Virus record (IMG/VR): IMGVR_UViG_3300032224_001477
Span: 1 to 64,000 of that record
Reading direction: 5' to 3' (one strand)
Length of the DNA: 64,000 bases
Origin: a virus
Shown: one piece after another, positions 1 through 64,000 of the stretch
Numbering within the stretch: position 1 is the stretch's first letter
How the letters are laid out: each line of letters begins with the position of its first letter
Made by a program: the position numbers and the translations under genes
The notes under the pieces: generated by a model
The model's input: only the letters and a program-made list of their open reading frames with translations
What the model was told of the DNA's origin: nothing
The model's database searches: none

Positions 1-1
1 G

Positions 2-703
2 ACGCAGGATTCCCTGGGTCAGTTTGCTGGTCGCGTTAACAAGGGGGCTGAAGGCAGAAGCATCGCTCGACACGGTTGCGTAATTTAACGCGGCGTCTGT
101 GTTGCTTGTACCAGTCGGAGTGACCTTGTTCTGTGCCAACCGGACGTATTCGTCCTGGTAGCGGGTTGTCCAGACCATAGCGGTTTGCTCGGTCAGGATG
201 TTCATGATCTGAGTCAACTGCTCTTTCCGACGCACGGGATAGCGCAAATCTTCGAGCGCAATGTTCGGAGATTCGAGCGCAACACGACGGAGGTCGTAAG
301 TGCGGAGGGTTTGAGCAAACTCAACGGTAGCAAACCTAGGAAGTTTGCCGTTGTTATTGTCAGATGTAGAAGTAGTCAGCGAAGAAGAGCCTGTGCCAGA
401 TTGCGTATACGCATTGAAGCTGGTGTAGGTCTGATCGGTGGGGTTCGACCCGAGGATCGAGGAAGTGCCGGTCCAGACTGACTGAAGATCAAAATCGTTC
501 TGCCGTCCGTTACGGGCCGCCTGGGGGATAGAACGCTCGTAGGTCAGCACGCTGACGCGATCGCCCATCTCGTCGGGGAAAGTGTCTTGTTTAATTAATT
601 TGAGCCAAACATTGTTATCGACCGTTTTGCGGTAGATCTCGGGCCCAATACGTCCAGCTTCCTTAACAAGGAGCTGCTGAATGTTATCGTATACAGTAGC
701 CAT
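2..703 (-). CDS. Major capsid protein, 5' part (runs off window start)
   Basis: Not in the ORF track. Open frame from ATG at 703 (MATVYDNIQQLLVKEAGRIGPEIYRKTVDNNVWLKLIKQDTFPDEMGD...) to the window edge. SD GAAAGGAG at 713-720, own promoter, and position after terL-portal-scaffold. Confidence 0.75.
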   Translation of the reverse strand, partial: MATVYDNIQQLLVKEAGRIGPEIYRKTVDNNVWLKLIKQDTFPDEMGDRVSVLTYERSIPQAARNGRQNDFDLQSVWTGTSSILGSNPTDQTYTSFNAYTQSGTGSSSLTTSTSDNNNGKLPRFATVEFAQTLRTYDLRRVALESPNIALEDLRYPVRRKEQLTQIMNILTEQTAMVWTTRYQDEYVRLAQNKVTPTGTSNTDAALNYATVSSDASAFSPLVNATSKLTQGILR

Positions 704-901
704 ATTAGTGTTCTCCTTTCAGAGAGAAAAAGTAAAAGTTTAAAAACAAGAGGAGAAACCAACACGGTTTCCCGTAGTTTTCAAAATTGGATCTCCCGGC
801 GGCATCCCGAGACTTTTATTGCCCGCTTGACCGCTTCCATTTTTATAGGTCGTGCCCTCAAAACCCACTTCCGTTTTTATAGGATCTCTAAGGCAAGTCT
901 G

Positions 902-930
902 AGTATGCATTACTGGCGTTGTTTTGTCAA
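902..930 (-). promoter_or_regulatory. Sigma70-type promoter for the capsid gene (TTGACA-17-CATACT) overlapping a 22-bp palindrome
   Basis: Minus strand reads TTGACA aaacaacgccagtaatg CATACT. The palindrome TACTGGC-N8-GTCAATA lies at 911-932. Confidence 0.7.
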
Positions 931-937
931 TACCTAA

Positions 938-1030
938 TTAGATACCGTCAGGAACACTCGGAGCCACAAACTGCAGGGTGAGGACTCTTGTTCCGCTATT
1001 GTAGGAGTAGGATTGGGCGAGTTGTCTCAT
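938..1030 (-). pseudogene. 30-aa mini-ORF, possible truncated gene remnant
   Basis: MRQLAQSYSYNSGTRVLTLQFVAPSVPDGI*, starting 5 nt after the stop of the 547-aa gene. Confidence 0.35.
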
Positions 1031-1035
1031 AGTTT

Positions 1036-2679
1036 TTAGACGTATGCAATGTTGACCACAACATCACCAGCGGTAATTGCGGTTGTGTCAGATGTTGCAA
1101 GACCTCCTGTGATTGAAAAAGCTAGGCCGTTAGTAAATCTAAGTCCGACTCCTCCACAATCAAAAGGAATAGTTGAATTTGGAGGTATGGGTATTGTGAA
1201 TGTCGGAGTTGAGGTTCCAACGGTAATAGCTATTGAAGTATTAAATAGTTTAAGATATTTAAATGAAGAGGTAAGGTTTGTGACATTGCACATATAAAGA
1301 ACACATTGAACTGTGCGTATATTTGTAGCGTTTGTGCCAGCAGCAGAAATTGTTAAGTAGTTTGAAAATGTACCGATGCTTGCTCCTGCCGCACTCCCCC
1401 CTACTGGAGTTGAATTTACAGATGGAGTATTTGCAACACTTACGCTTTGTACGTTTGTATTTGTACTTCTTGGGTTAAGTGTATAAGCAAAGTTGTAAGT
1501 CGAGCTAGTTCCAACTGTCGTTATTCTTAACCTAAAATATCTTGCGCCAAATAATCCAACCCTACACAAGCTGCTGAGTTGTGTTGCTGAGAAGGAATTT
1601 GTGACTGTTGGTGATGTATTGCTAACGGTTAAGACAGTTGTCGAAAACCATGTTGAGTTATCATTTGAAAGTTGAGGAGTTACATAAGCATTTATCGGCC
1701 ATGTTCCGCTAAATTGAATGCTCGCTTCCGCAAAACCACTAACATCGGTTGATGCAATTAAATCAGTTCCAACCACAGATGTTCCAGATATACTTCCAGT
1801 TCCAGTTGTAAGAGCTTGATTATTTGCAATTACTGTTCCGCTTACTGGCACTGCCGTGGCTCTGAGTTGAGTATCTGTAAGAGGTTGCGAAAGCCCTGTA
1901 TTGGCTGTGACGGTTCCGCTAACTGGAACAGTTCCGTTGACATTGACGTTTAGCCTTCCGCTTGAATCCACGCTCAATCCACGGAGGTTTGTTCCATCGG
2001 TTCCTCCCATGAGGTTTGCGTCGGTTGGGGCGGTTGATCCAGTAGCCCCACCAGAGGAAAGCATTACATCCAATCTGCGTGTAGATCCCTGAGTGGTTGA
2101 GGTGATTGCATTCCCGGAACCATCACGTGTATTTGAACTGATTGTCCCGCTAACGGGAAGTGGGTTGGAAGAATCGTTCTTGACCTCTACTTCGTTGCTA
2201 ACAGTAATAGTCCCCGAAGTGATCGTAATCGACCCGCTACCCCCGATATCGACCGGGACCCTTCCACTACTTAGAGCGGGAAGTTTGCCGTCGATGCTGT
2301 TAAGAGAACTATTTGCGGTAACCTGGTTTGCTTCGGTAGAAACTCCAGAAACGGAAACTGGAACAACCGAGGCACGAAGCTCGGAATTTGTCAAAGGCCC
2401 GTCGACTGTCAATGAACCGCCGTTGTCTGTAACAGCAAGACTGGTGTTCTGCACACTAACATTCTGCGTAGAGGGGAAAGTGACTTGCATATTCTCCAAG
2501 GCAGACAAACTTGTGGCTCCCAATTCCACCGTCCCGTCGACTGTCAGGGAACCGCCGTTATCTGTAACGGCAACCGTGCCGTCCACCAAATGATGCGGTG
2601 TATGTACCCCAGCTGTGTCAGTCGTCTTTAATATCTGGGGTGAAGCAGAAGAGTCTAAAACTGAGAGGTTGTTGGCCAT
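1036..2679 (-). CDS. Ser/Thr/Gly-rich virion fibre or decoration protein with internal repeats
   Basis: Repeats AVTDNGGSLTVDG x2 and PLTxxxLRAxxVPVS x2, beta-rich composition, located in the head gene block. Confidence 0.6.
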   Translation of the reverse strand: MANNLSVLDSSASPQILKTTDTAGVHTPHHLVDGTVAVTDNGGSLTVDGTVELGATSLSALENMQVTFPSTQNVSVQNTSLAVTDNGGSLTVDGPLTNSELRASVVPVSVSGVSTEANQVTANSSLNSIDGKLPALSSGRVPVDIGGSGSITITSGTITVSNEVEVKNDSSNPLPVSGTISSNTRDGSGNAITSTTQGSTRRLDVMLSSGGATGSTAPTDANLMGGTDGTNLRGLSVDSSGRLNVNVNGTVPVSGTVTANTGLSQPLTDTQLRATAVPVSGTVIANNQALTTGTGSISGTSVVGTDLIASTDVSGFAEASIQFSGTWPINAYVTPQLSNDNSTWFSTTVLTVSNTSPTVTNSFSATQLSSLCRVGLFGARYFRLRITTVGTSSTYNFAYTLNPRSTNTNVQSVSVANTPSVNSTPVGGSAAGASIGTFSNYLTISAAGTNATNIRTVQCVLYMCNVTNLTSSFKYLKLFNTSIAITVGTSTPTFTIPIPPNSTIPFDCGGVGLRFTNGLAFSITGGLATSDTTAITAGDVVVNIAYV

Positions 2680-2680
2680 A

Positions 2681-2827
2681 TTAGAACATCAATGGGATGT
2701 ATTGAGAGTTTATGGATTTAGAGAAATCAAGGGTAACCTGCGTAAAGGAGATGGTATAACCAAAGGAGATAATTTCCCCAACGTAGAGTCGCCCCTCCGA
2801 CACAAGAAAATGAAGTGCAGCACTCAT
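2681..2827 (-). CDS. Small hypothetical virion-block protein (48 aa)
   Basis: MSAALHFLVSEGRLYVGEII...LDFSKSINSQYIPLMF fills the gap between neighbours, with an ATGA overlap to the upstream gene. Confidence 0.5.
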   Translation of the reverse strand: MSAALHFLVSEGRLYVGEIISFGYTISFTQVTLDFSKSINSQYIPLMF

Positions 2828-3081
2828 GTTTTAACTATGGAAATAACATTACCATTCCCGTTATATTGTAAAGAGAGCGAGCCGACAGAAACATTGTTCT
2901 TTAAATACAATAGAGAAATGACCCTCCCTGCCCCATCGTAGGAAAAGTTAATTTTGTCATGCTCGGGGATTGAAAAACTTTTACTTTCAATCTTATTTAA
3001 AAGACTATTAATCTTATGGAGAGATCTCCCCGAAGGATCAGCTAGTTTCGGCTCGTCGCCTTCCGGATAGAAAGCAGGCAT
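2824..3081 (-). CDS. Hypothetical virion-block protein
   Basis: 85-aa ORF in the operon. C-terminal YDGAGRVIS...YNGNGNVIS beta-hairpin repeats. Confidence 0.6.
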   Translation of the reverse strand: MPAFYPEGDEPKLADPSGRSLHKINSLLNKIESKSFSIPEHDKINFSYDGAGRVISLLYLKNNVSVGSLSLQYNGNGNVISIVKT

Positions 3082-3088
3082 AAGTTAC

Positions 3089-4321
3089 TTACCTCAACCC
3101 TTTTTCAAGTGCGTCCAAGAAACCTACGTCGGAAGCAAGTTCAGGAGAACCAGTCTTAGCGTCCCCGCCGCCAGCGCCGGGAGTGGCAGTACGGTATTCG
3201 CCCAAAGCTTTCTTGAGTCCGGCAATTTCGCCCTGACTCTTTTTCACGTAGCCCTGGAACAATTGAACCATAAGAGGCATTGCTACCGCTTGGTAGGTCA
3301 AGGCTGCCCGGGTTTCGGTATCCAAGTCAGACTGCTCGACAAGCATGGCTTGTTCGCGAAGACTATCTACACGCGAGTCCCACTCAGCGTTTCCGGTCTT
3401 TTTAAGAATAGGCACTTCTTGAGTGAAGCGATTCCAAATCTCATTATAAGCTGTTGTTGTTTCTTCTTGAGCTTTCTTTTGAGCAATCTCCTGCTGGCGG
3501 GTCTGTTCGGCCTGTTGAGCAAGTTCGCGCTTATTAATCTCTTGCATAGCCTTCTCGGCATTGGTGAGGATGACATCGCGTTTGTTATAAAGCGCGTTGA
3601 GCTCATCCACACGACGACGGACGTCAACGGCGTCAATCGGGTCAAGATTGGTAAGCATTTCTTTAACCGCTGCCCTGCGTTGCGCGGGATCATTAATTGC
3701 TGCGGCCCGGACAACGGCGTCGGCGTCCATCTCGTACATCTTGGCCATCTCTTGAATAGTGTTCTGAGCTTCTTTGATGGGGGCATCAATCGCAACCTTG
3801 TACTGCTTGGTGGCCTGTACTCGAGCTACGGAAAGCTCACTCTCGTACTCATCACGCTCAGCTTTGAGGGTTTCAAGCTCTTTGCGAAGAAGGTCCAACT
3901 GGGGAGAGGATTGTTCGCCGGAGTCCTCAACCTTAGTCGTCTCCTTGTTAATTTTGGATTCAAGTGCGGCCAGCTTGGCTTTGGTGTCACGGAGTTCAGT
4001 CGTAACTTTTGCAAAAGCTGTTTGAGCAGACTTGGTAGCTTCTTTTGGCAATTCAGGAGTTGCTTCTTCCTTTGCGGGCTCGGGCTCTTTTCCAATCGCC
4101 TCGAGCACGTCATCTGGAATCTCAAGCTTGTTTTCTAAAGCCTTGGTGGAAGCTGCTTCAGCCTTCGCCTCTGTTTTGGCAGGCTCGGCTTTAACAGCTT
4201 CAGGAGCTGTCACGGCTGTGTTATCAGCAGGTTTCACAGTATCTGCTGGGGGCGTAGCGGGTGTATCTAGCGCCACATTAAGTGCGTCTAACAAGCCAAG
4301 TTCAGGAGCGGGTGTGCTCAT
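3089..4321 (-). CDS. Putative capsid scaffolding protein
   Basis: Acidic Ala/Glu/Lys-rich coiled coil located between portal and MCP. Confidence 0.6.
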   Translation of the reverse strand: MSTPAPELGLLDALNVALDTPATPPADTVKPADNTAVTAPEAVKAEPAKTEAKAEAASTKALENKLEIPDDVLEAIGKEPEPAKEEATPELPKEATKSAQTAFAKVTTELRDTKAKLAALESKINKETTKVEDSGEQSSPQLDLLRKELETLKAERDEYESELSVARVQATKQYKVAIDAPIKEAQNTIQEMAKMYEMDADAVVRAAAINDPAQRRAAVKEMLTNLDPIDAVDVRRRVDELNALYNKRDVILTNAEKAMQEINKRELAQQAEQTRQQEIAQKKAQEETTTAYNEIWNRFTQEVPILKKTGNAEWDSRVDSLREQAMLVEQSDLDTETRAALTYQAVAMPLMVQLFQGYVKKSQGEIAGLKKALGEYRTATPGAGGGDAKTGSPELASDVGFLDALEKGLR

Positions 4322-4611
4322 TCGTTATTTTTTCCTTTGTTTTCAGTCCAGGGTTCCGGCAGCACTGCCGGCTGCTCCGCCAAATTGGTCAGAGCCCCAA
4401 AGTTTCTCAGACAGTCATAAAATCCTTCGCGTCGTGCGTTTTGAAGAGCGCCCCACAAAGCGATGTCCGTCCCTTGCGGAACGGGCATGGCTTTAGGCAA
4501 AGCAAAATCCACAAGCACTTCAAAAGCGTGAGCTAAAGCTGGTTGTTTAAGACACTCTCTTAATTCAAGTTGGAGGTCTTCCCTTTTACGCCATTCATCA
4601 ATAGTCATCAT
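4318..4611 (-). CDS. Small protein downstream of portal
   Basis: 97-aa ORF overlapping the scaffold start (ATGA). Confidence 0.6.
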   Translation of the reverse strand: MMTIDEWRKREDLQLELRECLKQPALAHAFEVLVDFALPKAMPVPQGTDIALWGALQNARREGFYDCLRNFGALTNLAEQPAVLPEPWTENKGKNNE

Positions 4612-4659
4612 ATATATATCTTATTGACAGACTTGTGCCATTATGGCAAGCACAAAATA

Positions 4660-6870
4660 TTAGGAGTTTCTGATCTTGCTGGCGATTTCAGCATCACGTA
4701 GAGCCATCTTCTGTTGGTGATCCGCCAGCTTGATTTGCTGTTCAACTTTAGCTTCTTCAACTTTCATCTGCATTGCCAACTGGTGATCTTGAAGTTTTGC
4801 GGCCATGTTAGGGTCAATGCTGCCCTGCCCGCCGCCTTTTTTGGCCATGGCCTCTTGATGCTTCCGCATATTCTCCTGCTCTGCTCTCATGTTGTTTTCT
4901 AACGCCACAATAGCTTCGCGCATAAGGTTCAACATCTCGTTGTACTGCCCGATCTCTACCTTGCGAGTCGGATCTCCGGCAATCTGCTGAAGGTGCATCA
5001 TGGAGTGTTGATAATTTAAAGTCAGGTAAGCCAAAGCCATATCGGGCTTGGCAATGCCTTGAGCGGTAGCGTCGAGCATCCCGCGGGCGTCAGCCAAGTG
5101 AACACGAATATGAACCGAGTGGTTCTCGGTAGGCATGACAGAAATAGGGCGTCCATCTTGGAACTGAGCGTTTTCGAGTTCGGCAATTTTAGCGTCGGTC
5201 GGCAGGCGTTCTTTGAGTTTCCCGGCGGGGAGATATCGATCAACCTGGTCGTAGCCGACACGAGCGGCAACACGATCACGAATAAGATTTTGCTGACCTA
5301 CTTCGTCAAACCGAGGTAGGAGTTGGATAAATTCGTTAAAGGCCAAGATACGAGCGCCGCTAGACCCGTAACCGACGGCACGGACAGGAGCGACGTCGTA
5401 AACATCAAGAACAGCCTTCCAAGGTACACCACGCTGTTCAAGCCTAGAGCGGAACTTTGCATAACCTTCGTAGCCGGCGTCGCCAGGTTGCCAGGTATCT
5501 TTTTGCAAGCGTTGAAAACTTTGTTTGAGGAGCTTGCCCCAAGTTACATAGAACAAATTGATACTAGCAGTAGTAAGAACAGATTCGTTTGCCAGCTGAG
5601 CCTGAACCTCGGTCGCTGTTCTTTCTTTACTCCCCTGCACTTGCTGGTGAGATCGGTAGCTCCCCGTGTTTGCCTGGCGGGTCATGGAAAGTTCCTGAAC
5701 AACCGGCATTACGCTGTTGTTGTAGTTGGGGAACTGAGTCGATACGACCTCAAGGTTCGGAGGAAGGAATGAAATTGGTCCTGCAAAGGCAAGAGACAGA
5801 CGACTCACATCCTCGGCCGTCTTGGGTTGGAGAACCAAGCTGGTAGACATCATCGAGCCATCGACCATCGCGCAACGAAGACGATTGCTAACCTGGATAT
5901 GCGGGAAGATTTTGTAGCCGAGCCCGCGGATCGAGTGGTAGGTGCCGTTCCCAACACCAAAAGTAAATATGTTGAAGGCTTCGGAGGCTTTCTTGAAGCG
6001 ACCTTCTTTTTTGTAAAGGAAATCTGTGTTCGTTCCGTCACGCAGTCCAATGTAGTGGCTTACAGAACCGTCGTATTCACGTACGTAATAGTGATTCACC
6101 CGAATCTCGCCGGCGCGGGCGTAAGAATAAAAAAGGTCATTGTTCTTAAATTCCTTTTCAAGCTCTTCCCAACCCTGGTCCGCTGGACGGTTACCCTTAT
6201 GAATCGTGGCAAGAGCCTTGCGAACTTCCTCTACATTCCAACCCGCTTCCTTAGCGGCCTTGGGATTCTTAATGAAATTATAAAGTTCATGAGCCAAGTA
6301 GACTCGACGAGCAACGGCAAACTCAATTCGATCTTCTGTAGCCTGCGTGCCCCGGGGAATTAAAAAGTCACCAATCCCGCAAACACGCCAGCGCCAGTCT
6401 TTATCGTTCTCAAAGAAAGTAACTCCGAGACCTTGTGAAATGAAGTGATGGGCCAGTAATTGGAAATTGAAATGAAATTGATCCCACTCAACCAAAGTCC
6501 GGTGAAACTCCTCGGAGACTGCTCCTGCCCAATTCTGCCGTTCGCTTTCATCGCCAAAGCTAGTCTTAACTTCGACCAACTTCTCGACCCCATTCACCAA
6601 ATCGGTGTACGCGGCTAGTGCATTCTCCAAATCGGCCGCAGCTTCACCAAAGTTTAGATTGGCGCGATAAGCCTGACCCATACTGCGGAGCGTACTCGGG
6701 TTGTAGGGCGGATCTCCATCAAACATCGCTTGGACCTTGCTGCGGTCCTGATCAGCGTGTGCATCCGACTCTCTCAGCGTAGTGTATATACTGTGAGCCG
6801 ACTTGGCGTCTTTAAGACGCGCTTTTGGCGGGGCTCCTGTTTCGCCGATGTTTTCGAGTAAGATGTCCAC
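4660..6870 (-). CDS. Portal protein
   Basis: 736 aa directly after terL. RTATEV motif and Gln-rich coiled-coil C-terminus, as in P22/T7-like portals. Confidence 0.8.
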   Translation of the reverse strand: MDILLENIGETGAPPKARLKDAKSAHSIYTTLRESDAHADQDRSKVQAMFDGDPPYNPSTLRSMGQAYRANLNFGEAAADLENALAAYTDLVNGVEKLVEVKTSFGDESERQNWAGAVSEEFHRTLVEWDQFHFNFQLLAHHFISQGLGVTFFENDKDWRWRVCGIGDFLIPRGTQATEDRIEFAVARRVYLAHELYNFIKNPKAAKEAGWNVEEVRKALATIHKGNRPADQGWEELEKEFKNNDLFYSYARAGEIRVNHYYVREYDGSVSHYIGLRDGTNTDFLYKKEGRFKKASEAFNIFTFGVGNGTYHSIRGLGYKIFPHIQVSNRLRCAMVDGSMMSTSLVLQPKTAEDVSRLSLAFAGPISFLPPNLEVVSTQFPNYNNSVMPVVQELSMTRQANTGSYRSHQQVQGSKERTATEVQAQLANESVLTTASINLFYVTWGKLLKQSFQRLQKDTWQPGDAGYEGYAKFRSRLEQRGVPWKAVLDVYDVAPVRAVGYGSSGARILAFNEFIQLLPRFDEVGQQNLIRDRVAARVGYDQVDRYLPAGKLKERLPTDAKIAELENAQFQDGRPISVMPTENHSVHIRVHLADARGMLDATAQGIAKPDMALAYLTLNYQHSMMHLQQIAGDPTRKVEIGQYNEMLNLMREAIVALENNMRAEQENMRKHQEAMAKKGGGQGSIDPNMAAKLQDHQLAMQMKVEEAKVEQQIKLADHQQKMALRDAEIASKIRNS

Positions 6871-6904
6871 GTGAATGTCTATTCTGTCTACTGTCAGTTA
6901 AAAG

Positions 6905-8620
6905 TCAATAATTTAACACAGGATCTTTATTGATGTCGATCACGCGGTCCAACCGGCGAGCCTGCTCTTGCCAACCCCCACTCTTCCTTGCCATGACGGT
7001 CCCGCCGGCCATTGCTCCAACTCGAACCCGAATACACTCCAATCCCACAAAGGCTGCGTCCGCCAAATCGGGACTCTTCCCTACCCGCGACTTGTAGTCT
7101 CGCTTGGACTCTACGACCAGCTTACCTCCGGCCATCGTGGTGTATTTCCTGCTGGTTAGTTCCCTGGCCAACTCTGGAATCACGCCTTTCAACTGACCGG
7201 AACGCATAAATTCAACACCACCAAACCAAAGCTCGCTTACCTTATTCCCGTATTTGTCCTTGGCCTCCACCATCGAACTTGAGCTGATCGGCAGAGTACT
7301 GGGCTTTTCTCCAAACTTGACCCGCAAGATTCTTGGAGACCACGTCTCGGAGATAATGTCGCAAAGCGGATCCCCCGCGCCGGTGGCGTCGACCGCCAGA
7401 TATTCCGGTGGAACTCCTTGCTTTTGACATTCGGCCATAACTTGCCGAGCCACCTGAAAGTTTCTGGGCTGTGGGTCGTTTACATTTTCTCTGATGATAG
7501 TGAAATCTTTAAAGTTCACGGTAGGCCCAGCTTCTTCCGTTCGTCCGTACTCCAAGAAATACAGCACCGTTCTGTCTCCACCGTTGGTAAACGAAGGATC
7601 GAGTCCAGCAACTACCTTGGGTGGTTCAATCCACTTGGGAGCTTTATCGACCTCGAACTTGCGGAAGTCTGCCTCCGAGTAAATAGACTCCTCTGCCCCG
7701 CCTGGAGCTGGAAAGGAACGAATAAACCGCCAGAAAGAGATACTGTGCTCGCCGTCGTGGTCTTCCGCGTGCCGGAGTTGCTTAGTCGTAAGCAAAAACG
7801 GCCAGGCGTCGTCATGCTCAAGGTTGGGCGTCTTGGCTCCGTCCAAGTGAAGGCACAAGCCAAGCTTTGTATTCCACTCCTCCTTATCGACCGTGACCGA
7901 GTTCCATCCACCCACGGGGGTGGCAAACATACCAAAGGGGTCGTATTGACTGGAAAAGTTACCCAAGGCGATGCATTGAAACGTAGGGTTAGCGTTTAGA
8001 TTGGAGATAGCTTCGAAGACCGAGTTGGTCACGTCGGTGGCCTCGTCGATGATAAGGAACACCCGCTGGTTCTTAAGACCGATAAGTTTGGCCGTGGCCT
8101 CCTTCTCTTTATCAGGGCTGGAGGGTACCAGAGTTATGGACGACCTATCGCTGGACTCCCCTTCCGCCAAAATAATCTTACCCATGGAGTCTATCAATTT
8201 CCCGGGAAAGCCTGGAACCTGCAAAAATCGCTCACGGATGCCTCCCCAAAGGCGTTTGCGGGCTTCCCGGATAGATGTGCTGGTAACCAGGACAAGGGTC
8301 TCGTGGGGGGCGCAAAGCCAGTTCACCAACCCCCACATGGCAAAGGTGGCCGTCTTGCCGCTGGACTTGGGGCCGGAGATAGCAAGGTAGTCCTGCTCGC
8401 AAGCTGCCTGAATCATACGCTCCGCCCAAGGGTGCCAGCAGAACCCGGCTTTGTTTCGCGTCTTGTGATACGGCCAGAGAATCTCTACAACATTCTTGAA
8501 ATGCTGAAACTTGCCCAAACCTCCAGTTTCCGGGGTCAAACCCAGCTTAAAAGCCATGAGCTCTATTTCGAGTTTTCCGGCCCCATCTGGCCATACCTTT
8601 CCGTACAAAGTCGTTGGCAT
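6905..8620 (-). CDS. terL: Terminase large subunit
   Basis: Walker A GPKSSGKT, Walker B LIIDEAT, coupling motif LGN, RNase H-like GLDPSF..GGD and SPDLADA. Confidence 0.92.
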   Translation of the reverse strand: MPTTLYGKVWPDGAGKLEIELMAFKLGLTPETGGLGKFQHFKNVVEILWPYHKTRNKAGFCWHPWAERMIQAACEQDYLAISGPKSSGKTATFAMWGLVNWLCAPHETLVLVTSTSIREARKRLWGGIRERFLQVPGFPGKLIDSMGKIILAEGESSDRSSITLVPSSPDKEKEATAKLIGLKNQRVFLIIDEATDVTNSVFEAISNLNANPTFQCIALGNFSSQYDPFGMFATPVGGWNSVTVDKEEWNTKLGLCLHLDGAKTPNLEHDDAWPFLLTTKQLRHAEDHDGEHSISFWRFIRSFPAPGGAEESIYSEADFRKFEVDKAPKWIEPPKVVAGLDPSFTNGGDRTVLYFLEYGRTEEAGPTVNFKDFTIIRENVNDPQPRNFQVARQVMAECQKQGVPPEYLAVDATGAGDPLCDIISETWSPRILRVKFGEKPSTLPISSSSMVEAKDKYGNKVSELWFGGVEFMRSGQLKGVIPELARELTSRKYTTMAGGKLVVESKRDYKSRVGKSPDLADAAFVGLECIRVRVGAMAGGTVMARKSGGWQEQARRLDRVIDINKDPVLNY

Positions 8621-8883
8621 CAGACATTAATTGCCAGTAATCGCTGTTTTGTCAATAAAAATTTGAGGTCCTTTTTGTAGCAAAGCCTTGTTTTGCAACA
8701 ACTTGGTGCGGTGGCTGAGTGGTCTAAAGCGACGGTTTGCTAAACTGCTCACTGTCAATAATATATACACATTTTGTCTAGGCTTTTCTTGAGTAAAAAC
8801 GACTTACAGTTGACACTCATGACACGGGTACGGTCATAGAATGTATATCTTTTCCTTGACATCAGACATTAATTGTCAGTAAT
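8614..8883. repeat. 28-bp direct repeat (8614-8641, 8856-8883) flanking the attP-like region
   Basis: TTG[G/A]CATCAGACATTAATTG[C/T]CAGTAAT, 26/28 identical. Confidence 0.85.
8705..8745 (+). other. 5' half of tRNA-Ser(GCT); putative attP core
   Basis: GGTGCGG TG GCTGAGTGGTCTAAAGC G ACGGT TTGCTAA AC gives acceptor 5' strand, D arm and anticodon arm with GCT at 8739-8741. No variable arm, T arm or 3' acceptor follows. About 150 bp upstream of the integrase. Confidence 0.8.
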
Positions 8884-8896
8884 GTCTCGTTTAAAT

Positions 8897-10150
8897 ATGA
8901 ATAAACAATTCAAGCCGATTGAAGTGCAAGACGGCTTTGCAAATGTGAAAATCTATCAGTGCGTAAATAATAAGGATTATTTAACGTACATGGTTACGTG
9001 GTGGGCCGAGGGGAAAAGACAGCGTCGTGCGATTGCAGATCTTTCGGAAGCCAAGCGCGAGGCTCGTAAAATTGCCAGGGATCTTGCGGACGGTCGGGCA
9101 TCAATGGTTTCAGTCTCTACCAAGGAGCTGAGTTATTTTAGAGATCTTGAAAAAAAGATGGGCGGCACTCCGCTAAGCGAGGCCGTTGCTCTGTGGTTGC
9201 AAAATAGCGAAAGCAAGTTGCCTCAAATCACCGTAAGCGAGGTTTTGAAGGAAATGCTAAACATAAAGCTGAACGACACCTTTATTGAAAAACGCCAGAA
9301 ACAAACCCTTCAACAGCGTTGGGGCAAATTTGAAAAGGTTTTTGGGGAGCGAATTGTGTCCACCATCAAGGCCAAGGAACTGGACTCCTTCTTATCTAAC
9401 CCGGAATGGCAGCCTAGAACCCGTCAGCACTATCGTGGGGCTATCAGTATGATTTTTGATTACGCCAAGCGGAAAGATTACTTGGAGCCAGACAAAGACC
9501 ATCAGGCTGAAAAGACTGAAAGTATCCGAGTTAACGACGCAAAGCTGGAAAGCTGGTCAGTTGAAGATATGGCTTTAATCCTTAAACACGCCACAAAAAG
9601 AACGATACCCTGGATTGTTTTGGGCGCCTTTGCGGGCATCAGGTCTGCTGAAATTGACAGGCTGAGCTGGGAAGATATCGACTGGTCTAGTAATTTGATA
9701 CTGATCAAGGGCAAGCTTGTAGGTGGTTCTAAATCAAGGGCTAATAACGATAGAGCCATAGCTATGACCGCTAATCTAAAAGCTTGGCTTAGCCCTTTTA
9801 GGACATATAAAGGTAATATACTCAAAAGCCTAGGTGTAACTAGTGCAAACAAAGACATTTACAACGCGGTTAATGAGGTAATTCACAAGATTCATAAGGA
9901 AAAACCATTATTCACTTGGAAGCAGAATGCGAATCGTCACAGTTTTGCTACGTATTACTTAGCTTTAACTGGAGATGCTTCAACAACAGCACTTGCGATG
10001 GGCAACAGCCCAACCATGTTGCTGCGTCGGTACAAAACCATCCAGGTGGATGGGAAAACAGTGACCCGGGCTATGGCAGAGAAGTACTTTGCCATCATGC
10101 CGGGCGAAGGAGCCACAAACAAGAATGAGGAGTCACGAAAGATCGAGTAG
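8897..10150 (+). CDS. int: Tyrosine recombinase / phage integrase
   Basis: Catalytic motifs GIRSAEI (R), NANRHSFA, MGNSP...RRY (Y). The ORF track start at 8873 lies in the promoter/repeat, so ATG 8897 is preferred. Confidence 0.92.
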   Translation: MNKQFKPIEVQDGFANVKIYQCVNNKDYLTYMVTWWAEGKRQRRAIADLSEAKREARKIARDLADGRASMVSVSTKELSYFRDLEKKMGGTPLSEAVALWLQNSESKLPQITVSEVLKEMLNIKLNDTFIEKRQKQTLQQRWGKFEKVFGERIVSTIKAKELDSFLSNPEWQPRTRQHYRGAISMIFDYAKRKDYLEPDKDHQAEKTESIRVNDAKLESWSVEDMALILKHATKRTIPWIVLGAFAGIRSAEIDRLSWEDIDWSSNLILIKGKLVGGSKSRANNDRAIAMTANLKAWLSPFRTYKGNILKSLGVTSANKDIYNAVNEVIHKIHKEKPLFTWKQNANRHSFATYYLALTGDASTTALAMGNSPTMLLRRYKTIQVDGKTVTRAMAEKYFAIMPGEGATNKNEESRKIE

Positions 10151-10310
10151 TCAGACCGTAAAAACAATAAGCCTACCCAAGCACATGGCTAAATTCCTCG
10201 AAGAGGAGAGCCGCAGAATAGGGGTAAACAACGTTTCAGGATTGGTCAGAATTGTGTTAGCGCAGTACATCGACGCGCATGGTAAGAAAAATAATAAAAA
10301 AGGCCAGTAG
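10125..10310 (+). CDS. Ribbon-helix-helix (CopG/Arc-like) DNA-binding protein
   Basis: VKTISLPKHMAKFLEEESRRIGVNNVSGLVRIVLAQYI matches the RHH pattern. Overlaps the int stop. Confidence 0.7.
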   Translation: MRSHERSSSQTVKTISLPKHMAKFLEEESRRIGVNNVSGLVRIVLAQYIDAHGKKNNKKGQ

Positions 10311-10399
10311 CCCTTTGGACACAAAAGAAATTAATTTTTAGTAATAAATTGAATTGAATTGACTGCCGTCTTACGGCGTGTTTAGATGTAACACACCGT

Positions 10400-10696
10400 A
10401 TGAATCTAATATTGGAAGCTCACTCATTCAAAGTAGCGGTCACTCCTTCCAATAAACTTCACATCTTTGTCGAGAACGTAAACCCCTCCGAAATCAGCAA
10501 ACAAATTCCCGAAAAAATTTATTCCGTAAAGGAAGCTGCCTCTCGTCTAAAAGTCGGCGACCGCACAATCCGTCGGTACTTAAATAACAAACGTCATCCC
10601 CTCCCTCACTCAAAAGCCGGTGGAATAATCCGCATTTGTGAGTCGGATATCCAGGCGTGGCTCGCGAATGAGAAATTCGGAGTCGCACGTGAATAG
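10400..10696 (+). CDS. xis: Excisionase-like HTH_17 protein
   Basis: IYSVKEAASRLKVGDRTIRRYL...LPHSKAGGIIRICESDIQAWL. Confidence 0.8.
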   Translation: MNLILEAHSFKVAVTPSNKLHIFVENVNPSEISKQIPEKIYSVKEAASRLKVGDRTIRRYLNNKRHPLPHSKAGGIIRICESDIQAWLANEKFGVARE

Positions 10697-11015
10697 TCGT
10701 GCCAAGGGTTGTGTCGGTGAGCGTGAGTGGAGAGACGAAGTCAAAAAACGTGGCTACACCGCAAGGCGTGGCCAGCAGTTTTCTGGGAATCCGGATGCAC
10801 CTGACGTCATTTCAGAACTCCCATTCCATTTCGAAGTCAAAAGGGTTCAGGCCCTCAACGTCGGAAAAGCTGTCGAACAAGCGGTACGGGACTGTGGTGG
10901 AAAACCCATTGCAGTGGCGCACCGTAAAAACAATTCACCCTGGCTCGTGACCATGACCGCGGATTCTTGGTTCGAGCTAGTAACAAAAGTACATCCGCCA
11001 GCGGAGATAAAATAA
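10689..11015 (+). CDS. Holliday junction resolvase (PD-(D/E)XK, Hjc-like)
   Basis: GTG start; NSRAKG...ERE...PDV...FEVKR motifs. Confidence 0.8.
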   Translation: MNSRAKGCVGEREWRDEVKKRGYTARRGQQFSGNPDAPDVISELPFHFEVKRVQALNVGKAVEQAVRDCGGKPIAVAHRKNNSPWLVTMTADSWFELVTKVHPPAEIK

Positions 11016-11016
11016 A

Positions 11017-11181
11017 ATGACTGTTGGAGAACTGTTGGAAAAACTGCAAAAGGTAAGCCCTTCCCTCGACATATGCGTCGATGTGGATTCGGACTGCTTC
11101 GATATACAGGAAGTTCAGACCTGGCGAAGTGGAAGTGATGATTCTGAAGGTTCGTTTGTTTCGTTGATCATCGAAACTTGA
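11017..11181 (+). CDS. Small hypothetical protein (54 aa)
   Basis: MTVGELLEKLQKVSPSLDICVD..., translationally coupled to both neighbours. Confidence 0.55.
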   Translation: MTVGELLEKLQKVSPSLDICVDVDSDCFDIQEVQTWRSGSDDSEGSFVSLIIET

Positions 11182-12452
11182 ACCTCTTTCCTTGGCAGAA
11201 GGAAAACGCGTCCCAGTTAATGGACGCCTTGATCAGCAACCGCGTGGCGTTGGACGCTAGCGATTGCGGAACAGGAAAAACAGTCACGGCGGCCTTTGTC
11301 GCTAAGCAGATGAATATGCCCGTGGCGGTGATATGTCCTAAAGCAGTCATACCTTCCTGGAAGCATTGGCTTAAAGAAGCTGGCGTCGAACCCTTGTTTG
11401 TCATTAACTACGAAAAACTCCGAACCGGAAAAAAGCACGGCAAATGGGTTGCCAAAAAATGGCAGTGGGAGCTCCCCTCCTCTACCCTTCTGATTTTTGA
11501 CGAGGTTCATAAGTGCAAAGGATACAGCAGTCAGAACGGCAAGATCCTGGGTGCGTCTAAAGCCGACCATACCGTCTTGATGCTGTCGGCTACGGCCGCT
11601 CAGAACCCCCTGGACATGCGTTGGACTGGCGACCTCCTAGGCATCCATACCGGGGCAAACTATTGGGGCTGGCTCAAGACCATGAAGGTGGCGCAAGCCC
11701 CTTGGGGCGGCTTTCAGTATTACGGAGGCAAAGAAGGTCTTCTTCAGATTCACGCACATATATTCCCCAAGCGTGGCGTGCGCACTCGCGTGGAAGAGCT
11801 GGGGGATGCCTTCCCTCAAAACAACGTCATGTCCGAGGTCTTCGATATTGATGACCGCATCGGCAAGCTCTACGGCCAGATGGAGGCCGAGCTGGCGGCC
11901 TTAGCTGAGGCTAAATCCAACGATTTTGACCCTTCTGAGCCACGTACGAGGCTTTTAAGGCTTCGACAAGAGGTTGAGTTGCTTCGAGTTCCGGTGCTGA
12001 CGGAAATGGCCAAGGAGCATGTGGAAGCGGGCTGTAGCGTGGTGATCTTTACCAACTTCATGCAGACGTGCCGGACGCTTATGGAGCGTTTAAATGCCCC
12101 TGCAATCCACGGAGAGCAAAGCGCAGAAGAGCGTCAGGAGGCAATCGACAAGTTTCAAGCGAACAAAGAGCACATCATCATCGTGCAAATTCAAGCCGGC
12201 GGGGTCGGGCTCTCACTTCACGATTTACACGGCCGCCCTCGAGTAAGTTTGGTGTGCCCGACGTACTCGGCGATCGATTTAAAACAGGCTCTTGGTCGCA
12301 TTGCACGCACCGGGTCGAAGAGTCATTGCAGACAATACTTGGTTTACGCGGCGAATTCGGTTGAAGAACAAGTCGCACGCAAAACAAAATCCAAAATCCG
12401 TGAAATTGACTTGCTTAATGACGGGGATTTGGTAGTAACGTTGGCCTCATGA
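11178..12452 (+). CDS. SF2 (SNF2-like) helicase
   Basis: GTGKT, DEVH, SAT, AGGVGLSL and QALGRIAR motifs. Confidence 0.9.
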   Translation: MNLFPWQKENASQLMDALISNRVALDASDCGTGKTVTAAFVAKQMNMPVAVICPKAVIPSWKHWLKEAGVEPLFVINYEKLRTGKKHGKWVAKKWQWELPSSTLLIFDEVHKCKGYSSQNGKILGASKADHTVLMLSATAAQNPLDMRWTGDLLGIHTGANYWGWLKTMKVAQAPWGGFQYYGGKEGLLQIHAHIFPKRGVRTRVEELGDAFPQNNVMSEVFDIDDRIGKLYGQMEAELAALAEAKSNDFDPSEPRTRLLRLRQEVELLRVPVLTEMAKEHVEAGCSVVIFTNFMQTCRTLMERLNAPAIHGEQSAEERQEAIDKFQANKEHIIIVQIQAGGVGLSLHDLHGRPRVSLVCPTYSAIDLKQALGRIARTGSKSHCRQYLVYAANSVEEQVARKTKSKIREIDLLNDGDLVVTLAS

Positions 12453-13549
12453 GTACTACTGACAATCACGCTAGCTACTCACCAAGCAGCCTCAAGTATT
12501 TTGAGCTCTGCCCATGCTACCAAAAAGACAATTCTGGTGAAATTCATCCAGTCACCCTCCGCGGAACTGCAATGCATAAGGCGTGCGAGACCGGCGAAAT
12601 GGAAGGTCTCGACTCCACTGAAAAAGCTCTCGTCCACAAATGTCTTTCATTTGTCGAAGCGGCGAAAGCTGAGTACACGGAAAAGAATTCCAAGTTCATG
12701 GACTTGTCCGAACAGAAGCTCGACGTGTTTGACCAATGGGGTTACGTCGATCGGTTTTTCATTTGCGCCGATGAAGCTGCCATGTTTGATTTTAAGTTTG
12801 GTTTTAACCCTGTTGACCCGGCGGAGACCAACCCGCAAATGTGGGCTTACGCAATCGGAGTCTTTAAGAAGTATCCCTACGTAAAGAGTCTTAAGCTCCA
12901 CATTCTCCAGCCACGTTTGGATTACGTGGACTCGGCTTCATTCACCAGAGACGGAGATCTCCCCAAGATGAATGCCAGAATCAAGGGCATCATTGAGAGG
13001 GCTCGCAATAACACCCCGGATATGGCCCGCCCGGGTGACCAGTGCATCTATTGCTCCCGTATTGCGACCTGCGACGCCGTCCAGGCTATGTCCCTCTCCC
13101 TGGCCAAGTCCTACGACCTGGCTCACGACGCTCAACTTCCGGATCTCTTCCACCCAAGCCAGCTAGCCACACCTGAAAAAAGATCACAGGCGCAACGCCT
13201 CGTACCGGTGCTTGAAGCTTGGTGCGGTTCAGTACGCAAACACAACGTTGAGTACGCGAAGGAAGGAAACGAGATCCCTGGTTATGGTCTTACGGCCGTC
13301 CAAGGAGCAAGAAAGATCACGGACGCCAACAAGGCGTACGATTTGGTCAAAGACAAAATTTCGACGGCTGAATTTATGGAAGCCGTAACAGTCAACTTCA
13401 AGGAGCTAGCTGATCAAGTCGCCAGCAAGGCTCCTCGGGGCACAAAACAAGAAGAACGCGACAACCTTGAGGACAAACTCACCGAAGCGAACGCCCTGAC
13501 GCGAGGGAGTGAGTCCTATCAACTAAGAAAAATAAAGGATAAACAATGA
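12449..13549 (+). CDS. Cas4-like PD-(D/E)XK exonuclease (DUF2800-like)
   Basis: SPSS...CP, RGTAMH, GYVD, DFKFG, QMWAYA and C-terminal CIYC...C. Confidence 0.8.
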   Translation: MSTTDNHASYSPSSLKYFELCPCYQKDNSGEIHPVTLRGTAMHKACETGEMEGLDSTEKALVHKCLSFVEAAKAEYTEKNSKFMDLSEQKLDVFDQWGYVDRFFICADEAAMFDFKFGFNPVDPAETNPQMWAYAIGVFKKYPYVKSLKLHILQPRLDYVDSASFTRDGDLPKMNARIKGIIERARNNTPDMARPGDQCIYCSRIATCDAVQAMSLSLAKSYDLAHDAQLPDLFHPSQLATPEKRSQAQRLVPVLEAWCGSVRKHNVEYAKEGNEIPGYGLTAVQGARKITDANKAYDLVKDKISTAEFMEAVTVNFKELADQVASKAPRGTKQEERDNLEDKLTEANALTRGSESYQLRKIKDKQ

Positions 13550-14271
13550 AAACTACGTTCCCTAAAGAACAAAAAGCAAAAGCAGAAACAAAACCAGAAA
13601 CAGTAACTGAATCGAGCAAGGCATTGACGGAGGTTGTTGAACAACCCCTCACCTTGACCACCAGCGCCGGTATGGAGGGAGAATTTAACGTCTCAGACTT
13701 CCAGATCCCCCGGCTCAACATCGCCAACAAAACTGGCGAACTCTCCAACGACTTCCCTCCCGGTAGCATCGTCTTCCGGAAAGAGGTGGCCGTCGGGAAC
13801 CAGAAGTCTCCTGCCAAGTTGACGATCATTCGCATGGCCAAAAAGTACATGCAAAGGATTCCCTACGGCACGGAAGAACGTCCGAAAATCTTTAACACGG
13901 CAGCCGACGTGCGTACTGCAGGCGGCACGACCGACATCACTGAGGGTGATATGGATATCTATGACCCGATCCTCATCCTAACGATGGCCGTCCAAAGCCC
14001 CGAAGGCGCACACCCCCTGTTCGCCTTTGAGAAAGACGGAGCTCACTACGCTCTGGCACAGATGATCTTGGCCAAGAGCGCGTACAACAACGCTGGAAAG
14101 CAGTTGATTACGGAAGCCACTACGGCTCTCCGCGATAAGCTTGCCGGCGGCAAGTACGAGTTGGTGACGCAGCTTCGCTCAAACACGATGGGCAGTTGGT
14201 TTACGCCAGTGTTTCGGTTGGTTGGTAAGAACACCCCTGAAGCCACCACGTGGTTTGACGGGTTGATCTAA
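13546..14271 (+). CDS. Putative ssDNA-binding/annealing protein
   Basis: DFQIPRLNIA N-terminal motif; position after the exonuclease in the replication module. Confidence 0.45.
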   Translation: MKTTFPKEQKAKAETKPETVTESSKALTEVVEQPLTLTTSAGMEGEFNVSDFQIPRLNIANKTGELSNDFPPGSIVFRKEVAVGNQKSPAKLTIIRMAKKYMQRIPYGTEERPKIFNTAADVRTAGGTTDITEGDMDIYDPILILTMAVQSPEGAHPLFAFEKDGAHYALAQMILAKSAYNNAGKQLITEATTALRDKLAGGKYELVTQLRSNTMGSWFTPVFRLVGKNTPEATTWFDGLI

Positions 14272-14288
14272 CAAACTGGGATTCGGCC

Positions 14289-14642
14289 ATGGTGTTACAG
14301 GAGAACTGTAAACAGAGCAAAACCTCCGCTCTATTGAAACAGCCGAGTTCCTATCCCCTCCCCGAAGTGATGGCCATGAGCACATTCAAAGAAATTGTTC
14401 ATGTCATGACGAAGGGCGGGAAATCAAAAACAGGTTCAACAAAATCAGGTCCCGGGCAATGGTTTACTCGGGATTCGATCCGATATTCGGCAGATCGAGC
14501 AGTGAGCCACATGGCCACCGCGATGATGATGTTGGACGGGAATAAAAAAGAGGACAAAGAGGGAGTCGTCGGACACCTGCAGAGAGCTTTATGCAGGGCA
14601 GCGATGGTTCTTTATAAAATAAGAAAGGGTCAGAAAAAATGA
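14289..14642 (+). CDS. Divergent dATP/dGTP diphosphohydrolase-like (DUF5664-like) protein
   Basis: Pattern EIVHVMTKG..K...W...Y.DRAVSH...D.EG..HL.RA..RAAM resembles the family; start uncertain. Confidence 0.4.
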   Translation: MVLQENCKQSKTSALLKQPSSYPLPEVMAMSTFKEIVHVMTKGGKSKTGSTKSGPGQWFTRDSIRYSADRAVSHMATAMMMLDGNKKEDKEGVVGHLQRALCRAAMVLYKIRKGQKK

Positions 14643-14896
14643 AAGCTAAGGGGAAAGCGCAGATTTACAACAAGAGAACAGGCAAAGATATCGGTCAGAT
14701 CAAAGTGTTGGACGTCAGGGAGACCGACACCGTCGAGATCGATCTTCAGATGGAAGACGATGTGTATAACGAATTCGTCTATTTTGGGAGGAAATATGTT
14801 ACGAGAGACGATTTCTTCAGCATTGCTTTCAAGAAAATGTTGGCTGAAACCTTTGAGGACCTTGACCGAAAGAAGAGGAACAAAAATGGTAAATAA
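14639..14896 (+). CDS. Hypothetical protein
   Basis: 85-aa ORF with ATGA overlap. Confidence 0.55.
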   Translation: MKAKGKAQIYNKRTGKDIGQIKVLDVRETDTVEIDLQMEDDVYNEFVYFGRKYVTRDDFFSIAFKKMLAETFEDLDRKKRNKNGK

Positions 14897-15382
14897 ATTT
14901 CTAATGCGGATTTTTCTCAGGCTAGCTCAACGCTGGTTTGGGTTTACAGACATCTACTGCCCGAATGATCAGGTCGAAGCGATTATTTTTGCCGTAGACC
15001 AGAAGCAACATCGGGACGCCATTAAATCGGCAGCCAAATTCATATATGAAGTCAAACAAGAAGGATCAGCCGTCGGCGTATAACGTCGACGTGCCTGAAA
15101 TAAACCAAAGGAACGAACACGGGTACCCAAAATGGACCAAGTTGGAATTAACAAAGATGAAAGTTCAAATCGAGAAATCGAAGTTGGAGAGGAAGTAGTC
15201 GACGTATTTCATCCGGTTTTTATGCGAACCTCAGAACAAATACTTGAGCTCGGTCTCCGCCAGATGCGCGAAGAGAACGAATCCCTGTCCACCGAGAACC
15301 GTCGTCTCAAAGACGAGATACGGACTCTCATTGAGCAAGCCCGTCGTGCCGGGTTTGTTCAGGCCACCAAAGACACGCACCC

Positions 15383-15535
15383 GTGATTCAATTGGAGTTC
15401 CCCTTTATGAAAGACCTTTACCCGACTACCGAAGCAATTACCCAGGGTACAACCACAACCGTGAATTACACTTTTGGCGCTTCGATTGAAAGCGAAAGCA
15501 CCACAACTCACACAACGAAAGGAAACTCAGAATGA
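15383..15535 (+). CDS. 50-aa micro-ORF with N-terminal QLEFPF
   Basis: GTG overlaps the upstream stop (GTGA) and TGA overlaps the next ATG. Not in the ORF track. Confidence 0.45.
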   Translation: MIQLEFPFMKDLYPTTEAITQGTTTTVNYTFGASIESESTTTHTTKGNSE

Positions 15536-15768
15536 GTGTAGACGTAAGAGTACGCATCTCAGCGGTCGAGGGTGAACTCAAGTTTGAAGTTCACACCGAT
15601 CACATGGATGCACAACCAGTCGAAAAGACGGTGGCCGAGGAGCTCAAGGGCCTCACCTGCCGGATGCTTGACCTATATCTAGAAACCCTCAAGGAACCCA
15701 AAGAAGAAATCCAAGCCGAATGCGAAATATTGCCATCGACTTCGAATCCTACTACGACAACGAGCTGA
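15532..15768 (+). CDS. Hypothetical protein
   Basis: 78-aa ORF with SD GAAAGGA. Confidence 0.55.
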   Translation: MSVDVRVRISAVEGELKFEVHTDHMDAQPVEKTVAEELKGLTCRMLDLYLETLKEPKEEIQAECEILPSTSNPTTTTS

Positions 15769-17480
15769 GCATTACAACGCTCGGCCAGTGGCACTACCTA
15801 CGCGATCCGCGTGGAGAGATCTACATGGTGTCGATGGTGGGTGATGGGATTGAGCCGTATTGCGGTCCTGTGGACAAAGCTCCTTGGGACAAGATCGACG
15901 GCTGCCGGTGGATTGCGCACAACTACAGCTTTGACGGAGCCTGTGTTGAGGCTCTTGGTGACCGAATCAAGTCGAAGCCTGCGGATTTTTTCTGCACGGC
16001 CAACCTTGCGGCTTACATGGGCTCCCCAAGGGATTTGGAGGGTGCCTGTACCAACTTGCTTGGTAAGGAGATTTCGAAGGACCCGCGCAAAAAGATGAAG
16101 GGAAAGAAGTGGTCTGATATCGTCAATACTGAGTTTGCGGAGGAGATGACGCAATACGCTTTATCTGACTCCGTGAGTTGTTTAGAGCTCTACAAGAAAT
16201 ACGGATCAGAGATGCCTGAGATCGAGCGCAAGTTATCCAAGCATACGATTGAGATGGCGTGGAAAGGTTTTGCGATTGATCAGCCTTTGGTTAAAGAAGG
16301 CATCAAGAAGCTCGATAGGATTAAGTGGGAAGCCGAGCAGAAGCTTCCTTGGTTGGATCAAGGAGAAGGGGTTGTACTTTCTATAAAGGGTTTCAGGGCA
16401 GAGTGCATTAACCAGGGTATCCCGTGGCCGGATTCCCTCTCGGAAGATTCCGAAGAGTGTGCGGTGTGGGAAAAGAAGTACGGCGACAAGGTTCCCTTTG
16501 TGTCTGCCATGCGGGATTGGAGAAAATCCAATTCCTATTTGGTTAAGATGAAGGTGCTTGATTCTCGTGTGCGCCCAGATATGACGGCGTCTTACGGCAT
16601 GAAGTTCTTCGGGGCGCATACGGGTCGGTTTAGTGGAGATAGCCGGTTTAACGTCCAGAATCTGCCCAGAGAGCCGCATTTCGGAGTCGATATGCGGGGT
16701 TGTATTATCCCACGCCCGGGCAAGAAGTTCATTGTTTGCGATCTTTCCCAGATCGAGCCCAGGGTTCTGGCTTGGCTTTCAGGCAACACCCCTCTTCTGG
16801 AAGCAGTCCGTAACGGATATGGCATCTACGAAGCTTTTGCGATCTCGGCCAATCTCTGGAAGGGAGAAAAAGGAACACTTAAGAAGACCAATACAGCCAT
16901 GTACCAACTTGCCAAGGCAATGGTGTTGGGTCTTGGGTATGGCGCAGGAGCCAAGAAGTTCGCCTATATGGCCAATACAGCTTACGGATTGGAGATTGAT
17001 GAAGCAGAAGCGGCAAACATTGTAAGAACATACCGCTCCAAAAATCATCACGTCATCAATTTCTGGAAGAAGTTGGAAACGGCTTACAAACAATCCAAAG
17101 CAGACGGACAATACGAGATCGAGCTCCCCTCTTGGCGCTCCCTCAAATACCGTAACATTCGCACGCAAAACCTCGCTAGCGGATACGCGGGATACACAGC
17201 TCAGACCATCATGGGTGGTCCTCACGTTAATTTTTACGGTGGGAACTTATGTAATAACACCGTTCAGGCAACAGCCCGGGATGTCATGGCCGAATGCATC
17301 CTACGACTAGAAAAGGCTGGCCTACCCCTTGTCCTTCACGTTCACGACGAAGCCGTCGTGGAGGTCGACAAGGATGTGAAACCAAAAGATGTGGAAATGT
17401 TGATGTCGGTAACCCCGGACTGGTTACAGGGCTGCCCGGTCGCAGCCGAGGCCGTGGAAACCGAGAGATACGTTAAATAG
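15720..17480 (+). CDS. polA: Family A DNA polymerase with 3'-5' exonuclease
   Basis: ExoI DFESY, ExoII AHNYSFD, TGRFS, motif A DLSQIEPR, motif B KAMVLGLGYG, motif C VHDE. Confidence 0.93.
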   Translation: MRNIAIDFESYYDNELSITTLGQWHYLRDPRGEIYMVSMVGDGIEPYCGPVDKAPWDKIDGCRWIAHNYSFDGACVEALGDRIKSKPADFFCTANLAAYMGSPRDLEGACTNLLGKEISKDPRKKMKGKKWSDIVNTEFAEEMTQYALSDSVSCLELYKKYGSEMPEIERKLSKHTIEMAWKGFAIDQPLVKEGIKKLDRIKWEAEQKLPWLDQGEGVVLSIKGFRAECINQGIPWPDSLSEDSEECAVWEKKYGDKVPFVSAMRDWRKSNSYLVKMKVLDSRVRPDMTASYGMKFFGAHTGRFSGDSRFNVQNLPREPHFGVDMRGCIIPRPGKKFIVCDLSQIEPRVLAWLSGNTPLLEAVRNGYGIYEAFAISANLWKGEKGTLKKTNTAMYQLAKAMVLGLGYGAGAKKFAYMANTAYGLEIDEAEAANIVRTYRSKNHHVINFWKKLETAYKQSKADGQYEIELPSWRSLKYRNIRTQNLASGYAGYTAQTIMGGPHVNFYGGNLCNNTVQATARDVMAECILRLEKAGLPLVLHVHDEAVVEVDKDVKPKDVEMLMSVTPDWLQGCPVAAEAVETERYVK

Positions 17481-17490
17481 GAGCAATAAA

Positions 17491-17670
17491 ATGGATAACG
17501 CGAGGTACATAGTGTTGAGAGACGGTTCAAGAGTGTCCGATCGGACACACCGGACGAAACTGGACGCACAAGTCGAGGCTGATTACTGGCACGATATCGT
17601 CAGGAAGTGGCCCGATGGATCTGTGATCCGCATCGAAACAATCTATTTCAAGAACCGCGAACAGGAGTAA
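17491..17670 (+). CDS. Small hypothetical protein (59 aa)
   Basis: MDNARYIVLRDGSRVSDR..., SD AGGAG, fills the polA-primase gap. Confidence 0.55.
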   Translation: MDNARYIVLRDGSRVSDRTHRTKLDAQVEADYWHDIVRKWPDGSVIRIETIYFKNREQE

Positions 17671-17674
17671 AGCC

Positions 17675-19792
17675 ATGAGTCTTTACGCCCTGAAGAACCT
17701 GGCTTCCCTGGAGGTCACTCCAGTCGACGCTTGGCTTCATACAACGCCACACCCCAGCATGACCAAGGAGGAATTCTCTTCCTGGTCCACCAACCCCTCG
17801 ACGGATTGGCTGTTCATATCCGGCTTTGAGGGTCGTGCGCCCAACCTGCGTGTCTCCCGTGAGAACCAGGCGGTCAAGATGCATGGCCTCGTAGCCGACT
17901 ACGACGCTCAAATTACGGCCGAGGAAATGCTCGAGGGTCTAACCCGTCGCTCAAAAGCCGGCATGAAGCCCGCCTACGCCCACCGCACCATCAGTGGTGG
18001 AGTGCGAGTCATCTGGTTGTTTGAGAAACCCGTAGCCATCGCACCTGGGATATTTGATCCCTTCATCACTCGTCTGATGAAGGAACTCAACGTCCGTAAG
18101 CTGTTTCCTGGGCTGGATGACAACATCCGTAAGCCAGAACAGTACTATGCCTGGAATCCTCCAGCCACCGAAGTCAGCGATAACCGCGTTAAGTTTGATA
18201 CCCTCTGTGCCCTTCTAGCTTCAGCCTTTGACTCCTCTCACCGCTACCGGGGTGAAGGAGATACCGAGATTCCCATTGAGAAGATCAAGGAACGGGTGGA
18301 GAGCCTGTTTCCCGGTCGACTCCGTGGAACGCTAGATATTAACGGTCGTTGTAACGCTTTTTGGTCTCCGGATTCAACCAACCCGTCGGCTTGTATCGTT
18401 ACGGCAACCGGGATGGTTTCATTCTCGCAGGATCGGGCGTTTTATCCGTGGGCAGATATCTTGGGTGCGGATTGGGTCGATGAATTTAACAACACGCGTC
18501 TGGGCGGACCTCTGGGTTCGTACTGGTACGACGGAAGTAAGTATTGGCGCAGGGACATGGAAGGCAGCTGGAGAGACGCACCTTCGGAGACAGCTCGCAA
18601 GGACATTGCAGGCTTGTTTGGTTTAAGTCTCACCAGCGATGCCCGCGGAGATATGTCGGAGACCGACGAAGCTATGCTTCGCATCCGGGAAAACCGTCGT
18701 GTCGATGCCACCGGCCCCGTGCTTTACAGCCATGAGGAAATCGTGCGATTTGGCAGCCGATGCATCCTCAACACCTCCAGGGTAAAGGTGATGCCGCCAA
18801 GCAACACTCCTGGAGAGTGGGGCGAGCACTTCCCTTGGACAGCGAGTCTGTTGGACGAGTTCTTTGATCCGTCTGACAGTCTCCAGTACTTCCTGGCCTG
18901 GCTGAAACGGTTCTATACCACAGCCAGCGCCGGGGCCCCCGCCCAGGGTCAGGCCGTGTTTATCGCCGGTCCGGTCGAGCAAGGGAAAACCCTCATTGGT
19001 ACCAAGATTGTCGCCGCTCTTATGGGCGGAGGTTGCGATGCCTCCTCTCACATCAGTGGTGGGGATCAGTTCAATAACGAGCTCTTTGAAGTCGGCGTGC
19101 TCAACATTGACGATACCGTCGCTTCGACCAGCTACGAGAAACACCTTCTCTTCACCAACTCGATCAAGAAGTTTGTCGCCAACACTCAGCACCGCCACCG
19201 TGCGATGCGGGAGAACCCAACGACGATCAACTGGATCGGGCGGATCATCTTCACGTTGAACGATGACCCCGAATCGATGCGGGCGATCCCCTACACCGAC
19301 ACCTCAATCCTGGACAAGATCATGCTCTTCAAAGCGAGGCACCGGAAGTTCCCCTTCCCTCCCCGCCAGGAGATCGATCGGATCTTGGCCAGAGAGTTGC
19401 CCAACTTTGCCCGCTGGCTCCTGGACTGGACGCCGGCGTCGCATCTGGAAGGTACCAACCGGTTCGGCGTAACGAATTATCACCACCCCGACATTTTGGA
19501 AGATACGAGAACCACCCACCCTAACCACGCTTTCTCCGAGCTCCTCGATAAGTACCTCATCAATTACAAAATCGCGGCGAACGGGAAAAACCCAAAACAG
19601 TGGGTTGGTTCAGCGACCGACCTACTCAACAACATGCTTAATGATGCCGAACTCGAAAAGCTCGCGCGTCATTACGTTTCAAGTCCGGACCGCATGGGTC
19701 AGAGATTGGCCAAAATTATGGCTATCCGACCTGAGCAGGTTATCCGGCGCAAATCAGGAGGAAAAATCACATGGGAAATCAATCTGGAATAA
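17675..19792 (+). CDS. Primase-helicase (AEP-like N-terminus, DUF5906/SF3-like NTPase)
   Basis: N-terminal ADYD and TISGGVRVIW; C-terminal GPVEQGKT, FN.EL, LNIDD. Confidence 0.8.
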   Translation: MSLYALKNLASLEVTPVDAWLHTTPHPSMTKEEFSSWSTNPSTDWLFISGFEGRAPNLRVSRENQAVKMHGLVADYDAQITAEEMLEGLTRRSKAGMKPAYAHRTISGGVRVIWLFEKPVAIAPGIFDPFITRLMKELNVRKLFPGLDDNIRKPEQYYAWNPPATEVSDNRVKFDTLCALLASAFDSSHRYRGEGDTEIPIEKIKERVESLFPGRLRGTLDINGRCNAFWSPDSTNPSACIVTATGMVSFSQDRAFYPWADILGADWVDEFNNTRLGGPLGSYWYDGSKYWRRDMEGSWRDAPSETARKDIAGLFGLSLTSDARGDMSETDEAMLRIRENRRVDATGPVLYSHEEIVRFGSRCILNTSRVKVMPPSNTPGEWGEHFPWTASLLDEFFDPSDSLQYFLAWLKRFYTTASAGAPAQGQAVFIAGPVEQGKTLIGTKIVAALMGGGCDASSHISGGDQFNNELFEVGVLNIDDTVASTSYEKHLLFTNSIKKFVANTQHRHRAMRENPTTINWIGRIIFTLNDDPESMRAIPYTDTSILDKIMLFKARHRKFPFPPRQEIDRILARELPNFARWLLDWTPASHLEGTNRFGVTNYHHPDILEDTRTTHPNHAFSELLDKYLINYKIAANGKNPKQWVGSATDLLNNMLNDAELEKLARHYVSSPDRMGQRLAKIMAIRPEQVIRRKSGGKITWEINLE

Positions 19793-20427
19793 TCGAGCCA
19801 CAGAGATCGGTGGCACCACTATTCAGCACCCCGCTGTTCATCTCGCAGCTGGGACAACCCGATAGCCAATCTATCGCAGTCGTTAAACAGACGGATATGC
19901 GTCGCGTTAAAGCCGACAACGGCTGGAGTTCCATCGACACCAGGATCCTGGACGTCCCGGACATGCAGTATCTGAAGGCGTCCATTCTCCGGGAGATTGG
20001 CACGTATGCGTTCGAAGCTCTCGGCCTAAAGAGAAAGTATCAGTTCCAAATCACCAACTCTTGGGTCATGAAGCATCAGAAGGGTGACTTTGCCCACAGT
20101 CACGCGCACGCAAATTCGTTGATCTCGGGTGTCTACTATGTAGATACGTACGATAACAGCGGACCAATCTGGTTCTCCAAGAACTACAAAGACTTTAACC
20201 TGTTCCCGGCTTATTTGGACTGGGAGTTTGAGCGTAGAGATATCCTGAACGCCTACAGGTGGCCTGTGCTGCCTAAGAATGGGATGTTGGTCTTGTTCCC
20301 CTCTCACTTAGAACATTCTGTTGATCCTAGCGAAGCAGATGCCGACCGGTACTGCATTGCGTTCAACGTGTTTGTGAAAGGTAAGTTCGGCTCAGAAGAA
20401 AGTTTTAGTGCCCTGGAGATTCTATGA
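19771..20427 (+). CDS. 2OG-Fe(II) oxygenase (TIGR02466-like)
   Basis: LFSTP, SWV, HSHAHANSLISGVYY, LVLFPSHLEHSV, RYCIAFN. Confidence 0.85.
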   Translation: MGNQSGIIEPQRSVAPLFSTPLFISQLGQPDSQSIAVVKQTDMRRVKADNGWSSIDTRILDVPDMQYLKASILREIGTYAFEALGLKRKYQFQITNSWVMKHQKGDFAHSHAHANSLISGVYYVDTYDNSGPIWFSKNYKDFNLFPAYLDWEFERRDILNAYRWPVLPKNGMLVLFPSHLEHSVDPSEADADRYCIAFNVFVKGKFGSEESFSALEIL

Positions 20428-20552
20428 ACGGCTGGGTTATTTGCCTAGTTGTCGTCGTCTTAATGGTGGTCGTACCAGTGTTTGTCGCTTTTGGATTGTG
20501 GTTTAAGGACCGCAAAGACGAAGAGCAGAAAGGGTATTGGGACTCAGAATGA
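20424..20552 (+). CDS. Small single-TM membrane protein
   Basis: MNGWVICLVVVVLMVVVPVFVAFGLWFKDRK...; ATGA overlaps at both ends. Confidence 0.45.
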   Translation: MNGWVICLVVVVLMVVVPVFVAFGLWFKDRKDEEQKGYWDSE

Positions 20553-20723
20553 AGAAGAAAAAACGAATCCGAAACATCACGGTTCGGAAACCGTGGTACG
20601 TCGAAAACAGGTTTGGCATGTGGAAAACCTCCCCCTTTGGGGTTAGCGAGAGAACTTGGAAGAAACCTCCAGGCTTTTTCGCCCGCCTATTGAGGTGGTT
20701 TTTGGAGAAGTTAAACTGATTCA

Positions 20724-20963
20724 ATGACGCTGGATCAGATCAAAGGTTTCTCCAATTCCGTATCCACTTGGATCATTAACGGAATGAAGACAGCTACGGA
20801 TGAACAGCGTGCAGAGAGATATGCCATTTGCCAGGCGTGTCCAAACTTTGACCAACGAGTATTTGGAGGTCACGGAGTTTGCAAGATTTGTGGGTGCAAT
20901 ATGCGTACCAAAACGGTGTTCCCCCACGAAAAATGTCCCATTGATAAATGGGGAAAGGTTTAA
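20724..20963 (+). CDS. Cys-rich small protein (DUF6171-like)
   Basis: RYAICQAC...CKICGC..TK...CPIDKW. Confidence 0.6.
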   Translation: MTLDQIKGFSNSVSTWIINGMKTATDEQRAERYAICQACPNFDQRVFGGHGVCKICGCNMRTKTVFPHEKCPIDKWGKV

Positions 20964-20965
20964 CC

Positions 20966-21199
20966 ATGCCACTAGGTAAAAGAGACTACGCCAAGGAATA
21001 CCGGGAATATCACGGTAAGCCTGCTCAAATTAAACGTCGTGCTGGCCGTAACGCTGCCCGAAGATCGATGACCAAACGTCGTGGATTGGCTGCTATGCGT
21101 GGGAAAGACGTCAACCACAAGGACGGAAATACCCTGAATAATGCGGCGTCGAACCTGAATCTTGAGTCCAAGAGCGTGAATCGCGGACGGAAGTATTGA
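20966..21199 (+). CDS. Small HNH endonuclease
   Basis: GKDVNHKDGNTLNN..SNL......NR motif. Confidence 0.7.
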   Translation: MPLGKRDYAKEYREYHGKPAQIKRRAGRNAARRSMTKRRGLAAMRGKDVNHKDGNTLNNAASNLNLESKSVNRGRKY

Positions 21200-21231
21200 C
21201 TAATTCCAGACAGTATTTAATATAAAACCTT

Positions 21232-21555
21232 ATGGCATACGAACCCTCCAGCAGCGATAACGAGAATTATTCTTTACGGAAAATCAATCAGTTGGCTTCG
21301 GATTCTGAAAAAGATTCGAGCCTTGCCCTTGGCCAATACGGTGCTGTTTACAAGACTGCTGCCGGCGCTTTGTCCGGTGGACCTTGGGGAGCTATTCAGG
21401 CGACGGCCACGGCGGTCGTCAGCGTAACCTCGAGCAACTGGACTAATAGTGACGGGACGTCGGCTGTTGATATCGCAGCTGGATCAACGATCTTTGGTAA
21501 CTTTACCGCAATCACGCTCACCAGCGGCAAAATCATCGCTTACAAAAGCGCCTAA
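21232..21555 (+). CDS. Putative virion structural protein
   Basis: Beta-rich C-terminus (IFGNFTAITLTSGKIIAY); preceded by a palindrome containing TTGAC. Confidence 0.5.
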   Translation: MAYEPSSSDNENYSLRKINQLASDSEKDSSLALGQYGAVYKTAAGALSGGPWGAIQATATAVVSVTSSNWTNSDGTSAVDIAAGSTIFGNFTAITLTSGKIIAYKSA

Positions 21556-21561
21556 ACGGCC

Positions 21562-22629
21562 ATGCCGAAACTCGGCTTAGGCTTATCGTTGCCGCACCAA
21601 AGTAGTTCGACGTTGGGACGACCGATATTTCCAATCGATGCTGATTTTTCTACCTACGCTCTTGGGACGTTGAACGGACAGAATTCTTGGGATTTAATAG
21701 GTCTTACAAATACAACGAACCCAATTCAAGTAGTTCAAGCCTCAGTTTCAGCGGGGGGTCCTATCCCACAGTCCATAAGAATAACTGGAGTTGCCTCTTC
21801 TGCTGCTTCGTACATCGACATACCAAGCAATTTGCGTTTTGATCCGACAACAGTTACTGAGTCAACGACTTTTTACTACGTGCTAGACAACTTTAGAATT
21901 AGAGAAGCCATGAACTCATCAAGCTCTCAGGGGCAAGGTGTTTTTGCTATAACTACAAATCTTCAGGGGGTTAGCCCACAGGCTGCTCGGCTGTACGTGC
22001 GTAGATTTGGCGGCATTACTTCCAACACAACAACTTTTGATTTGGGGATTGTTACTAGCGGAACAGTGCTCCCAACTTACGGAACCACCGCGCTTACTGT
22101 GGGGATTTCTTATAAAATTGTTGTGGCTTATACAGCTAATCCGGGTTCGGCAAATGACGTTGTAAGAGTTTATGTAAACCCAATTGGAACAGACGTTACT
22201 ACGTGGAGTCATGAGACAGCTCAAATATCAACAGCTGACCCAACTGCCTCTTTCAAATCGTTTCAGATTGTGCCGGGGTATATCAGTAACAACACCAAAC
22301 TCGATATGAATGTCGGACGTATTTTAGCGGGTTTATCCAATGTGTTGGATGTAACACCTATTGCTGGTGAAACCTGCTCCAACAATGTGGCAAAAGTTGT
22401 TATGTATGGTACCGCTCCGTTTGAACAACGAACTCTTTCTCCAATTGAGTACGCTCCGTACGGAAAAGAGACGTATCAGTATGGGGATGAGGTTGTGCGG
22501 TTTGATGGCTCGGCATGGATATACTCTAACGCAACTTACGGGGAACTTGTTAGGGTATACAGCTATGTGGATTGGCCTTGGCTTGTACCGTGGACGACTC
22601 CTTACTCTGCAGCAAGAATATGCCCTTAA
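21562..22629 (+). CDS. Putative virion fibre/adhesin
   Basis: MPKLGLGLSL N-terminus typical of phage fibre proteins; Thr/Ser-rich beta-sandwich-like body. Confidence 0.5.
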   Translation: MPKLGLGLSLPHQSSSTLGRPIFPIDADFSTYALGTLNGQNSWDLIGLTNTTNPIQVVQASVSAGGPIPQSIRITGVASSAASYIDIPSNLRFDPTTVTESTTFYYVLDNFRIREAMNSSSSQGQGVFAITTNLQGVSPQAARLYVRRFGGITSNTTTFDLGIVTSGTVLPTYGTTALTVGISYKIVVAYTANPGSANDVVRVYVNPIGTDVTTWSHETAQISTADPTASFKSFQIVPGYISNNTKLDMNVGRILAGLSNVLDVTPIAGETCSNNVAKVVMYGTAPFEQRTLSPIEYAPYGKETYQYGDEVVRFDGSAWIYSNATYGELVRVYSYVDWPWLVPWTTPYSAARICP

Positions 22630-22673
22630 CCAGTTAATATTGACTGTAAAAAGACAGTAACTAGCATCCATAT

Positions 22674-23147
22674 ATGGCTAAGAATAAAATCCCAGGATTG
22701 CTGATTGAAGGTCTTGGGGTGGCTAAAACAGAGCCCATGCACGACGAAGCCACGGAAGGACCGGAGATCCTGGAGTCTTTTGCATCCTCCCCTGCCCCAG
22801 GAGAGTTCTTCTCTACCCTCCTGCACTCGGCCACCATCGCCCATCAGATTCATTTTAAGACTCGTTCTTTTGCCGTCCATAAAGCCTTGGGCAAGTTCTA
22901 CGAAGAGGTTGTGGAGCTGACCGATGGGCTCGTAGAGTCTTGGCAGGGCAAGTATGGGTTGGTTAAGAACTTCCCTTTCAAATATGACCTGGAGACCGAG
23001 GATCCTGAGTCATTCCTGGCAGACCTTGATTACTACGTTAAAACGCATCGTGAGCTAGTTTCAGACGATTCTGAGATCCAGAACGACATTGATACGATCC
23101 AGACCCTGATTAACTCCACCACCTACAAGATCCGCTTCCTCAAATAA
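22674..23147 (+). CDS. Ferritin/Dps-like protein (DUF5856-like)
   Basis: H..H.KT.SFA.HKAL..FYE....L.D.LVE..QGKYG; ends STTYKIRFL. Confidence 0.7.
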   Translation: MAKNKIPGLLIEGLGVAKTEPMHDEATEGPEILESFASSPAPGEFFSTLLHSATIAHQIHFKTRSFAVHKALGKFYEEVVELTDGLVESWQGKYGLVKNFPFKYDLETEDPESFLADLDYYVKTHRELVSDDSEIQNDIDTIQTLINSTTYKIRFLK

Positions 23148-23151
23148 GCTT

Positions 23152-23412
23152 ATGCCGCTGGGCAAAAAAGCTTCCATGCCCTGTAACGTGCCGCGGGCAA
23201 GCACACGGCCAGGTAAGAAGAAAATGGTCAAAGCATGTGCGAACGGCAAAGAGCGTCTGGTTCATTTTGGGGATAGCTCCATGAAAGACTTTACGCAGCA
23301 CCACAGTGCTAAGCGTCGTAAAAGCTATTGTGCCCGGTCCGGTGGAATCAAGGGTGGGGATGGGAAGCTTTCGGCAAACTACTGGTCCCGCAAGGTCCTT
23401 TGGAGTTGCTAA
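23152..23412 (+). CDS. Small basic phage protein
   Basis: LVHFGDSSM.D...RRKSYCARS...SANYWS motif, common in aquatic phages. Confidence 0.6.
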   Translation: MPLGKKASMPCNVPRASTRPGKKKMVKACANGKERLVHFGDSSMKDFTQHHSAKRRKSYCARSGGIKGGDGKLSANYWSRKVLWSC

Positions 23413-23467
23413 GGTAATATATCCCTTTTGGGATAGATATCTCTTTAGGGCTATATTTTTCTAATTC

Positions 23468-23745
23468 AGGGTAACCTAAGTTACCCCAAAATAGAGGTTA
23501 CCAGAGCAAGTTGCCCCAAAATAACAGCTGTACTTCAATCAGTTACGGCAAAAAGGGTAACTGGGTAACTTGTTTTTCGACTTTGGGGTTCCCAAGCCCG
23601 GCACACGCAGCGCAAATATTTCACGCCAGATTATATAGATTAATATATTATAGTTACCCTAGTTACCCTAGTTACCCTAAATATTATAACGACAAATACT
23701 TAAAATGGGTAACTTTGAAATTTCTGGGGTAACTTAGGTTACCCT
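23468..23745. repeat. Iteron cluster, putative replication origin
   Basis: Ten perfect GGGTAAC/GTTACCC heptamers in both orientations, an AT-rich core, and a bounding perfect 21-bp inverted repeat (23468-23488 / 23725-23745). Confidence 0.75.
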
Positions 23746-23943
23746 AAAACCTCTTGATTCCGTCATGGGTAGTCCTCTTGGCTAAGACCCAGATAACAGC
23801 CACCGCTGCCAGAAAAATAAGCTTACCTAAGATTTGCCGTATCATTGACCCTGCCTTGGTAAAGAGCCCACTTTGCTATCTTGGCAATCAGCCTTTTGCT
23901 GTTCACCGGCCTTTGCGTAACCGCGACCCTTGGTCTACGGGTT

Positions 23944-24270
23944 TTAGCCACGACGAGGCATCCTACTGTTCAACCAGGCTCTTCGCTTAGAACACGCTTT
24001 ACAGGTGCTTAAACGACTCCCAAACACCGAATCCAGGGCTTTCGCGACAGGCAAGGCAAGAACATGCACCAGATCCCCCAACCCCCTTGATTCGCAGTAT
24101 CCCGGGTCCTTGGCACAGCTCTGTCGGATGATCTCCTTCCGGTACAATTCCCTGGCTTGATACTCCCATGGGTCCTGACCTTTGGACGTCAGTATCTGGG
24201 TGATTAGGTCGTCCAAGCTTTCGTGGACACGCTTTATTGCACCTTCCTCGTATTCCCAAATGTGTTTCAT
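23944..24270 (-). CDS. Hypothetical protein with GLGD...CxxC..RR..LN motif
   Basis: 108-aa ORF; C-terminal Cys motif. Confidence 0.6.
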   Translation of the reverse strand: MKHIWEYEEGAIKRVHESLDDLITQILTSKGQDPWEYQARELYRKEIIRQSCAKDPGYCESRGLGDLVHVLALPVAKALDSVFGSRLSTCKACSKRRAWLNSRMPRRG

Positions 24271-24313
24271 GACATTCCGTTGACATTAAACCAACATACC
24301 CCAAAATTGGTAA

Positions 24314-24580
24314 GTGGATTTGCATGACCTCAATTTGAGCATGGTGGACGACGAAGACGCCCTGCTGATGGTAATCATGGCCGCTTGCGTTGACTCCCCA
24401 AACAACGAACTCCAGATTTCACGAAAAGCTATTGTTGAACTCAAGGAACGGATGAAGTCGCTTAAGCCCGGGAATAAACCCGTACTTGTTTCGGTGAATG
24501 ATGAGGAAGGAATTCGCGTTAAGTTTATGGTAACGGAGCAAGAGATTTCCGATTTCGTGCAAGACTTCATGCCGGATTAG
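24314..24580 (+). CDS. Hypothetical protein
   Basis: 88-aa ORF with TTGACA upstream at ~24280. Confidence 0.5.
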   Translation: MDLHDLNLSMVDDEDALLMVIMAACVDSPNNELQISRKAIVELKERMKSLKPGNKPVLVSVNDEEGIRVKFMVTEQEISDFVQDFMPD

Positions 24581-24885
24581 AAATCCGCCTTCTCGAACTC
24601 TTGAATCAGTTTGCTGGCGTCCTGGACGTTGTCCCGAATATAACCACGAAGCTTGTTCTTTAGAATTCGTTCTTCGGTCTGCTGTTCTTTTTTGAGCTGC
24701 TTAAGAACTTCAATTGATTCCTGGTAGATCTTCGTTTTTTGTCTTAGATCCGTTTTTAAACCGGCAATCACCTCGCGAAGTTCTAGGAGTGTGCGCTCAG
24801 TGCTGGAGATATCCCGACTCATGGCCCGCATGTGCGAGCCCATTTTTTGAAACCACGTTTTGAATTTCACCGTCTCCATACCCAC
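24577..24885 (-). CDS. Coiled-coil hypothetical protein
   Basis: 102-aa ORF. Confidence 0.5.
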   Translation of the reverse strand: MGMETVKFKTWFQKMGSHMRAMSRDISSTERTLLELREVIAGLKTDLRQKTKIYQESIEVLKQLKKEQQTEERILKNKLRGYIRDNVQDASKLIQEFEKADF

Positions 24886-24932
24886 ATTCTGTGGGCATGG
24901 AGAAGTGAATCAATTAGTCAACGTAAGACAGA

Positions 24933-25193
24933 TTAACGTAATGTTTGCAGCAACGCGTTTGCTTGCTCTCGTGTCATGCGACTGTCGTCAACATGCACGT
25001 CGTAACCACCGTACCACTTCTGCTGTCCCCAAACCGAAGCTTTCGCTTCACCAACTTTGACTCCACCGGAGTACAGATCATAACCGCCGGGCCATTTCTG
25101 AGTTCCCCAAACAGAAGGACGAATGGCAAAGTCCTCTGCTTGTGCGCCCGCTGCAAAAGACACAACACACAATGCAGCGATTAGTTTCTTCAT
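24933..25193 (-). CDS. Exported small protein with a duplicated SVWGxQKWxGGYD motif
   Basis: Signal peptide MKKLIAALCVVSFAAGAQA and two internal repeats. Confidence 0.7.
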   Translation of the reverse strand: MKKLIAALCVVSFAAGAQAEDFAIRPSVWGTQKWPGGYDLYSGGVKVGEAKASVWGQQKWYGGYDVHVDDSRMTREQANALLQTLR

Positions 25194-25426
25194 TACTCAA
25201 AACAATATAATGACTGACTCCAGTCAGCAATAAAAATAAATTAAATTTTTCTTATACGTGTATCTATAGAACTTAAACTAAAGGGGGGGAGGGTGGGTGT
25301 GGGGGTAGTGCCACATTATCAAAGTGTTACACCGCCCCGAAGCCTACTTGTATTATTAGCAGGAAGAAGAGAGAACCAGATGGTTTTCTCTATCTAAAAT
25401 CCCCTGTTATAGATAGGAGTAACACC

Positions 25427-25756
25427 ATGGCATTGAAACTAGATAACCAAACCGTAGCAGCTCAACCCTCAACGACTTACGCACCGAAGCAGGATGCGTT
25501 GTACTTGACGGTGAAACGGAGCAAGTTCGGCCACCTCGGCACGATCAACCCCAACTCGAACAACGGCTCGGAGCAGGCCGCTGCTCTCGCCGCCCTGGCG
25601 AAGATCGCCCTCAGTGGCAAGTGCTTGGACATCAGCGTTCGCCCCGCAAAGGATGACACTGAGAACCTCACCCTGCGCTTCACGGTGAGTCAGTTCGTTC
25701 CGCAGCAGCGGACGTCGTTGGCAGAGCGGCTCGTCACCGCTCACCTCAATAGCTAA
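25427..25756 (+). CDS. Hypothetical early protein
   Basis: SD AGGAG; 109 aa. Confidence 0.65.
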   Translation: MALKLDNQTVAAQPSTTYAPKQDALYLTVKRSKFGHLGTINPNSNNGSEQAAALAALAKIALSGKCLDISVRPAKDDTENLTLRFTVSQFVPQQRTSLAERLVTAHLNS

Positions 25757-25817
25757 TTGAGGCTCCGGACCTCGTGGGGACTGCAAACCCACGGGGAACG
25801 GTTTATTAAACCGTAGG

Positions 25818-26279
25818 CTACACAGAGATAACTGGATTACTGGCAGTTACTGACACCGAATCTTGTGGAAGTTGTTGTAAAACCGCGATGTTCACTGTTT
25901 GAGTTTTCGAGCCTTCCGACAAGCCAAAAGCTGTCGTTGCTACACGATTCACCTTTTCCAATGCAGTAAAGTGTTCTTCAACTTCGCCGCGAGTAGCTGG
26001 GGCTTCTGCCTCAAGCGCGTTCATCCCGCCCTCAACCTGTTTCTTTAACCTCGACAGATAGGATTGTGCTTCCCCGACCATTTCGTTCGTTGCAGCACGA
26101 TGCGCTTCTGCCACTCGTTTCAAAGATTGTTGCTTGTATGTGGCAAGTTTGAAACGCGCGACGTGACTGCGGATCGACGCAGGATTCACGTTGAATCTAG
26201 TAGCTAAGATCTGAGGTGGAATACCTTTCGCGTATTCCGCTTCGATCGGACCCCAATCAATCACTGAACGCTGTCTCAT
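25818..26279 (-). CDS. terS: Putative terminase small subunit
   Basis: N-terminal DWGPIEAEYAKG...LATRFNVNPASIRSH HTH typical of TerS; helical middle and C-terminal TVNIAVL strand. Confidence 0.6.
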   Translation of the reverse strand: MRQRSVIDWGPIEAEYAKGIPPQILATRFNVNPASIRSHVARFKLATYKQQSLKRVAEAHRAATNEMVGEAQSYLSRLKKQVEGGMNALEAEAPATRGEVEEHFTALEKVNRVATTAFGLSEGSKTQTVNIAVLQQLPQDSVSVTASNPVISV

Positions 26280-26381
26280 ACTGTTGCAACGATTGTACCA
26301 GACGTTGCAACTCTATGCAAGCTACTGACAAACAACAGTCATTTTAACCACGATCGATAACCCATAACCAAGGAGACAACC

Positions 26382-26594
26382 ATGAACGACACCATGACCA
26401 CAATGCTCTGCCCTTACGCCGTAGGACAGATCATCGATAACGACAACGGCACCCAAGAGATCGTCAGGCACATCGCTAACATCGATGGTGACTTCTACGT
26501 GCAGACGAGAGTGCTGACCAACCTTGGTGGCTACTACAAGGTGCAGCCCAACGGGGCTTTGACCAACGGACTTCGGAGCACGTACCTCGGATGA
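26382..26594 (+). CDS. Hypothetical early protein
   Basis: SD AAGGAG; palindrome upstream at 26323-26344. Confidence 0.6.
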   Translation: MNDTMTTMLCPYAVGQIIDNDNGTQEIVRHIANIDGDFYVQTRVLTNLGGYYKVQPNGALTNGLRSTYLG

Positions 26595-26806
26595 ACCGGT
26601 ACGCAGTCGTTTATAACGGCCACGTGCAACGGGAGTTCAAGCGTCGTGAAGATGCTTGGGACTACCTGGTGCAACGTGGCTGGCGTTGGTCCGATGAAGC
26701 TCACGTGAGGCCCATCAGGAATGAATGGTTTACCGGCTTACAAGCTCGCGGCCTTGCCGTTGAGTGCAACGCCGGCTTCCTGATCCGTGGCGTTGACGAA
26801 GCTTAA
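26591..26806 (+). CDS. Hypothetical early protein
   Basis: ATGA overlap. Confidence 0.55.
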   Translation: MNRYAVVYNGHVQREFKRREDAWDYLVQRGWRWSDEAHVRPIRNEWFTGLQARGLAVECNAGFLIRGVDEA

Positions 26807-26812
26807 AACCAC

Positions 26813-27014
26813 AATCTTTGGTGAAAGGTGAACAGATCTAGGTATCGGCGTGGTAGCGGAGGGTTTGAAAAAACAACCCAGGTAGATCCTAGAGACACGC
26901 AACAGAACCACCTTCAGGAGACCACCATCCGAAGGCTTCTGTCTGAGCCGCAAGGCGTAGACGAGTTGGAGTAGCGACCAACAGCCTAGATCTGTTCACC
27001 TTTCACCTAAGATT
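26813..27014 (+). ncRNA. Candidate structured ncRNA closed by a 30-bp inverted repeat
   Basis: Arms 26813-26842 and 26985-27014 are 29/30 complementary. The interior folds into about four hairpins, one with a GCAA tetraloop. Intergenic. Confidence 0.55.
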
Positions 27015-27028
27015 ACTAATTGAATTTC

Positions 27029-27078
27029 ATGCAACCGCGGTACTTTGCCTCCGCGTTGCATCCTGACGGTAAGGCAAA
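27029..27078 (+). promoter_or_regulatory. H-type pseudoknot just upstream of an RBS
   Basis: 11-bp stem 27029-27061; loop TTTGCCT (27044-27050) pairs with AGGCAAA (27072-27078). Confidence 0.5.
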
Positions 27079-27093
27079 ACAAGAGGTACATAT

Positions 27094-27258
27094 ATGCGTA
27101 ACATGATCCCAATCGACTATGTCGAAGTGGAAGAATACACCAACCAATCAACCCTTGATGCCGTGAGCAGCGAGTACGCTGCCATGCAACACCCCATGCT
27201 CGAGATGGACGAAGCGTCCATGCGGGCTGAGTGCGTCCGGAGGTTCATCAATGATTAA
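27094..27258 (+). CDS. Small acidic early protein (54 aa)
   Basis: MRNMIPIDYVEVEEYTNQ..., SD GAGG at 27083. Confidence 0.5.
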   Translation: MRNMIPIDYVEVEEYTNQSTLDAVSSEYAAMQHPMLEMDEASMRAECVRRFIND

Positions 27259-27580
27259 CCTAACCGAACAACTCGAAGCGATCCGGCCCAGCTTGAACCT
27301 CAAGCCCAGCCCGGTGGAACCGACAGCCAAAGTACCGGTACCGGCACAGGTCTTCCGCATCCCTGCCAAGGTGATGCGTGATGGCGTAGCCTGGTCGCCG
27401 ACCTATTGGTACAACCCCAAGAGTAACCACGATCGTAGCCGCGCAATGAGCGAGCTGCGGTCTGCGTTGCAGTATGGCACCAGCTTGGAGGGCGCAAGCG
27501 CTTCCCGTTGGGGCGTACAGATCGGGGACAAAACCTTCACCGTCAACCCGGTTGGGCTGACCGAGTGGATCAATAGTTAA
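27251..27580 (+). CDS. Hypothetical early protein
   Basis: 109-aa ORF. Confidence 0.6.
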   Translation: MINLTEQLEAIRPSLNLKPSPVEPTAKVPVPAQVFRIPAKVMRDGVAWSPTYWYNPKSNHDRSRAMSELRSALQYGTSLEGASASRWGVQIGDKTFTVNPVGLTEWINS

Positions 27581-27644
27581 TTATTGACAGGACTATGCTA
27601 GTAGTTCAATCCTTTAGCATCTTCCTGACAGAAAGGATAACACC

Positions 27645-28010
27645 ATGAAAGCCAAGACAGAACCTACAGTCGACAAGATCAAGATACCAGAAGACATCGC
27701 CCACATTCTGCTTCGCCTCACCAACGCGAGGTCCAAGAAGCGAGCTAAACTGTGGCGCGAATACGTCAACGAGACGGCGGATCTCTTTGAGAAACACAAG
27801 ATGAACGAGCTTCATACGGTTATGTCCATCAAGAAACTCTGTTTCTTTATGGATGTATTCGGCCACAACAAGAAGCTTTTCAACTGGTTTAAAAAGCTTT
27901 CGCCACAAGACCACCAAAGGTTGGCACACAGTTTCGTGCCGCCTTACATGAACCGCGACGAGATCTGGCCCAACTTGTGCAAGTTCGGCGACGTGCTCAT
28001 ACGGCCATGA
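27645..28010 (+). CDS. Hypothetical early protein
   Basis: SD AAGGA; palindrome upstream at 27582-27603. Confidence 0.6.
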   Translation: MKAKTEPTVDKIKIPEDIAHILLRLTNARSKKRAKLWREYVNETADLFEKHKMNELHTVMSIKKLCFFMDVFGHNKKLFNWFKKLSPQDHQRLAHSFVPPYMNRDEIWPNLCKFGDVLIRP

Positions 28011-28266
28011 CCACCCTAATCGAATCCCTAAAGGTCGTAGCTTTTGCGCTGTTTGGAATCATCAGCTTCTACGCCCTTTGGATACTACTGGAGTTTGTTA
28101 AATGAACACACCAACTAAAGGCAGAACCTACATTCCAACTCCTCAGGAGTTGGAACAGGAAGAGCGCGACAGACTCCGGACCTACATGCTGGATGAGATC
28201 GAAGGCAATCGTTGGGCCCGGCAGGAACGTGAACGCGAAGAGGCTGAACGTGAGGAGGAAGATTAA

Positions 28267-28524
28267 ATGTCAGCCTACGCAATCACCGTAAAAGAACTCA
28301 TAAATAGACTCAAGAAAGAGAAACGTCCTTCAGATGTACTTATTCTGGACGACGTATGCTTCGAGAGTTTCGAAGACTCTTACCCAAAGTTAACCAGAAA
28401 GATGTGGAATGATGAGGTAGCTGAAGGCGTATCAAACGAGTGCGGTGCCGATTCTATCCACGATCAAGTTGTTGAGATACTTAATGGGATGGGTCTATCC
28501 GAAAAAGAAGAGGAGGAAGAGTGA
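28267..28524 (+). CDS. Hypothetical acidic early protein
   Basis: SD GAGGAGG. Confidence 0.55.
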   Translation: MSAYAITVKELINRLKKEKRPSDVLILDDVCFESFEDSYPKLTRKMWNDEVAEGVSNECGADSIHDQVVEILNGMGLSEKEEEEE

Positions 28525-28995
28525 AACCTACACCTGAACAGATCAAAGCAGAGCTAAAGAAAATAACCAAAGACTTAGAGAAGTACCGCAAGTTCATACC
28601 CAACGAGCACGAAGAGCTGCTCTGTGTGGGTTGGATCGAGGCACTGACCTGGGTCTTAGGCGAGGAGGCAACATGAACAACATTGAGATACTGAGAGCAG
28701 CGCTACAGGACTTTGTAGATTTCTACAATGATCCAAACATGCCGATGGCTGAGCTTGTTAGCCGGGCTCAAGAAGCATTAGACAAAACCAAATGACGTTC
28801 ACTGATCACGCCTTGATCTGCAAGTACAAGGGCAGATGGATATGTTCTTGGTCCTTTATGATCGGCTTCTCAAGCCATGTTGGTTGCTCAACCCACAAGA
28901 CGCTTGCTCTAGCTAAAGAACAAGCAAAACGGCTCGAGATCCCTTGGAAGATCAGCAAGAAAGTCTACGTACTCGGTTAACCAAAGGAGGAAACT

Positions 28996-29328
28996 ATGCT
29001 CACAAAAGAAACAGCGTTGAGAATTGTTAAGCTGGCAGAAGAACAGCATGACCCCGAAACGGCATCTGGTTTATCCAGTCTAGTTCACGTTATTACTGGT
29101 TGGATGTATGATGAAGACCGTAACAAGTGGCAACGATACCACGAGGGTATGGGTGGAATGGAAATCGAAAGCAACGAGCGTATCGCAAATAAATTGAGGC
29201 ACACCATAAACGCCTCATTCAAACTCTTGTCTATTGTTCACGACCAAGAGAAGAAACTACACGACGTTATCGTGGCGTATCGTGCCCTCAAAGCAGACAT
29301 CAAGAAAGTTACTGAGGGCAAAGTATGA
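28996..29328 (+). CDS. Hypothetical early protein
   Basis: SD AAGGAGG. Confidence 0.6.
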   Translation: MLTKETALRIVKLAEEQHDPETASGLSSLVHVITGWMYDEDRNKWQRYHEGMGGMEIESNERIANKLRHTINASFKLLSIVHDQEKKLHDVIVAYRALKADIKKVTEGKV

Positions 29329-29515
29329 AGAAAGCATCTGTCTGCGCTAACAGCTACGCCATCCCCGGTAGCTACCCAATCAAGGAGCTAAGGGCGAGGG
29401 CTAAACCTCAGATTATTTACCGGTACGGCGAGTACTGGGAAGAACGCAGGGTCAGTTCAGCTCAGCGAGAACGAGGAGTGTTACAGCAATTCGTTCTTGT
29501 TAAGAAGGAACAGCT

Positions 29516-29698
29516 ATGAGCTACACCGTACGCGAGTGCGACTGTGGTTCAGGCAAGACATCCGATTGGGTGTTTGACGGTCATGGCTGTGCGCTTACAC
29601 GCACATGCGATGACTGCCACGACAAGAAAATGAAAAGGTACCGCCCCGATATCTTCACAAGATACGAGTGCGACGAACAGATCGAGGATGATTATTGA
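29516..29698 (+). CDS. Small Zn-finger-like protein
   Basis: CDCGSG...CDDC...RYRP motif. Confidence 0.55.
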   Translation: MSYTVRECDCGSGKTSDWVFDGHGCALTRTCDDCHDKKMKRYRPDIFTRYECDEQIEDDY

Positions 29699-29709
29699 AA
29701 GGAGAAACA

Positions 29710-29976
29710 ATGCGAGAAGAAATCCCACACCTAATGTTCGTGACTGCAGTCATGGGGCTTGAAGCTCTTGACCGCGGCATGATGTTGAGCCGCGTGCATA
29801 CCGCAGCTCGATGCCTGGACGTGGTGTCCAAGGTAACCGGCGTTAAGTACAAACGTACTGATCGCAGACGTGCAGCTAAAGAAGGTCGAGCTTTGCTCGA
29901 TACTCTTGAGGCAAACGCAGCCTTTAAGAAGGCCAAGCGGACTGGCGAACGACTCGAGATCCATTGCATCACATGA
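29710..29976 (+). CDS. Hypothetical early protein
   Basis: SD AAAGGAG before ATG 29710. Confidence 0.55.
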   Translation: MREEIPHLMFVTAVMGLEALDRGMMLSRVHTAARCLDVVSKVTGVKYKRTDRRRAAKEGRALLDTLEANAAFKKAKRTGERLEIHCIT

Positions 29977-30187
29977 ATCTACCAACCATCAATCGATTAA
30001 AGGCAGTCCATCTGATGGACCAGTCCGAGTTGGCGATGCTAACCGAGCAGTTCAACACGCTGCTTGCCTCACATCAAAGAGTTAAAAGCGAAGTGGAAAC
30101 ACTACGCCAAACCTTGAACTCCTACGTTGGCTTCACGCAGAAGCTGACCGAAGAGATAACCCAATACAAAAGGAATAAAAGACAACG

Positions 30188-30511
30188 ATGATCAACCTAA
30201 CCAAAGCACCCATCAACAGGATTGAACCTTGCGATGACAACCCTGGTACACACAAGACCGGGGAGCTACGCAACATTACAGCCGACGAGATAACCGCGAT
30301 CCTTGGCTTCGAGCCTAACTTCCCTGATGATCCAGCCAAGGTGGTTAACTCCTGGCTTGGACGATTCATCTACTCGGATGGAGAACGCAGGACGTTCGCT
30401 ATCTGGGACTACAAAGGGTCACACTTGGACAACAAGTTCAGTACTTGGGGCGACCAGGAGTTACTCAACGGACTGTTCTACGGACACTACCACCACGGTC
30501 TAGGTTGGTAA
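30188..30511 (+). CDS. Hypothetical early protein
   Basis: 107 aa; DDPAKV..SW...FAIWDYK motif. Confidence 0.6.
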   Translation: MINLTKAPINRIEPCDDNPGTHKTGELRNITADEITAILGFEPNFPDDPAKVVNSWLGRFIYSDGERRTFAIWDYKGSHLDNKFSTWGDQELLNGLFYGHYHHGLGW

Positions 30512-30526
30512 ATTACTGACTGTTAT

Positions 30527-30724
30527 ATGTCAGCAACTTACACCATTCCTAACTGGTTTAGCCCACCTATGTGTCGCGCAATCATTCGCGCACACAAGGA
30601 AGGCTACAAAGTTCAGGAGATCAGTCATCTATTCAACATTAAGTACAACCAGATCTATCGGTTCCTTGTGCTCAGCCAGCACTTGATCCCAACCAAGAAA
30701 GTTAAACCTAATGAAGATAAATAA
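30527..30724 (+). CDS. Small HTH DNA-binding protein
   Basis: IIRAHKEGYKVQEISHLFNIKYNQIYRFL HTH; its ATG lies inside the 22-bp palindrome 30514-30535. Confidence 0.65.
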   Translation: MSATYTIPNWFSPPMCRAIIRAHKEGYKVQEISHLFNIKYNQIYRFLVLSQHLIPTKKVKPNEDK

Positions 30725-30868
30725 GATGCCATCAAAAGAATTGGTCAGCATCAAAGCCCGACTCAAAACGATAAGGGAAAAGACGGACAGCGCACCTGCC
30801 AAGGGTGACGAGTCTCCTTCTCTCTATTACAGGCACATCACCGAACAGTTACTACGAAGGGAGGGTAA

Positions 30869-31315
30869 ATGAAATCAGCTGTACTCGATACGCTGGATGA
30901 CATGGACGTAGGTATCGACCAGCTCCTACCTACCACAAGCGATAAACCCACAGCTAAAAACCTTTGGGCTATCTGCACGGAAAGCCAATGGGTTAGCCGT
31001 GCCTGTGGTTGGGAGAAGATTGCCAAGACTTCAACGGATCAGTTTCCTGAAGACAAGGCAACCGTCCGCGCTAACCGCAATACCGGCAAGTCGAACATGA
31101 TTTACACGGTGTACTTCAACTACGGCACACGGACACACACAAGCAGTTGGGGTAACTACAATTATAGAAGCCGATTGATGGTTAGCACAACAGGCGAACT
31201 AGTTGATCGTCACTTCCACTTCAACGGTAGTTGCCCCACTGACGGAGAACTTCAGAAGATCACCGACACAATGGAGTTCATTGAGTCGAGGATCCGGGCC
31301 GCGAGTAACGGCTAA
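30869..31315 (+). CDS. Hypothetical early protein
   Basis: SD GGGAGG. Confidence 0.6.
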   Translation: MKSAVLDTLDDMDVGIDQLLPTTSDKPTAKNLWAICTESQWVSRACGWEKIAKTSTDQFPEDKATVRANRNTGKSNMIYTVYFNYGTRTHTSSWGNYNYRSRLMVSTTGELVDRHFHFNGSCPTDGELQKITDTMEFIESRIRAASNG

Positions 31316-31375
31316 TCAGTACGGTTCTATGAACCGCGATCCACAATACAACAAACTAAAACGGAGGATACACAC

Positions 31376-31726
31376 ATGGCTTACGTTGTTACAGCCACAC
31401 CTGATCAGGTTGACTTGTTTGGCAAGGCGTCTGATCAGCTCAACAAAGCGAAGAAGGTACGGGATGATCTCGTCAAACGGATCTTTCTACCTTCGTCTCA
31501 TGACGGAAACACGCACTGGGCAGGGGCACATTATCAGATCACTGCCTCTGAAAGGCGTGTCAATCGGTTCGATGTAGAGACCTTAATCAGCAAACTTCAG
31601 GAGCGTGGCATCGATGATGCCAACGCCCTGGTTGAATCCTGTCAGAAGGATTCCATCAGCGTTTCGTTTCGATCCACCGTCCTCATTGGACGGTTGGCAA
31701 TGCAACTCGCACAAGCAACCAGCTAA
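31376..31726 (+). CDS. Hypothetical early protein
   Basis: SD GGAGG. Confidence 0.6.
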   Translation: MAYVVTATPDQVDLFGKASDQLNKAKKVRDDLVKRIFLPSSHDGNTHWAGAHYQITASERRVNRFDVETLISKLQERGIDDANALVESCQKDSISVSFRSTVLIGRLAMQLAQATS

Positions 31727-31740
31727 AGGAGATACCCACC

Positions 31741-32487
31741 ATGGCTAAACTAAAAGCAACTGCACCGGTGTCCGTCGAAGCACTCGACGTACATCCCTTA
31801 CCCCCATCAACCGAAACCTTCCACCCCGTAGCACACGGTAGTTTGCACAGCATGTTCTTGCAGGCATCCGAGGCTGCCGGACTGACTGTGGTACCAGCTA
31901 AGTTCCAGCTCGCACCCAATGGCGAGATGGCCATCGGTACCTACAACCTCATCGACTCACGCCTGGATGGTACAGAGACCAAGGCGCAGATCGGTTGGTT
32001 CAATAGCTGGGACAAGTCCTGCTCAGCCCGCATGTACATGGCGGACGAGATCAAGTGGTGCACCAATGGGATGGTCTTTGCCATGCGGGTGTTAGCCCGC
32101 AAGCACACGACCAACATTCTGGCTGACCTGCCCGGCGGCATAGCCAAGGCTATGAGCGACGCAGTACCCAAGTTCCTGGCTAACCGTGTTCGCATCGAGA
32201 CGTACAAGTCGACGGCCTTGGAGACCAAGGACGCTGACCACTTGCTCATGGAACACTGGCGCCAAGGTATCCTGGGTGACCGGCAGTTGAAGCGTGCTCA
32301 CTCCGAGTGGGTCGAGCCTACCTACAGTGCGTTCAAACCACGCAGTGTCTGGTCCTTCCACAACGCCATCACCGAATCCCTGAAGTCAGCTGTCGTGTTC
32401 GATGCCCCGCATCTGACCACGTTGAGCAACGACATCCTGGATTCGTACACCAACTTCAGCGAGCCGGCGTTCGCTGGAGCGAACTGA
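31741..32487 (+). CDS. DUF932-family protein
   Basis: GWFNSWDKS, WCTNGM, RKHT and SVWSFHNAITE motifs. Confidence 0.75.
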   Translation: MAKLKATAPVSVEALDVHPLPPSTETFHPVAHGSLHSMFLQASEAAGLTVVPAKFQLAPNGEMAIGTYNLIDSRLDGTETKAQIGWFNSWDKSCSARMYMADEIKWCTNGMVFAMRVLARKHTTNILADLPGGIAKAMSDAVPKFLANRVRIETYKSTALETKDADHLLMEHWRQGILGDRQLKRAHSEWVEPTYSAFKPRSVWSFHNAITESLKSAVVFDAPHLTTLSNDILDSYTNFSEPAFAGAN

Positions 32488-32493
32488 TTGGAT

Positions 32494-32524
32494 GGGGAGT
32501 GCCGTGTAACAGCGGCACTCCCCT
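32494..32524 (+). terminator. GC-rich hairpin after DUF932 (terminator or processing site)
   Basis: GGGGAGTGCCG-tgtaacag-CGGCACTCCCC; no U-tract. Confidence 0.4.
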
Positions 32525-32616
32525 CCCGCTATGGCAACCGTAAGCAACACCCTGGGTAAGATCCTAGCCATCCTATCGGTGGTTGGTTTCATACTCCTAT
32601 TACTACTGATGAAAAT

Positions 32617-34962
32617 ATGATCATAACAAACTCAAGACAGACACCGTTCCAGTCAGCACAGTTTGTAGAAAAACAATTCAGTATCCGCATCAACCCCAAA
32701 CTATTCGAGGCTCTCGGTTCGTTGTACACGGACCCAATCCTAGCCATCTGCCGTGAGTACATGACCAATGCAGATGAGGCACACCAGCTTGCCGGTCACA
32801 ATCAACCCATCCGGGTTACGTTACCCACCGCCTTAAAGCCTGAGCTCGTCATTGAGGACAAGGGGCCTGGCTTATCGCAAGATAAGATCTTTGAGCTGTT
32901 CACCACATACGGTGCAAGCGGCGATGAGAAAGAGACAAGCAATGCTTACGAGGGTGGCTTTGGTCTAGGCGGTAAGTGCTGGCGGTCCTATGCCGACAGC
33001 ATCATCGTCGAGTCCAAGTACGATGGGACTAAGACAACCTATTCGTTCTTCCTGGACGAGACGGGTATGGGTAAAGCTGCTGTCCTTAATAAGACCGCAG
33101 CCACCGGCACGGGCGTGACCATCCGCATCCCCATCAAGAAGGATGACATCGGCACCTTCACTGCACGCGCAGTAAAGATTGGCTCGATGTTTCCTGTCCG
33201 ACCTACCTTCACCAACCTGACCGACGCACAGTTCAAGGAGTCAATGGATGACGACATGGACTTTGCCAATCGGACTACCATCCATAAGACGGATAAGTTC
33301 AGTTACTTTGGCGACGGCTCTGCCTCGTATGTTCGTATGGGTAGGTTGGTCTACCCTGTCACCGGTCAGCATCTTCCCTCCAACTTCAGCGAGATTCTAA
33401 AGAGTCTGCTCGAAGCTGGCGTGTTGATTAACTTTACTGTTGGCGAACTGGATCTTGCGCCTAGCCGTGAGACGCTTAAGTACACCACCAAAACCGTATC
33501 GGCTTTGTTTGGTGAGCTGAAAGCTGCGGCTGACGGGATGGCCAAGGGTATCCTGAAGGAAGTTAATGATCTTCCCTCGGAGCACCTTGCCATTCTCAGG
33601 ATCAATGAGCTGACCAAGAAAGCCTATCGTGGCACCGGGTACAACAGCTCTCATGTGGAAATGTTCAGCCGCAAACTGGCTGAGAAGTTGGATAAGAAGT
33701 GGACGTGGCAGGGCAAGCCGCTTCTGCACAACACCTATGATCTGACTAAAGCGTTTCCTCCGGAGCCAGCAAATTACCCCAACACAAAAACTGAGTACTA
33801 CAAATCGCTTGGCCTAAGTAGCCGTGTGTTTTGGCTGAAGAACTGGGGCAACAAGAACCTTCAGTTCGAGGACGAGCGGGAGATTATTCCGTCCAAGCGT
33901 GCTGCCTTTGTAACCACAGGTACTCGCCTGTCCTCACCCAATGTGAGGATTAAGAAGTACCTCAACGACCACAAAGAGTTTGACCACGTCTATTTGCTGG
34001 GCATGACGGATTCCGCCAAGGCTGCGGTTACCGCCAAGTACCCGGGGTTGATGAGCTTACCGTTCATTGACGTCGATACCTTGCCGCTACCTGAAAGGGA
34101 TAGCTCCGGCGACGGTAGCACAGCTACTGGCGTTAAGAGTAAGAAGCACTGCAAGGGCAACGTGTTTGTGTTCGATGGCAATAACTCGAATGCAGAGAAA
34201 CGTTCCGACTTGTGGGGCATAACCAAAGACTACGACCTAGACGTACAAGAGCTCTATGTCGTATTGGATAACTTCCATGCCAACACCTTGAAGGGTGCGC
34301 ACTTTGGTATGTGTCTCAACACAGCTAGGAAAGCGTTGGCCTCAGTGGGCATGAAGTTTGATTACATCCACGGTATCAAGACTGGCGAGCTGGATAAGGT
34401 TAAAGACTCCAAGTGGTTGCATATCACTGAAGCCTTCGACTTAGCCTGTGCCAAGCTTGATGCTGACGAAGCATTGAAGGCCAAGGTCTACCCGATCATG
34501 GTCTACTCAATGGCTGGCAAAGGACTTCATTGGTCCAGTCGACCAAAGAACATGACGGAGAAACAGCACGGCCGGCTGTCTTACCTGAAAGAAATGCTTA
34601 AGCGAGTGAGCTCGTTTGTTCAAGGTACTAAAGGACTTGATGAAGTTCTCTTGGATATTAACCGCGAGTTCCAAACGTTAAGCGATGAACGCGCAACCTA
34701 CGACAGTTGGTTGAGCATGGCATATACCCTCGACTTTGATTGGTCAAAGGTTGTGGGGTATGAGCCAGCAGTCTTCGACAAGATGCGTTCGTTACTCAGA
34801 GATTACCCACTGCTGCGTTACTTCAACTACAACTCCAATGTTCTGAACGACACGTTCAGATCTAAAGGAGCCGCAGCTTTGAATGAATACATAACTTTGA
34901 AGCAACCCCTGGTTCAGAAGAATCAGGTCAAGCTTCCCAATAAAGAAAGAGAGGTAGCATGA
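32617..34962 (+). CDS. rIIA: RIIA-like protein (GHKL ATPase N-terminus)
   Basis: LYTDPILAICREYMTNA.EAH, DKGPGL, GGFGLGGK, LDLAPSRE.L.Y; adjacent to rIIB. Confidence 0.85.
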   Translation: MIITNSRQTPFQSAQFVEKQFSIRINPKLFEALGSLYTDPILAICREYMTNADEAHQLAGHNQPIRVTLPTALKPELVIEDKGPGLSQDKIFELFTTYGASGDEKETSNAYEGGFGLGGKCWRSYADSIIVESKYDGTKTTYSFFLDETGMGKAAVLNKTAATGTGVTIRIPIKKDDIGTFTARAVKIGSMFPVRPTFTNLTDAQFKESMDDDMDFANRTTIHKTDKFSYFGDGSASYVRMGRLVYPVTGQHLPSNFSEILKSLLEAGVLINFTVGELDLAPSRETLKYTTKTVSALFGELKAAADGMAKGILKEVNDLPSEHLAILRINELTKKAYRGTGYNSSHVEMFSRKLAEKLDKKWTWQGKPLLHNTYDLTKAFPPEPANYPNTKTEYYKSLGLSSRVFWLKNWGNKNLQFEDEREIIPSKRAAFVTTGTRLSSPNVRIKKYLNDHKEFDHVYLLGMTDSAKAAVTAKYPGLMSLPFIDVDTLPLPERDSSGDGSTATGVKSKKHCKGNVFVFDGNNSNAEKRSDLWGITKDYDLDVQELYVVLDNFHANTLKGAHFGMCLNTARKALASVGMKFDYIHGIKTGELDKVKDSKWLHITEAFDLACAKLDADEALKAKVYPIMVYSMAGKGLHWSSRPKNMTEKQHGRLSYLKEMLKRVSSFVQGTKGLDEVLLDINREFQTLSDERATYDSWLSMAYTLDFDWSKVVGYEPAVFDKMRSLLRDYPLLRYFNYNSNVLNDTFRSKGAAALNEYITLKQPLVQKNQVKLPNKEREVA

Positions 34963-35801
34963 ACATAATCATAACCGAAAATGACCTGACTGCGGTCATC
35001 AACAACAAGTCCTACACCCTCCGAAAGGAACACCCAAACTTCCGGTTGGTGGTGGACGGCATCAAGAACAAGTTCCCTGAGACGGAGATCGTTGACTTGA
35101 TGGACGTCACTAAGAGCGTCACCCATTACACCAACGGTAAGGTGGAGGTGCGTAACGGCGAGGTGTTCTACGACAACGAGCTAGTACAAGGCACGTTGGT
35201 AGAGCGTCTGCTCAGCTTCATGCAGGAAGGTCTTCCGCATGAACCCTACATAAAGTTCCTGGAGAACCTTATGCAAAACCCCAGCAGTCGTAGCCGGTCT
35301 CAGTTGTACCGCTTCCTTGAACACAAGAGTCTGCCCATCACAGATGATGGCTGCTTCCTTGCGTACAAGGGAGTCAGGGATAACTACCTGGACTGCCACT
35401 CAGGCACGATCGACAACCATCCCGGACGGCGCATCACCATGCCCCGCTCCAGGATCTCGGACGATCCTGACCTGGGTTGTCACACCGGGTTACACGTGGG
35501 TAGCGAGGAGTATGCGACCAGCTTTGGTCAGCGTACCGTCATCGTTAAGGTTAACCCACGTGACGTGGTGTCTGTCCCACTCGACTGCGATTGCCAGAAG
35601 ATGCGGGTCTGTGAGTATGAAGTCACGGCGGACTACGCCGGCTCCATGCGTCAGACTTACAGCTCCAGCAATACGGGGTACGGCGACAACGCCTACAACA
35701 ATACCGATGACGGCTGGGGTCAAGAGGATGAGTCTGGTGCGCACAGCACATCAGTCCTCAACCCTAATCGTTACGAGTACAAGTTCACACATCAGGTCTA
35801 A
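34959..35801 (+). CDS. rIIB: RIIB-like protein
   Basis: FLENL.QNPS, ITDDGCFLAYK, C..GLHV, VKVNPRDVVSVP.D...KMRVCEYEV. Confidence 0.88.
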   Translation: MNIIITENDLTAVINNKSYTLRKEHPNFRLVVDGIKNKFPETEIVDLMDVTKSVTHYTNGKVEVRNGEVFYDNELVQGTLVERLLSFMQEGLPHEPYIKFLENLMQNPSSRSRSQLYRFLEHKSLPITDDGCFLAYKGVRDNYLDCHSGTIDNHPGRRITMPRSRISDDPDLGCHTGLHVGSEEYATSFGQRTVIVKVNPRDVVSVPLDCDCQKMRVCEYEVTADYAGSMRQTYSSSNTGYGDNAYNNTDDGWGQEDESGAHSTSVLNPNRYEYKFTHQV

Positions 35802-35874
35802 TTACTGACTGATGATGGCCAGTAAGGGGCGGTCGTTCCTATCCGACCGTCCCTGAAAACCATAAGGAGGACAC

Positions 35875-36075
35875 ATGAGTGGAGTTACATACGGACAGTG
35901 GTGGGCCCGCATGTCGTCTCAAGCTGCAGCTGAAAGCTCTCGTGAATACCACGATCTTAAATCTCAAATGCTCAAGCTTGAGAATCAAAAGCTGAAGGAA
36001 GAAATCCTAAAGCTTAAGAAAGACAACAACATAATTGAACGGGAGCAACAGCTTCAATCGGATCGTTGGGCATGA
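35875..36075 (+). CDS. Hypothetical coiled-coil protein
   Basis: SD AAGGAGG; palindrome at 35803-35824. Confidence 0.55.
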   Translation: MSGVTYGQWWARMSSQAAAESSREYHDLKSQMLKLENQKLKEEILKLKKDNNIIEREQQLQSDRWA

Positions 36076-36290
36076 GCCTACTCAACAAAGCAGCAGTTAA
36101 ACGCAGCGCCCTTGATCTGGCCACAGCCAAGTACAAGGAGCGCAACAAGACTAGGTTAGAGATGGGCATCGCTCCGTTGAAGGCTCCGCCTTCACGGGTC
36201 AGCGGCGAGTTCATCGACACCTTCGAAGCCAAAGTGATTGGCTTACTCAACAGTATGGTCAATGACCATAAGACGGGAGCAACACTATGA
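36072..36290 (+). CDS. Hypothetical protein
   Basis: SLLNKAAVK..AL...RVSGEFID motif; ATGA overlaps. Confidence 0.55.
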   Translation: MSLLNKAAVKRSALDLATAKYKERNKTRLEMGIAPLKAPPSRVSGEFIDTFEAKVIGLLNSMVNDHKTGATL

Positions 36291-36925
36291 CGTTAACTAT
36301 GGCTGAGTCCCACATCGGGGCTTTGTCCAATCCAAGTAAGATGCCCGGCTGGGGCTGGGGCATCTCCGCACTTAACTGCAACATCGGCACCAAGCTAAGA
36401 GAAGTAATCGATAGCGTATGCGCTGAGTGCTACGCCCTACGCAATCATTACGTTATGCAGAATGTAATACAGGCTCACGCTAAGCGTCAGCTTGCATCCA
36501 ACCGCGATGATTGGGTCGACCTCATGGCGTTTATGATCAACATGAAATCAAAGAACAAAGGCGGAGACGCCTTCCGTTGGTTTGATTCTGGTGATCTTCA
36601 ATCGGTAGAATTACTGACAAAGATCTGTCAGGTCTGCGTCAAGACACCTAAGGTAAAGCACTACCTACCAACGAAGGAATACAAGATTGTACAGGACTAT
36701 GTCCAGGGTGGCGGGGTTATCCCCGACAACCTGTGCATCAGGCTGTCCGCTTACATCATCGACGGTCCACTACCCCAAGCCTTAGCCCAACGCCTCGGCG
36801 TACAGACAGCTGTGACCGTAACTAGCAACGCTACCTGCCCAGCTAAACAGCAGAACAACAAATGCTTGGACTGCCGCATTTGCTGGGACAAAGCCACACC
36901 CAACGTCAGCTACATCAAGCATTAA
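36287..36925 (+). CDS. Gp88-family (radical-SAM-like Fe-S) protein
   Basis: LSNPSKMP, C...C..CYA, FRWFDSGD, LPTKE, NLCIRLS, CP...C.DC..CW...Y..H. Confidence 0.75.
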   Translation: MTLTMAESHIGALSNPSKMPGWGWGISALNCNIGTKLREVIDSVCAECYALRNHYVMQNVIQAHAKRQLASNRDDWVDLMAFMINMKSKNKGGDAFRWFDSGDLQSVELLTKICQVCVKTPKVKHYLPTKEYKIVQDYVQGGGVIPDNLCIRLSAYIIDGPLPQALAQRLGVQTAVTVTSNATCPAKQQNNKCLDCRICWDKATPNVSYIKH

Positions 36926-36935
36926 GAAAGGATAC

Positions 36936-37508
36936 ATGATACAACCCATTAACCCTGTCAATGTTACGGACTACCAAAGAGACGACGCCAACCTTCAAGC
37001 CTTCTGGATCTTCTGCGTACTGACCGCCGGCAAGAATGCCGACACGGCAGCAAAGAAAGTATCGGAGTTACTGAACCGATTCACCACGCAGAAACCCTTT
37101 GAGTACATACGACAGCTTGGTCCTATTGCCCTGCGCAACGCCCTGCTTTCCGCCAAAAGCGGACAGTATGAGCGGATCTCCCAAGCTTTAATGGAATCAT
37201 GCAACCTCAACCTTAGATACGCCACGACGGATGAACTGGACGAGGTATACGGTGTAGGCCCCAAGACAGCTAGGTTCTTCATCCTACACACCAGACCCTC
37301 GGTTAGGGTCGCTGTGCTCGACACCCACATCCTTAAATGGATGAAGAGTGTCGGCGTAGAAGATGTGCCCGAGACATCCCCAACAGACAAGAATGTGTAC
37401 GAAAAGTATGAGCGCATCTGGCTCACGCTTTACCCGTCACACTTCCCCAATTGCACGCCGGCTCAAGCCGACTTGCTTATCTGGAGATTAATGAGCGGAC
37501 GCGAATGA
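36936..37508 (+). CDS. HhH-GPD DNA glycosylase/lyase (OGG-like) #1
   Basis: HhH motif VYGVGPKTARFF (catalytic Lys) followed by AVLDTHILKWM (catalytic Asp); ends ADLLIW. Confidence 0.8.
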   Translation: MIQPINPVNVTDYQRDDANLQAFWIFCVLTAGKNADTAAKKVSELLNRFTTQKPFEYIRQLGPIALRNALLSAKSGQYERISQALMESCNLNLRYATTDELDEVYGVGPKTARFFILHTRPSVRVAVLDTHILKWMKSVGVEDVPETSPTDKNVYEKYERIWLTLYPSHFPNCTPAQADLLIWRLMSGRE

Positions 37509-37732
37509 AAAGAAAAACAAAAAATAAATCACTACTGATAACAGTCGAACAAGGACTCGTACATGGATACAGACTTCCAAAAGGAATTGATGTTCTTGTT
37601 GTTGACTTAGATACCGCAAAGCATGAAGGGCAAGAATCAAAAGCTAGGCGTTGGCTTAAGAGAGTATCAGACGGTTCATGCCCAGAAACAACCTCCGAAG
37701 AACTTGGTTGGAGAGAGTGGGAAAGATTATGA
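37505..37732 (+). CDS. Hypothetical protein
   Basis: ATGA overlaps. Confidence 0.5.
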   Translation: MKRKTKNKSLLITVEQGLVHGYRLPKGIDVLVVDLDTAKHEGQESKARRWLKRVSDGSCPETTSEELGWREWERL

Positions 37733-37941
37733 GATTCTTTTACCACTTCAACAAACCCTTATCGGTACAACGTAAGGACGTCTGGTGGACTATCCACTAC
37801 CAGGGTCGTTGCGTTCCCATCACAGGTTTCGAGTGCCGTGTGCCAACACACGATCGCAAACGAAAATCACAACCTCGTGCAGTTGTTTGGGGCGATGCCC
37901 ACAGCATCGTCATTCAAGACAACCGCGCAATTATTACATAA
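37729..37941 (+). CDS. Hypothetical protein
   Basis: MRFFYHFNKP...QPR.V motif. Confidence 0.55.
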   Translation: MRFFYHFNKPLSVQRKDVWWTIHYQGRCVPITGFECRVPTHDRKRKSQPRAVVWGDAHSIVIQDNRAIIT

Positions 37942-37952
37942 AGGATACCCCT

Positions 37953-38168
37953 ATGACGTCATACGCCATAAAGAATAACCGCAACCTTTGGCTCTCCATC
38001 GACGATACCTGGATTGACCTTGAGGAAGGCATCCGCCAGGACACGATACGTGGCTACACAGAATTGGACGCAGTTAACGAGGATCTATTCAAGTACCAAG
38101 AGGAGAAGGCTACCATTGCCTACCACCCCTGGCAGCTGGGTAAGACCCGAGAGCTGTTGCTACCATGA
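37953..38168 (+). CDS. Hypothetical protein
   Basis: SD AAGGA. Confidence 0.5.
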   Translation: MTSYAIKNNRNLWLSIDDTWIDLEEGIRQDTIRGYTELDAVNEDLFKYQEEKATIAYHPWQLGKTRELLLP

Positions 38169-38809
38169 CTGCCGGCATTAGGGATCTTTACTACAACCTC
38201 AAACAGTCCGACATCGACAGCTACACCCGCTACTGGGATGAGATTAATCCCAGAGGAGACAAGATGCGGGAGTTCAAGTTCTGGATGTTCAGCATCTTCG
38301 CAGCCAACATGGGCTGGGAGGACAACGTCAAGTGCATGGAAGCTGTCGGCAACCACAATGATTGGATCGACAATACAGCCGAGTTGGAACGTAGACTGTA
38401 CAACGCACGCACTGGTTTATGGCGGAGCAAAGCCAGAGACATCCAGCGTTTCACACAGTTGTTTATGCATAAGTATCACAGCTTTGTGCGTCAAGCCAAC
38501 GAGAGCTGTACCGAATACCGCAACCGCATTGCCGCGACTGTCCCTGGTTTAGGGCTGGCTAAAGCCAGCTTTGCCATTGGCATGTTGAATCCTAACTGCA
38601 TGGTCGTCTGCCTGGATCGATTGATCTTGCGTGGAATCCATGCATTAAAAGGACGGCAAGTAAACAAAACGGAGTACACAAAAATGGAGAACCATTGGAC
38701 TAGACTTGCCTCTGACTATGACGTTAAACCGTTCATTGCCAGAGAGATCTGGTGGAACAAGTTTCAAGGCTTTAAGTCCACGAGATATTGGAGTAAGACA
38801 CTTGAATGA
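38165..38809 (+). CDS. HhH-GPD DNA glycosylase-like protein #2
   Basis: VPGLGLAKASFAIGM (HhH Lys), VCLDRLILR (Asp), Y.KME..W. Confidence 0.7.
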   Translation: MTAGIRDLYYNLKQSDIDSYTRYWDEINPRGDKMREFKFWMFSIFAANMGWEDNVKCMEAVGNHNDWIDNTAELERRLYNARTGLWRSKARDIQRFTQLFMHKYHSFVRQANESCTEYRNRIAATVPGLGLAKASFAIGMLNPNCMVVCLDRLILRGIHALKGRQVNKTEYTKMENHWTRLASDYDVKPFIAREIWWNKFQGFKSTRYWSKTLE

Positions 38810-39393
38810 CGAACAAGAGATTATTATGGAGAGCAGATAAAGACTATAAACATTACCAAGAAGGAGACATTAAACTAGGTAAGGATCTTGCTGACTTCGT
38901 ATACAAGCAGATAAAGATCCAGGGTGTGGACGTCCAAAATCTTGGCAAGAAAAGCAAGACCTATTGGATGACTTGGGATGAGTGCAGTGCTTATTACCAA
39001 AAGCATTGTAACTATGTCATGCCTCACGATTGTGAGTTCGGCCACGAGAACTGTTCCGATAAGCCTAAGGGTATCTGTGTTTATTGCACAGCTATGTTTG
39101 AGCATATGCGGTCACATGAGTCATCGTTGCTTGCCGCATTCCAAGACGAGAGGATCCAGGAGATCCTCGGACCGGAAGAAGTTAACGCATACTACCAACG
39201 TATGACTAACTACGATCCCGATCTAAACAAAGACATCAACAAAAAGCTGTTTGAGAAGAAGTGCATGATTGATCTTCCATCCAGATTCAAAGGTAAAGGC
39301 GAGCAGTTAAAAGAACTGTACGATGCCTTCAAGGGTCCAAGCCCAATGGTCAGGGCTGACGATCCTCCTGAACCACCTTGTAAAGTGTTCTAG
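38806..39393 (+). CDS. Hypothetical protein
   Basis: 195 aa with a Cys cluster; last plus-strand gene of the early block. Confidence 0.55.
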   Translation: MTNKRLLWRADKDYKHYQEGDIKLGKDLADFVYKQIKIQGVDVQNLGKKSKTYWMTWDECSAYYQKHCNYVMPHDCEFGHENCSDKPKGICVYCTAMFEHMRSHESSLLAAFQDERIQEILGPEEVNAYYQRMTNYDPDLNKDINKKLFEKKCMIDLPSRFKGKGEQLKELYDAFKGPSPMVRADDPPEPPCKVF

Positions 39394-40742
39394 AGAAGCC
39401 TGCCCGACGGCGAGCGTCTTGATCCCCCACCTGCCATGGTGCCAAATCTTCCCGTGTTCACAAAGAAACGTGGAGGGGGTCGGACGTTCGCCGTTGTGGT
39501 GGATGAGGGGCTCATGCCGTCCTCATCATCTTCATTTTTTTTACGTGGTTTAAAGTCGGGGATATTACCGGCAGACTGAACTCGATTGGCTTGCTTAGCT
39601 GCCAGCTCGGCAATCATCCCTTGTGTGTCGGGGTTGCTCAGGAAGGACATGATGTCTGGCTCCGAGGCTTTGTCTTGAATCCCAATGGGGGCTTTAACTG
39701 CCTGCTCTGCCATTGCTACGGATTCCTTAGCGGAAGGTTTGTAAGTATCGGCCGATGGCTTGGGTTCAGGAGTCTTATTGATTTGCTCCTGCTGTCTCCT
39801 GCTCAGCTCTTCAAAAGCCTTTTGGAAGTTACCCTCGGTAGCGTCCATACCTTTTTCTTTAAGCCAGTTGCTAGCTTCTTCAATCCCGATAGAAGGCACG
39901 TTCTTTGTGGGCTGCTCCGGCCCCGCTGACTTTGCGTTAGCTACTGCCGTAGGCTCTTCAGACTTTAAGATACCCATAGCGTCCATAGCTTTGTCGCCAA
40001 CCATTGGTAGTAAAGTGCCACCAGCAAAAGCCCCAATCCCCGGCGCCCCCACTCTGCCTCCTAACGCCGCACCAACTTTTGAACCGATACCAACCAGCGC
40101 GGTGTTTACCGCCTGACGAGCCAGCTTTTTATTTGACTCAGGTTTATCCAGGGCCTCCGTGAAAGACTGTCCCTTATCCATATCTGACTTCATCTCCCAT
40201 GCTCTACTGACAGCTGGAAATGCAGCATACGCAGTCGCCATTTTATTATTCAACACCGCCTTACCTATCTTAGAACCCGAGGCTTTTCCTAAACCCTTAC
40301 CTGTTGCCTCCCCAAGATTTTTAAATTCTTGCCCCAGGCCCTGCACATATTTTCCAAAAGGTCCCGCTTCTTTAGCCGCACCGGCCGCCGCCTTACCGGC
40401 TGTATCCGCTGCCGCTTTGCCAACCGCAGTCGCTTCAGCCGTAACCGCGTCCTTTGTAGCTTTGGCCGCAGGGTTAGTGGCTACGGACTTTAACTTGGCG
40501 CCTTTGGCTTTAGGTGCGGTAGTTTCAACAGGCGCAGATCCCTCAACCTTTGGAACGCTTTGAGTTGGGTTCTTGCCTGCCCACCCAGCAGGAAGCTGAG
40601 CTTCAACTTCTTGTAGCGCACCCTTCTCAAGCAAGTCACCCAAACGGGTTTGTGTTTCCGGGGGCTGCGTCTTCAACCACTCTCTTATCTGGGTTACTTT
40701 ATCTACCTTAACCGAGGGCTTGGTTTTAATCTTTGGCGCCAT
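39390..40742 (-). CDS. Ala/Lys/Gly-rich virion-block protein (possibly ejected)
   Basis: SD AAGGAG; glycine-zipper-like segment; palindrome upstream at 40763-40784. Confidence 0.6.
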   Translation of the reverse strand: MAPKIKTKPSVKVDKVTQIREWLKTQPPETQTRLGDLLEKGALQEVEAQLPAGWAGKNPTQSVPKVEGSAPVETTAPKAKGAKLKSVATNPAAKATKDAVTAEATAVGKAAADTAGKAAAGAAKEAGPFGKYVQGLGQEFKNLGEATGKGLGKASGSKIGKAVLNNKMATAYAAFPAVSRAWEMKSDMDKGQSFTEALDKPESNKKLARQAVNTALVGIGSKVGAALGGRVGAPGIGAFAGGTLLPMVGDKAMDAMGILKSEEPTAVANAKSAGPEQPTKNVPSIGIEEASNWLKEKGMDATEGNFQKAFEELSRRQQEQINKTPEPKPSADTYKPSAKESVAMAEQAVKAPIGIQDKASEPDIMSFLSNPDTQGMIAELAAKQANRVQSAGNIPDFKPRKKNEDDEDGMSPSSTTTANVRPPPRFFVNTGRFGTMAGGGSRRSPSGRLL

Positions 40743-40784
40743 ATGTATTACTCCTTTTTAGCTACTGTCAACCATTAGTCAATA

Positions 40785-40931
40785 TTATCGCTTGCCTAGC
40801 CCTCGGCGGGCTCTTGCTTGAAACTCTTTCTTTCCGTATTTCTTACGACCGATCCAGGCAGCCAGGGCTCTTGGATCCTGTGCCCCCTGCTTATCCAGCT
40901 TGTTGACCAGCTTCTTATACTTGGAAATCAT
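40785..40931 (-). CDS. Small basic protein (48 aa)
   Basis: MISKYKKLVNKLDKQGAQDPRALAAWIGRKKYGKK...; not in the ORF track. Confidence 0.55.
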   Translation of the reverse strand: MISKYKKLVNKLDKQGAQDPRALAAWIGRKKYGKKEFQARARRGLGKR

Positions 40932-41092
40932 TTTTGTTTTTGCTCCTTCTCCCATTGATCATCATCACCGTCATCGTCTTTATCTTTAAAGGCCCAAGGC
41001 ATACGACTGCCCGGGTGCTTGGAAAGAAGCCAGTCAGTTTCTGGATGCTCTTCACGGGCAATCTGTCTTGGCTTTCTTTTCTTACCGGCCAT
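40928..41092 (-). CDS. Small hypothetical protein (54 aa)
   Basis: MAGKKRKPRQIAREEHPETDW...; ATGA overlap with the next gene. Confidence 0.45.
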   Translation of the reverse strand: MAGKKRKPRQIAREEHPETDWLLSKHPGSRMPWAFKDKDDDGDDDQWEKEQKQK

Positions 41093-41094
41093 GA

Positions 41095-41898
41095 CTACCC
41101 GTTAAAGAACCCTGGGAACTTATATTTAATTGGCTGTTGATAATCGAAGGTTGGTTTGTTCAGACTGTTAGCGTAGTCAGCGAGCATCATGTTGGTCGCG
41201 TTCGACCCAGCTGAATCCCCTGCCCCAGCAAATCCCTCAAGCAATCCGGCTATGCCACCCATGATATCTAACCCCGAGCTAGTAGAACTCCCCGCCACTG
41301 CCCCGGCGCCCATACCCTTCCCCATCAATGCGCCTCGACTTGGGCTGTTCGAAGACATGAGGTCTTCTTTTTTTAAGGAGAACCCAGGCTCTAAGGGTTG
41401 ACTGGCGGCCTGATTGCCTACGGGCATTGAAGACTTAATCTCTGGAAGCAGGCGATCAACGCTCTTCATTGCGCCCATGATAGAGTTTGAATATTCTCGG
41501 GGGTTGGTTGTAGCGTACCCAGAGGTGGCTAAGGCGTTGGCAAAACCCGCAGGGTCTGCTTGCCCGCGAACATTTTTGTACCTGTCTGTAGATAAGAACT
41601 TGGTGTACTCATCTGCGTATTGGTTGAAGTCATTAAACTTTTTGAAGTCGGCTTCAGTGTTAATCACCTTGCCGTTAACGGTTTCTTTTGTCGGCATCCG
41701 CACGGACGGCCCGCCCTTCCACTCTTTAATCCCGCCGAAATTATTTGCTGCCTTCGCAAGCTTGCTTGTCCCCCAACCAGATTCCATAGCCCACTGCGCC
41801 ATGACCGCATTACTTGGGACACCTAATCTTGCGGCTACGCGTTCGGCAGGGACAACTGCTGCTTTGATAAAGTCGATCTGTTCTTGTCTTGTAGCCAT
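41095..41898 (-). CDS. GH73 (FlgJ-like) glucosaminidase, probably virion-associated
   Basis: AQWAMESGWG, NNFGGIK, T.E, RY, GYAT.P.Y motifs; low-complexity C-terminal tail. Confidence 0.85.
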   Translation of the reverse strand: MATRQEQIDFIKAAVVPAERVAARLGVPSNAVMAQWAMESGWGTSKLAKAANNFGGIKEWKGGPSVRMPTKETVNGKVINTEADFKKFNDFNQYADEYTKFLSTDRYKNVRGQADPAGFANALATSGYATTNPREYSNSIMGAMKSVDRLLPEIKSSMPVGNQAASQPLEPGFSLKKEDLMSSNSPSRGALMGKGMGAGAVAGSSTSSGLDIMGGIAGLLEGFAGAGDSAGSNATNMMLADYANSLNKPTFDYQQPIKYKFPGFFNG

Positions 41899-41939
41899 AT
41901 ATTTATATTCTAATTACTTACGTTTTGTGGTCAATAATC

Positions 41940-44900
41940 CTACAGCTTTACACCTTGCCGGATTAGCTCCGGTGTCAGCTGTGCCTTTGCAGTAGCGGTT
42001 GCTTTTTGCCCCAGCTTGGTCAAATAATCGTCTAACTGTTCGGTGCTCATGCGCTTCGCCATTGAGAAGAACGAAGGACTACGAACAACCTGGGCGATAA
42101 CCTTTCCTCGTAGCTCTCTAAATCTATAGAACTGCTCGTCATTAAGCGGGTAGTTTTGAACTGTCTGTCCTCTTCGAGCGTCTGGGATAAAGGCTTTCTT
42201 GGCTGACAACAGTTTGAAGAGAGGGTCTGCTTCAGAAGTATTGATAAACCTCTGTAAGAACAGCAACCTCTCCGGCCCTGCGGGAGCATTAACCACCTCA
42301 CCCAATACATTGAGTTGCGGCTGCCCAGTCATGCTCTTCAAGATCGGCACTTTGTTAAACAACCATTTACCCACAAAGCTTGTCTGTTGTTGCGGAATGG
42401 GTTCAAAGACTTGATCCGCTTGCTTAATAATGTTGGGCACTGCGTTGCCGACCGCACCCGAAAAGAAGTTCTGTGCGGCCGATACGTCCTGACCTTCAGA
42501 AGTTCCGTCCAGCATCTTAAACAAGTTGGACAACCCCTGCAGGAATGATTGATTGAAGGGCACCTGAATGGTAGCGAGCGCGGCCGATGTAAGCTTTTCA
42601 CCCATGTCTTTTTCACGACCCCTCGGATAGTTTGAGGTATCAAACCACGTTCCAACAATCGCCAATGGGATTGCTAGCGGGGTGGACAGATAGCTAACTT
42701 TAACGCTATTGCCACCAAAGGAGAATGAGTACGGTACGTAACCAGCTTCGCGTGCCTGCTTTCTAGCTGCAGGATCTGAAGGTCCACCACCAGTGATATT
42801 AAAGCCGTCATCCTGTCCGTCGTCGTCCTTATCTTTTAGCATGTTAGACAAGCCAGCCAACACAAGCATGCCGGCTGTACCAAGAGTTGCTTGAATAGCG
42901 TAAAGGCTGCCCTGCTCGATCAGCTTGATTTGTTCCAACTGTTCTACCGACTTAGCCAGCCCACTTGTCTTTTTTGTGCCGGCCTTACCCCAAGCCAGGA
43001 AGGCTCGGTACGCACCGATCGGAGTATAGTTGATGCTTTCGTTGGTAACATTTGAAACGATCTTGGTGAAAGGAACAAATAGCGGACCGAGAATTGGATG
43101 CTGTTGAGAGAATGTTCCAATACATTTGGCTATGTTGCCAAGCACTCCATACGGCGCGTTATTATATGTGGCGTACAAAGATAGATCTTCGGCCCGGCGC
43201 ATAATCGAAGCTCTCTCAGGATCTTTGAGTATTGCTTGATCCCTGAGTTCATATACTCGCTTCGTAAACTCTGCAGTGCCTGGCTTCAAACCCTCATCGT
43301 TGATGGCCACATTTGTAGCGTAAGCAACGAAATTGTCTGTTTGATTAAGAAGCCGAGCCGCCTCTTCTTCAGGCGACAACTTGGTAAGCCCATTCTCAAC
43401 ATTCTCGATTGCCTGGATCTGGGCTTGGATAGCTGCAAAACCTTCCAGTGCAGAACGGCCGAACAATGCGTCCGAAGCTGCCATAATTCGGAAAATATAC
43501 TTACCCTTGGACAGCACCTTTTTCATGAGGGTGTCTGTATCCATTGATTCAAGAGCATTGATACTAGCTTCATCCACGTACTTACCATTTGTTCTTAGGT
43601 TGATGTCTCCGTGAAGTAGGATTCCTTTAGCTTCTGCAAAAGCAATGGTGTGCATGGATGCCAAGAATGTTTTGTATCCTAGGGCCATGTACTTTGCGGC
43701 CAGCAGAGGGTTGCCTCTGGCTGTAGCTGCAGCCAACGAGTAAGTTGCAATATCCGCGATTGACTTAAAGGCCGTCGAGACAAAGTTCATCCAGAAAGTT
43801 GCTGGGCCTGAAAGCATGGACATGTACCAGTAAGCGGAGATCTGAGGGAGGGCATCAGACTTTGTCGCTCCGTGAAGAACTCTGAGCGCCTCTTGGAACT
43901 TTCTATCCTTCTGGAAGCCATCAGGTAATTCAGCTGCCTCTTCCATCATGCGCCTTAGGGTTTCGGCCGTGTTCACATCAAAAGATGGGAACTTACCAAG
44001 ACTGTCGATGCTTGAAAGAACCACCTCCTCGTTGATTGCACCTAAGGCAGCCAACTCAAGAATCTTCCTTGCGTCTCCCGCAATCGCATTCTCCAGGGTG
44101 TTGCCCGTCCGAGAGATTGGCGGCTTAACCACTTCGTGCATTTCGCTAAGCAATTGCTCAATGCGTTCAGACTTTAGCTCGGGGATGGTCATGCCCGCAC
44201 GGTTCACAATCTTTCTTCCAAGCGTACGACCACGAAGACTTAAAGCTTTTCCAAGCTGGGTTTGCATGTTTGCTTTCACCATGTCCGCCAACTCTTGAAA
44301 CCTAAGCGGAGCATTTTCGTAGTCGGGCAACAGCCGGGACAGCACTTTGACTAGGTCTTCCCCACTGAACTGCTCGTAGTGATTCCTGATGATAGTAACG
44401 ATGTCGTCCGCGTTGTTTTCTCGCAGTGCTTGAGAGTAAAGCCTGTTGATCTGTTCGATAAGGCTTTGTACGCCCTTGTCCTTAAGGGTGAGTCCTAGTG
44501 CAACATCCTGAAGCTCCCTGACTTCTTTACGAATTTCTTCGTTTTGGGTGGCTACCCTATCTTTTACACCTCTGCGGGTCTCAGCAAGACGCGTAATGTA
44601 TTCGTTAACCATGCCAGCCGGCGTGTACATCAAGAGTTCTTTTAGAAGTTTGTACCCAATCGATATTGTCTGCCCCATGTTGCGACCGAGATTGGCTATA
44701 TAGGTAAGAAGATCTGATGCTCTTTTGACCTGACCCCTCTCCCTGAAACGACGAATTGCGTAACTGGCGAGCAGAACAATCTGTCGCTGGTTTAATTTGT
44801 AGGGTTGACCCCCAATATCGATATCCTGAGTTTTGTCGGCATCGGGTCCAACCTGCGTTAACCACATTGAAATCTTTTCGGGACTTAACTCATCGAGAAC

Positions 44901-47900
44901 GCCTTCAACTGCCTCGATTGCCCCTTCATCAGCAAGATATGAGAGGTCTGCTTTTTGCGATGCTTTTTCGTAGGTCGGTACACCGTCCTGGTAGATCTCG
45001 GCCGCTCGGGCTGCCGCGGACAAAGGTTGAGCCCCGATCGGTCGGGCTTGATCAATAGCTTCTCCCAAAGAGTTTAACCCAGGAGCTTCAGAGCTTGGCA
45101 CGTTATACGACGGGGGCGCTACGTAATCGGAGTAGAACCGATCGTATACCGTGTTGATCTTGTAATAGGTTTCGTAAAGACTTCTCGCCCTTGGGTCGGA
45201 AGAGTTCTTAAGAGTGCTGAAAAGATTAAATATAGAATCAAGAACCGTACGCAACCACCCAAGGAACGACCTGCGTCGCGCCCTGGAAAAGGTGTCGAGG
45301 TTTCTTACCTGTTGCCTGGACTGTCCCTGGATCAGGTTGGATACACGATCTTGAACCTGAAGGCTGCGGACAAGCTCAAGACTCTCGGTAAACACCTTGG
45401 CGCCCTGACTCTTATCAAGCTCAAGAAGAACTCGGAAGAACTCAGCAACCAGCACTTCATCGCTTTCTTTGGTCTCGGGATAAAGTTCGCCGAGCGCTTG
45501 TTCAACTGAAACCGCTTTCTTGCCCGGCAACTTGACCATGAGCCCGTTGTCTTCTGAGCGAAGGAAGTCCGCTGCCTCACGAACTCTGGTGTTGTAGTAA
45601 GACACCCAAGATACCCCACCATTGGGGAAACGCGCTCGGTATTCTTTTCGGAGCTGTTCGAAGTAAGAAAGATGCGCCACTTCGTGGGTAATAAGTTGGT
45701 CCATCAAAGCCGCGGTAAGGTTGTTGTATGTGTTCCTTGCATCGCCGTCCAAGAATTTAATATCTTTCTGCTGGAAAAGTTTATCTGCCAGAAGTTCTGG
45801 GTTAACAAAGATGGTTGAGTTGATTGGGTCATTTGCGTTTTCGGAACCGCGAACCGTGAACACAGGGTATTTCTCTTTGGTGTTTGAGACGAAGTTGACG
45901 TTCTTTAGACCTCTGCGACGAGCAATAAAGCGAAGGTATTCCATCGCCTTCTCTTGTCTTGGATCCTCGAGGTTAAGAAGGTTTGAATCAAAGCTAACCC
46001 CGGCGTCAGCAAAGCCTGACTCGGTAGCATATTTAGCAGCTCCGGCCACATCGGCCTGAACCTTCTTCATCCTGGAGCGGTCCGCTTGCTTGATGTAAGG
46101 ATCGTTGATCTTGCGCATTTCACTGAGCGCAGCGGCCGAGTTAAACGGAGCACGACTTTCAAAGGCCGGCAGGAGAATGTTAAACAAGAGATCCTTGACC
46201 CGAGTCCTATCGTTTTGTGGGCTGATCAGTTCTTCCGGGGCCAGCGTGCGGTCGAATTTACCAACTGGGTCCAGCAGTTGCTCGATCATCTGCTCGCGGG
46301 TTACGCTATTGAGCCTGTAAATTCTATGAAGAAGATTCGTAATCCGCATCGCAGCGTCGTTCAACGACTCAAGAGGACTGTTTTCCAGAATCGCCAACAT
46401 AGCTTTAGAGAGTGAACCCTTACGCGCTACGTCCGCTACAATTCTATTTAGCTCTTTCCTAGGGTCAGTGCCTTTTGCAATATCCGCACCCGCGGCCTTA
46501 ACCGCAGCCCGGATCTCACTGTCCTTCTCGAGCTCTGTTTGAGCCTCTTGATCGTACAATTCAAGGACGTCCTTAACTTTCTGAGCATCCGAGAACTCCT
46601 GCATATTATTACGTTCAAGTTCCTTAAGAATGCCCTCGTACCTGTCTTGCGCGATTTGACGAAGCACAGGTTCTTGAATGAAAGAGGAAGGAATGCCAGA
46701 TAGTGACCCGAATACTTTGTTAAGCAACGCGCCACTGAGAAAGCCTTTGCCTTTTCCTTTGTCACCGACTTGCGACCCACTTTTGATTTTGATGGTGGGA
46801 AACAGAATATCCAGCTGGGCGTTGCTCTTGCCGTTGTACATGGAAGGACGGTATCCCGAAGTGAATCCAAAGCCTTCACGCATAATGATGTCATGAACAG
46901 CTCTGGGGATGAAAGGCAGGGTGTTGCGGTATGCGGCCATCTTATTGATGAACGCTTCGAACTTTGTCCTGCGTTTGTTTTTGGTTGGTAGTGTTTCATA
47001 TTTGTCTAGCTCCGTAAAATATCCTTCGTTATCGAGGCCAATCTGCGCGTCGTAATCACTGCCCATATCTTCCGGTGTGAGACTAGCTTCAAAGATATCT
47101 TCAACTGGTCTTCCCTCTTTCACCTCCTCTGTTCTGCCTTCAAGTGAAACAAAAGACTTCTCTCTCAACTTCATCGAATCTGCAATCAGACTAACCCGCC
47201 TTGCTAAACCAAGAACTCCGGCATAGCCCTCAACCGACAAGGATGAAACAAACCCGTATAAAGTATTGGTTGGGCGACTTTCGTCTAGGTAGGTACCGCC
47301 AAAAGGCTCTTGAGTCATGCTGTCGTACTGCTTGAAGATCTTTCCAAACAACGCACTTAGTCGTCTTCTATTGTACTCAGCATCCCTATTCCCCCTGGCT
47401 TCCTCGACCTTCAACTCCTCATTGTTTGTCTCGAGCACCTCTGGAGCTCTCTTGCTGCGTATAAGCGCCTCGATAAACACTCTTCGCAGCATCTCACTGT
47501 CCTTTGAATTCTCAGGAGTAGTGACGCTGAGGTTATCTACAAGGCTTCTAACCTCGGTTTCAGACAAGCCACTTTGCTTGGCTCGGGTTAGCAAATGCTC
47601 CAAGGGACGGCCGGAGCGCCCTGCTGCGTTGCGGTTGACCCCTACTTCGTAAGACCAACCCTTTGAAAGATCTTGTTCGTCAATCGGCGTATACACCATT
47701 CCGCTCTTAAAGACATTTACTGCATCTTGAATGATGCGTGGGAGCAGGGCTAGTTCTTCAGAGTCAAACGCTCCCTCGTCAATGGCTCTCTGCAGACGCG
47801 CATCAACATCTTCGAGGAACAGAGAGTTCATGTCTCTCCTGGTGTTCGCAGCCATTGATTCTACCAGACTCTTTTCAATGCTTTCGCGAGTCTTGCCGAA

Positions 47901-50900
47901 TCCATCCAGGTACGATTGAGCTATCGTCTGAAGCAATAGCGTGCGGTTCTTGATGTCGTCATCCGAGAAAGAAACATCATCAAGTGAAAGCGTGTCGACA
48001 TCCGCCCCGCGATCCTCTCTCAACCAGGTGTTGATCTTGTTACCAAGGGCGGCTGCTTGCTCCCTAGTAAGCGCGGAAATCTCTTCAACGGTCATCCTTT
48101 TTGCACCATAGGGCAGCTGACCAAGCCATTCGTTTGTCCTGTGGTTGTATACGCCTGAAACAAAAACGCCGTCCGCGGTCTTATCAAAACTTACGACATT
48201 ACGAAGAACCCTGATGACACTGTCCGACTCCTGCGTCTCTTTCGTGAAGTCCACCACAAAGCCTTCTTTAGCTCCTACGAACTGATTGAGAAGATTCTGA
48301 TGGGCGAGAACCATATCTTGTATGGTTACGTTTTCGGGTAGGTAAATGTACTGACCGAGCTTATCCATATCCCGCGCCACAACCGCCGCGGATTCCAGTC
48401 GTTTGTCTTGAGCTATGATTTTAGATTCTTCGCGTCCTCGGAGTGGGGCTTTATCTCCTAGATACTCATTCGTCATCGGATCTGTAATGCCTGTGACAAT
48501 GGCAAAACCATCCCTTGAGGTGATGTCTGAAGGGTTACCGAATCTTGAAATGTAGGAGATTCTAGGAAGTACCAGCATTCGAACGTACTTTCCTTCCGGA
48601 TCAGCCGCCTTGATGATAGCCGTCTTCTCTGGAGAAATTAACATGTGCAACCTGGCTGACTTAACGGCATTTGCACCTTCAGCTTGTTCCAGGGTCTGGC
48701 TGTATTCATAGCCACCCATCCCACGACTGACCTCACCTGCCCCCTTTTGGCTTTCGAGTTCCGGTATTTGTTCATCCTCAAGGCCCTGCCCATAAGACTT
48801 CTCACCCATAGCCAGTTGCTTATTGGCCGAAGGTTTATCGGTATAGGAAGGTACGGTGTCCCCGACTGTTGATACATTGCCACCGGCTATATTGGCGGCC
48901 GAACCCATGTCATCCGACTTCTGGGTGTAAAAAGCCTTCTGTGCAAAATTGGTTTCTTCCTTAGCTCCGAACTCAACATCGCTGTTAAATTCGTTTTCTT
49001 GAGTCGTGAAGAATGGGTGAAGGAGTCTGTAGAAAAGAGTTGTGAAGTCCCTAGGCAAACCGGCTACGCCATGGGGCTCAGATGTAAATATGCCAAACTT
49101 TGTGGTTATTTCCGTAATAATTAAGGCGCTACCGCTGGTCTCCACCCCGGTAAAGAACCCGGGGTAAGCTCTGACAAATTTGACGGTTTCCGGGTCTGTA
49201 ATTACAACCGGGCTGCCGTGCGAAGGCTTGTTTAATTCGGGCTTTTCCTTCCGCCTCGGCATGCTGGCCCCGAGCTTTTGCGCTACATCAAATGCAAACT
49301 TACTACGCCAGTCTTTACCAGGGAATTTGCCAAGCAGATTGCTTGCTTCCGCCCAACTCAAGTCATTTAGATCCTCAGGGGTTAGCTTTCTCTGTGCTTC
49401 CATCTCGGGACCCTCGTAAACGTTGATCGAGGTTGTCGGCAGCATGACGTCTGTGTCGGTAACGACGTTCGTGCCCTTGGCGTTCGCAATGAATTTGTTC
49501 CTAAACGAAAACGGAAGCGCCCGCATGACGTTCCTGGCTTTGTCCATCAGATAAAGCATGTTCTCTTTGAACACAACGCCCGGGAACTCTTGAATCTCGA
49601 TCGCGTTTGCTGGGGTAAAGATAGCTGCGGCAGGAGCTTCTTCACCGACTACCTCTCCATTCTTAAACAACTGAACATTGTCGGGTCTTAAGGGCGCTCC
49701 ACCTGCCCTACTGTCTTCGGCCTCGTAAACTTCGAATGTAGTTTGAACTGATTGCGGACTATAGACCTGGCTTCTTAGTTTTGGATCTTGATCAATAAAC
49801 TTTAAAGACCAACCCTCTTGACTCTCCCATGCGGCACGACCCCCGGGGGTCCGCAAGTCGGGAGTAACAACAGAAGTCACTACGTATTTCGTGGGGTCGT
49901 TCTCAAAACTGATCACATCTCCCACTCTTGCAAAAGCTCTGCGTGTAGTGCTCTTTCTCCTGCCGTCCTGAATTAATTGTAGGGTAGTTGTTCCATTCGG
50001 GTATCTGTCTTGCAGATCCTGTCGCAATCCTTCTTTCGGCACAGGGTACCGCATTGGTACTTTTGCAGGTTGGGCCTCATTGGTTGGTCTGGGTGAGTCG
50101 GTAAAAGGCAGGAAGATATCTAAGTTCGCAAGATTTCCGGCTCGTGGGTCTCTTGCGATAGCTTTTGCCAGCATCTGCATGTACGTGCCAGGGAAGTTCA
50201 AGGACCATGGGTTTTGCTCCCGCACAGCCAGATACATCTTTGCTAGAATATTCTGGTCTTCTGCGTAGCCCTTAACAATTTCAAGCGCTGACTTTACAAG
50301 GTATTGAGCATCCCTGGTTATCTTAGCTCCCGGCTTTACGGAATTCACCGCATAGATGGCTTCCTGCAGGGTCGTAATCTGCTCAGGAGTCAGAGGCCGA
50401 AGAGCTGGGGTAGCGCTTCTACCCATCCTGCGCTCCTCGTTATCCAGAATTACTTCTTGTGCGTACTTGGCTATGTCGAGAGGAGGCGGTGGAACAAATC
50501 TCTTTTTCGGGTCGTTAATCGCTCTTGGATCAACTGAATAGATTTGGTTCATGTAGCTGGACCGGGCCTGACTCTTCTTGGCTTCAGTCATCTCCTCTGT
50601 GGGAGCCATACCGACCCAGTCTGAATCCTGCCGACCCAACCCGTTCATCTCATTCATGTAATCCGTGCGTACGCCGTATACTCGTAGCGAACCATCAAGA
50701 GGATTAACCAGGGAGTTAAGAACCGCGTTTAGCTCCTGCACAGAAGCCTTAACCCATTCCGGTGAGTTCTTAATAACAATACCCATGTCGGGATTCTTCG
50801 ATATCGCTTCCGAAATTCTAGATACCCCAGACTCAAGCCAAACAATACGTTGAGCCCTTATCTTATTTTGCATTTCGCCGTACTGAAGGGTGACCTCGCG

Positions 50901-53900
50901 TATGCGATCCGAGAGCTTCTTTCGCTCAGCTGTGTTTATAGCGCCTTTCTTTTTCGGAGCATTCCGCCCACCGTCTTTAGAGAGGTCGCCAAACTCCTGT
51001 GCTTCCTTAGCCTGAAGTTGTTCCAACTCGCTAAACAGCGCAGTTAATTTGTTATCGAGATCGGTAATAGATGGCTCGGGCGGGACTTGAAGATCAAGAA
51101 AGCCACGCACCGGTTTGGCTTCAACTGCTTTTTTAGCACCACGTTCTTTTTTGGTCGCAGGCGTAGTTGCCGTCGAAGGCATAGGCAGGATCGGTTGCCC
51201 CCACCAGGTCTCACCCTGGGCACCGATGGGTTTTGCCGCATCGGATCTGGTAAACAAGTCGTCAGGATCAACGGTTCCTATATTTCCGTTTTGCTTGGCT
51301 TCAGCGACCACCTCTGTTTCACGTTCGTACGTACCCCAGAAAGATTTTCTGTAAGCCGCATCGGGTTGATAAAATGGCTCAAGTTCGACAAGATACTGTT
51401 CTCCTTTGGACCGGTTAAGTTCAATTACCTGGGGGTTGGTTTGAGCAATTTGTGAAGCTTCATCCACGCCCACTGATTCAACTCCATCGACTTCGTCACC
51501 AATCACTCGGATGTTCTTAACCTTTACAGTATAGGTGTTGTCTTTTTTGGAATAAGCAAAAGCCGTAAATGGAAATGGGGTTAGCTTTGTAATGCCCCCG
51601 GGAGCGTCTTTTGGGTTATATATCTTGCGACCCTCAACATCTTTTTGTGTGCCAACTATTTTTCTGCGTCTTTCAATTTCTTCAGATGTTTTAGCGGAAA
51701 GCAGTTCGCGAGCTTGCCGCCTGCTTAGAATAATCCCCTCAAGGATATTCTCCCCTTGGTTGCGTATACGCGCACTTAAGCTCAGGTTCTTATCTGGATC
51801 GTTCGGGTCTAGCGCTTGAGCTTCACCCAGCACACGATCCATATTTGGAATAGACGCGCTTCTTGTAGACCTTTTGCCCCCTGAAGGTATCTTTTGCATT
51901 TCTTTTTGCACGAAAGCTTGCAGGTCCGTTCCCTCCAAACCATTTTGCTGACCTGTCTTTTCGGCCCGGGCTCGCACTTCCTCAAGTTGAGCTGCTGTTC
52001 CTCTGGACGTTGTACCGCGTCTTTTCTTAGGCGCTGTGGCAAAGGGGAAAATATTTGCTGCTGTGCTACTTAGTAGTTTTACGTTTGCCGGAATCTTTTG
52101 ACCCGCAAATATTTCTCTTTCTCTTGTTTCCGAAAAAGTACTTACCCGCCCCGCCCCTTGATGAGCACCAAACATAAGCCAGTATTCTTTTCCGGGGTTT
52201 GCCTTTGCGTACTGTAAGAATCTTTCAAGCTGAACTCGAGCTTCTCTTGGGTTAAACGACTCGTTCGCACCTTGGCGATTGTTTTCGGCCGAGGGCCCTT
52301 TAAATCCTTTTTCGTATACCGGCAATCCATACGTTCGCCCATTAGGTCCCGTCTTGCCTACTTCAGCACCAAGCTCCTTTGCAATTTTACCATAAACACC
52401 GTTGTGGTTCCCGTTAACGTCTGTTCCAAAAACCAGAACACGGTCATTGGCTCGGATATCGACGGTCGGGTCAAACTGACTCTTAAGAGCCTCCGCGCTC
52501 GCCGCACGAGTCGTATACCTCAAAGGGTTGATTGAGTTCTCAATTATTTTTTCTGGGGATGCTGATACCGCAAAGTCTGTGCCCGAAGCCTTTGACCTAC
52601 CCTCGATAATGTAATCCAGGTACTCAGCTCTTGCTTCCGGATCATTAGGCACCGACCCAAGCTCTTGAAATAACTCCCTGGCTATATTCTGCGAATCCTT
52701 AATGAGAGCTTCTTTATCGGTACCCCTAGTAAATCTCGCCGTATTCTGAGGTTCGATGATAGTAAACTTTGAAGCGTTCGGGTTATCCTTGAGGAATCGA
52801 GCAACCCTTGGGATAAGAACATTTGCGCTCCTACCGGCTATAAATGTTTGCCTCGCGTCGGTGGCGATGTTTCGTTTCCTAGACTGCCCAATATCGTTTT
52901 TGTAAGTGTCCGGGTTCCCAATAACCACGACGAAATCTGAATTGTTAATGTTATATGAGTCCGCCTCGTCTGGATTTTCGGTCGTATCGAAGCTTGAGAG
53001 CAGGTCTGATTCCGACTCGGCAAGCGAAGGGTTCTTAGAACGAACTTTCAAACCACCACGATTTACCCCGTGTTGATCTGCCAGGCTTTCAGCTACACCA
53101 GCAAAAGGTCCAAAACCGCTACCGAGGTAGGTAAAGGCGCCCTTTTTCTTGGGTTTTTCTGTGTCTTGTCCTGCAGGGGCGGGGTTTTGAGATCCGTCGA
53201 CCTCATCCAAAGCAGCGTTCTCAACTATGTCAGGCCCGTTCAGAACATCGTTTACCTCAGTGGAATTAGTCGGTCGAAGCTCAGGAGTTTGGTTATTAGC
53301 AACTTTTTTAGCTTCTTTAGTCAACGCGCTAGACGCCTCCCTTGGGAGCTCAAGCTGGGCTTTTTGTTTTGCGGCTTGGATTGTAGGTGCGCTGGTCTGA
53401 CTCGGGAATAAAGTATTGGTCTTAGTCTTCTCTTCAACAGCTTGTTCTGTCTGAGGAATAAGAGTACGGGCTCCACCAAGGCCAAGCTCAACCATACCAG
53501 GAACCATTTCACCAATGAACTCAGCCCAGGCGTCGGCCGGATCGGACTTTTCCCCAATCGCTGCACTACCCGCAACTTCACCAGCCGCACCCAACATACC
53601 TTGTAGAGCCGCATCTCCAATACCTCGAGCGGCCAAACCCTTTAAACCTTTAGCGGTCTTGAAAAGCATTTCCGAAGGAAGTGCCACAGAAGCCGCATCA
53701 AATGCCCCGACTGTAACTCCTCTAGCAAGCGCCCGGTTCTTCATCTCTTGAACTTTTGCTGGGTCGCGAAGAACAGCAGCTACGGCTTCGGTGTTCTGAA
53801 GATCCCCGACTTGCGCACGCAAGTCTTCCAAGATCTTTGATCCACCCTCAACGAAGGCTGATCCAGCACCAACACCTGCCATAGTAGAGAGCAGGACGGC

Positions 53901-54443
53901 CTCTTTTCCTCCACCCGCAGCTCTAGCGCCGATGCTACCCGCAGCACCCAGGGCCATGCCTGGTACGCTTGAACCTAAACCTTGAGCCGCAATAAGAGCC
54001 GCAGCTTCTGGGTTGGTAAAAATATTAAGAATTGGCGCAACCCAACCACTACCTCCGGCTTTTTGATATTTAAGCATCGAACGAGCTTTTGGCTGGGCTT
54101 GAAGCTCTCTATCTTGTTGAGCAAGCTCGGCGGCAGCTTCTTCAGGAGTATCTAGACCGTTGACCGCGCGAAGAGCTTTGGCCGCCTGCATTGAGGAAGC
54201 CATGCCGTTCACGAACTCGTCCTTCATTCTTTGGAAAGTCGACCGCGGATCGGGCTGGAGACTCAATGCTGCCTTGGCCGCTCGCACTTCCTCTTGAGCT
54301 TGCACATACCTAGACATGTCGAGCTGCCCTGGAGCAAAAGCCTCATCTTGTACGGACTGCTCGTAAAGATTGAGAACCTGCTCCTGCTCGTCAGGGCCCA
54401 TTCCCTTGAACTTATCGTTCTGTAGGATTTCTTGAAGTTGCAT
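41940..54443 (-). CDS. Giant (4167 aa) polyvalent internal virion protein
   Basis: Gly/Ala-rich N-terminal segments, HEVAH zincin motif, ASCH-like and macro-like inserts, and a C-terminus resembling large ejection proteins (PF.KI..N, GY.PYS). Confidence 0.75.
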   Translation of the reverse strand: MQLQEILQNDKFKGMGPDEQEQVLNLYEQSVQDEAFAPGQLDMSRYVQAQEEVRAAKAALSLQPDPRSTFQRMKDEFVNGMASSMQAAKALRAVNGLDTPEEAAAELAQQDRELQAQPKARSMLKYQKAGGSGWVAPILNIFTNPEAAALIAAQGLGSSVPGMALGAAGSIGARAAGGGKEAVLLSTMAGVGAGSAFVEGGSKILEDLRAQVGDLQNTEAVAAVLRDPAKVQEMKNRALARGVTVGAFDAASVALPSEMLFKTAKGLKGLAARGIGDAALQGMLGAAGEVAGSAAIGEKSDPADAWAEFIGEMVPGMVELGLGGARTLIPQTEQAVEEKTKTNTLFPSQTSAPTIQAAKQKAQLELPREASSALTKEAKKVANNQTPELRPTNSTEVNDVLNGPDIVENAALDEVDGSQNPAPAGQDTEKPKKKGAFTYLGSGFGPFAGVAESLADQHGVNRGGLKVRSKNPSLAESESDLLSSFDTTENPDEADSYNINNSDFVVVIGNPDTYKNDIGQSRKRNIATDARQTFIAGRSANVLIPRVARFLKDNPNASKFTIIEPQNTARFTRGTDKEALIKDSQNIARELFQELGSVPNDPEARAEYLDYIIEGRSKASGTDFAVSASPEKIIENSINPLRYTTRAASAEALKSQFDPTVDIRANDRVLVFGTDVNGNHNGVYGKIAKELGAEVGKTGPNGRTYGLPVYEKGFKGPSAENNRQGANESFNPREARVQLERFLQYAKANPGKEYWLMFGAHQGAGRVSTFSETREREIFAGQKIPANVKLLSSTAANIFPFATAPKKRRGTTSRGTAAQLEEVRARAEKTGQQNGLEGTDLQAFVQKEMQKIPSGGKRSTRSASIPNMDRVLGEAQALDPNDPDKNLSLSARIRNQGENILEGIILSRRQARELLSAKTSEEIERRRKIVGTQKDVEGRKIYNPKDAPGGITKLTPFPFTAFAYSKKDNTYTVKVKNIRVIGDEVDGVESVGVDEASQIAQTNPQVIELNRSKGEQYLVELEPFYQPDAAYRKSFWGTYERETEVVAEAKQNGNIGTVDPDDLFTRSDAAKPIGAQGETWWGQPILPMPSTATTPATKKERGAKKAVEAKPVRGFLDLQVPPEPSITDLDNKLTALFSELEQLQAKEAQEFGDLSKDGGRNAPKKKGAINTAERKKLSDRIREVTLQYGEMQNKIRAQRIVWLESGVSRISEAISKNPDMGIVIKNSPEWVKASVQELNAVLNSLVNPLDGSLRVYGVRTDYMNEMNGLGRQDSDWVGMAPTEEMTEAKKSQARSSYMNQIYSVDPRAINDPKKRFVPPPPLDIAKYAQEVILDNEERRMGRSATPALRPLTPEQITTLQEAIYAVNSVKPGAKITRDAQYLVKSALEIVKGYAEDQNILAKMYLAVREQNPWSLNFPGTYMQMLAKAIARDPRAGNLANLDIFLPFTDSPRPTNEAQPAKVPMRYPVPKEGLRQDLQDRYPNGTTTLQLIQDGRRKSTTRRAFARVGDVISFENDPTKYVVTSVVTPDLRTPGGRAAWESQEGWSLKFIDQDPKLRSQVYSPQSVQTTFEVYEAEDSRAGGAPLRPDNVQLFKNGEVVGEEAPAAAIFTPANAIEIQEFPGVVFKENMLYLMDKARNVMRALPFSFRNKFIANAKGTNVVTDTDVMLPTTSINVYEGPEMEAQRKLTPEDLNDLSWAEASNLLGKFPGKDWRSKFAFDVAQKLGASMPRRKEKPELNKPSHGSPVVITDPETVKFVRAYPGFFTGVETSGSALIITEITTKFGIFTSEPHGVAGLPRDFTTLFYRLLHPFFTTQENEFNSDVEFGAKEETNFAQKAFYTQKSDDMGSAANIAGGNVSTVGDTVPSYTDKPSANKQLAMGEKSYGQGLEDEQIPELESQKGAGEVSRGMGGYEYSQTLEQAEGANAVKSARLHMLISPEKTAIIKAADPEGKYVRMLVLPRISYISRFGNPSDITSRDGFAIVTGITDPMTNEYLGDKAPLRGREESKIIAQDKRLESAAVVARDMDKLGQYIYLPENVTIQDMVLAHQNLLNQFVGAKEGFVVDFTKETQESDSVIRVLRNVVSFDKTADGVFVSGVYNHRTNEWLGQLPYGAKRMTVEEISALTREQAAALGNKINTWLREDRGADVDTLSLDDVSFSDDDIKNRTLLLQTIAQSYLDGFGKTRESIEKSLVESMAANTRRDMNSLFLEDVDARLQRAIDEGAFDSEELALLPRIIQDAVNVFKSGMVYTPIDEQDLSKGWSYEVGVNRNAAGRSGRPLEHLLTRAKQSGLSETEVRSLVDNLSVTTPENSKDSEMLRRVFIEALIRSKRAPEVLETNNEELKVEEARGNRDAEYNRRRLSALFGKIFKQYDSMTQEPFGGTYLDESRPTNTLYGFVSSLSVEGYAGVLGLARRVSLIADSMKLREKSFVSLEGRTEEVKEGRPVEDIFEASLTPEDMGSDYDAQIGLDNEGYFTELDKYETLPTKNKRRTKFEAFINKMAAYRNTLPFIPRAVHDIIMREGFGFTSGYRPSMYNGKSNAQLDILFPTIKIKSGSQVGDKGKGKGFLSGALLNKVFGSLSGIPSSFIQEPVLRQIAQDRYEGILKELERNNMQEFSDAQKVKDVLELYDQEAQTELEKDSEIRAAVKAAGADIAKGTDPRKELNRIVADVARKGSLSKAMLAILENSPLESLNDAAMRITNLLHRIYRLNSVTREQMIEQLLDPVGKFDRTLAPEELISPQNDRTRVKDLLFNILLPAFESRAPFNSAAALSEMRKINDPYIKQADRSRMKKVQADVAGAAKYATESGFADAGVSFDSNLLNLEDPRQEKAMEYLRFIARRRGLKNVNFVSNTKEKYPVFTVRGSENANDPINSTIFVNPELLADKLFQQKDIKFLDGDARNTYNNLTAALMDQLITHEVAHLSYFEQLRKEYRARFPNGGVSWVSYYNTRVREAADFLRSEDNGLMVKLPGKKAVSVEQALGELYPETKESDEVLVAEFFRVLLELDKSQGAKVFTESLELVRSLQVQDRVSNLIQGQSRQQVRNLDTFSRARRRSFLGWLRTVLDSIFNLFSTLKNSSDPRARSLYETYYKINTVYDRFYSDYVAPPSYNVPSSEAPGLNSLGEAIDQARPIGAQPLSAAARAAEIYQDGVPTYEKASQKADLSYLADEGAIEAVEGVLDELSPEKISMWLTQVGPDADKTQDIDIGGQPYKLNQRQIVLLASYAIRRFRERGQVKRASDLLTYIANLGRNMGQTISIGYKLLKELLMYTPAGMVNEYITRLAETRRGVKDRVATQNEEIRKEVRELQDVALGLTLKDKGVQSLIEQINRLYSQALRENNADDIVTIIRNHYEQFSGEDLVKVLSRLLPDYENAPLRFQELADMVKANMQTQLGKALSLRGRTLGRKIVNRAGMTIPELKSERIEQLLSEMHEVVKPPISRTGNTLENAIAGDARKILELAALGAINEEVVLSSIDSLGKFPSFDVNTAETLRRMMEEAAELPDGFQKDRKFQEALRVLHGATKSDALPQISAYWYMSMLSGPATFWMNFVSTAFKSIADIATYSLAAATARGNPLLAAKYMALGYKTFLASMHTIAFAEAKGILLHGDINLRTNGKYVDEASINALESMDTDTLMKKVLSKGKYIFRIMAASDALFGRSALEGFAAIQAQIQAIENVENGLTKLSPEEEAARLLNQTDNFVAYATNVAINDEGLKPGTAEFTKRVYELRDQAILKDPERASIMRRAEDLSLYATYNNAPYGVLGNIAKCIGTFSQQHPILGPLFVPFTKIVSNVTNESINYTPIGAYRAFLAWGKAGTKKTSGLAKSVEQLEQIKLIEQGSLYAIQATLGTAGMLVLAGLSNMLKDKDDDGQDDGFNITGGGPSDPAARKQAREAGYVPYSFSFGGNSVKVSYLSTPLAIPLAIVGTWFDTSNYPRGREKDMGEKLTSAALATIQVPFNQSFLQGLSNLFKMLDGTSEGQDVSAAQNFFSGAVGNAVPNIIKQADQVFEPIPQQQTSFVGKWLFNKVPILKSMTGQPQLNVLGEVVNAPAGPERLLFLQRFINTSEADPLFKLLSAKKAFIPDARRGQTVQNYPLNDEQFYRFRELRGKVIAQVVRSPSFFSMAKRMSTEQLDDYLTKLGQKATATAKAQLTPELIRQGVKL

Positions 54444-54454
54444 TGTCTAAGATA

Positions 54455-55498
54455 TTATTTCTTAAAAATGTTCAATAACTCTGACTTCGCGGAACCCTGA
54501 GCAGGAGCGGCTCTTTCCTCGGGGGTCTTATTCATATCCATAACTGACCGCAATAAACCTGAAGCATCTCTCCCTGAGGCTTGGAGAGTTTGCGCATATT
54601 GGAACAAGAGCTGCTTTTGAACTTCTGGATCAGTAGTCACTTTTAGCATGTCCGCTGTGGAGCTTTGCAACTTATCAAGCTGCATAGCATTGAGTCTTCC
54701 ATCACCGTACAACTGTTCGTTAAGCATCTGCTTGTCCGCGCCCGCCATAGATTTCTTAAAGCCATCAACAATACTGCTGTCTACGGCTTTTGAGTTAGGA
54801 TACTTAGCTTTGTATCCGTTAATAGCTGTACTCATCGCTTCTAATTCTTGAACAGATAAAGCCCTGTTTTGTGCATTTGCACCAACCAGAGCCGCGCTCA
54901 TAATGCCCTGCACGTACTTGCTGTCTGCGTTGTTTTCACCGGTAAGGTTCTGAATCATCACAGCAAAGTCTTTTTTAACGGCTTGCGACGAAGCCAGGAT
55001 TGTGCTGTTCAAAACTGAAGCCTGCGCCCTGTCGCGAACTTGTTTAAGTTGGTTAAATTGCTCGGGTGTGGCGCCTTCTAGAATCTCGTTTCGGAATGTA
55101 AAGTTTGTCAGCTGCTCTTGAGCATTCATGTCGCCTTTGTAAGCTCGGGAGTAAAGCTCGTTGATCGTGTTAAGTTCGTTATTTAAAAGCGACTGCATGT
55201 CCATTGCTCGGTTGTATTTGATTCGCTCAAGATTGGGCTGCGACTTTTCTAGAACACTTTGCATCCGCTCTAAGACGGCCCAAGGTTCCGCATCCTGCAA
55301 AGCTTGTCTGGCCGCATTATCCCTGGTGGTCTGCTGCATTTGCGACTGGACCAACGGCATGGTCTCTTGAGGTCGGAAAAGCCCGGTGTTGACGTTTTGA
55401 GCGCTATAGTTGCCCGGGCGAAGCAAGCCATCCTCTTTTACGGGGATTAAATACTGCGCCGGTTGCATCTGCTGTTTGTTTGCTAAGCCTAAGGCCAT
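54455..55498 (-). CDS. Putative internal virion (ejection) protein
   Basis: Gln-rich helical protein between the Gly-rich pilot protein and the giant protein. Confidence 0.55.
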   Translation of the reverse strand: MALGLANKQQMQPAQYLIPVKEDGLLRPGNYSAQNVNTGLFRPQETMPLVQSQMQQTTRDNAARQALQDAEPWAVLERMQSVLEKSQPNLERIKYNRAMDMQSLLNNELNTINELYSRAYKGDMNAQEQLTNFTFRNEILEGATPEQFNQLKQVRDRAQASVLNSTILASSQAVKKDFAVMIQNLTGENNADSKYVQGIMSAALVGANAQNRALSVQELEAMSTAINGYKAKYPNSKAVDSSIVDGFKKSMAGADKQMLNEQLYGDGRLNAMQLDKLQSSTADMLKVTTDPEVQKQLLFQYAQTLQASGRDASGLLRSVMDMNKTPEERAAPAQGSAKSELLNIFKK

Positions 55499-55501
55499 AA
55501 A

Positions 55502-56680
55502 TTATCTCCCAAATAAGGGTACGGTATTTCGTGAAGACCAGGGTGCAGAAGGAGCATACGGGCTGAAGCTTCCGGCTCCGCCACCGCCGAGACCGGTTGC
55601 CTTCGGGATAGGGGTCGCCCCAAAAGACGAAGCTCCTCCACCACCACTCGCCCCATTGCTCCCTCCAAAGATTCCGCCAAGCCCACCAAAAAGATTGCCC
55701 ATACCACCCAGCCCGCCGGAAGAACCGGCTGCGCCCCCACCAATACCGCCCAAAGCGGATACACCAGAAAGCAGTCCACTGGCCAAACCACCAAAGCCCT
55801 GACCGCTGACGGCGCCCTCGATACCGCCACCCAAACCAGAACCAATCTTGGCTCCAGCCATCGTACCGATTCCAGGAGCAATGAAAGAACCTGCGATAGC
55901 TCCTAGACCGCCACCGATAAGACTGCCAAGCCCACTACTGCCCCGCTGTTGGAACTTCATCAGGTCGTAGTTGTACTTGTTCATGGCGTTTGTATTCGCC
56001 GTGTTTGTATCCGCAATAGCCTGATCGTTCTTGATTCCGGTGTTGTAGTACCGCTGTTGATTCTCGATGTCGTTATTGTACGTGGTCGTGTAGTTGGTCA
56101 GGTTCGTATTAAACGCAACCTCTTGGTTTGAGATGGCTGTATTCGCGTCCTGCCTGGCTAGGACATCTGCGGGGCTGAACAAAAGATCGGTGGGCTTGAC
56201 CGGTGTGAGCGCATTGGCATCACCCAGAAGAGTTTGATAGTTTTGAAGCCCCGCGTTCTTCATGTCCATTGTGGTAGCGCCAAAGTCGCGAGCGGTAAGG
56301 TTTCTTGCTCGTTGGCTGGAGGAGCCGGCGCCCGAGGAAAAATCCCTAAAGGCCGCGCTGCCAAACAATTGATCTTCTACATCCTGGGGAATCTCTCCAC
56401 GCATCTGGGCTGAAACTGTGTCCGCCGCAGATTTAAGATTGTCCATGACCCCAGGGGCAACACCTTCAAGGGTGCGCTGGGCCGATTGATTTGCCGCACT
56501 AGAAAAACCCTCCAGATCCCCAAGAACGCTCTGCTGTTGCATGAAGTCAGGGTACGCATTGAGGTAAGAGCCAAGATCGTTTAGATCCAGGTTTAGTAGC
56601 TGACCAAGTTTCTCCAGATCAATCTGAGAAAACTTTGGAGCCTGAAGTTCTGGTGGTTTAGGAGGACTTTTCTTACCCAT
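55502..56680 (-). CDS. Putative DNA pilot/ejection protein
   Basis: MGKKSPPKPP start, Asn/Gln-rich coil, C-terminal glycine zippers. Confidence 0.6.
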   Translation of the reverse strand: MGKKSPPKPPELQAPKFSQIDLEKLGQLLNLDLNDLGSYLNAYPDFMQQQSVLGDLEGFSSAANQSAQRTLEGVAPGVMDNLKSAADTVSAQMRGEIPQDVEDQLFGSAAFRDFSSGAGSSSQRARNLTARDFGATTMDMKNAGLQNYQTLLGDANALTPVKPTDLLFSPADVLARQDANTAISNQEVAFNTNLTNYTTTYNNDIENQQRYYNTGIKNDQAIADTNTANTNAMNKYNYDLMKFQQRGSSGLGSLIGGGLGAIAGSFIAPGIGTMAGAKIGSGLGGGIEGAVSGQGFGGLASGLLSGVSALGGIGGGAAGSSGGLGGMGNLFGGLGGIFGGSNGASGGGGASSFGATPIPKATGLGGGGAGSFSPYAPSAPWSSRNTVPLFGR

Positions 56681-56681
56681 A

Positions 56682-57104
56682 TTACAGTCCCATCCTGGCT
56701 AGCCGGTCGAAGAACGACGCTGGGTAGATCGACGTGCGATCAAAATGTTTATGTCTGGAAAAACCTACATGTGTAGGCCGTCCGAGGTTTTCAAATACAG
56801 GTTTAATCATGCGACCCAAACCCCCATGCAAAAGACTGACCGTCCAGTCCACCCAGAGAAGCTTTCCGTCAGCCTTGTGAGCCCAGCGATCCCGAGCCTG
56901 CTCAGGACCATCAACTCTGCGAAACAAAGTAACCCCTTGCACCGCCTTGTATTTGTTTACATCCCGATCCAGAACAAGGGCCATATTTTGCATATGCCAT
57001 TGGACGGTCTTTTCCGGCTCCTGGCAGTGAGGAAGCATGACTTTCACAAAATCGATGGTTTCCTGTATAAAGGGAGGATTGGCCGGAGTCATGTGTATTG
57101 TCAC
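56682..57104 (-). CDS. Putative GNAT-like protein of the virion block
   Basis: Size, position before the ejection proteins, and LLWVDW...VGFSR pattern. Confidence 0.35.
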   Translation of the reverse strand: MTIHMTPANPPFIQETIDFVKVMLPHCQEPEKTVQWHMQNMALVLDRDVNKYKAVQGVTLFRRVDGPEQARDRWAHKADGKLLWVDWTVSLLHGGLGRMIKPVFENLGRPTHVGFSRHKHFDRTSIYPASFFDRLARMGL

Positions 57105-57140
57105 TATTCTGCCAGTAATAATATACAGATCAACAACATT

Positions 57141-57347
57141 TTAAGGTGCAGGGGCTTCCTGCTCTGGGGCCGGATCCTGGGCGGGTACGTCTGCGGGTAG
57201 CGGTTCGTTACCTTCGGCCAGCCATTTTAGGTAGGCTTGGTAGTCGGTGTTGGCTGGGTCGAATGGGATACAGTAGATGTAGTCACCAACAATCATCTGA
57301 ACTGCGTTGTTTATTTTAAGTGTAGGACTGTAAAGCAGTTTGTACAT
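57141..57347 (-). CDS. Tail-fibre-associated small protein
   Basis: IPFDPANTDYQAYLKWLAEGNEPLPAD motif. Confidence 0.7.
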   Translation of the reverse strand: MYKLLYSPTLKINNAVQMIVGDYIYCIPFDPANTDYQAYLKWLAEGNEPLPADVPAQDPAPEQEAPAP

Positions 57348-57348
57348 T

Positions 57349-58431
57349 TTATAACTCCGAGTTAAATGCTACAAGCGCTCCTGTGGCAATGGTGTAAAAA
57401 AAGTTTCCAGATCCAGCTGTTAGCCCAGTTGTGTCAGAATAAAGCGATGATCCTCTTGTGCTTACAACATCTTGAACAAGAGTGGTTGATTTTATTGTTG
57501 AGCCTTGATACGTCTCATAATAGTCTGTACCAGTTGTTGAAACCAGCACTGGATTTGCTCTCATATTTACTGGAAAATACACGCTCCCATAAGACCTTGT
57601 TGTACCCGCGTTAAAACCGCTGAAAATTGGTTTGGTTGAACCTCTTGCGTGTTCATAATAATATCTCTGACACAATGCCAACTCGGTTCCATACGGCCTA
57701 CGCTCAAAGTCGGTTGCGGTTGAACCTGCTTCGAGTTGGACTCCTGTGATGTAGAAGGTGGCTCCGTTTGTGCCAACCAGACTTACAGACCCAGTTGGTT
57801 GATAAAAGAAACCAGATTGCCACGAATTAGCAGTTCCACAGTAAGTTGCTCCGCATCCAAGGCTAAAGATTAAATAAAGTCCAACACCATTAGTTGTTGA
57901 TCCTAATGCATAAGAAGTGTTTGGTGGAATTGTTACGCTAATCTTTGTCCAAGTATTAGCTGAAGAAATTGTATAGTTAAAAGGATATGAACCATAACCA
58001 GTAGTTAAAGAGGCACCAAAGCTACCAGTGAGCGAAGATTGCACCCAAAACGAAATAACAATACTTTGTGCGCTTGCGGTATTGTAACCAAGATCAGTTA
58101 CATTATATCCTTCTACTGCTTGAATTACAGCAAAGAAATCACCTGATCCTACAGAATACGAAGAAGTTGAAGTTACTAATAGACTATTAGTAAATCCAGT
58201 TGGAGCCGTTGATGATTGTTGTGTGTTATATTTGCTTGCAGTGAGTTGAGTGTTCCATCTATCCAAGCAATACCCACCATTCGAAAGTGAAGTGCCACTT
58301 GTTACATTTCTTTGGTTAATCCGCATATCTCCATTGATAATACGATTTCGGAAACCTGTCAGCGCAGAGGTTTTCTGCACACTGCCGTCATTGAAGGTTA
58401 CACCGTTTGTGCCGTGGACAGATACACTCAT
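57349..58431 (-). CDS. Tail fibre / carbohydrate-binding-like protein, paralog 1
   Basis: FRNRIINGDMRI...VQLEAGSTAT.FERRP.GTELALCQRYY. Confidence 0.7.
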   Translation of the reverse strand: MSVSVHGTNGVTFNDGSVQKTSALTGFRNRIINGDMRINQRNVTSGTSLSNGGYCLDRWNTQLTASKYNTQQSSTAPTGFTNSLLVTSTSSYSVGSGDFFAVIQAVEGYNVTDLGYNTASAQSIVISFWVQSSLTGSFGASLTTGYGSYPFNYTISSANTWTKISVTIPPNTSYALGSTTNGVGLYLIFSLGCGATYCGTANSWQSGFFYQPTGSVSLVGTNGATFYITGVQLEAGSTATDFERRPYGTELALCQRYYYEHARGSTKPIFSGFNAGTTRSYGSVYFPVNMRANPVLVSTTGTDYYETYQGSTIKSTTLVQDVVSTRGSSLYSDTTGLTAGSGNFFYTIATGALVAFNSEL

Positions 58432-58592
58432 GATATTGCCTCAGTAGGTTCGTCCGCAGGAAGCGGAGTATTGCCTTCGGCTATCCACTTCTCGTATGCA
58501 GTCCAACTTGAGTTAAATTCGCACTTTGTAATATAGGTAGAGTCTTCAATTCTAAATACGCATTCCGAGTTAAGAGTAAGTTTATAGTTCAT
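58428..58592 (-). CDS. Tail-fibre-associated small protein, paralog
   Basis: AYEKWIAEGNTPLPAD; true ATG at 58592. Confidence 0.6.
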   Translation of the reverse strand: MNYKLTLNSECVFRIEDSTYITKCEFNSSWTAYEKWIAEGNTPLPADEPTEAIS

Positions 58593-58593
58593 A

Positions 58594-59730
58594 TTATAGC
58601 TCCGCATCAGCCGTGTAGTGACACAAAAGCGGGGAACCCGCATAACCTCCTGACGGCCCTGAAGTTTCGTGGAGGGCAACGCCTTTTGTACCCGCGTAAA
58701 GAGTAATCCCAGGGTTGACATTATTCCCGATTGACCCGTTCCAGAAAGACGAAAACCGGTTTAGATTTCCCTGATTGTCCCGATAATTAAAATCCGGAGC
58801 CCTACGCATTTCTGTAGCAAATTTTATCGCACCGCCTCCAACGTACCAAGAGTTTGGTACGTAAAGCTCTTGAACACCTAAAACCATTCCGTTATTAGTC
58901 ACTGTTCCAGGAGCTACATTCATTGAGTACGACTTATCGTAATACCTCTGACACAACGCTAATTCCGTACCAATCGGCCTGCGCTCAAACTCAGTTGCGG
59001 TTGAGCCTGCTTCAAGTTGAACGTTTGCTATCTTCCAATTTCCGGTTGTTTGATTATTAACGTACATAATAAGATACAGACCGTTTTGATATTCTGAGCC
59101 GGAAGGAATAGAAGCTACGGACGAATACCTTGCTAACGAAGACGTAACAGTCCAAGACCCGCCCGTAACTGCTGTATTGGCCCCGAAATTGTCTTTCGCA
59201 TTAGCCGCGTAAAGCACCCAGCTTACAGTTGTAAGAACGCTATTGGCTAGATCTGCTGAAATCACAATACTTCCCCCAGCTAGGTCCGCCGAATTTGCCG
59301 CCTCAATTCTTTGAGAGAATTCAAGCTGCGATATACCTGCGGCCCCATTGATCTGATAATAGAACTGCCGCCCACCTGTTGTATCCGCAATACGTTGTGC
59401 CGTTACGTTCGATCCCGAAGGAAGTACCGTAAAACGATCTATTGTGTATGTGGTTGCAGAAGCCGTCACCGTATGACTCGCCCCAGCATTCCTCTGATCA
59501 ATCCGCATATCACCATTGATAATACGATTTCGGAATGACTGATTATTAAGGTTGTTAATTGTAACTGCACCGCTCGAACTTACAGATAGAATATCAGCCG
59601 TAGTCGCTCCGCTGTTACCCCTCGCCAGCTTAATCGTGCCATCGGGTGAGGATGGGACGGATAGAGTAAAGTTGTTTGTTCCAGTTGCTGACTGGCCGAT
59701 TTGAACTGAGTTTGCTTTGAGGAGGCTCAT
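58594..59730 (-). CDS. Tail fibre / carbohydrate-binding-like protein, paralog 2
   Basis: Same FRNRIINGDMRI and ELALCQRYY anchors; ATG at 59730. Confidence 0.7.
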   Translation of the reverse strand: MSLLKANSVQIGQSATGTNNFTLSVPSSPDGTIKLARGNSGATTADILSVSSSGAVTINNLNNQSFRNRIINGDMRIDQRNAGASHTVTASATTYTIDRFTVLPSGSNVTAQRIADTTGGRQFYYQINGAAGISQLEFSQRIEAANSADLAGGSIVISADLANSVLTTVSWVLYAANAKDNFGANTAVTGGSWTVTSSLARYSSVASIPSGSEYQNGLYLIMYVNNQTTGNWKIANVQLEAGSTATEFERRPIGTELALCQRYYDKSYSMNVAPGTVTNNGMVLGVQELYVPNSWYVGGGAIKFATEMRRAPDFNYRDNQGNLNRFSSFWNGSIGNNVNPGITLYAGTKGVALHETSGPSGGYAGSPLLCHYTADAEL

Positions 59731-59738
59731 AGATTGTC

Positions 59739-60251
59739 TTATGCGAAAATTAATACACAAACGTATGCCGCATCATAATACGAAGCAGCGGTATATGTAT
59801 AAAAAGTAAATACGCCCAACGAAGAAGAAGAGACAGTATGAGCAGAGTTGCCTATATTTATAGCAACTCCAGAAGCGTGATGCGCTGAAAATAAGAAAGC
59901 GTAATTTGTATTAGGAAATGGTGTGCTAAAATTAACGGTATGAGTACCAGTAGTTGTTCTTGAAACACTAGAAACATTCCCGCTCGAGTATATAAACCTA
60001 TTAGTGGCCGAGGCATCAGCTGCCCCACTTGCGTTTCTGGTGGCATCAAAAGCAACCCAAGCCCGTGCGCCAAATATGGGAGCAGAACCACTCTGCGCTC
60101 CATCTAGTTTTGCAGCAGTAATTGCTGCTGCATTCACTTTAGCGGTAGTTACCGCACTAGCAGCAATGTCAGCAGTCGTAATGCAATCGTCTGGCAACCC
60201 CCCTGCGGAGATTCCAGTTATCGTTCCAGTTCCGTTGATTGAGATAGGCAT
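59739..60251 (-). CDS. Tail fibre-like protein
   Basis: ARAWVAFD...SGNVSSV....G...VNF..PFPNTNY motif. Confidence 0.65.
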   Translation of the reverse strand: MPISINGTGTITGISAGGLPDDCITTADIAASAVTTAKVNAAAITAAKLDGAQSGSAPIFGARAWVAFDATRNASGAADASATNRFIYSSGNVSSVSRTTTGTHTVNFSTPFPNTNYAFLFSAHHASGVAINIGNSAHTVSSSSLGVFTFYTYTAASYYDAAYVCVLIFA

Positions 60252-60252
60252 A

Positions 60253-61056
60253 TTAAACCACCGTCCAAACCCCGCCGGTCGGGATCGTTACAGTGACTCC
60301 TGTGTTCACGGCGATCGGGCCGGCCGACACTGCATTCTTATTGCTGGTCATCGTGTAATTCGTTGTCACGGTTTGATCATTCTCCCAGAAAATTTTATCA
60401 GATCCACCCCCGACAGCCCCTGCGGCTATGGTGATTGCGTTGGATGTAACCGATGTCACCCGACCTTTTGCGTCTACGGTGATGGTTGGAATGGATGAAG
60501 TACTTCCGTAACTGCCCGCCGAAACACCCGTTGTAGCCAGGGTTGCCGAACCCGTAACGTTACCAGTGCCGTCAAACGAGCCGGATGTATAAGAGACATC
60601 GCCTGTAATCCCGATTGTCCGTCCGGTAGCCAGGGCCGTAGCCGTAGCGGCGTTGCCCGTACAAGAGCCAGCAGAACCGGATACGTTTCCAGTTACATTT
60701 CCCGTAACGTTTCCAGTCACACTTCCAGTTACGCCACCTGTAGCCGTAATCGCTCCGGTGACTGCCAAGGTTCCAGATAATGTCTGAGACGCCCCTGCTA
60801 TCGTGCCGGTTAAGGTCGGAGAAGCTGACATAACTACGTTGCCGGTGCCAGTAATAGCGTTGGATACCAGGGATTTGTCGGAGCCTGTAAAGACGGCCTG
60901 GAGAGCTGTAGCCGAAGAAACGATTGGAGCAGTTGTAAGGGTAGTAGCCCCGGACACGGACAAGGTTGTTGCCGTAACCGGCCCAGGAGTATTCGCACCA
61001 AGCGTACCATCCAATATACCGTTGGAGGCTTTGATTGTATTAATGGCTTTACTCAT
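60253..61056 (-). CDS. Tail fibre-like protein
   Basis: GNVT repeats, ITVDAKGRVT, FWEN.QTVT.NYT...AGPI. Confidence 0.65.
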   Translation of the reverse strand: MSKAINTIKASNGILDGTLGANTPGPVTATTLSVSGATTLTTAPIVSSATALQAVFTGSDKSLVSNAITGTGNVVMSASPTLTGTIAGASQTLSGTLAVTGAITATGGVTGSVTGNVTGNVTGNVSGSAGSCTGNAATATALATGRTIGITGDVSYTSGSFDGTGNVTGSATLATTGVSAGSYGSTSSIPTITVDAKGRVTSVTSNAITIAAGAVGGGSDKIFWENDQTVTTNYTMTSNKNAVSAGPIAVNTGVTVTIPTGGVWTVV

Positions 61057-61068
61057 TGTTGTAATATA

Positions 61069-61167
61069 TTAGGCCAAACTTGCGGCTTTCTGTAAAAAGG
61101 TGAGCGTGTCCGAGTCGGTCTTACCAACCTTCTTGCCTGCATACTGAGCGATTTCGGATAGGGTCAT
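61069..61167 (-). pseudogene. 32-aa truncated ORF resembling a head-tail adaptor N-terminus
   Basis: MTLSEIAQYAGKKVGKTDSDTLTFLQKAASLA*, starting immediately after the upstream stop. Confidence 0.4.
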
Positions 61168-61479
61168 CTAACTATTCCAAGGGAAAAGAACAACTGAAAC
61201 TTTAGGATTGAGAATATCGTTAATTTGCTCGGAAAGACTTGCTTCAAGTCCGGCAATATCAACTGAAGACGTAACCCAAGATTTTACCGTGTCTTCAGTA
61301 AGTTGATCAAATGGAATGAATGAATCTCCTGGCTGGCTAAATGAGGCTGTACCATAGCGAGCGCAACTTGCATTATTATCAGTTGCTGTGTATTCCCAAT
61401 CAACCTGCACAACAAAATTTTGTTTGTTGTCCAATTCTTTTGCAACTTTAAGTTGTTTGATGTTTAAATTATATTCCAT
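61168..61479 (-). CDS. Tail-fibre-associated protein (DUF7936-like)
   Basis: VV.VDW...YG......FIPFDQLTEDTV..WV motif. Confidence 0.65.
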   Translation of the reverse strand: MEYNLNIKQLKVAKELDNKQNFVVQVDWEYTATDNNASCARYGTASFSQPGDSFIPFDQLTEDTVKSWVTSSVDIAGLEASLSEQINDILNPKVSVVLFPWNS

Positions 61480-61480
61480 A

Positions 61481-64000
61481 TTATGATCCACACATTATAA
61501 CCCAAGCTGTTCCATTTGAAACAAGTGTTGCCCAATTTCCTGCGGCACCCCCAAGTATTGCAGTCCCAGCAGCTGCATTATTTCTAGGAACAACGCTTGC
61601 CGGAGTTGCCGAGACAACCGCAAAAGCTTGAAGTGTTTTTATTGTAAACTCTCTTCCTGTCCAAGATGATGCCGCTGGTAGAGTAACCGTGCAGGTTGAT
61701 ACAGCCTTGTTTACAATAATCCAATTTTCAGTATCGGCTAAAGTAAAGTCAGCAGTCTTTGTTACTGGCGCACCCCGGCCAAATGAACCTACGACTTCTA
61801 GCTTGTTGACTGGTGCTGTTACTCCAATCCCGACATTCCCAGCAAAATAAGATTGAGCTGTTGCATCAGAATATATTGCCCAGTTGCTTGTTCCAGCAGA
61901 AGGATTAACAATACGGACTCCGTAATTGTAAGATGCGTTATACGCACTTGCGTATATTCCAGTATTTACAGAAGCCGATCCAGCAGATTGTCCCATGATG
62001 GAATAATTAACTGTACCAGCACCACCGTTATTAACGCAGTTAATACCTTGACCACCTGTGTGAATTACCTCTAATCGTGATCCAGGATTCGTAGTCCCAA
62101 TCCCGACATTGCCTCCTGGGGCAATATATAATCTTTCAACGCTTGCTGCGTTAGATCTTTCCCTAAAAGCAAAACCATTACCCGATCCATTTCCAGCTGA
62201 GTCTTGGTTTGATAGTTCCCACCAATAATCGGGATTTGTTGTGTATAAAGAAATATAATTTCTGAAATTTGATGCATTGGCCCCACCTTGAAAGCGAGCG
62301 ACTTCATTTGCTGAAGTTGGGTTTACCGTTAGAGTATGAAGTTTTGTGGCAGGAGTTGTAGTCCCAATGCCAACATTACCAGATCCAATAACACTAATTG
62401 CTGGATTAAATGTTGTTCCGTCTGTTGCGCTTACAACTCCAATTTGAACTCCTGCGTCAGCATAATCTGCGCCATATAATTTTGTATTAAAACTTGTTCC
62501 AACTTGACCAATGCCAAGCCCAAATCTATATTTATTTGAAGTATTGTATAATGATATTTTTTCGCCAACTGTTCCGCTAAAAGCTAATTTTGCATCTGGG
62601 TTCGTTACCCCAATCCCAACATTGCCACTTGAATCAATGCGGAGGCGTTCGTTTGCGTTTGTTGATAAAGCCGCAACACCGCTTGCTGGTGAATACCAAG
62701 ATGGAGTTGTGCCTAATGCTGGAGAGCTTGCGGCTGCATTTTGAAGAAATATTTCTTTCCCTTGAATGTTTCCATTTGAGACATCTAGTTTGACAGTAGG
62801 ACTCGTCGTCCCAATCCCAACATTGCCACTTGAATCAATGCGGAAGCGTTCGTTGTAATCTGTGCCAAATGCCAAATGCCTTGCACCAGATGTATCCGAC
62901 CTGTCTGCTCTTATTAAAACACCGTTGGCACCATCTGGAACAACCCTTAAAACAGAACCAGATGATCCAGCCGTTCCTACTTCAAGTTTAGCTGTTGGGC
63001 TGACAACCCCAATCCCAACATTTCCGTTGTTATCAACAACAGCGAGTGTTGATCCTGCATTAAAATTTAATTTAAGAGCCGTGTCGTTTGCAGTATAACC
63101 CAATCTAAACTGATTGGTTCCGTCTGGACGATCAAATTGAATTGCGCCGCCAGTTGCTATGTGAAGTTTTGTCTGAGGACTCTCAGTCCCAATTCCAACA
63201 TTGCCACTTGTGCTTATTGTTGCAGCTATGGAGTTATTTGCGTAAAGGTTTACTGGATGATTTGTTTGCGACCCGATTGCTATTGATGTATCAGAACGAT
63301 TAAACAGTATGCCAGTCATAGTTCCGTTTGTAACTCTTATTCCGCTATTTGCAGATGCGACTACATCTAGCCTTGTGCCTGGACTCGTCGTTCCAATCCC
63401 AACATTTCCACTCGCATCCTTGTAAATCTGTCCACTTCCCACATTGATGACAGCTGTGGAGGCGGTGATTGCACCAGTCACTCCTAAAGTGCCGGTCAAC
63501 GATGTAGCGCCTGAACCGTCTATGCTGGCCCTTTGAACTCCGTTTGTCGTCACAGCTAGAGTATTCGCCGCCGGAAAGTAAACTCCGGTGTCTGTATCTT
63601 CAAAAGTGGTGATGGACGGAGCTGCGGCTGTGCCCGCTTGAAATTTTAAGGTTCCTGCAATCGTATCGGCTGCCGTGAATCCAACAATTTCAAGGGTATC
63701 CCCGGCTGTTGCTGGGGTTACAAGGGTGAAGGATGTTCCGTTGGATACGTCCACATCGGTACCCGTGACAAGTTTGGTTCCATTTTGAAAAACATCGAGT
63801 TGATTAGGTGTGTATCCACCAGATACTGAGAAAAGGGTCTGGGCAGCAGTAGCGGTAAAAGCTAGTCGTTTAGGAGTTGCGGGACTACTGAAATACCCGC
63901 TAGCAAGACCGACAACATCGATCGTGTCACCGGCCGACGCGCCCGTGGATAAAACAACAGTCGATCCACTAGTCACAGTTACCGTGGTCCCGTTGACCAA
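61481..64000 (-). CDS. Long tail fibre with 8 GNVGIG repeats (5' end outside window)
   Basis: Eight xGNVGIG[TV]xxP repeats separating variable modules; F.AGTAAAPSI motif. Confidence 0.8.
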   Translation of the reverse strand: MVNGTTVTVTSGSTVVLSTGASAGDTIDVVGLASGYFSSPATPKRLAFTATAAQTLFSVSGGYTPNQLDVFQNGTKLVTGTDVDVSNGTSFTLVTPATAGDTLEIVGFTAADTIAGTLKFQAGTAAAPSITTFEDTDTGVYFPAANTLAVTTNGVQRASIDGSGATSLTGTLGVTGAITASTAVINVGSGQIYKDASGNVGIGTTSPGTRLDVVASANSGIRVTNGTMTGILFNRSDTSIAIGSQTNHPVNLYANNSIAATISTSGNVGIGTESPQTKLHIATGGAIQFDRPDGTNQFRLGYTANDTALKLNFNAGSTLAVVDNNGNVGIGVVSPTAKLEVGTAGSSGSVLRVVPDGANGVLIRADRSDTSGARHLAFGTDYNERFRIDSSGNVGIGTTSPTVKLDVSNGNIQGKEIFLQNAAASSPALGTTPSWYSPASGVAALSTNANERLRIDSSGNVGIGVTNPDAKLAFSGTVGEKISLYNTSNKYRFGLGIGQVGTSFNTKLYGADYADAGVQIGVVSATDGTTFNPAISVIGSGNVGIGTTTPATKLHTLTVNPTSANEVARFQGGANASNFRNYISLYTTNPDYWWELSNQDSAGNGSGNGFAFRERSNAASVERLYIAPGGNVGIGTTNPGSRLEVIHTGGQGINCVNNGGAGTVNYSIMGQSAGSASVNTGIYASAYNASYNYGVRIVNPSAGTSNWAIYSDATAQSYFAGNVGIGVTAPVNKLEVVGSFGRGAPVTKTADFTLADTENWIIVNKAVSTCTVTLPAASSWTGREFTIKTLQAFAVVSATPASVVPRNNAAAGTAILGGAAGNWATLVSNGTAWVIMCGS

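What the first reader, a model, noticed from the sequence alone, without database searches (positions are those of the whole stretch)
911..57117. Genome-wide 22-bp palindrome regulon TAYTGDC-N8-GHCARTA whose half-site doubles as a -35 box
Seen, all with exactly 8-nt spacers: 911 TACTGGC/GTCAATA (MCP); 4622 TATTGAC/GCCATTA; 6889 TACTGTC/GTCAATA (portal); 21194 TATTGAC/GACAGTA; 22638 TATTGAC/GACAGTA; 25208 TAATGAC/GTCAGCA; 26323 TACTGAC/GTCATTT; 27582 TATTGAC/GCTAGTA; 30514 TACTGAC/GTCAGCA; 35803 TACTGAC/GCCAGTA; 36612 TACTGAC/GTCAGGT (inside Gp88); 40763 TACTGTC/GTCAATA; 41915 TACTTAC/GTCAATA; 57096 TATTGTC/GCCAGTA. Nearly all sit in the short gaps before gene starts, in both early and structural modules. 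In many, TTGAC is the -35 hexamer and the other half-site fills the spacer; in some the start codon follows a candidate -10 within ~6-10 nt (possibly leaderless). Inference: a single dimeric regulator controls the whole genome through distributed operators (comparable in logic to mycobacteriophage stoperators) rather than through a lambda-type switch.
Basis: partly seen in the sequence, partly recalled or inferred. Interest (0 to 1): 0.75.

Follow-up and report, generated by a model that had tools for sequence, protein, structure and literature searches.

The report
Phage-wide operator dyad sharing attP heptamer
A 76-kb temperate phage of freshwater Verrucomicrobia carries about 20 copies of one 22-bp inverted repeat at its promoters and gene junctions, and the same 7-bp word also marks its integration site, so one protein of the integration module probably controls the whole genome; this kind of phage control is already known, but the tie to the integration site is unusual.

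Summary
All 14 listed sites exist. A weight matrix finds 20 sites in the 76,208-bp genome (18 in the window). They stand clearly apart from background and 15 of 20 are intergenic (p = 3e-13).

They fall into two classes:
- Nine read TATTGAC-N8-GnnAGTA in the direction of the genes. TTGAC is a -35 box, a -10 hexamer follows 2-3 nt after the site, and the start codon usually lies 6-13 nt after that (leaderless or nearly so).
- Eleven (TACTGAC/TACTGGC type) have no -35/-10 pair and sit at gene junctions.

Across diverged relatives the half-sites are conserved but the spacers are not. There is no base-pair covariation. Candidate host genomes lack the box.

New findings:
- The upstream heptamer recurs as 4-6 co-oriented single copies around attP.
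- A sister temperate clade uses TCTTGAC at both promoters and attP.
- An integrase-less sister clade has plain promoters and neither element.

The most likely reading is a set of operators for a phage protein of the int module (integrase arm domain, Xis-like HTH_17 or RHH). The binder is unidentified.

This is a variant of dispersed-operator (stoperator/P1 C1) control. The scan has reported similar regulons in other phages.

The parts
911..932 (-). Class A site TATTGACAAAACAACGCCAGTA; -10 CATACT at 907-902
   Evidence: ortholog in G011 keeps both halves and the -10 while the spacer differs
4622..4643 (-). Class B site TAATGGC-N8-GTCAATA, 10 nt before ATG 4611; the only site whose better half faces downstream
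6889..6910 (-). Class A site before the putative portal gene; -10 CAGAAT at 6886-6881, GTG at 6870
12416..12437 (+). Weak class B site (14.7 bits) inside the 3' end of gene 11178-12452, 11 nt before ATG 12449
17584..17605 (+). Class B site between the DNA polymerase gene and gene 17675-19792
21194..21215 (+). Class A site; -10 TAATAT at 21218-21223, ATG at 21232, no SD (leaderless type)
22638..22659 (+). Class A site; -10 TAGCAT at 22662-22667, ATG at 22674, no SD (leaderless type)
24173..24194 (-). Class B site within the minus-strand block
24267..24288 (-). Weak class B site between stop 24286 and ATG 24270; conserved in G011
25208..25229 (-). Class B site 14 nt before the gene of an 86-aa protein with a signal peptide (24933-25193)
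26323..26344 (.). Class B site in the divergent gap; it ends 2 nt upstream of the -35 of the promoter of gene 25818-26279
27582..27603 (+). Class A site with a weak -10 (TTCAAT); ATG at 27645 with SD
30514..30535 (+). Class B site overlapping ATG 30527 of the 65-aa HTH gene
35803..35824 (+). Class B site just after the stop of gene 34959-35801 (rII-like region)
36612..36633 (+). Class B site inside gene 36287-36925; 21 of 22 nt identical in G011 although the protein is only 69% identical
40763..40784 (-). Class A site; -10 TAAAAA at 40760-40755, ATG at 40742
41915..41936 (-). Class A site after the 4167-aa gene; -10 TAGAAT at 41912-41907, ATG at 41898 (leaderless type)
57096..57117 (-). Class B site 3 nt before ATG 57092; conserved in G001/G011
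8633..8639 (-). Single heptamer TACTGGC (context T-TACTGGC-A) in the terL-side arm of attP, over the -10/TSS region of the terL promoter
8651..8657 (-). Single heptamer TATTGAC, which is the -35 of the terL promoter; it is followed by a second heptamer in direct, not inverted, order
8754..8760 (-). Single heptamer TATTGAC 9 nt from the tRNA-derived attP core; kept in G002 although its core is different
8875..8881 (-). Single heptamer TACTGAC inside the spacer of the int promoter (TTGACA 8856-8861, TAATGT 8880-8885)
8705..8745 (+). attP core: 5' half of a tRNA-Ser(GCT)
   Evidence: the exact 41-mer is found only in 7 Verrucomicrobiota-type MAG contigs
8897..10150 (+). Tyrosine integrase; its N-terminal 65 residues are modelled as 4 strands plus a helix (candidate arm-binding domain, candidate binder)
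10125..10310 (+). 61-aa ribbon-helix-helix protein (candidate binder)
10400..10696 (+). 98-aa Xis-like HTH_17 protein (candidate binder or RDF)
26283..26311 (.). Two GTTGCAAC palindromes 21 bp apart, flanking the -10 (TACAAT, 26297-26292) of the promoter of gene 25818-26279: a separate local operator

Best explanation
The 22-bp element is a protein-binding operator made of a strong upstream heptamer (T)TAYTGRC(A) and a weaker inverted heptamer 8 bp downstream. At nine places the upstream heptamer contains the -35 box TTGAC of a host sigma70-type promoter, and the second heptamer fills the 16-17-nt spacer. The dyad is then centred near -25.5, so a bound protein would keep RNA polymerase off. 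Five of these promoters (21194, 22638, 41915, 6889 and 74194) have no SD, with the start codon 6-10 nt after the -10, and so probably give leaderless or near-leaderless mRNAs. At eleven other places (TACTGAC/TACTGGC type, no -35/-10 pair) the element sits between co-directional genes, often within 0-14 nt of the next start codon, where a bound protein would act as a roadblock. The binder is phage-encoded and probably belongs to the integrase module, because the same heptamer marks both arms of attP and changes together with the promoter heptamer in a sister clade. Shown here: the sites, their placement and orientation, their conservation, the link to attP, and the absence of the box from candidate hosts. 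Inferred: protein binding, repression, transcription start sites, and the binder's identity. My split for the binder is roughly integrase N-domain 35%, HTH_17 Xis-like protein 30%, RHH protein 25%, other 10%.
For: 1. Statistics and placement.
2. Promoter geometry: at 7 window sites the predicted -10 and spacing land exactly on the ORF starts 6870, 21232, 22674, 40742 and 41898.
3. Eleven sites lack a -35/-10 pair.
4. Conservation: in 16 orthologous pairs between G000 and the 85% clade, identity is 96% in the upstream half, 72% in the downstream half, 53% in the spacer and 44-47% in the flanks, and 15 of 16 pairs keep their class.
5. Orientation: the better half faces upstream in 14 sites, downstream in 1, with 5 ties.
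6. Sister clades: the 70% TerL clade (3 complete genomes) has no motif, no comparable dyad and no tyrosine integrase, but has TTGAC-16/17-(-10) promoters, often 6-9 nt before ATG, at orthologous places.
7. attP link: the terL-int gap holds 4, 4 and 6 co-oriented TAYTGRC copies in G000, G002 and G001 (Poisson p 2e-5 to 3e-8), all four in G000 in the context T-heptamer-A, and they are kept in G002 although its attP core is different.
8. Covariation: clade 3 (TerL 62%, Int 38%) has 5 TCTTGAC and no TAYTGRC in that gap. It has TCTTGAC-N8-G at promoters (11 of 16 copies in G012, 12-13 per complete genome against 3-4 for the control pattern). G000 shows no TCTTGAC excess.
9. Host: five MAGs that carry the exact attB tRNA word have the motif only at control level.
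10. Precedents: L5-type stoperators (PMC9283540), P1 C1 with 22 dispersed operators (PMC8546580), and RDFs that also regulate transcription, namely 186 Apl (PMC7498355) and D29 Gp36 (PMC12266134).
Against: No binding or transcription data exist, and the host is uncultured. No recognisable CI-type repressor is present (no HTH_3 or S24 hit), so the binder is unidentified. The half-site centres are 15 bp apart, about 1.4 helical turns, which is unusual for a simple HTH dimer. The presence or absence of the motif with integrase rests on only three lineages. The covariation rests on two heptamer variants that differ mainly at position 2. An integrase or RDF that silences lytic promoters has no established precedent at genome scale. 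Sites also lie inside the minus-strand block 23999-26279, which I take, from position only, to be prophage-expressed; if so, a simple immunity repressor would silence it as well. The gene model used for the intergenic statistics is crude.
Confidence: 0.55

Rival explanations
1. The element is only a conserved promoter family. The whole 22 bp is read by RNA polymerase (host sigma or a phage factor acting as activator or appropriator), and no repressor is involved.
For: Nine sites have the full -35/-10 geometry, and 8 of the 12 best co-oriented sigma70-like candidates in intergenic DNA coincide with the motif. The upstream half, which contains the -35, is the better conserved half. The motif is oriented with transcription.
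Against: Eleven conserved sites have CTGAC or CTGGC instead of TTGAC and no -10. Relatives drive orthologous genes from TTGAC/-10 promoters without the second half. Single heptamers at attP are not followed by a -10. With a consensus -35 and an optimal spacer, no activator is needed.
Confidence: 0.13
2. The heptamers are integrase arm-type (or RDF) sites whose role is recombination or DNA architecture, for example synapsis, Int titration or module exchange. Any effect on transcription is incidental.
For: Co-oriented heptamers lie on both sides of the attP core. The Int N-terminus is modelled as a beta-sheet plus helix, and its nearest matches are weak ones to AP2 (Z 5.9) and P4-like integrase arm domains (Z 4.3-4.6, 20-21% identity). 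A 7-N8-7 layout resembles recombinase core sites. Tandem 11-bp-spaced copies occur in clade 3.
Against: Mosaic boundaries between relatives are not enriched at the sites (3 of 34 boundaries, p = 0.09; 3 of 17 boundaries at gene junctions, p = 0.33). Spacers differ at every site, so the sites could not recombine with one another. The fixed register with the -35/-10 at 9 promoters and the placement just before start codons point to gene expression.
Confidence: 0.12
3. The element is the box of a host transcription factor that the phage has borrowed.
For: Palindromic boxes in phage promoters are often host sites. The half-site TACTG/CAGTA resembles the gammaproteobacterial LexA box (from memory).
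Against: Five Verrucomicrobiota MAGs with the exact attB tRNA word have 1-3 hits each at up to 1 mismatch, against 1-4 for the reversed control. The CTG...CAG spacing is 12, not 10, and the LexA motif I recall for Verrucomicrobia is different (memory). The motif varies between sister phage clades and follows the int module.
Confidence: 0.07
4. The inverted repeat acts as an RNA or single-stranded DNA hairpin, for example as a processing site, a stability element or a translational operator.
For: It lies between genes, several spacers hold the SD of the next gene (G011 sites), and 5-7 of the 7 positions can pair.
Against: The variable pairs 3/20 and 6/17 show no covariation: Watson-Crick counts are at or below the shuffled expectation. 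Hairpins are weak (mean -3.9 kcal/mol, 6 of 20 weaker than -2) and fold inconsistently. Sequence, not pairing, is conserved. At class A sites the predicted transcript starts downstream of the element.
Confidence: 0.04

Closest known systems
Cluster A mycobacteriophage (L5 gp71, TipsytheTRex) repressor with operators and stoperators (PMC9283540; also Streptomyces R4-like phages, PMC10276819)
   Same: About 20 or more copies of one site are spread over a temperate phage genome, both in promoters and in short intergenic gaps. Orientation is tied to the direction of transcription. The L5 site read in reverse contains a -35-like TTGACA (from memory).
   Different: The L5 site is a 13-bp asymmetric word bound by a monomer with an HTH plus a stoperator domain. 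Here the site is a 7-N8-7 inverted repeat, no gp71-like or any CI-like repressor was recognised, the host phylum is Verrucomicrobiota rather than Actinobacteria, and the heptamer also marks attP.
Phage P1 C1 repressor and its 22 dispersed 17-bp asymmetric operators (PMC8546580)
   Same: One phage protein has many operators dispersed over the genome.
   Different: P1 operators are asymmetric, P1 is a plasmid prophage, and no link to an attachment site is known.
Streptomyces phage phiC31 repressor c and its conserved inverted repeats (CIRs) in intergenic regions (from my own memory: Ingham et al. 1994 NAR; Wilson et al. 1995 Mol Microbiol; not retrievable here)
   Same: Highly conserved palindromic operator copies lie in many intergenic regions of a temperate phage.
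   Different: The CIRs are a 17-bp palindrome bound by known repressor isoforms. They are not reported to share a word with attP arms or to embed the -35.
Dual-purpose recombination directionality factors: 186 Apl (PMC7498355), P2 Cox (memory), D29 Gp36, a MerR/Xis-like repressor (PMC12266134)
   Same: A small protein of the integration module binds both at att and at promoters. Tandem 11-bp-spaced copies are seen in clade 3.
   Different: Apl and Cox sites are direct repeats one helical turn apart at a single switch region. Here the promoter sites are inverted with 15-bp register and number about 20 across the genome.
Arm-type sites of lambda/P4-like tyrosine integrases
   Same: Several co-oriented copies of a short word lie on both arms of attP, and the Int has an N-terminal beta-sheet plus helix domain.
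   Different: Arm-type sites are not known to be spread as dyads over the promoters of a whole phage genome.

Membership tests
Repressor-stoperator system (L5 gp71 type) | Twenty or more copies of one site dispersed over the genome, in promoters and in short intergenic gaps | tested here: met
   20 sites: 9 in promoters and 11 at junctions or within genes; 15 of 20 are intergenic
Repressor-stoperator system (L5 gp71 type) | Site orientation correlates with the direction of transcription | tested here: met
   The better half faces upstream in 14 sites, downstream in 1, with 5 ties; the upstream half is 96% and the downstream half 72% conserved
Repressor-stoperator system (L5 gp71 type) | 13-bp asymmetric site bound by a monomer | tested here: not met
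   The site is a 22-bp 7-N8-7 inverted repeat. Single heptamers at attP hint at monomer recognition, but that is inference
Repressor-stoperator system (L5 gp71 type) | gp71-like repressor (HTH plus stoperator domain) encoded by the phage | tested here: inconclusive
   Pfam scans of about 60 ORFs gave no such protein and no HTH_3 or S24 repressor. No direct comparison with gp71 was made
Repressor-stoperator system (L5 gp71 type) | Binding blocks transcription initiation and elongation | not testable with these tools
   Needs EMSA, reporter assays or RNA-seq
Sigma70-type promoter | -35 TTGACa, 16-18 nt spacer, -10 TAnnnT-like hexamer, co-oriented with a downstream gene | tested here: met
   Met for 9 of 20 sites; the predicted geometry lands on ORF starts. 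Not met for the other 11
Sigma70-type promoter | Mapped transcription start (leaderless mRNA) | not testable with these tools
   Inferred only from the 6-10 nt between the -10 and a start codon without an SD
Integrase arm-type sites | Several copies of a short word on both arms of attP | tested here: met
   Window positions 8633, 8651, 8754 and 8875 around the core 8705-8745; conserved in G001 and G002; TCTTGAC copies in clade 3
Integrase arm-type sites | Integrase has an N-terminal arm-binding domain | tested here: inconclusive
   No Pfam arm-domain hit. The model has 4 strands plus a helix, with pLDDT about 80-88 in the best-modelled stretches of residues 11-60; matches are AP2 at Z 5.9 and P4-like arm domains at Z 4.3-4.6, below a safe threshold
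LexA SOS box (gammaproteobacterial type) | CTGT-N8-ACAG spacing and a LexA/S24 protein | tested here: not met
   The motif is CTG-N12-CAG. The phage has no S24 domain and candidate hosts show no enrichment
Dual-function RDF sites (Apl/Cox type) | Direct repeats about one helical turn apart at att and at one promoter switch | tested here: not met
   In this phage the promoter sites are inverted repeats in 15-bp register, and the attP copies are 18 bp or more apart. Tandem 11-bp copies occur only in clade 3

The most novel reading that the evidence does not exclude
In a phage lineage with no recognisable CI-type repressor, the integrase itself (through its arm-binding N-domain), or its partner RDF or RHH, acts as the genome-wide silencer. 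The word it reads in the attP arms is built into the -35 of nearly every strong promoter and into gene junctions, so integration and shut-off of the lytic genes depend on one DNA-recognition specificity that co-evolves at both kinds of site.
Probability: 0.2. Interest if true: 0.85.

Novelty: new variant of a known kind. Interest (0 to 1): 0.55.

Why it matters
Dispersed-operator control is documented mainly for actinobacteriophages and P1. This case would extend it to phages of Verrucomicrobiota, a phylum with almost no known phage biology. It also gives a clean, testable set of host-type promoters, several probably leaderless.

The new element is the shared and co-varying heptamer at attP arms and at promoters, together with its absence from an integrase-less sister clade. 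It points to a physical link between the integration machinery and global transcription control, and it narrows the binder to three small candidate domains that can be expressed and tested in vitro without culturing the host.

Tried and rejected
1. RNA or DNA hairpin: no covariation and weak folds.
2. Host TF box: the motif is at background level in 5 candidate host MAGs.
3. gp65 HTH (30527) as the binder: it has no homologue in G001 or G011, which keep the motif.
4. gp153 (25818-26279) as a CI-like binder: it has an N-terminal three-helix HTH plus long helices, but homologues at 31-37% identity exist in motif-less phages, its putative recognition helix differs between G000 and G011 although the motif is the same, and some family members hit Terminase_5 or DUF1804, so it may be a small terminase or another regulator. 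It is neither confirmed nor excluded.
5. Mosaic-junction or cassette-exchange role: boundaries are not enriched at sites.
6. Generic inverted-repeat and 4-5-mer dyad counts had no power even for the known motif.
8. Prophage relatives in GTDB genomes by TerL: none found. No match in INPHARED phages.
9. Searches with the RHH and Int for further clades returned only the same clades plus clade 3.
10. A paralogue of the Int N-domain elsewhere in the genome: none.
11. Sigma54, MerR-type (19-20-nt spacer) and T7-like promoter readings were considered against the sequences and do not fit.
The 57%-identical gp153 contig was reached through the search for related loci instead.

Full report
**What the window is.** The window is bases 1-64000 of a 76,208-bp IMG/VR virus record with 123-bp direct terminal repeats. 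The genes fall into three blocks:
- Structural genes run on the minus strand, from 39390 to the end of the record and, continuing through the terminal repeat, from 8620 down to 1.
- Early and replication genes run on the plus strand (8873-39393).
- A small minus-strand block lies at 23999-26279.

There is no match in isolated phages and no prophage relative by TerL in GTDB genomes. The exact 41-mer occurs in only seven genome contigs. Six are from Verrucomicrobiota, Methylacidiphilales or Akkermansia-labelled MAGs and one from a MAG labelled only 'bacterium'. A homologue of one phage protein is deposited as 'Verrucomicrobia bacterium'. The host is therefore most likely a freshwater verrucomicrobium (inference).

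**The observation.**
Seven match the consensus exactly; none of 100 shuffles gave a match.
- A symmetrised weight matrix separates 20 sites (14.7 bits or more) from everything else (8.9 bits or less). Shuffled genomes give 0.8 sites at 12 bits or more.
- The half-site alone is hardly enriched, and it pairs with its inverse only at spacer 8.
- Fifteen of 20 sites are mostly non-coding against a 7.9% background (p = 3e-13).
- A de novo search of intergenic DNA returns the dyad as the best motif.

**Two classes.** I oriented each site by the local gene direction.
- Class A, nine sites (911, 6889, 21194, 22638, 27582, 40763 and 41915 in the window; 68657 and 74194 beyond it). These read TATTGAC-N8-GnnAGTA. 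A -10-like hexamer (CATACT, CAGAAT, TAATAT, TAGCAT, TAAAAA, TAGAAT, GATACT) follows 2-3 nt later, which gives a 16-17-nt spacer after TTGACn. At seven of the nine the start codon follows 6-13 nt after the -10. The predicted geometry lands on the ORF starts 6870, 21232, 22674, 40742 and 41898. Five have no SD and look leaderless. Eight of the twelve best co-oriented sigma70-like candidates in intergenic DNA coincide with the motif.
- Class B, eleven sites (TACTGAC, TACTGGC or TAATGnC type). These have no TTGAC and no -10. They lie between co-directional genes, often 0-14 nt before the next start codon. One lies inside a gene (36612).

**Relatives.** TerL searches recovered four groups:
- a 98-99% clade;
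- an 85% clade;
- a 70% clade;
- a 62% clade, found later through the integrase.

The 98% and 85% clades keep the motif: 19 sites of 14 bits or more in G002 and 17 pattern matches in G011.

In 16 orthologous pairs between G000 and the 85% clade (flanking proteins mostly about 40-80% identical), identity is:

| Region | Identity |
|---|---|
| Upstream half | 96% |
| Downstream half | 72% (G16, A19, T21 and A22 most conserved) |
| Spacer | 53% |
| Flanks | 44-47% |

Fifteen of the 16 pairs keep their class.

The 70% clade (three complete genomes) has no motif and no comparable dyad. At orthologous places it has ordinary TTGAC-16/17-(-10) promoters, several 6-9 nt before ATG, and it has no tyrosine integrase. 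So the second half-site is not needed by the polymerase, and it goes with the temperate module.

**Rival readings tested.**
- Hairpin: the variable pairs 3/20 and 6/17 show no covariation and the RNA folds are weak.
- Host box: five MAGs that carry the attB word have the motif at control level.
- Unrelated phages: only single chance hits (the scan was truncated).
- Recombination junctions: not enriched at the sites.

**The link to attP (new).**
- The ~300-bp terL-int gap holds four co-oriented single heptamers in G000 (8633, 8651, 8754, 8875; each in the context T-TAYTGRC-A). G002 has four at the same places although its attP core is different (read from the sequence as a different tRNA-like 3' half). 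G001 has six (Poisson p 2e-5 to 3e-8).
- This gap is the densest heptamer cluster in G001 and ties for the densest in G000 and G002.
- Two of the copies overlap the terL promoter and one lies in the spacer of the int promoter.
- In the 62% clade (Int 38%, HTH_17 42%, two RHH-like ORFs in between) the gap holds five TCTTGAC copies and no TAYTGRC. In that clade TCTTGAC-N8-G(T/G)CA sits at promoters such as the portal promoter. G occupies position 16 in 10 of 11 copies (p = 2e-5). There are 12-13 such sites per complete genome, against 3-4 for the control pattern.
- G000 shows no TCTTGAC excess. The promoter heptamer and the attP heptamer therefore change together, and the integrase-less clade has neither.

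**Who binds.**
- No CI-type repressor was found.
- The HTH at 30527 is missing from the 85% clade.
- gp153 (25818-26279) has an HTH plus long helices, but it has homologues in motif-less phages and may be a small terminase.
- Three candidates remain, all confined to the motif-bearing clades and all conserved in their presumed DNA-contacting parts: the integrase, the 61-aa RHH and the 98-aa HTH_17 protein.
- The Int N-terminus is modelled as four strands plus a helix. Its matches to AP2 and P4-like arm-binding domains are weak and the result is inconclusive.

**Mechanism proposed.** A protein of the int module binds the strong upstream heptamer and, cooperatively, the weaker inverted one. At class A sites this occludes the promoter, because the dyad is centred near -25.5. 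At class B sites it blocks read-through or access to the next gene start. The same protein binds the attP arms and the int and terL promoters. Binding, the direction of the effect (repression) and the transcription start sites are all inferred.

**Comparison with known systems.** The logic matches L5-type stoperators (PMC9283540), P1 C1 operators (PMC8546580) and, from memory, the phiC31 CIRs. RDFs that also regulate transcription are known (PMC7498355, PMC12266134). The differences here are the 7-N8-7 dyad, the shared word with the attP arms, the lack of a recognisable repressor, and the host phylum. Earlier reports of this scan describe similar promoter-embedded palindromes in other uncultured phages, so the general kind is recurrent.

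**Verdict.** This is a new variant of a known kind. Interest is moderate, and would be higher if the integrase-module link proves true.

Noticed in passing
window 26283-26320 (and G011 51995-52075 = L121): The promoter of gene 25818-26279 (TTGCAT-17-TACAAT, ATG 12 nt after the -10) is flanked by the only two GTTGCAAC palindromes in the window, 21 bp apart. In the 85% clade the same place carries a different palindrome (TGTAACG-CC-CGTTACA). This is a local operator whose specificity diverged while the 22-bp dyad stayed the same.
   Followed up: partly
window 8618-8642 and 8860-8884: A 25-nt direct repeat CATCAGACATTAATTGYCAGTAAT flanks the attP core on both sides. One copy covers the terL start and -10 region, the other the int promoter spacer. 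Each contains one heptamer.
   Followed up: partly
G002 (L093) 24640-24720 compared with window 8705-8745: The 98% relative G002 has a different tRNA-like attP core (a T-arm/acceptor 3' half on the other strand) and an integrase only 85% identical, while neighbouring genes are 95-99% identical. This looks like an integration-site switch within one phage species.
   Followed up: no
G003, G004 (L084-L091); window 21218-21232, 22662-22674, 41898-41912: Across the whole phage family, including the integrase-less clade, many genes have a TTGAC/-10 promoter 6-10 nt before a start codon without an SD. This suggests widespread leaderless mRNAs in a verrucomicrobial host.
   Followed up: partly
genome 64541-64757 (beyond the window, inside gene 61481-64780): Four co-oriented TAYTGDC heptamers lie within 216 nt of a coding sequence. 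This cluster ties with attP as the densest in the genome. It is unexplained and may reflect a coding repeat.
   Followed up: no
window 24933-25193 (-): An 86-aa protein with a clear signal peptide (MKKLIAALCVVSFAAGAQA) and an internal repeat lies in the minus-strand block. It is a candidate prophage-expressed exclusion or surface protein.
   Followed up: no
G011 49576-49597 and 51995-52016 (L121): In the 85% clade two class B sites carry the SD of the next gene inside the 8-nt spacer (TACTGAC-AAAGGAGG-GACAATA-c-ATG), so occupancy would also cover the ribosome-binding site.
   Followed up: no
G013 36551-36588, G014 41532-41558, G012 29332-29561: In clade 3 the TCTTGAC heptamer also forms tandem direct repeats at 11-bp (also 9- and 13-bp) spacing, the pattern typical of RDF or arm-type binding arrays.
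   Followed up: partly
window 940, 22629, 27639: Three module replacements between G000 and G002 begin or end within 50 nt of a site, but over all boundaries the association is not significant (p = 0.09 and 0.33).
   Followed up: yes

Follow-up and report, generated by a model that had tools for sequence, protein, structure and literature searches.

A conserved and structured non-coding element of uncultured freshwater phages as a candidate for a new phage RNA

Element A is a 202-nt region of non-coding DNA that separates two small genes in the genome of an uncultured freshwater phage. It makes a good candidate for a new phage RNA. Its interior is nearly frozen while one loop drifts, and its closing helix keeps pairing despite changes in sequence, a pattern that, in the DNA copies compared, points to a working RNA. 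The reading favoured here, tentatively and with a probability of about 0.4, is that element A is a functional RNA cassette, transcribed together with the + strand genes around it, whose long helix would be cut by the RNase III of the host. To our knowledge, few structured RNAs of phages have been described beyond tRNAs and a handful of small RNAs, and non-coding cassettes that come and go from one phage to its near-identical relative are as a rule written off as junk or as MITEs. If both the excision by RNase III and a role in trans hold true, such cassettes would offer phages a modular way to carry accessory RNAs, and the family of element A, which is tiny in current data, could be modelled and then searched for in viromes.

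Location and predicted fold of element A

The window, that is, the whole 64,000-nt stretch of DNA that was analysed, corresponds to positions 1 to 64,000 of a virus record that is 76,208 bp long and has direct terminal repeats. The genome encodes a helicase, an exonuclease, a DNA polymerase, rIIA/rIIB, and a tyrosine integrase, and a 571-aa ORF (6905-8620) matches terminase large subunits, those of cultured phages at only 22-32% identity. Element A is present in a single copy in this 76-kb genome and is surrounded by small ORFs, all of which lie on the + strand except one (25818-26279, - strand). It begins immediately behind a 71-aa ORF, and 80 nt separate its end from the next gene, a 54-aa ORF (27094-27258). 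The coordinates of the element, its parts, and the related features are collected in Table 1.

Table 1. Features of element A, its upstream gene, and the sister element B. Positions refer to the window unless a contig is named.
Feature	Position	Strand	Description
Upstream 71-aa ORF	26591..26806	+	stop codon 6 nt before element A
Left arm of closing helix	26813..26842	+	starts with AATC; core GGTGAAC also in element B
Interior of element A, 142 nt	26843..26984	+	predicted five-way junction with four hairpins, from folding and comparison of copies
Hairpin 1	26848..26900	+	GCGUG/CACGC stem around GGGUUUG-A6-CAACCC
Hairpin 2	26903..26941	+	three stacked stems; 8-nt apical loop at 26920-26927 (GACCACCA)
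Hairpin 3	26941..26962	+	GNRA-type tetraloop GCAA at 26950-26953
Hairpin 4	26965..26982	+	5-bp stem GUUGG/CCAAC; 8-nt loop AGUAGCGA
Right arm of closing helix	26985..27014	+	core GTTCACCTTTCA also in element B
Empty site of element B	25770..25806	+	37-nt unit, hairpin plus AACGGTTTAT
Element B in L028	L028:6270-6466		24-nt arms, 149-nt interior
Element B in L011 (the contig of L007; also in L006)	L011:4369-4535		25-nt arms, 117-nt interior

A first-pass annotation, made from the letters of the window, had described a 30-bp stem sealing a domain of four hairpins, and both parts of this description were reproduced: the two arms, 142 nt apart, pair at 29 of 30 positions (97% complementary), and all four interior hairpins were recovered in the fold of the + strand RNA. 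The inner 23-mer of the arms, which contain tandem units GGTGAAA-GGTGAAC, occurs at two sites only in the 64 kb, with 0 expected from shuffles. For the + strand of the entire element, the predicted fold reaches -94 kcal/mol (z = -8.6), a value that was equalled by none of 200 shuffled sequences, and the - strand folds nearly as well (z = -7.7). The helices of the five-way junction follow one another in the same order as in class II tRNA.

Several lines of evidence favour the + strand, which is also the strand of the neighbouring genes, as the one that carries the structure. In all seven copies available, four of element A and three of the sister element B described below, the RNA fold of the + strand is the more stable one by 4-14.5 kcal/mol. 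Where a closing helix has changed on one side only, the + strand RNA can still form G.U pairs, two G.U pairs are conserved in element B, and GNRA tetraloops (GCAA) are found on the + strand only. The four DNA copies of element A have identical folds, and their interior pairs are invariant (39 of 39), leaving no covariation to score. Variation in pairing is found in the closing helix, where the outer 10 nt of the right arm vary among the copies. Pairing is kept there by G.U pairs and, in L005 and L030, by the loss of 1 nt from the right arm, which makes up for a U-to-A substitution in the outer left arm, so that the outer helix persists. Every copy is predicted to form the closing helix on the + strand, with 30 bp in element A and 24-25 bp in element B. 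The earlier proposal of a structured non-coding RNA element is therefore sustained, as the element is real, strongly conserved, folded in a strand-specific manner, and matched by no catalogued family.

The absence of a credible ORF, also asserted earlier, holds as well. A 48-aa frame with a GTG start begins in the stem, and neither this frame nor the antisense frames have a match in Pfam or PHROGs. Since the 48-aa frame shows almost no synonymous change, the constraint on element A is not that of protein coding. A protein-coding role of the frame was rejected because it has no family match and its sole database relatives are element A itself called as an ORF. These relatives, P0008 and P0009 (one protein cluster, from a JGI contig of 2412 nt and an ENA contig of 1963 nt, respectively), were found with the translated frame and are annotated as 'hypothetical proteins' of 61 and 63 aa, with Ser in place of the upstream stop. 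Judged from the translations only, their C-terminal 47 residues correspond to the interior of element A and the part derived from the left arm is strongly diverged, with at least 6 positions changed, which suggests that element A may occur with other arms and that the interior is the constrained core.

Constraint, distribution, and the sister element B

A search with the 109-aa gene nearby and a scan of metagenomes for the arm pattern retrieved the syntenic locus from six further contigs. Element A is found at the same site in four of the seven genomes, namely the window, L028, L005 (the contig of L020), and L030, and is missing from L004, L006, and L007, the flanks of which are otherwise near-identical. 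Among the four phage lineages that carry it, represented by four DNA copies, the interior is 96-98% identical. Its divergence amounts to 0.021-0.035 per site versus 0.12-0.20 at the four-fold sites of the flanking genes. In the three comparisons with the window, 5/142, 3/142, and 3/142 interior positions differ as opposed to 23/184, 30/178, and 31/154 four-fold sites (Fisher p = 5e-3, 9e-6, and 6e-7), such that the interior changes about 5-10 times more slowly than nearby silent sites. In L030, for example, the interior is 98% identical and both flanks are 82-92% identical.

The few differences are distributed in a characteristic manner. There are four variable interior columns, all unpaired, and three of them (26923, 26924, and 26926) fall in the apical loop of hairpin 2, which reads GACCACCA, GACCCCCA, GACAUCAA, and GACCACAA in the four copies and evolves at a roughly neutral rate; hairpin 1 has a single variable loop base (A/G at 26872). 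When the apical loop is left out, the contrast with the four-fold sites becomes stronger, and the other 134 interior positions, loops and linkers included, change at a rate about 10 times below the neutral one. Because this loop drifts neutrally and the rest is nearly frozen, old vertical descent under purifying selection fits the data better than recent spread. It should be noted that the downstream intergenic stretch and g54 likewise show little divergence in two of the three comparisons, and thus part of the interior conservation could reflect a recombination block.

The genomes without element A differ in how the site looks. The comparison of L006 with L005 reveals a clean indel, the ends of which are the ends of the inverted repeat. 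In the short-form genomes L004 and L007, the upstream ORF is joined to a CATCGCA-like vestige of the outer right arm; given this remnant, they look like deletions from an element-bearing ancestor at a microhomology of 4-5 nt. On comparison of the aligned loci, all three genomes appear to have lost their copy by small deletions. Since it is absent from three of the seven relatives, element A is not essential. Imperfect repeats flank it in L005 (GCAGTTTAAC/GCAGTTAC) and in the window (AAGCTTA..C/AAGATTAC), where a weaker repeat of the downstream hairpin region possibly flanks it too (p about 0.04).

Outside these relatives, arm and interior words revealed no further true copies in IMG/VR and the JGI metagenomes, and interior words of 15 and 18 nt gave chance-level matches only in IMG/VR. 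Cultured phages yielded no match to element A at E <= 10, and when 185,579 bacterial species genomes were scanned twice for the arm pattern, the outcome was either nothing or chance matches. Two sets of hits to interior words were discarded, of which the one in L088 is the 3' end of a tRNA-Leu in antisense and the one in L114/L117 is a tRNA-cluster spacer with an insignificant fold (z = -1.3).

A search of the relatives for long inverted repeats uncovered a second element of this kind, element B, about 1 kb upstream of element A. Its site lies in a gap between convergent genes, in a 3' untranslated position with terminator-like hairpins on either side. The window, L004, L005, and L030 have this site empty. 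In L028, L006, and L007/L011, an element B of 165-197 nt follows directly after the position equivalent to 25806 and is succeeded by a diverged second 37-nt unit, the two units differing at about 13% of positions. All four combinations of occupied and empty A and B sites exist among the seven genomes, and the cassettes have been found only in this small clade of uncultured freshwater phages. The part common to A and B is restricted to the arms (AATC...GGTGAAC / GTTCACCYTTCAT), including a shared right core of 13 nt (GTTCACCTTTCAT). The full-length alignment of the two is better than 999 of 1000 shuffles, and homology of the interiors taken by themselves is not significant (p about 0.3-0.4). 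Element B itself comes in two variants, which have the arms and the 3' half in common and the 5' hairpins swapped; a hairpin common to both keeps its pairing through sequence changes (CAGCC/GGCUG versus CAGCUC/GAGUUG).

Proposed release by RNase III and competing explanations

Elements A and B each lie directly behind a + strand ORF, with which they would be co-transcribed, and the + strand RNA of either is predicted to form a closing helix of 24-30 bp with a common core sequence around a compact multi-hairpin domain. A near-perfect helix of 30 bp inside a transcript is a textbook substrate of RNase III, and the predicted fold of element A provides more than the dsRNA helix of at least about 20 bp expected of an RNase III site. 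To judge from known substrates of the enzyme, host RNase III would cut both strands of the helix, thereby separating the upstream and downstream cistrons and freeing the interior of roughly 150-190 nt as a discrete stable RNA. As no RNase III gene was found in the phage genome, any such processing would need the host enzyme. The succession of transcription, cleavage, and action in trans is proposed on the strength of the conserved + strand fold. Given that nearly every interior base is under selection, and not the paired ones only, the freed RNA most likely has a sequence-specific job, such as protein binding or action in trans. The cassettes are dispensable modules, and their loss would come about by recombination at direct repeats, short or long, that flank them.

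RNase III stalks are found in the R sites of T7 early mRNAs, in lambda sib, and in the stems flanking 16S and 23S rRNAs, and what these are generally known to have in common with element A is a long regular dsRNA helix between cistrons of a polycistronic transcript. The likeness is closest for the stems of 16S and 23S rRNA, which enclose and release a structured RNA; the R sites of phages are simple hairpins that enclose nothing, unlike the predicted element A, and there is no sequence similarity. It is by analogy with the rRNA stems, the T7 R sites, and the Correia elements that the long helix of element A is regarded as an RNase III substrate. Repeats of the latter type form an RNA hairpin that is cleaved by RNase III (PMC2649163, PMC10969869).

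Cleavage might also be all that matters. The hairpin could function in cis as a processing or stability signal that sets the expression of the upstream 71-aa gene relative to that of the downstream genes, with the excised RNA having no role of its own. The position of element A, 6 nt past one stop codon and 80 nt ahead of the next start, its long helix with 29 of 30 positions paired, its dispensability in relatives, and the 3' untranslated setting of element B between terminator-like hairpins are all in line with such a signal. A mere hairpin, however, has no need for 134 interior positions held about 10 times below the neutral rate, and known RNase III sites consist of a simple hairpin some 50-60 nt long, which also counts against a function confined to cis. 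We therefore consider this explanation unlikely, and cis-only and DNA-level roles are both held to be less likely than that of a released RNA.

Mobility offers a different account, according to which A and B are MITE-like, non-autonomous mobile DNA with terminal inverted repeats of 24-30 bp, of no benefit to the phages, and the RNA fold is a by-product. MITEs are known in phages, where they are rare (PMC11602168). Element A has the terminal inverted repeats of at least 10-15 bp and the lack of coding capacity by which MITEs are recognised, and the sharing by A and B of nothing but their arms, the terminal AATC included, is what is expected of elements with terminal inverted repeats. Both sites are polymorphic among relatives in all combinations, the indel boundaries match the ends of the inverted repeat, and direct repeats flank element B (37 nt) and, weakly, element A. 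The first-pass annotation had named multiple dispersed copies with target duplications as the sign of a MITE, and this picture emerged in part: a second locus with homologous arms and direct-repeat flanks does exist, but a genome carries no more than 1-2 copies, confined to the same two sites, and none were found in the 185,579 bacterial species genomes or elsewhere in IMG/VR or the JGI metagenomes. Furthermore, the repeats in the flanks are long and diverged (element B) or imperfect (element A) rather than short exact duplications, the right-arm remnant in the short-form relatives indicates deletion and not an unoccupied target, and no transposase with a Y1_Tnp or rve domain, the two families searched for, is encoded by the phage. 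Conservation of the interior while one loop drifts neutrally is at odds with recent spread, and the changes that have occurred favour pairing on the + strand. A purely MITE-like nature is considered unlikely. As to origin, a MITE-like or recombination-cassette source may still be entertained in view of the arms in common, the indel polymorphism, and the repeats in the flanks, and such an origin is compatible with an RNA function.

Correia elements (CREE/NEMIS) of Neisseria and ERIC elements of enterobacteria illustrate how far the likeness to MITEs goes. Like element A, they are intergenic, 100-200 nt in length, bounded by inverted repeats of about 26-30 bp, and variably present between close relatives; they are also co-transcribed with their neighbours, as element A presumably is. 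In contrast, Correia and ERIC elements are chromosomal MITEs that occur in high copy number, with short target duplications and cores under loose constraint, whereas the family of element A is characterized by 1-2 copies, two fixed sites, long or imperfect flank repeats, and a constrained, complex interior. Another precedent is provided by the PeSL cassettes of T4-type phages, small modules of variable regions that near-identical phages gain or lose by recombination at repeated stem-loops (PMC2839356, PMC4122927). The position of element B between two copies of a 37-nt hairpin unit recalls this arrangement. PeSLs differ in that they are flanking promoter or terminator repeats and their cargo consists of ORFs, whereas here the cargo is a conserved non-coding fold with an inverted repeat of its own.

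An extension of the released-RNA reading would give the shared arms a function in themselves, as a common excision signal for modular small RNAs of phages (A, B-long, and B-short) that are cut by RNase III and act in trans on the host. Different structured RNAs would be plugged in behind accessory genes; the tRNA-shaped element A, for instance, could sequester a host RNA-binding or tRNA-targeting factor. This more ambitious proposal is improbable as it stands, and, if true, it would establish exchangeable non-coding 'RNA morons' as a new class in phages.

A signal at the level of DNA has also been considered, either as a strand-specific fold of ssDNA for priming or single-strand initiation or as a cruciform or protein site made of GGTGAA heptads. 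The tandem GGTGAAA-GGTGAAC units in the arms fit this idea, DNA hairpins tolerate G.T pairs as well, and the scans encountered iteron-like GGTGAA/TTCACC heptad clusters in unrelated viral or metagenome contigs (L018:3050-3250, L025:5140-5340, and L027:1340-1600). These contigs were, however, selected by the search pattern itself, and the clusters are probably coincidental, although the word does turn up repeatedly. A site for protein binding would not place every one of the 142 interior bases under constraint, and GNRA tetraloops and a five-way junction are hallmarks of RNA. In addition, a separate candidate origin, rich in iterons and bounded by inverted repeats, is already present at 23465-23748. 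A DNA-level role for element A is considered very improbable. The repeat at 23465-23748 is the second long inverted repeat of the window, made up of GGGTAAC/GTTACCC words, with 27-nt arms 230 nt apart. L028, L009, and L011 have it in conserved form, and it resembles an iteron-type origin, not a relative of element A.

Known RNA families and other features of the locus

In agreement with the earlier statement that element A could not be assigned to a known family, cmscan against Rfam produced no match at E <= 10 other than two hits outside the element that amount to noise; the covariance models of Y RNA, YrlA, tRNA, and tmRNA are among those without a match to element A at this threshold. ARAGORN detected no tRNA or tmRNA in element A, and element B has no meaningful match in Rfam. 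Element A resembles Y RNA and YrlA in that its 5' and 3' ends pair to give a long terminal helix around a multi-helix domain. It differs from these and from tRNA-shaped RNAs in the absence of a match in Rfam or by ARAGORN, of a canonical T-loop, and of a gene for Ro/TROVE (PF05731), which was not found in the genome, and assignment to Y RNA or YrlA was rejected on these grounds. Integron attC sites do not appear to fit either, for the AAC/GTT triplets of element A lie in the middle of the helix and not at its ends.

The first-pass annotation had gone further and likened the element to retron ncRNAs, with a possible role as a decoy or antitoxin-like small RNA against host defence. A likeness exists in general shape only: element A is non-coding, about 200 nt long, compactly structured, and placed among small accessory genes, and its arms resemble the a1/a2 inverted repeat of retron msr-msd RNAs, a feature that is unspecific when taken alone. 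The analogy failed at the partner gene, since reverse transcriptase (PF00078) is absent from the whole 76-kb genome at E <= 1, a search to which control genomes respond. Neither a long retron-style msd hairpin nor an effector gene accompanies element A, and a retron ncRNA was rejected for these reasons. For a decoy or an antitoxin-like RNA, nothing was found in support: the genome has no Ro/TROVE partner, there is no ToxI-type repeat array, and no neighbouring gene is toxin-like by Pfam or PHROGs. The apical loop (26920-26927) has no co-varying complement in the phage, where chance 8-9-mers only were obtained, none of them co-varying in L028. Of all the explanations considered, this group, comprising an anti-defence decoy, an antitoxin-like small RNA, and a retron-like ncRNA, is the least credible, its probability being close to negligible.

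Some further features of the genome deserve mention. A 4167-aa ORF on the - strand (41940-54443) has one weak match in PHROGs (phrog_2072, residues 663-756). The notion of an N4-like phage, with this ORF as its virion RNA polymerase, was abandoned because the ORF has no polymerase PHROG match and a tyrosine integrase is present, and any reading in terms of hairpin promoters was dropped along with it. In the 71-aa ORF upstream of element A, an N-terminal part of about 37 aa is conserved and is followed by three unrelated C-terminal tails in the relatives (the short form, b, and c). Tail c lies between GAYGAAGCT repeats (26693 and 26795) and may represent read-through into duplicated non-coding DNA.

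Downstream, 14 nt past element A, another hairpin (TGCAACCGCGG / CCGCGTTGCA, in the region 27029-27077) is nearly invariant in all seven relatives, with or without element A. The loop of this hairpin, TTTGCCT (27044-27050), has its complement in AGGCAAA (27071-27077), which immediately precedes the ribosome-binding site of the 54-aa gene, and a pseudoknot is therefore possible at 27029-27077. Finally, two GTTGCAAC palindromes, 21 nt apart, are located at 26283-26311 in the divergent intergenic region between a 153-aa gene on the - strand and the + strand genes; as their half-site resembles the arms of the hairpin at 27030-27060, they may constitute an operator.
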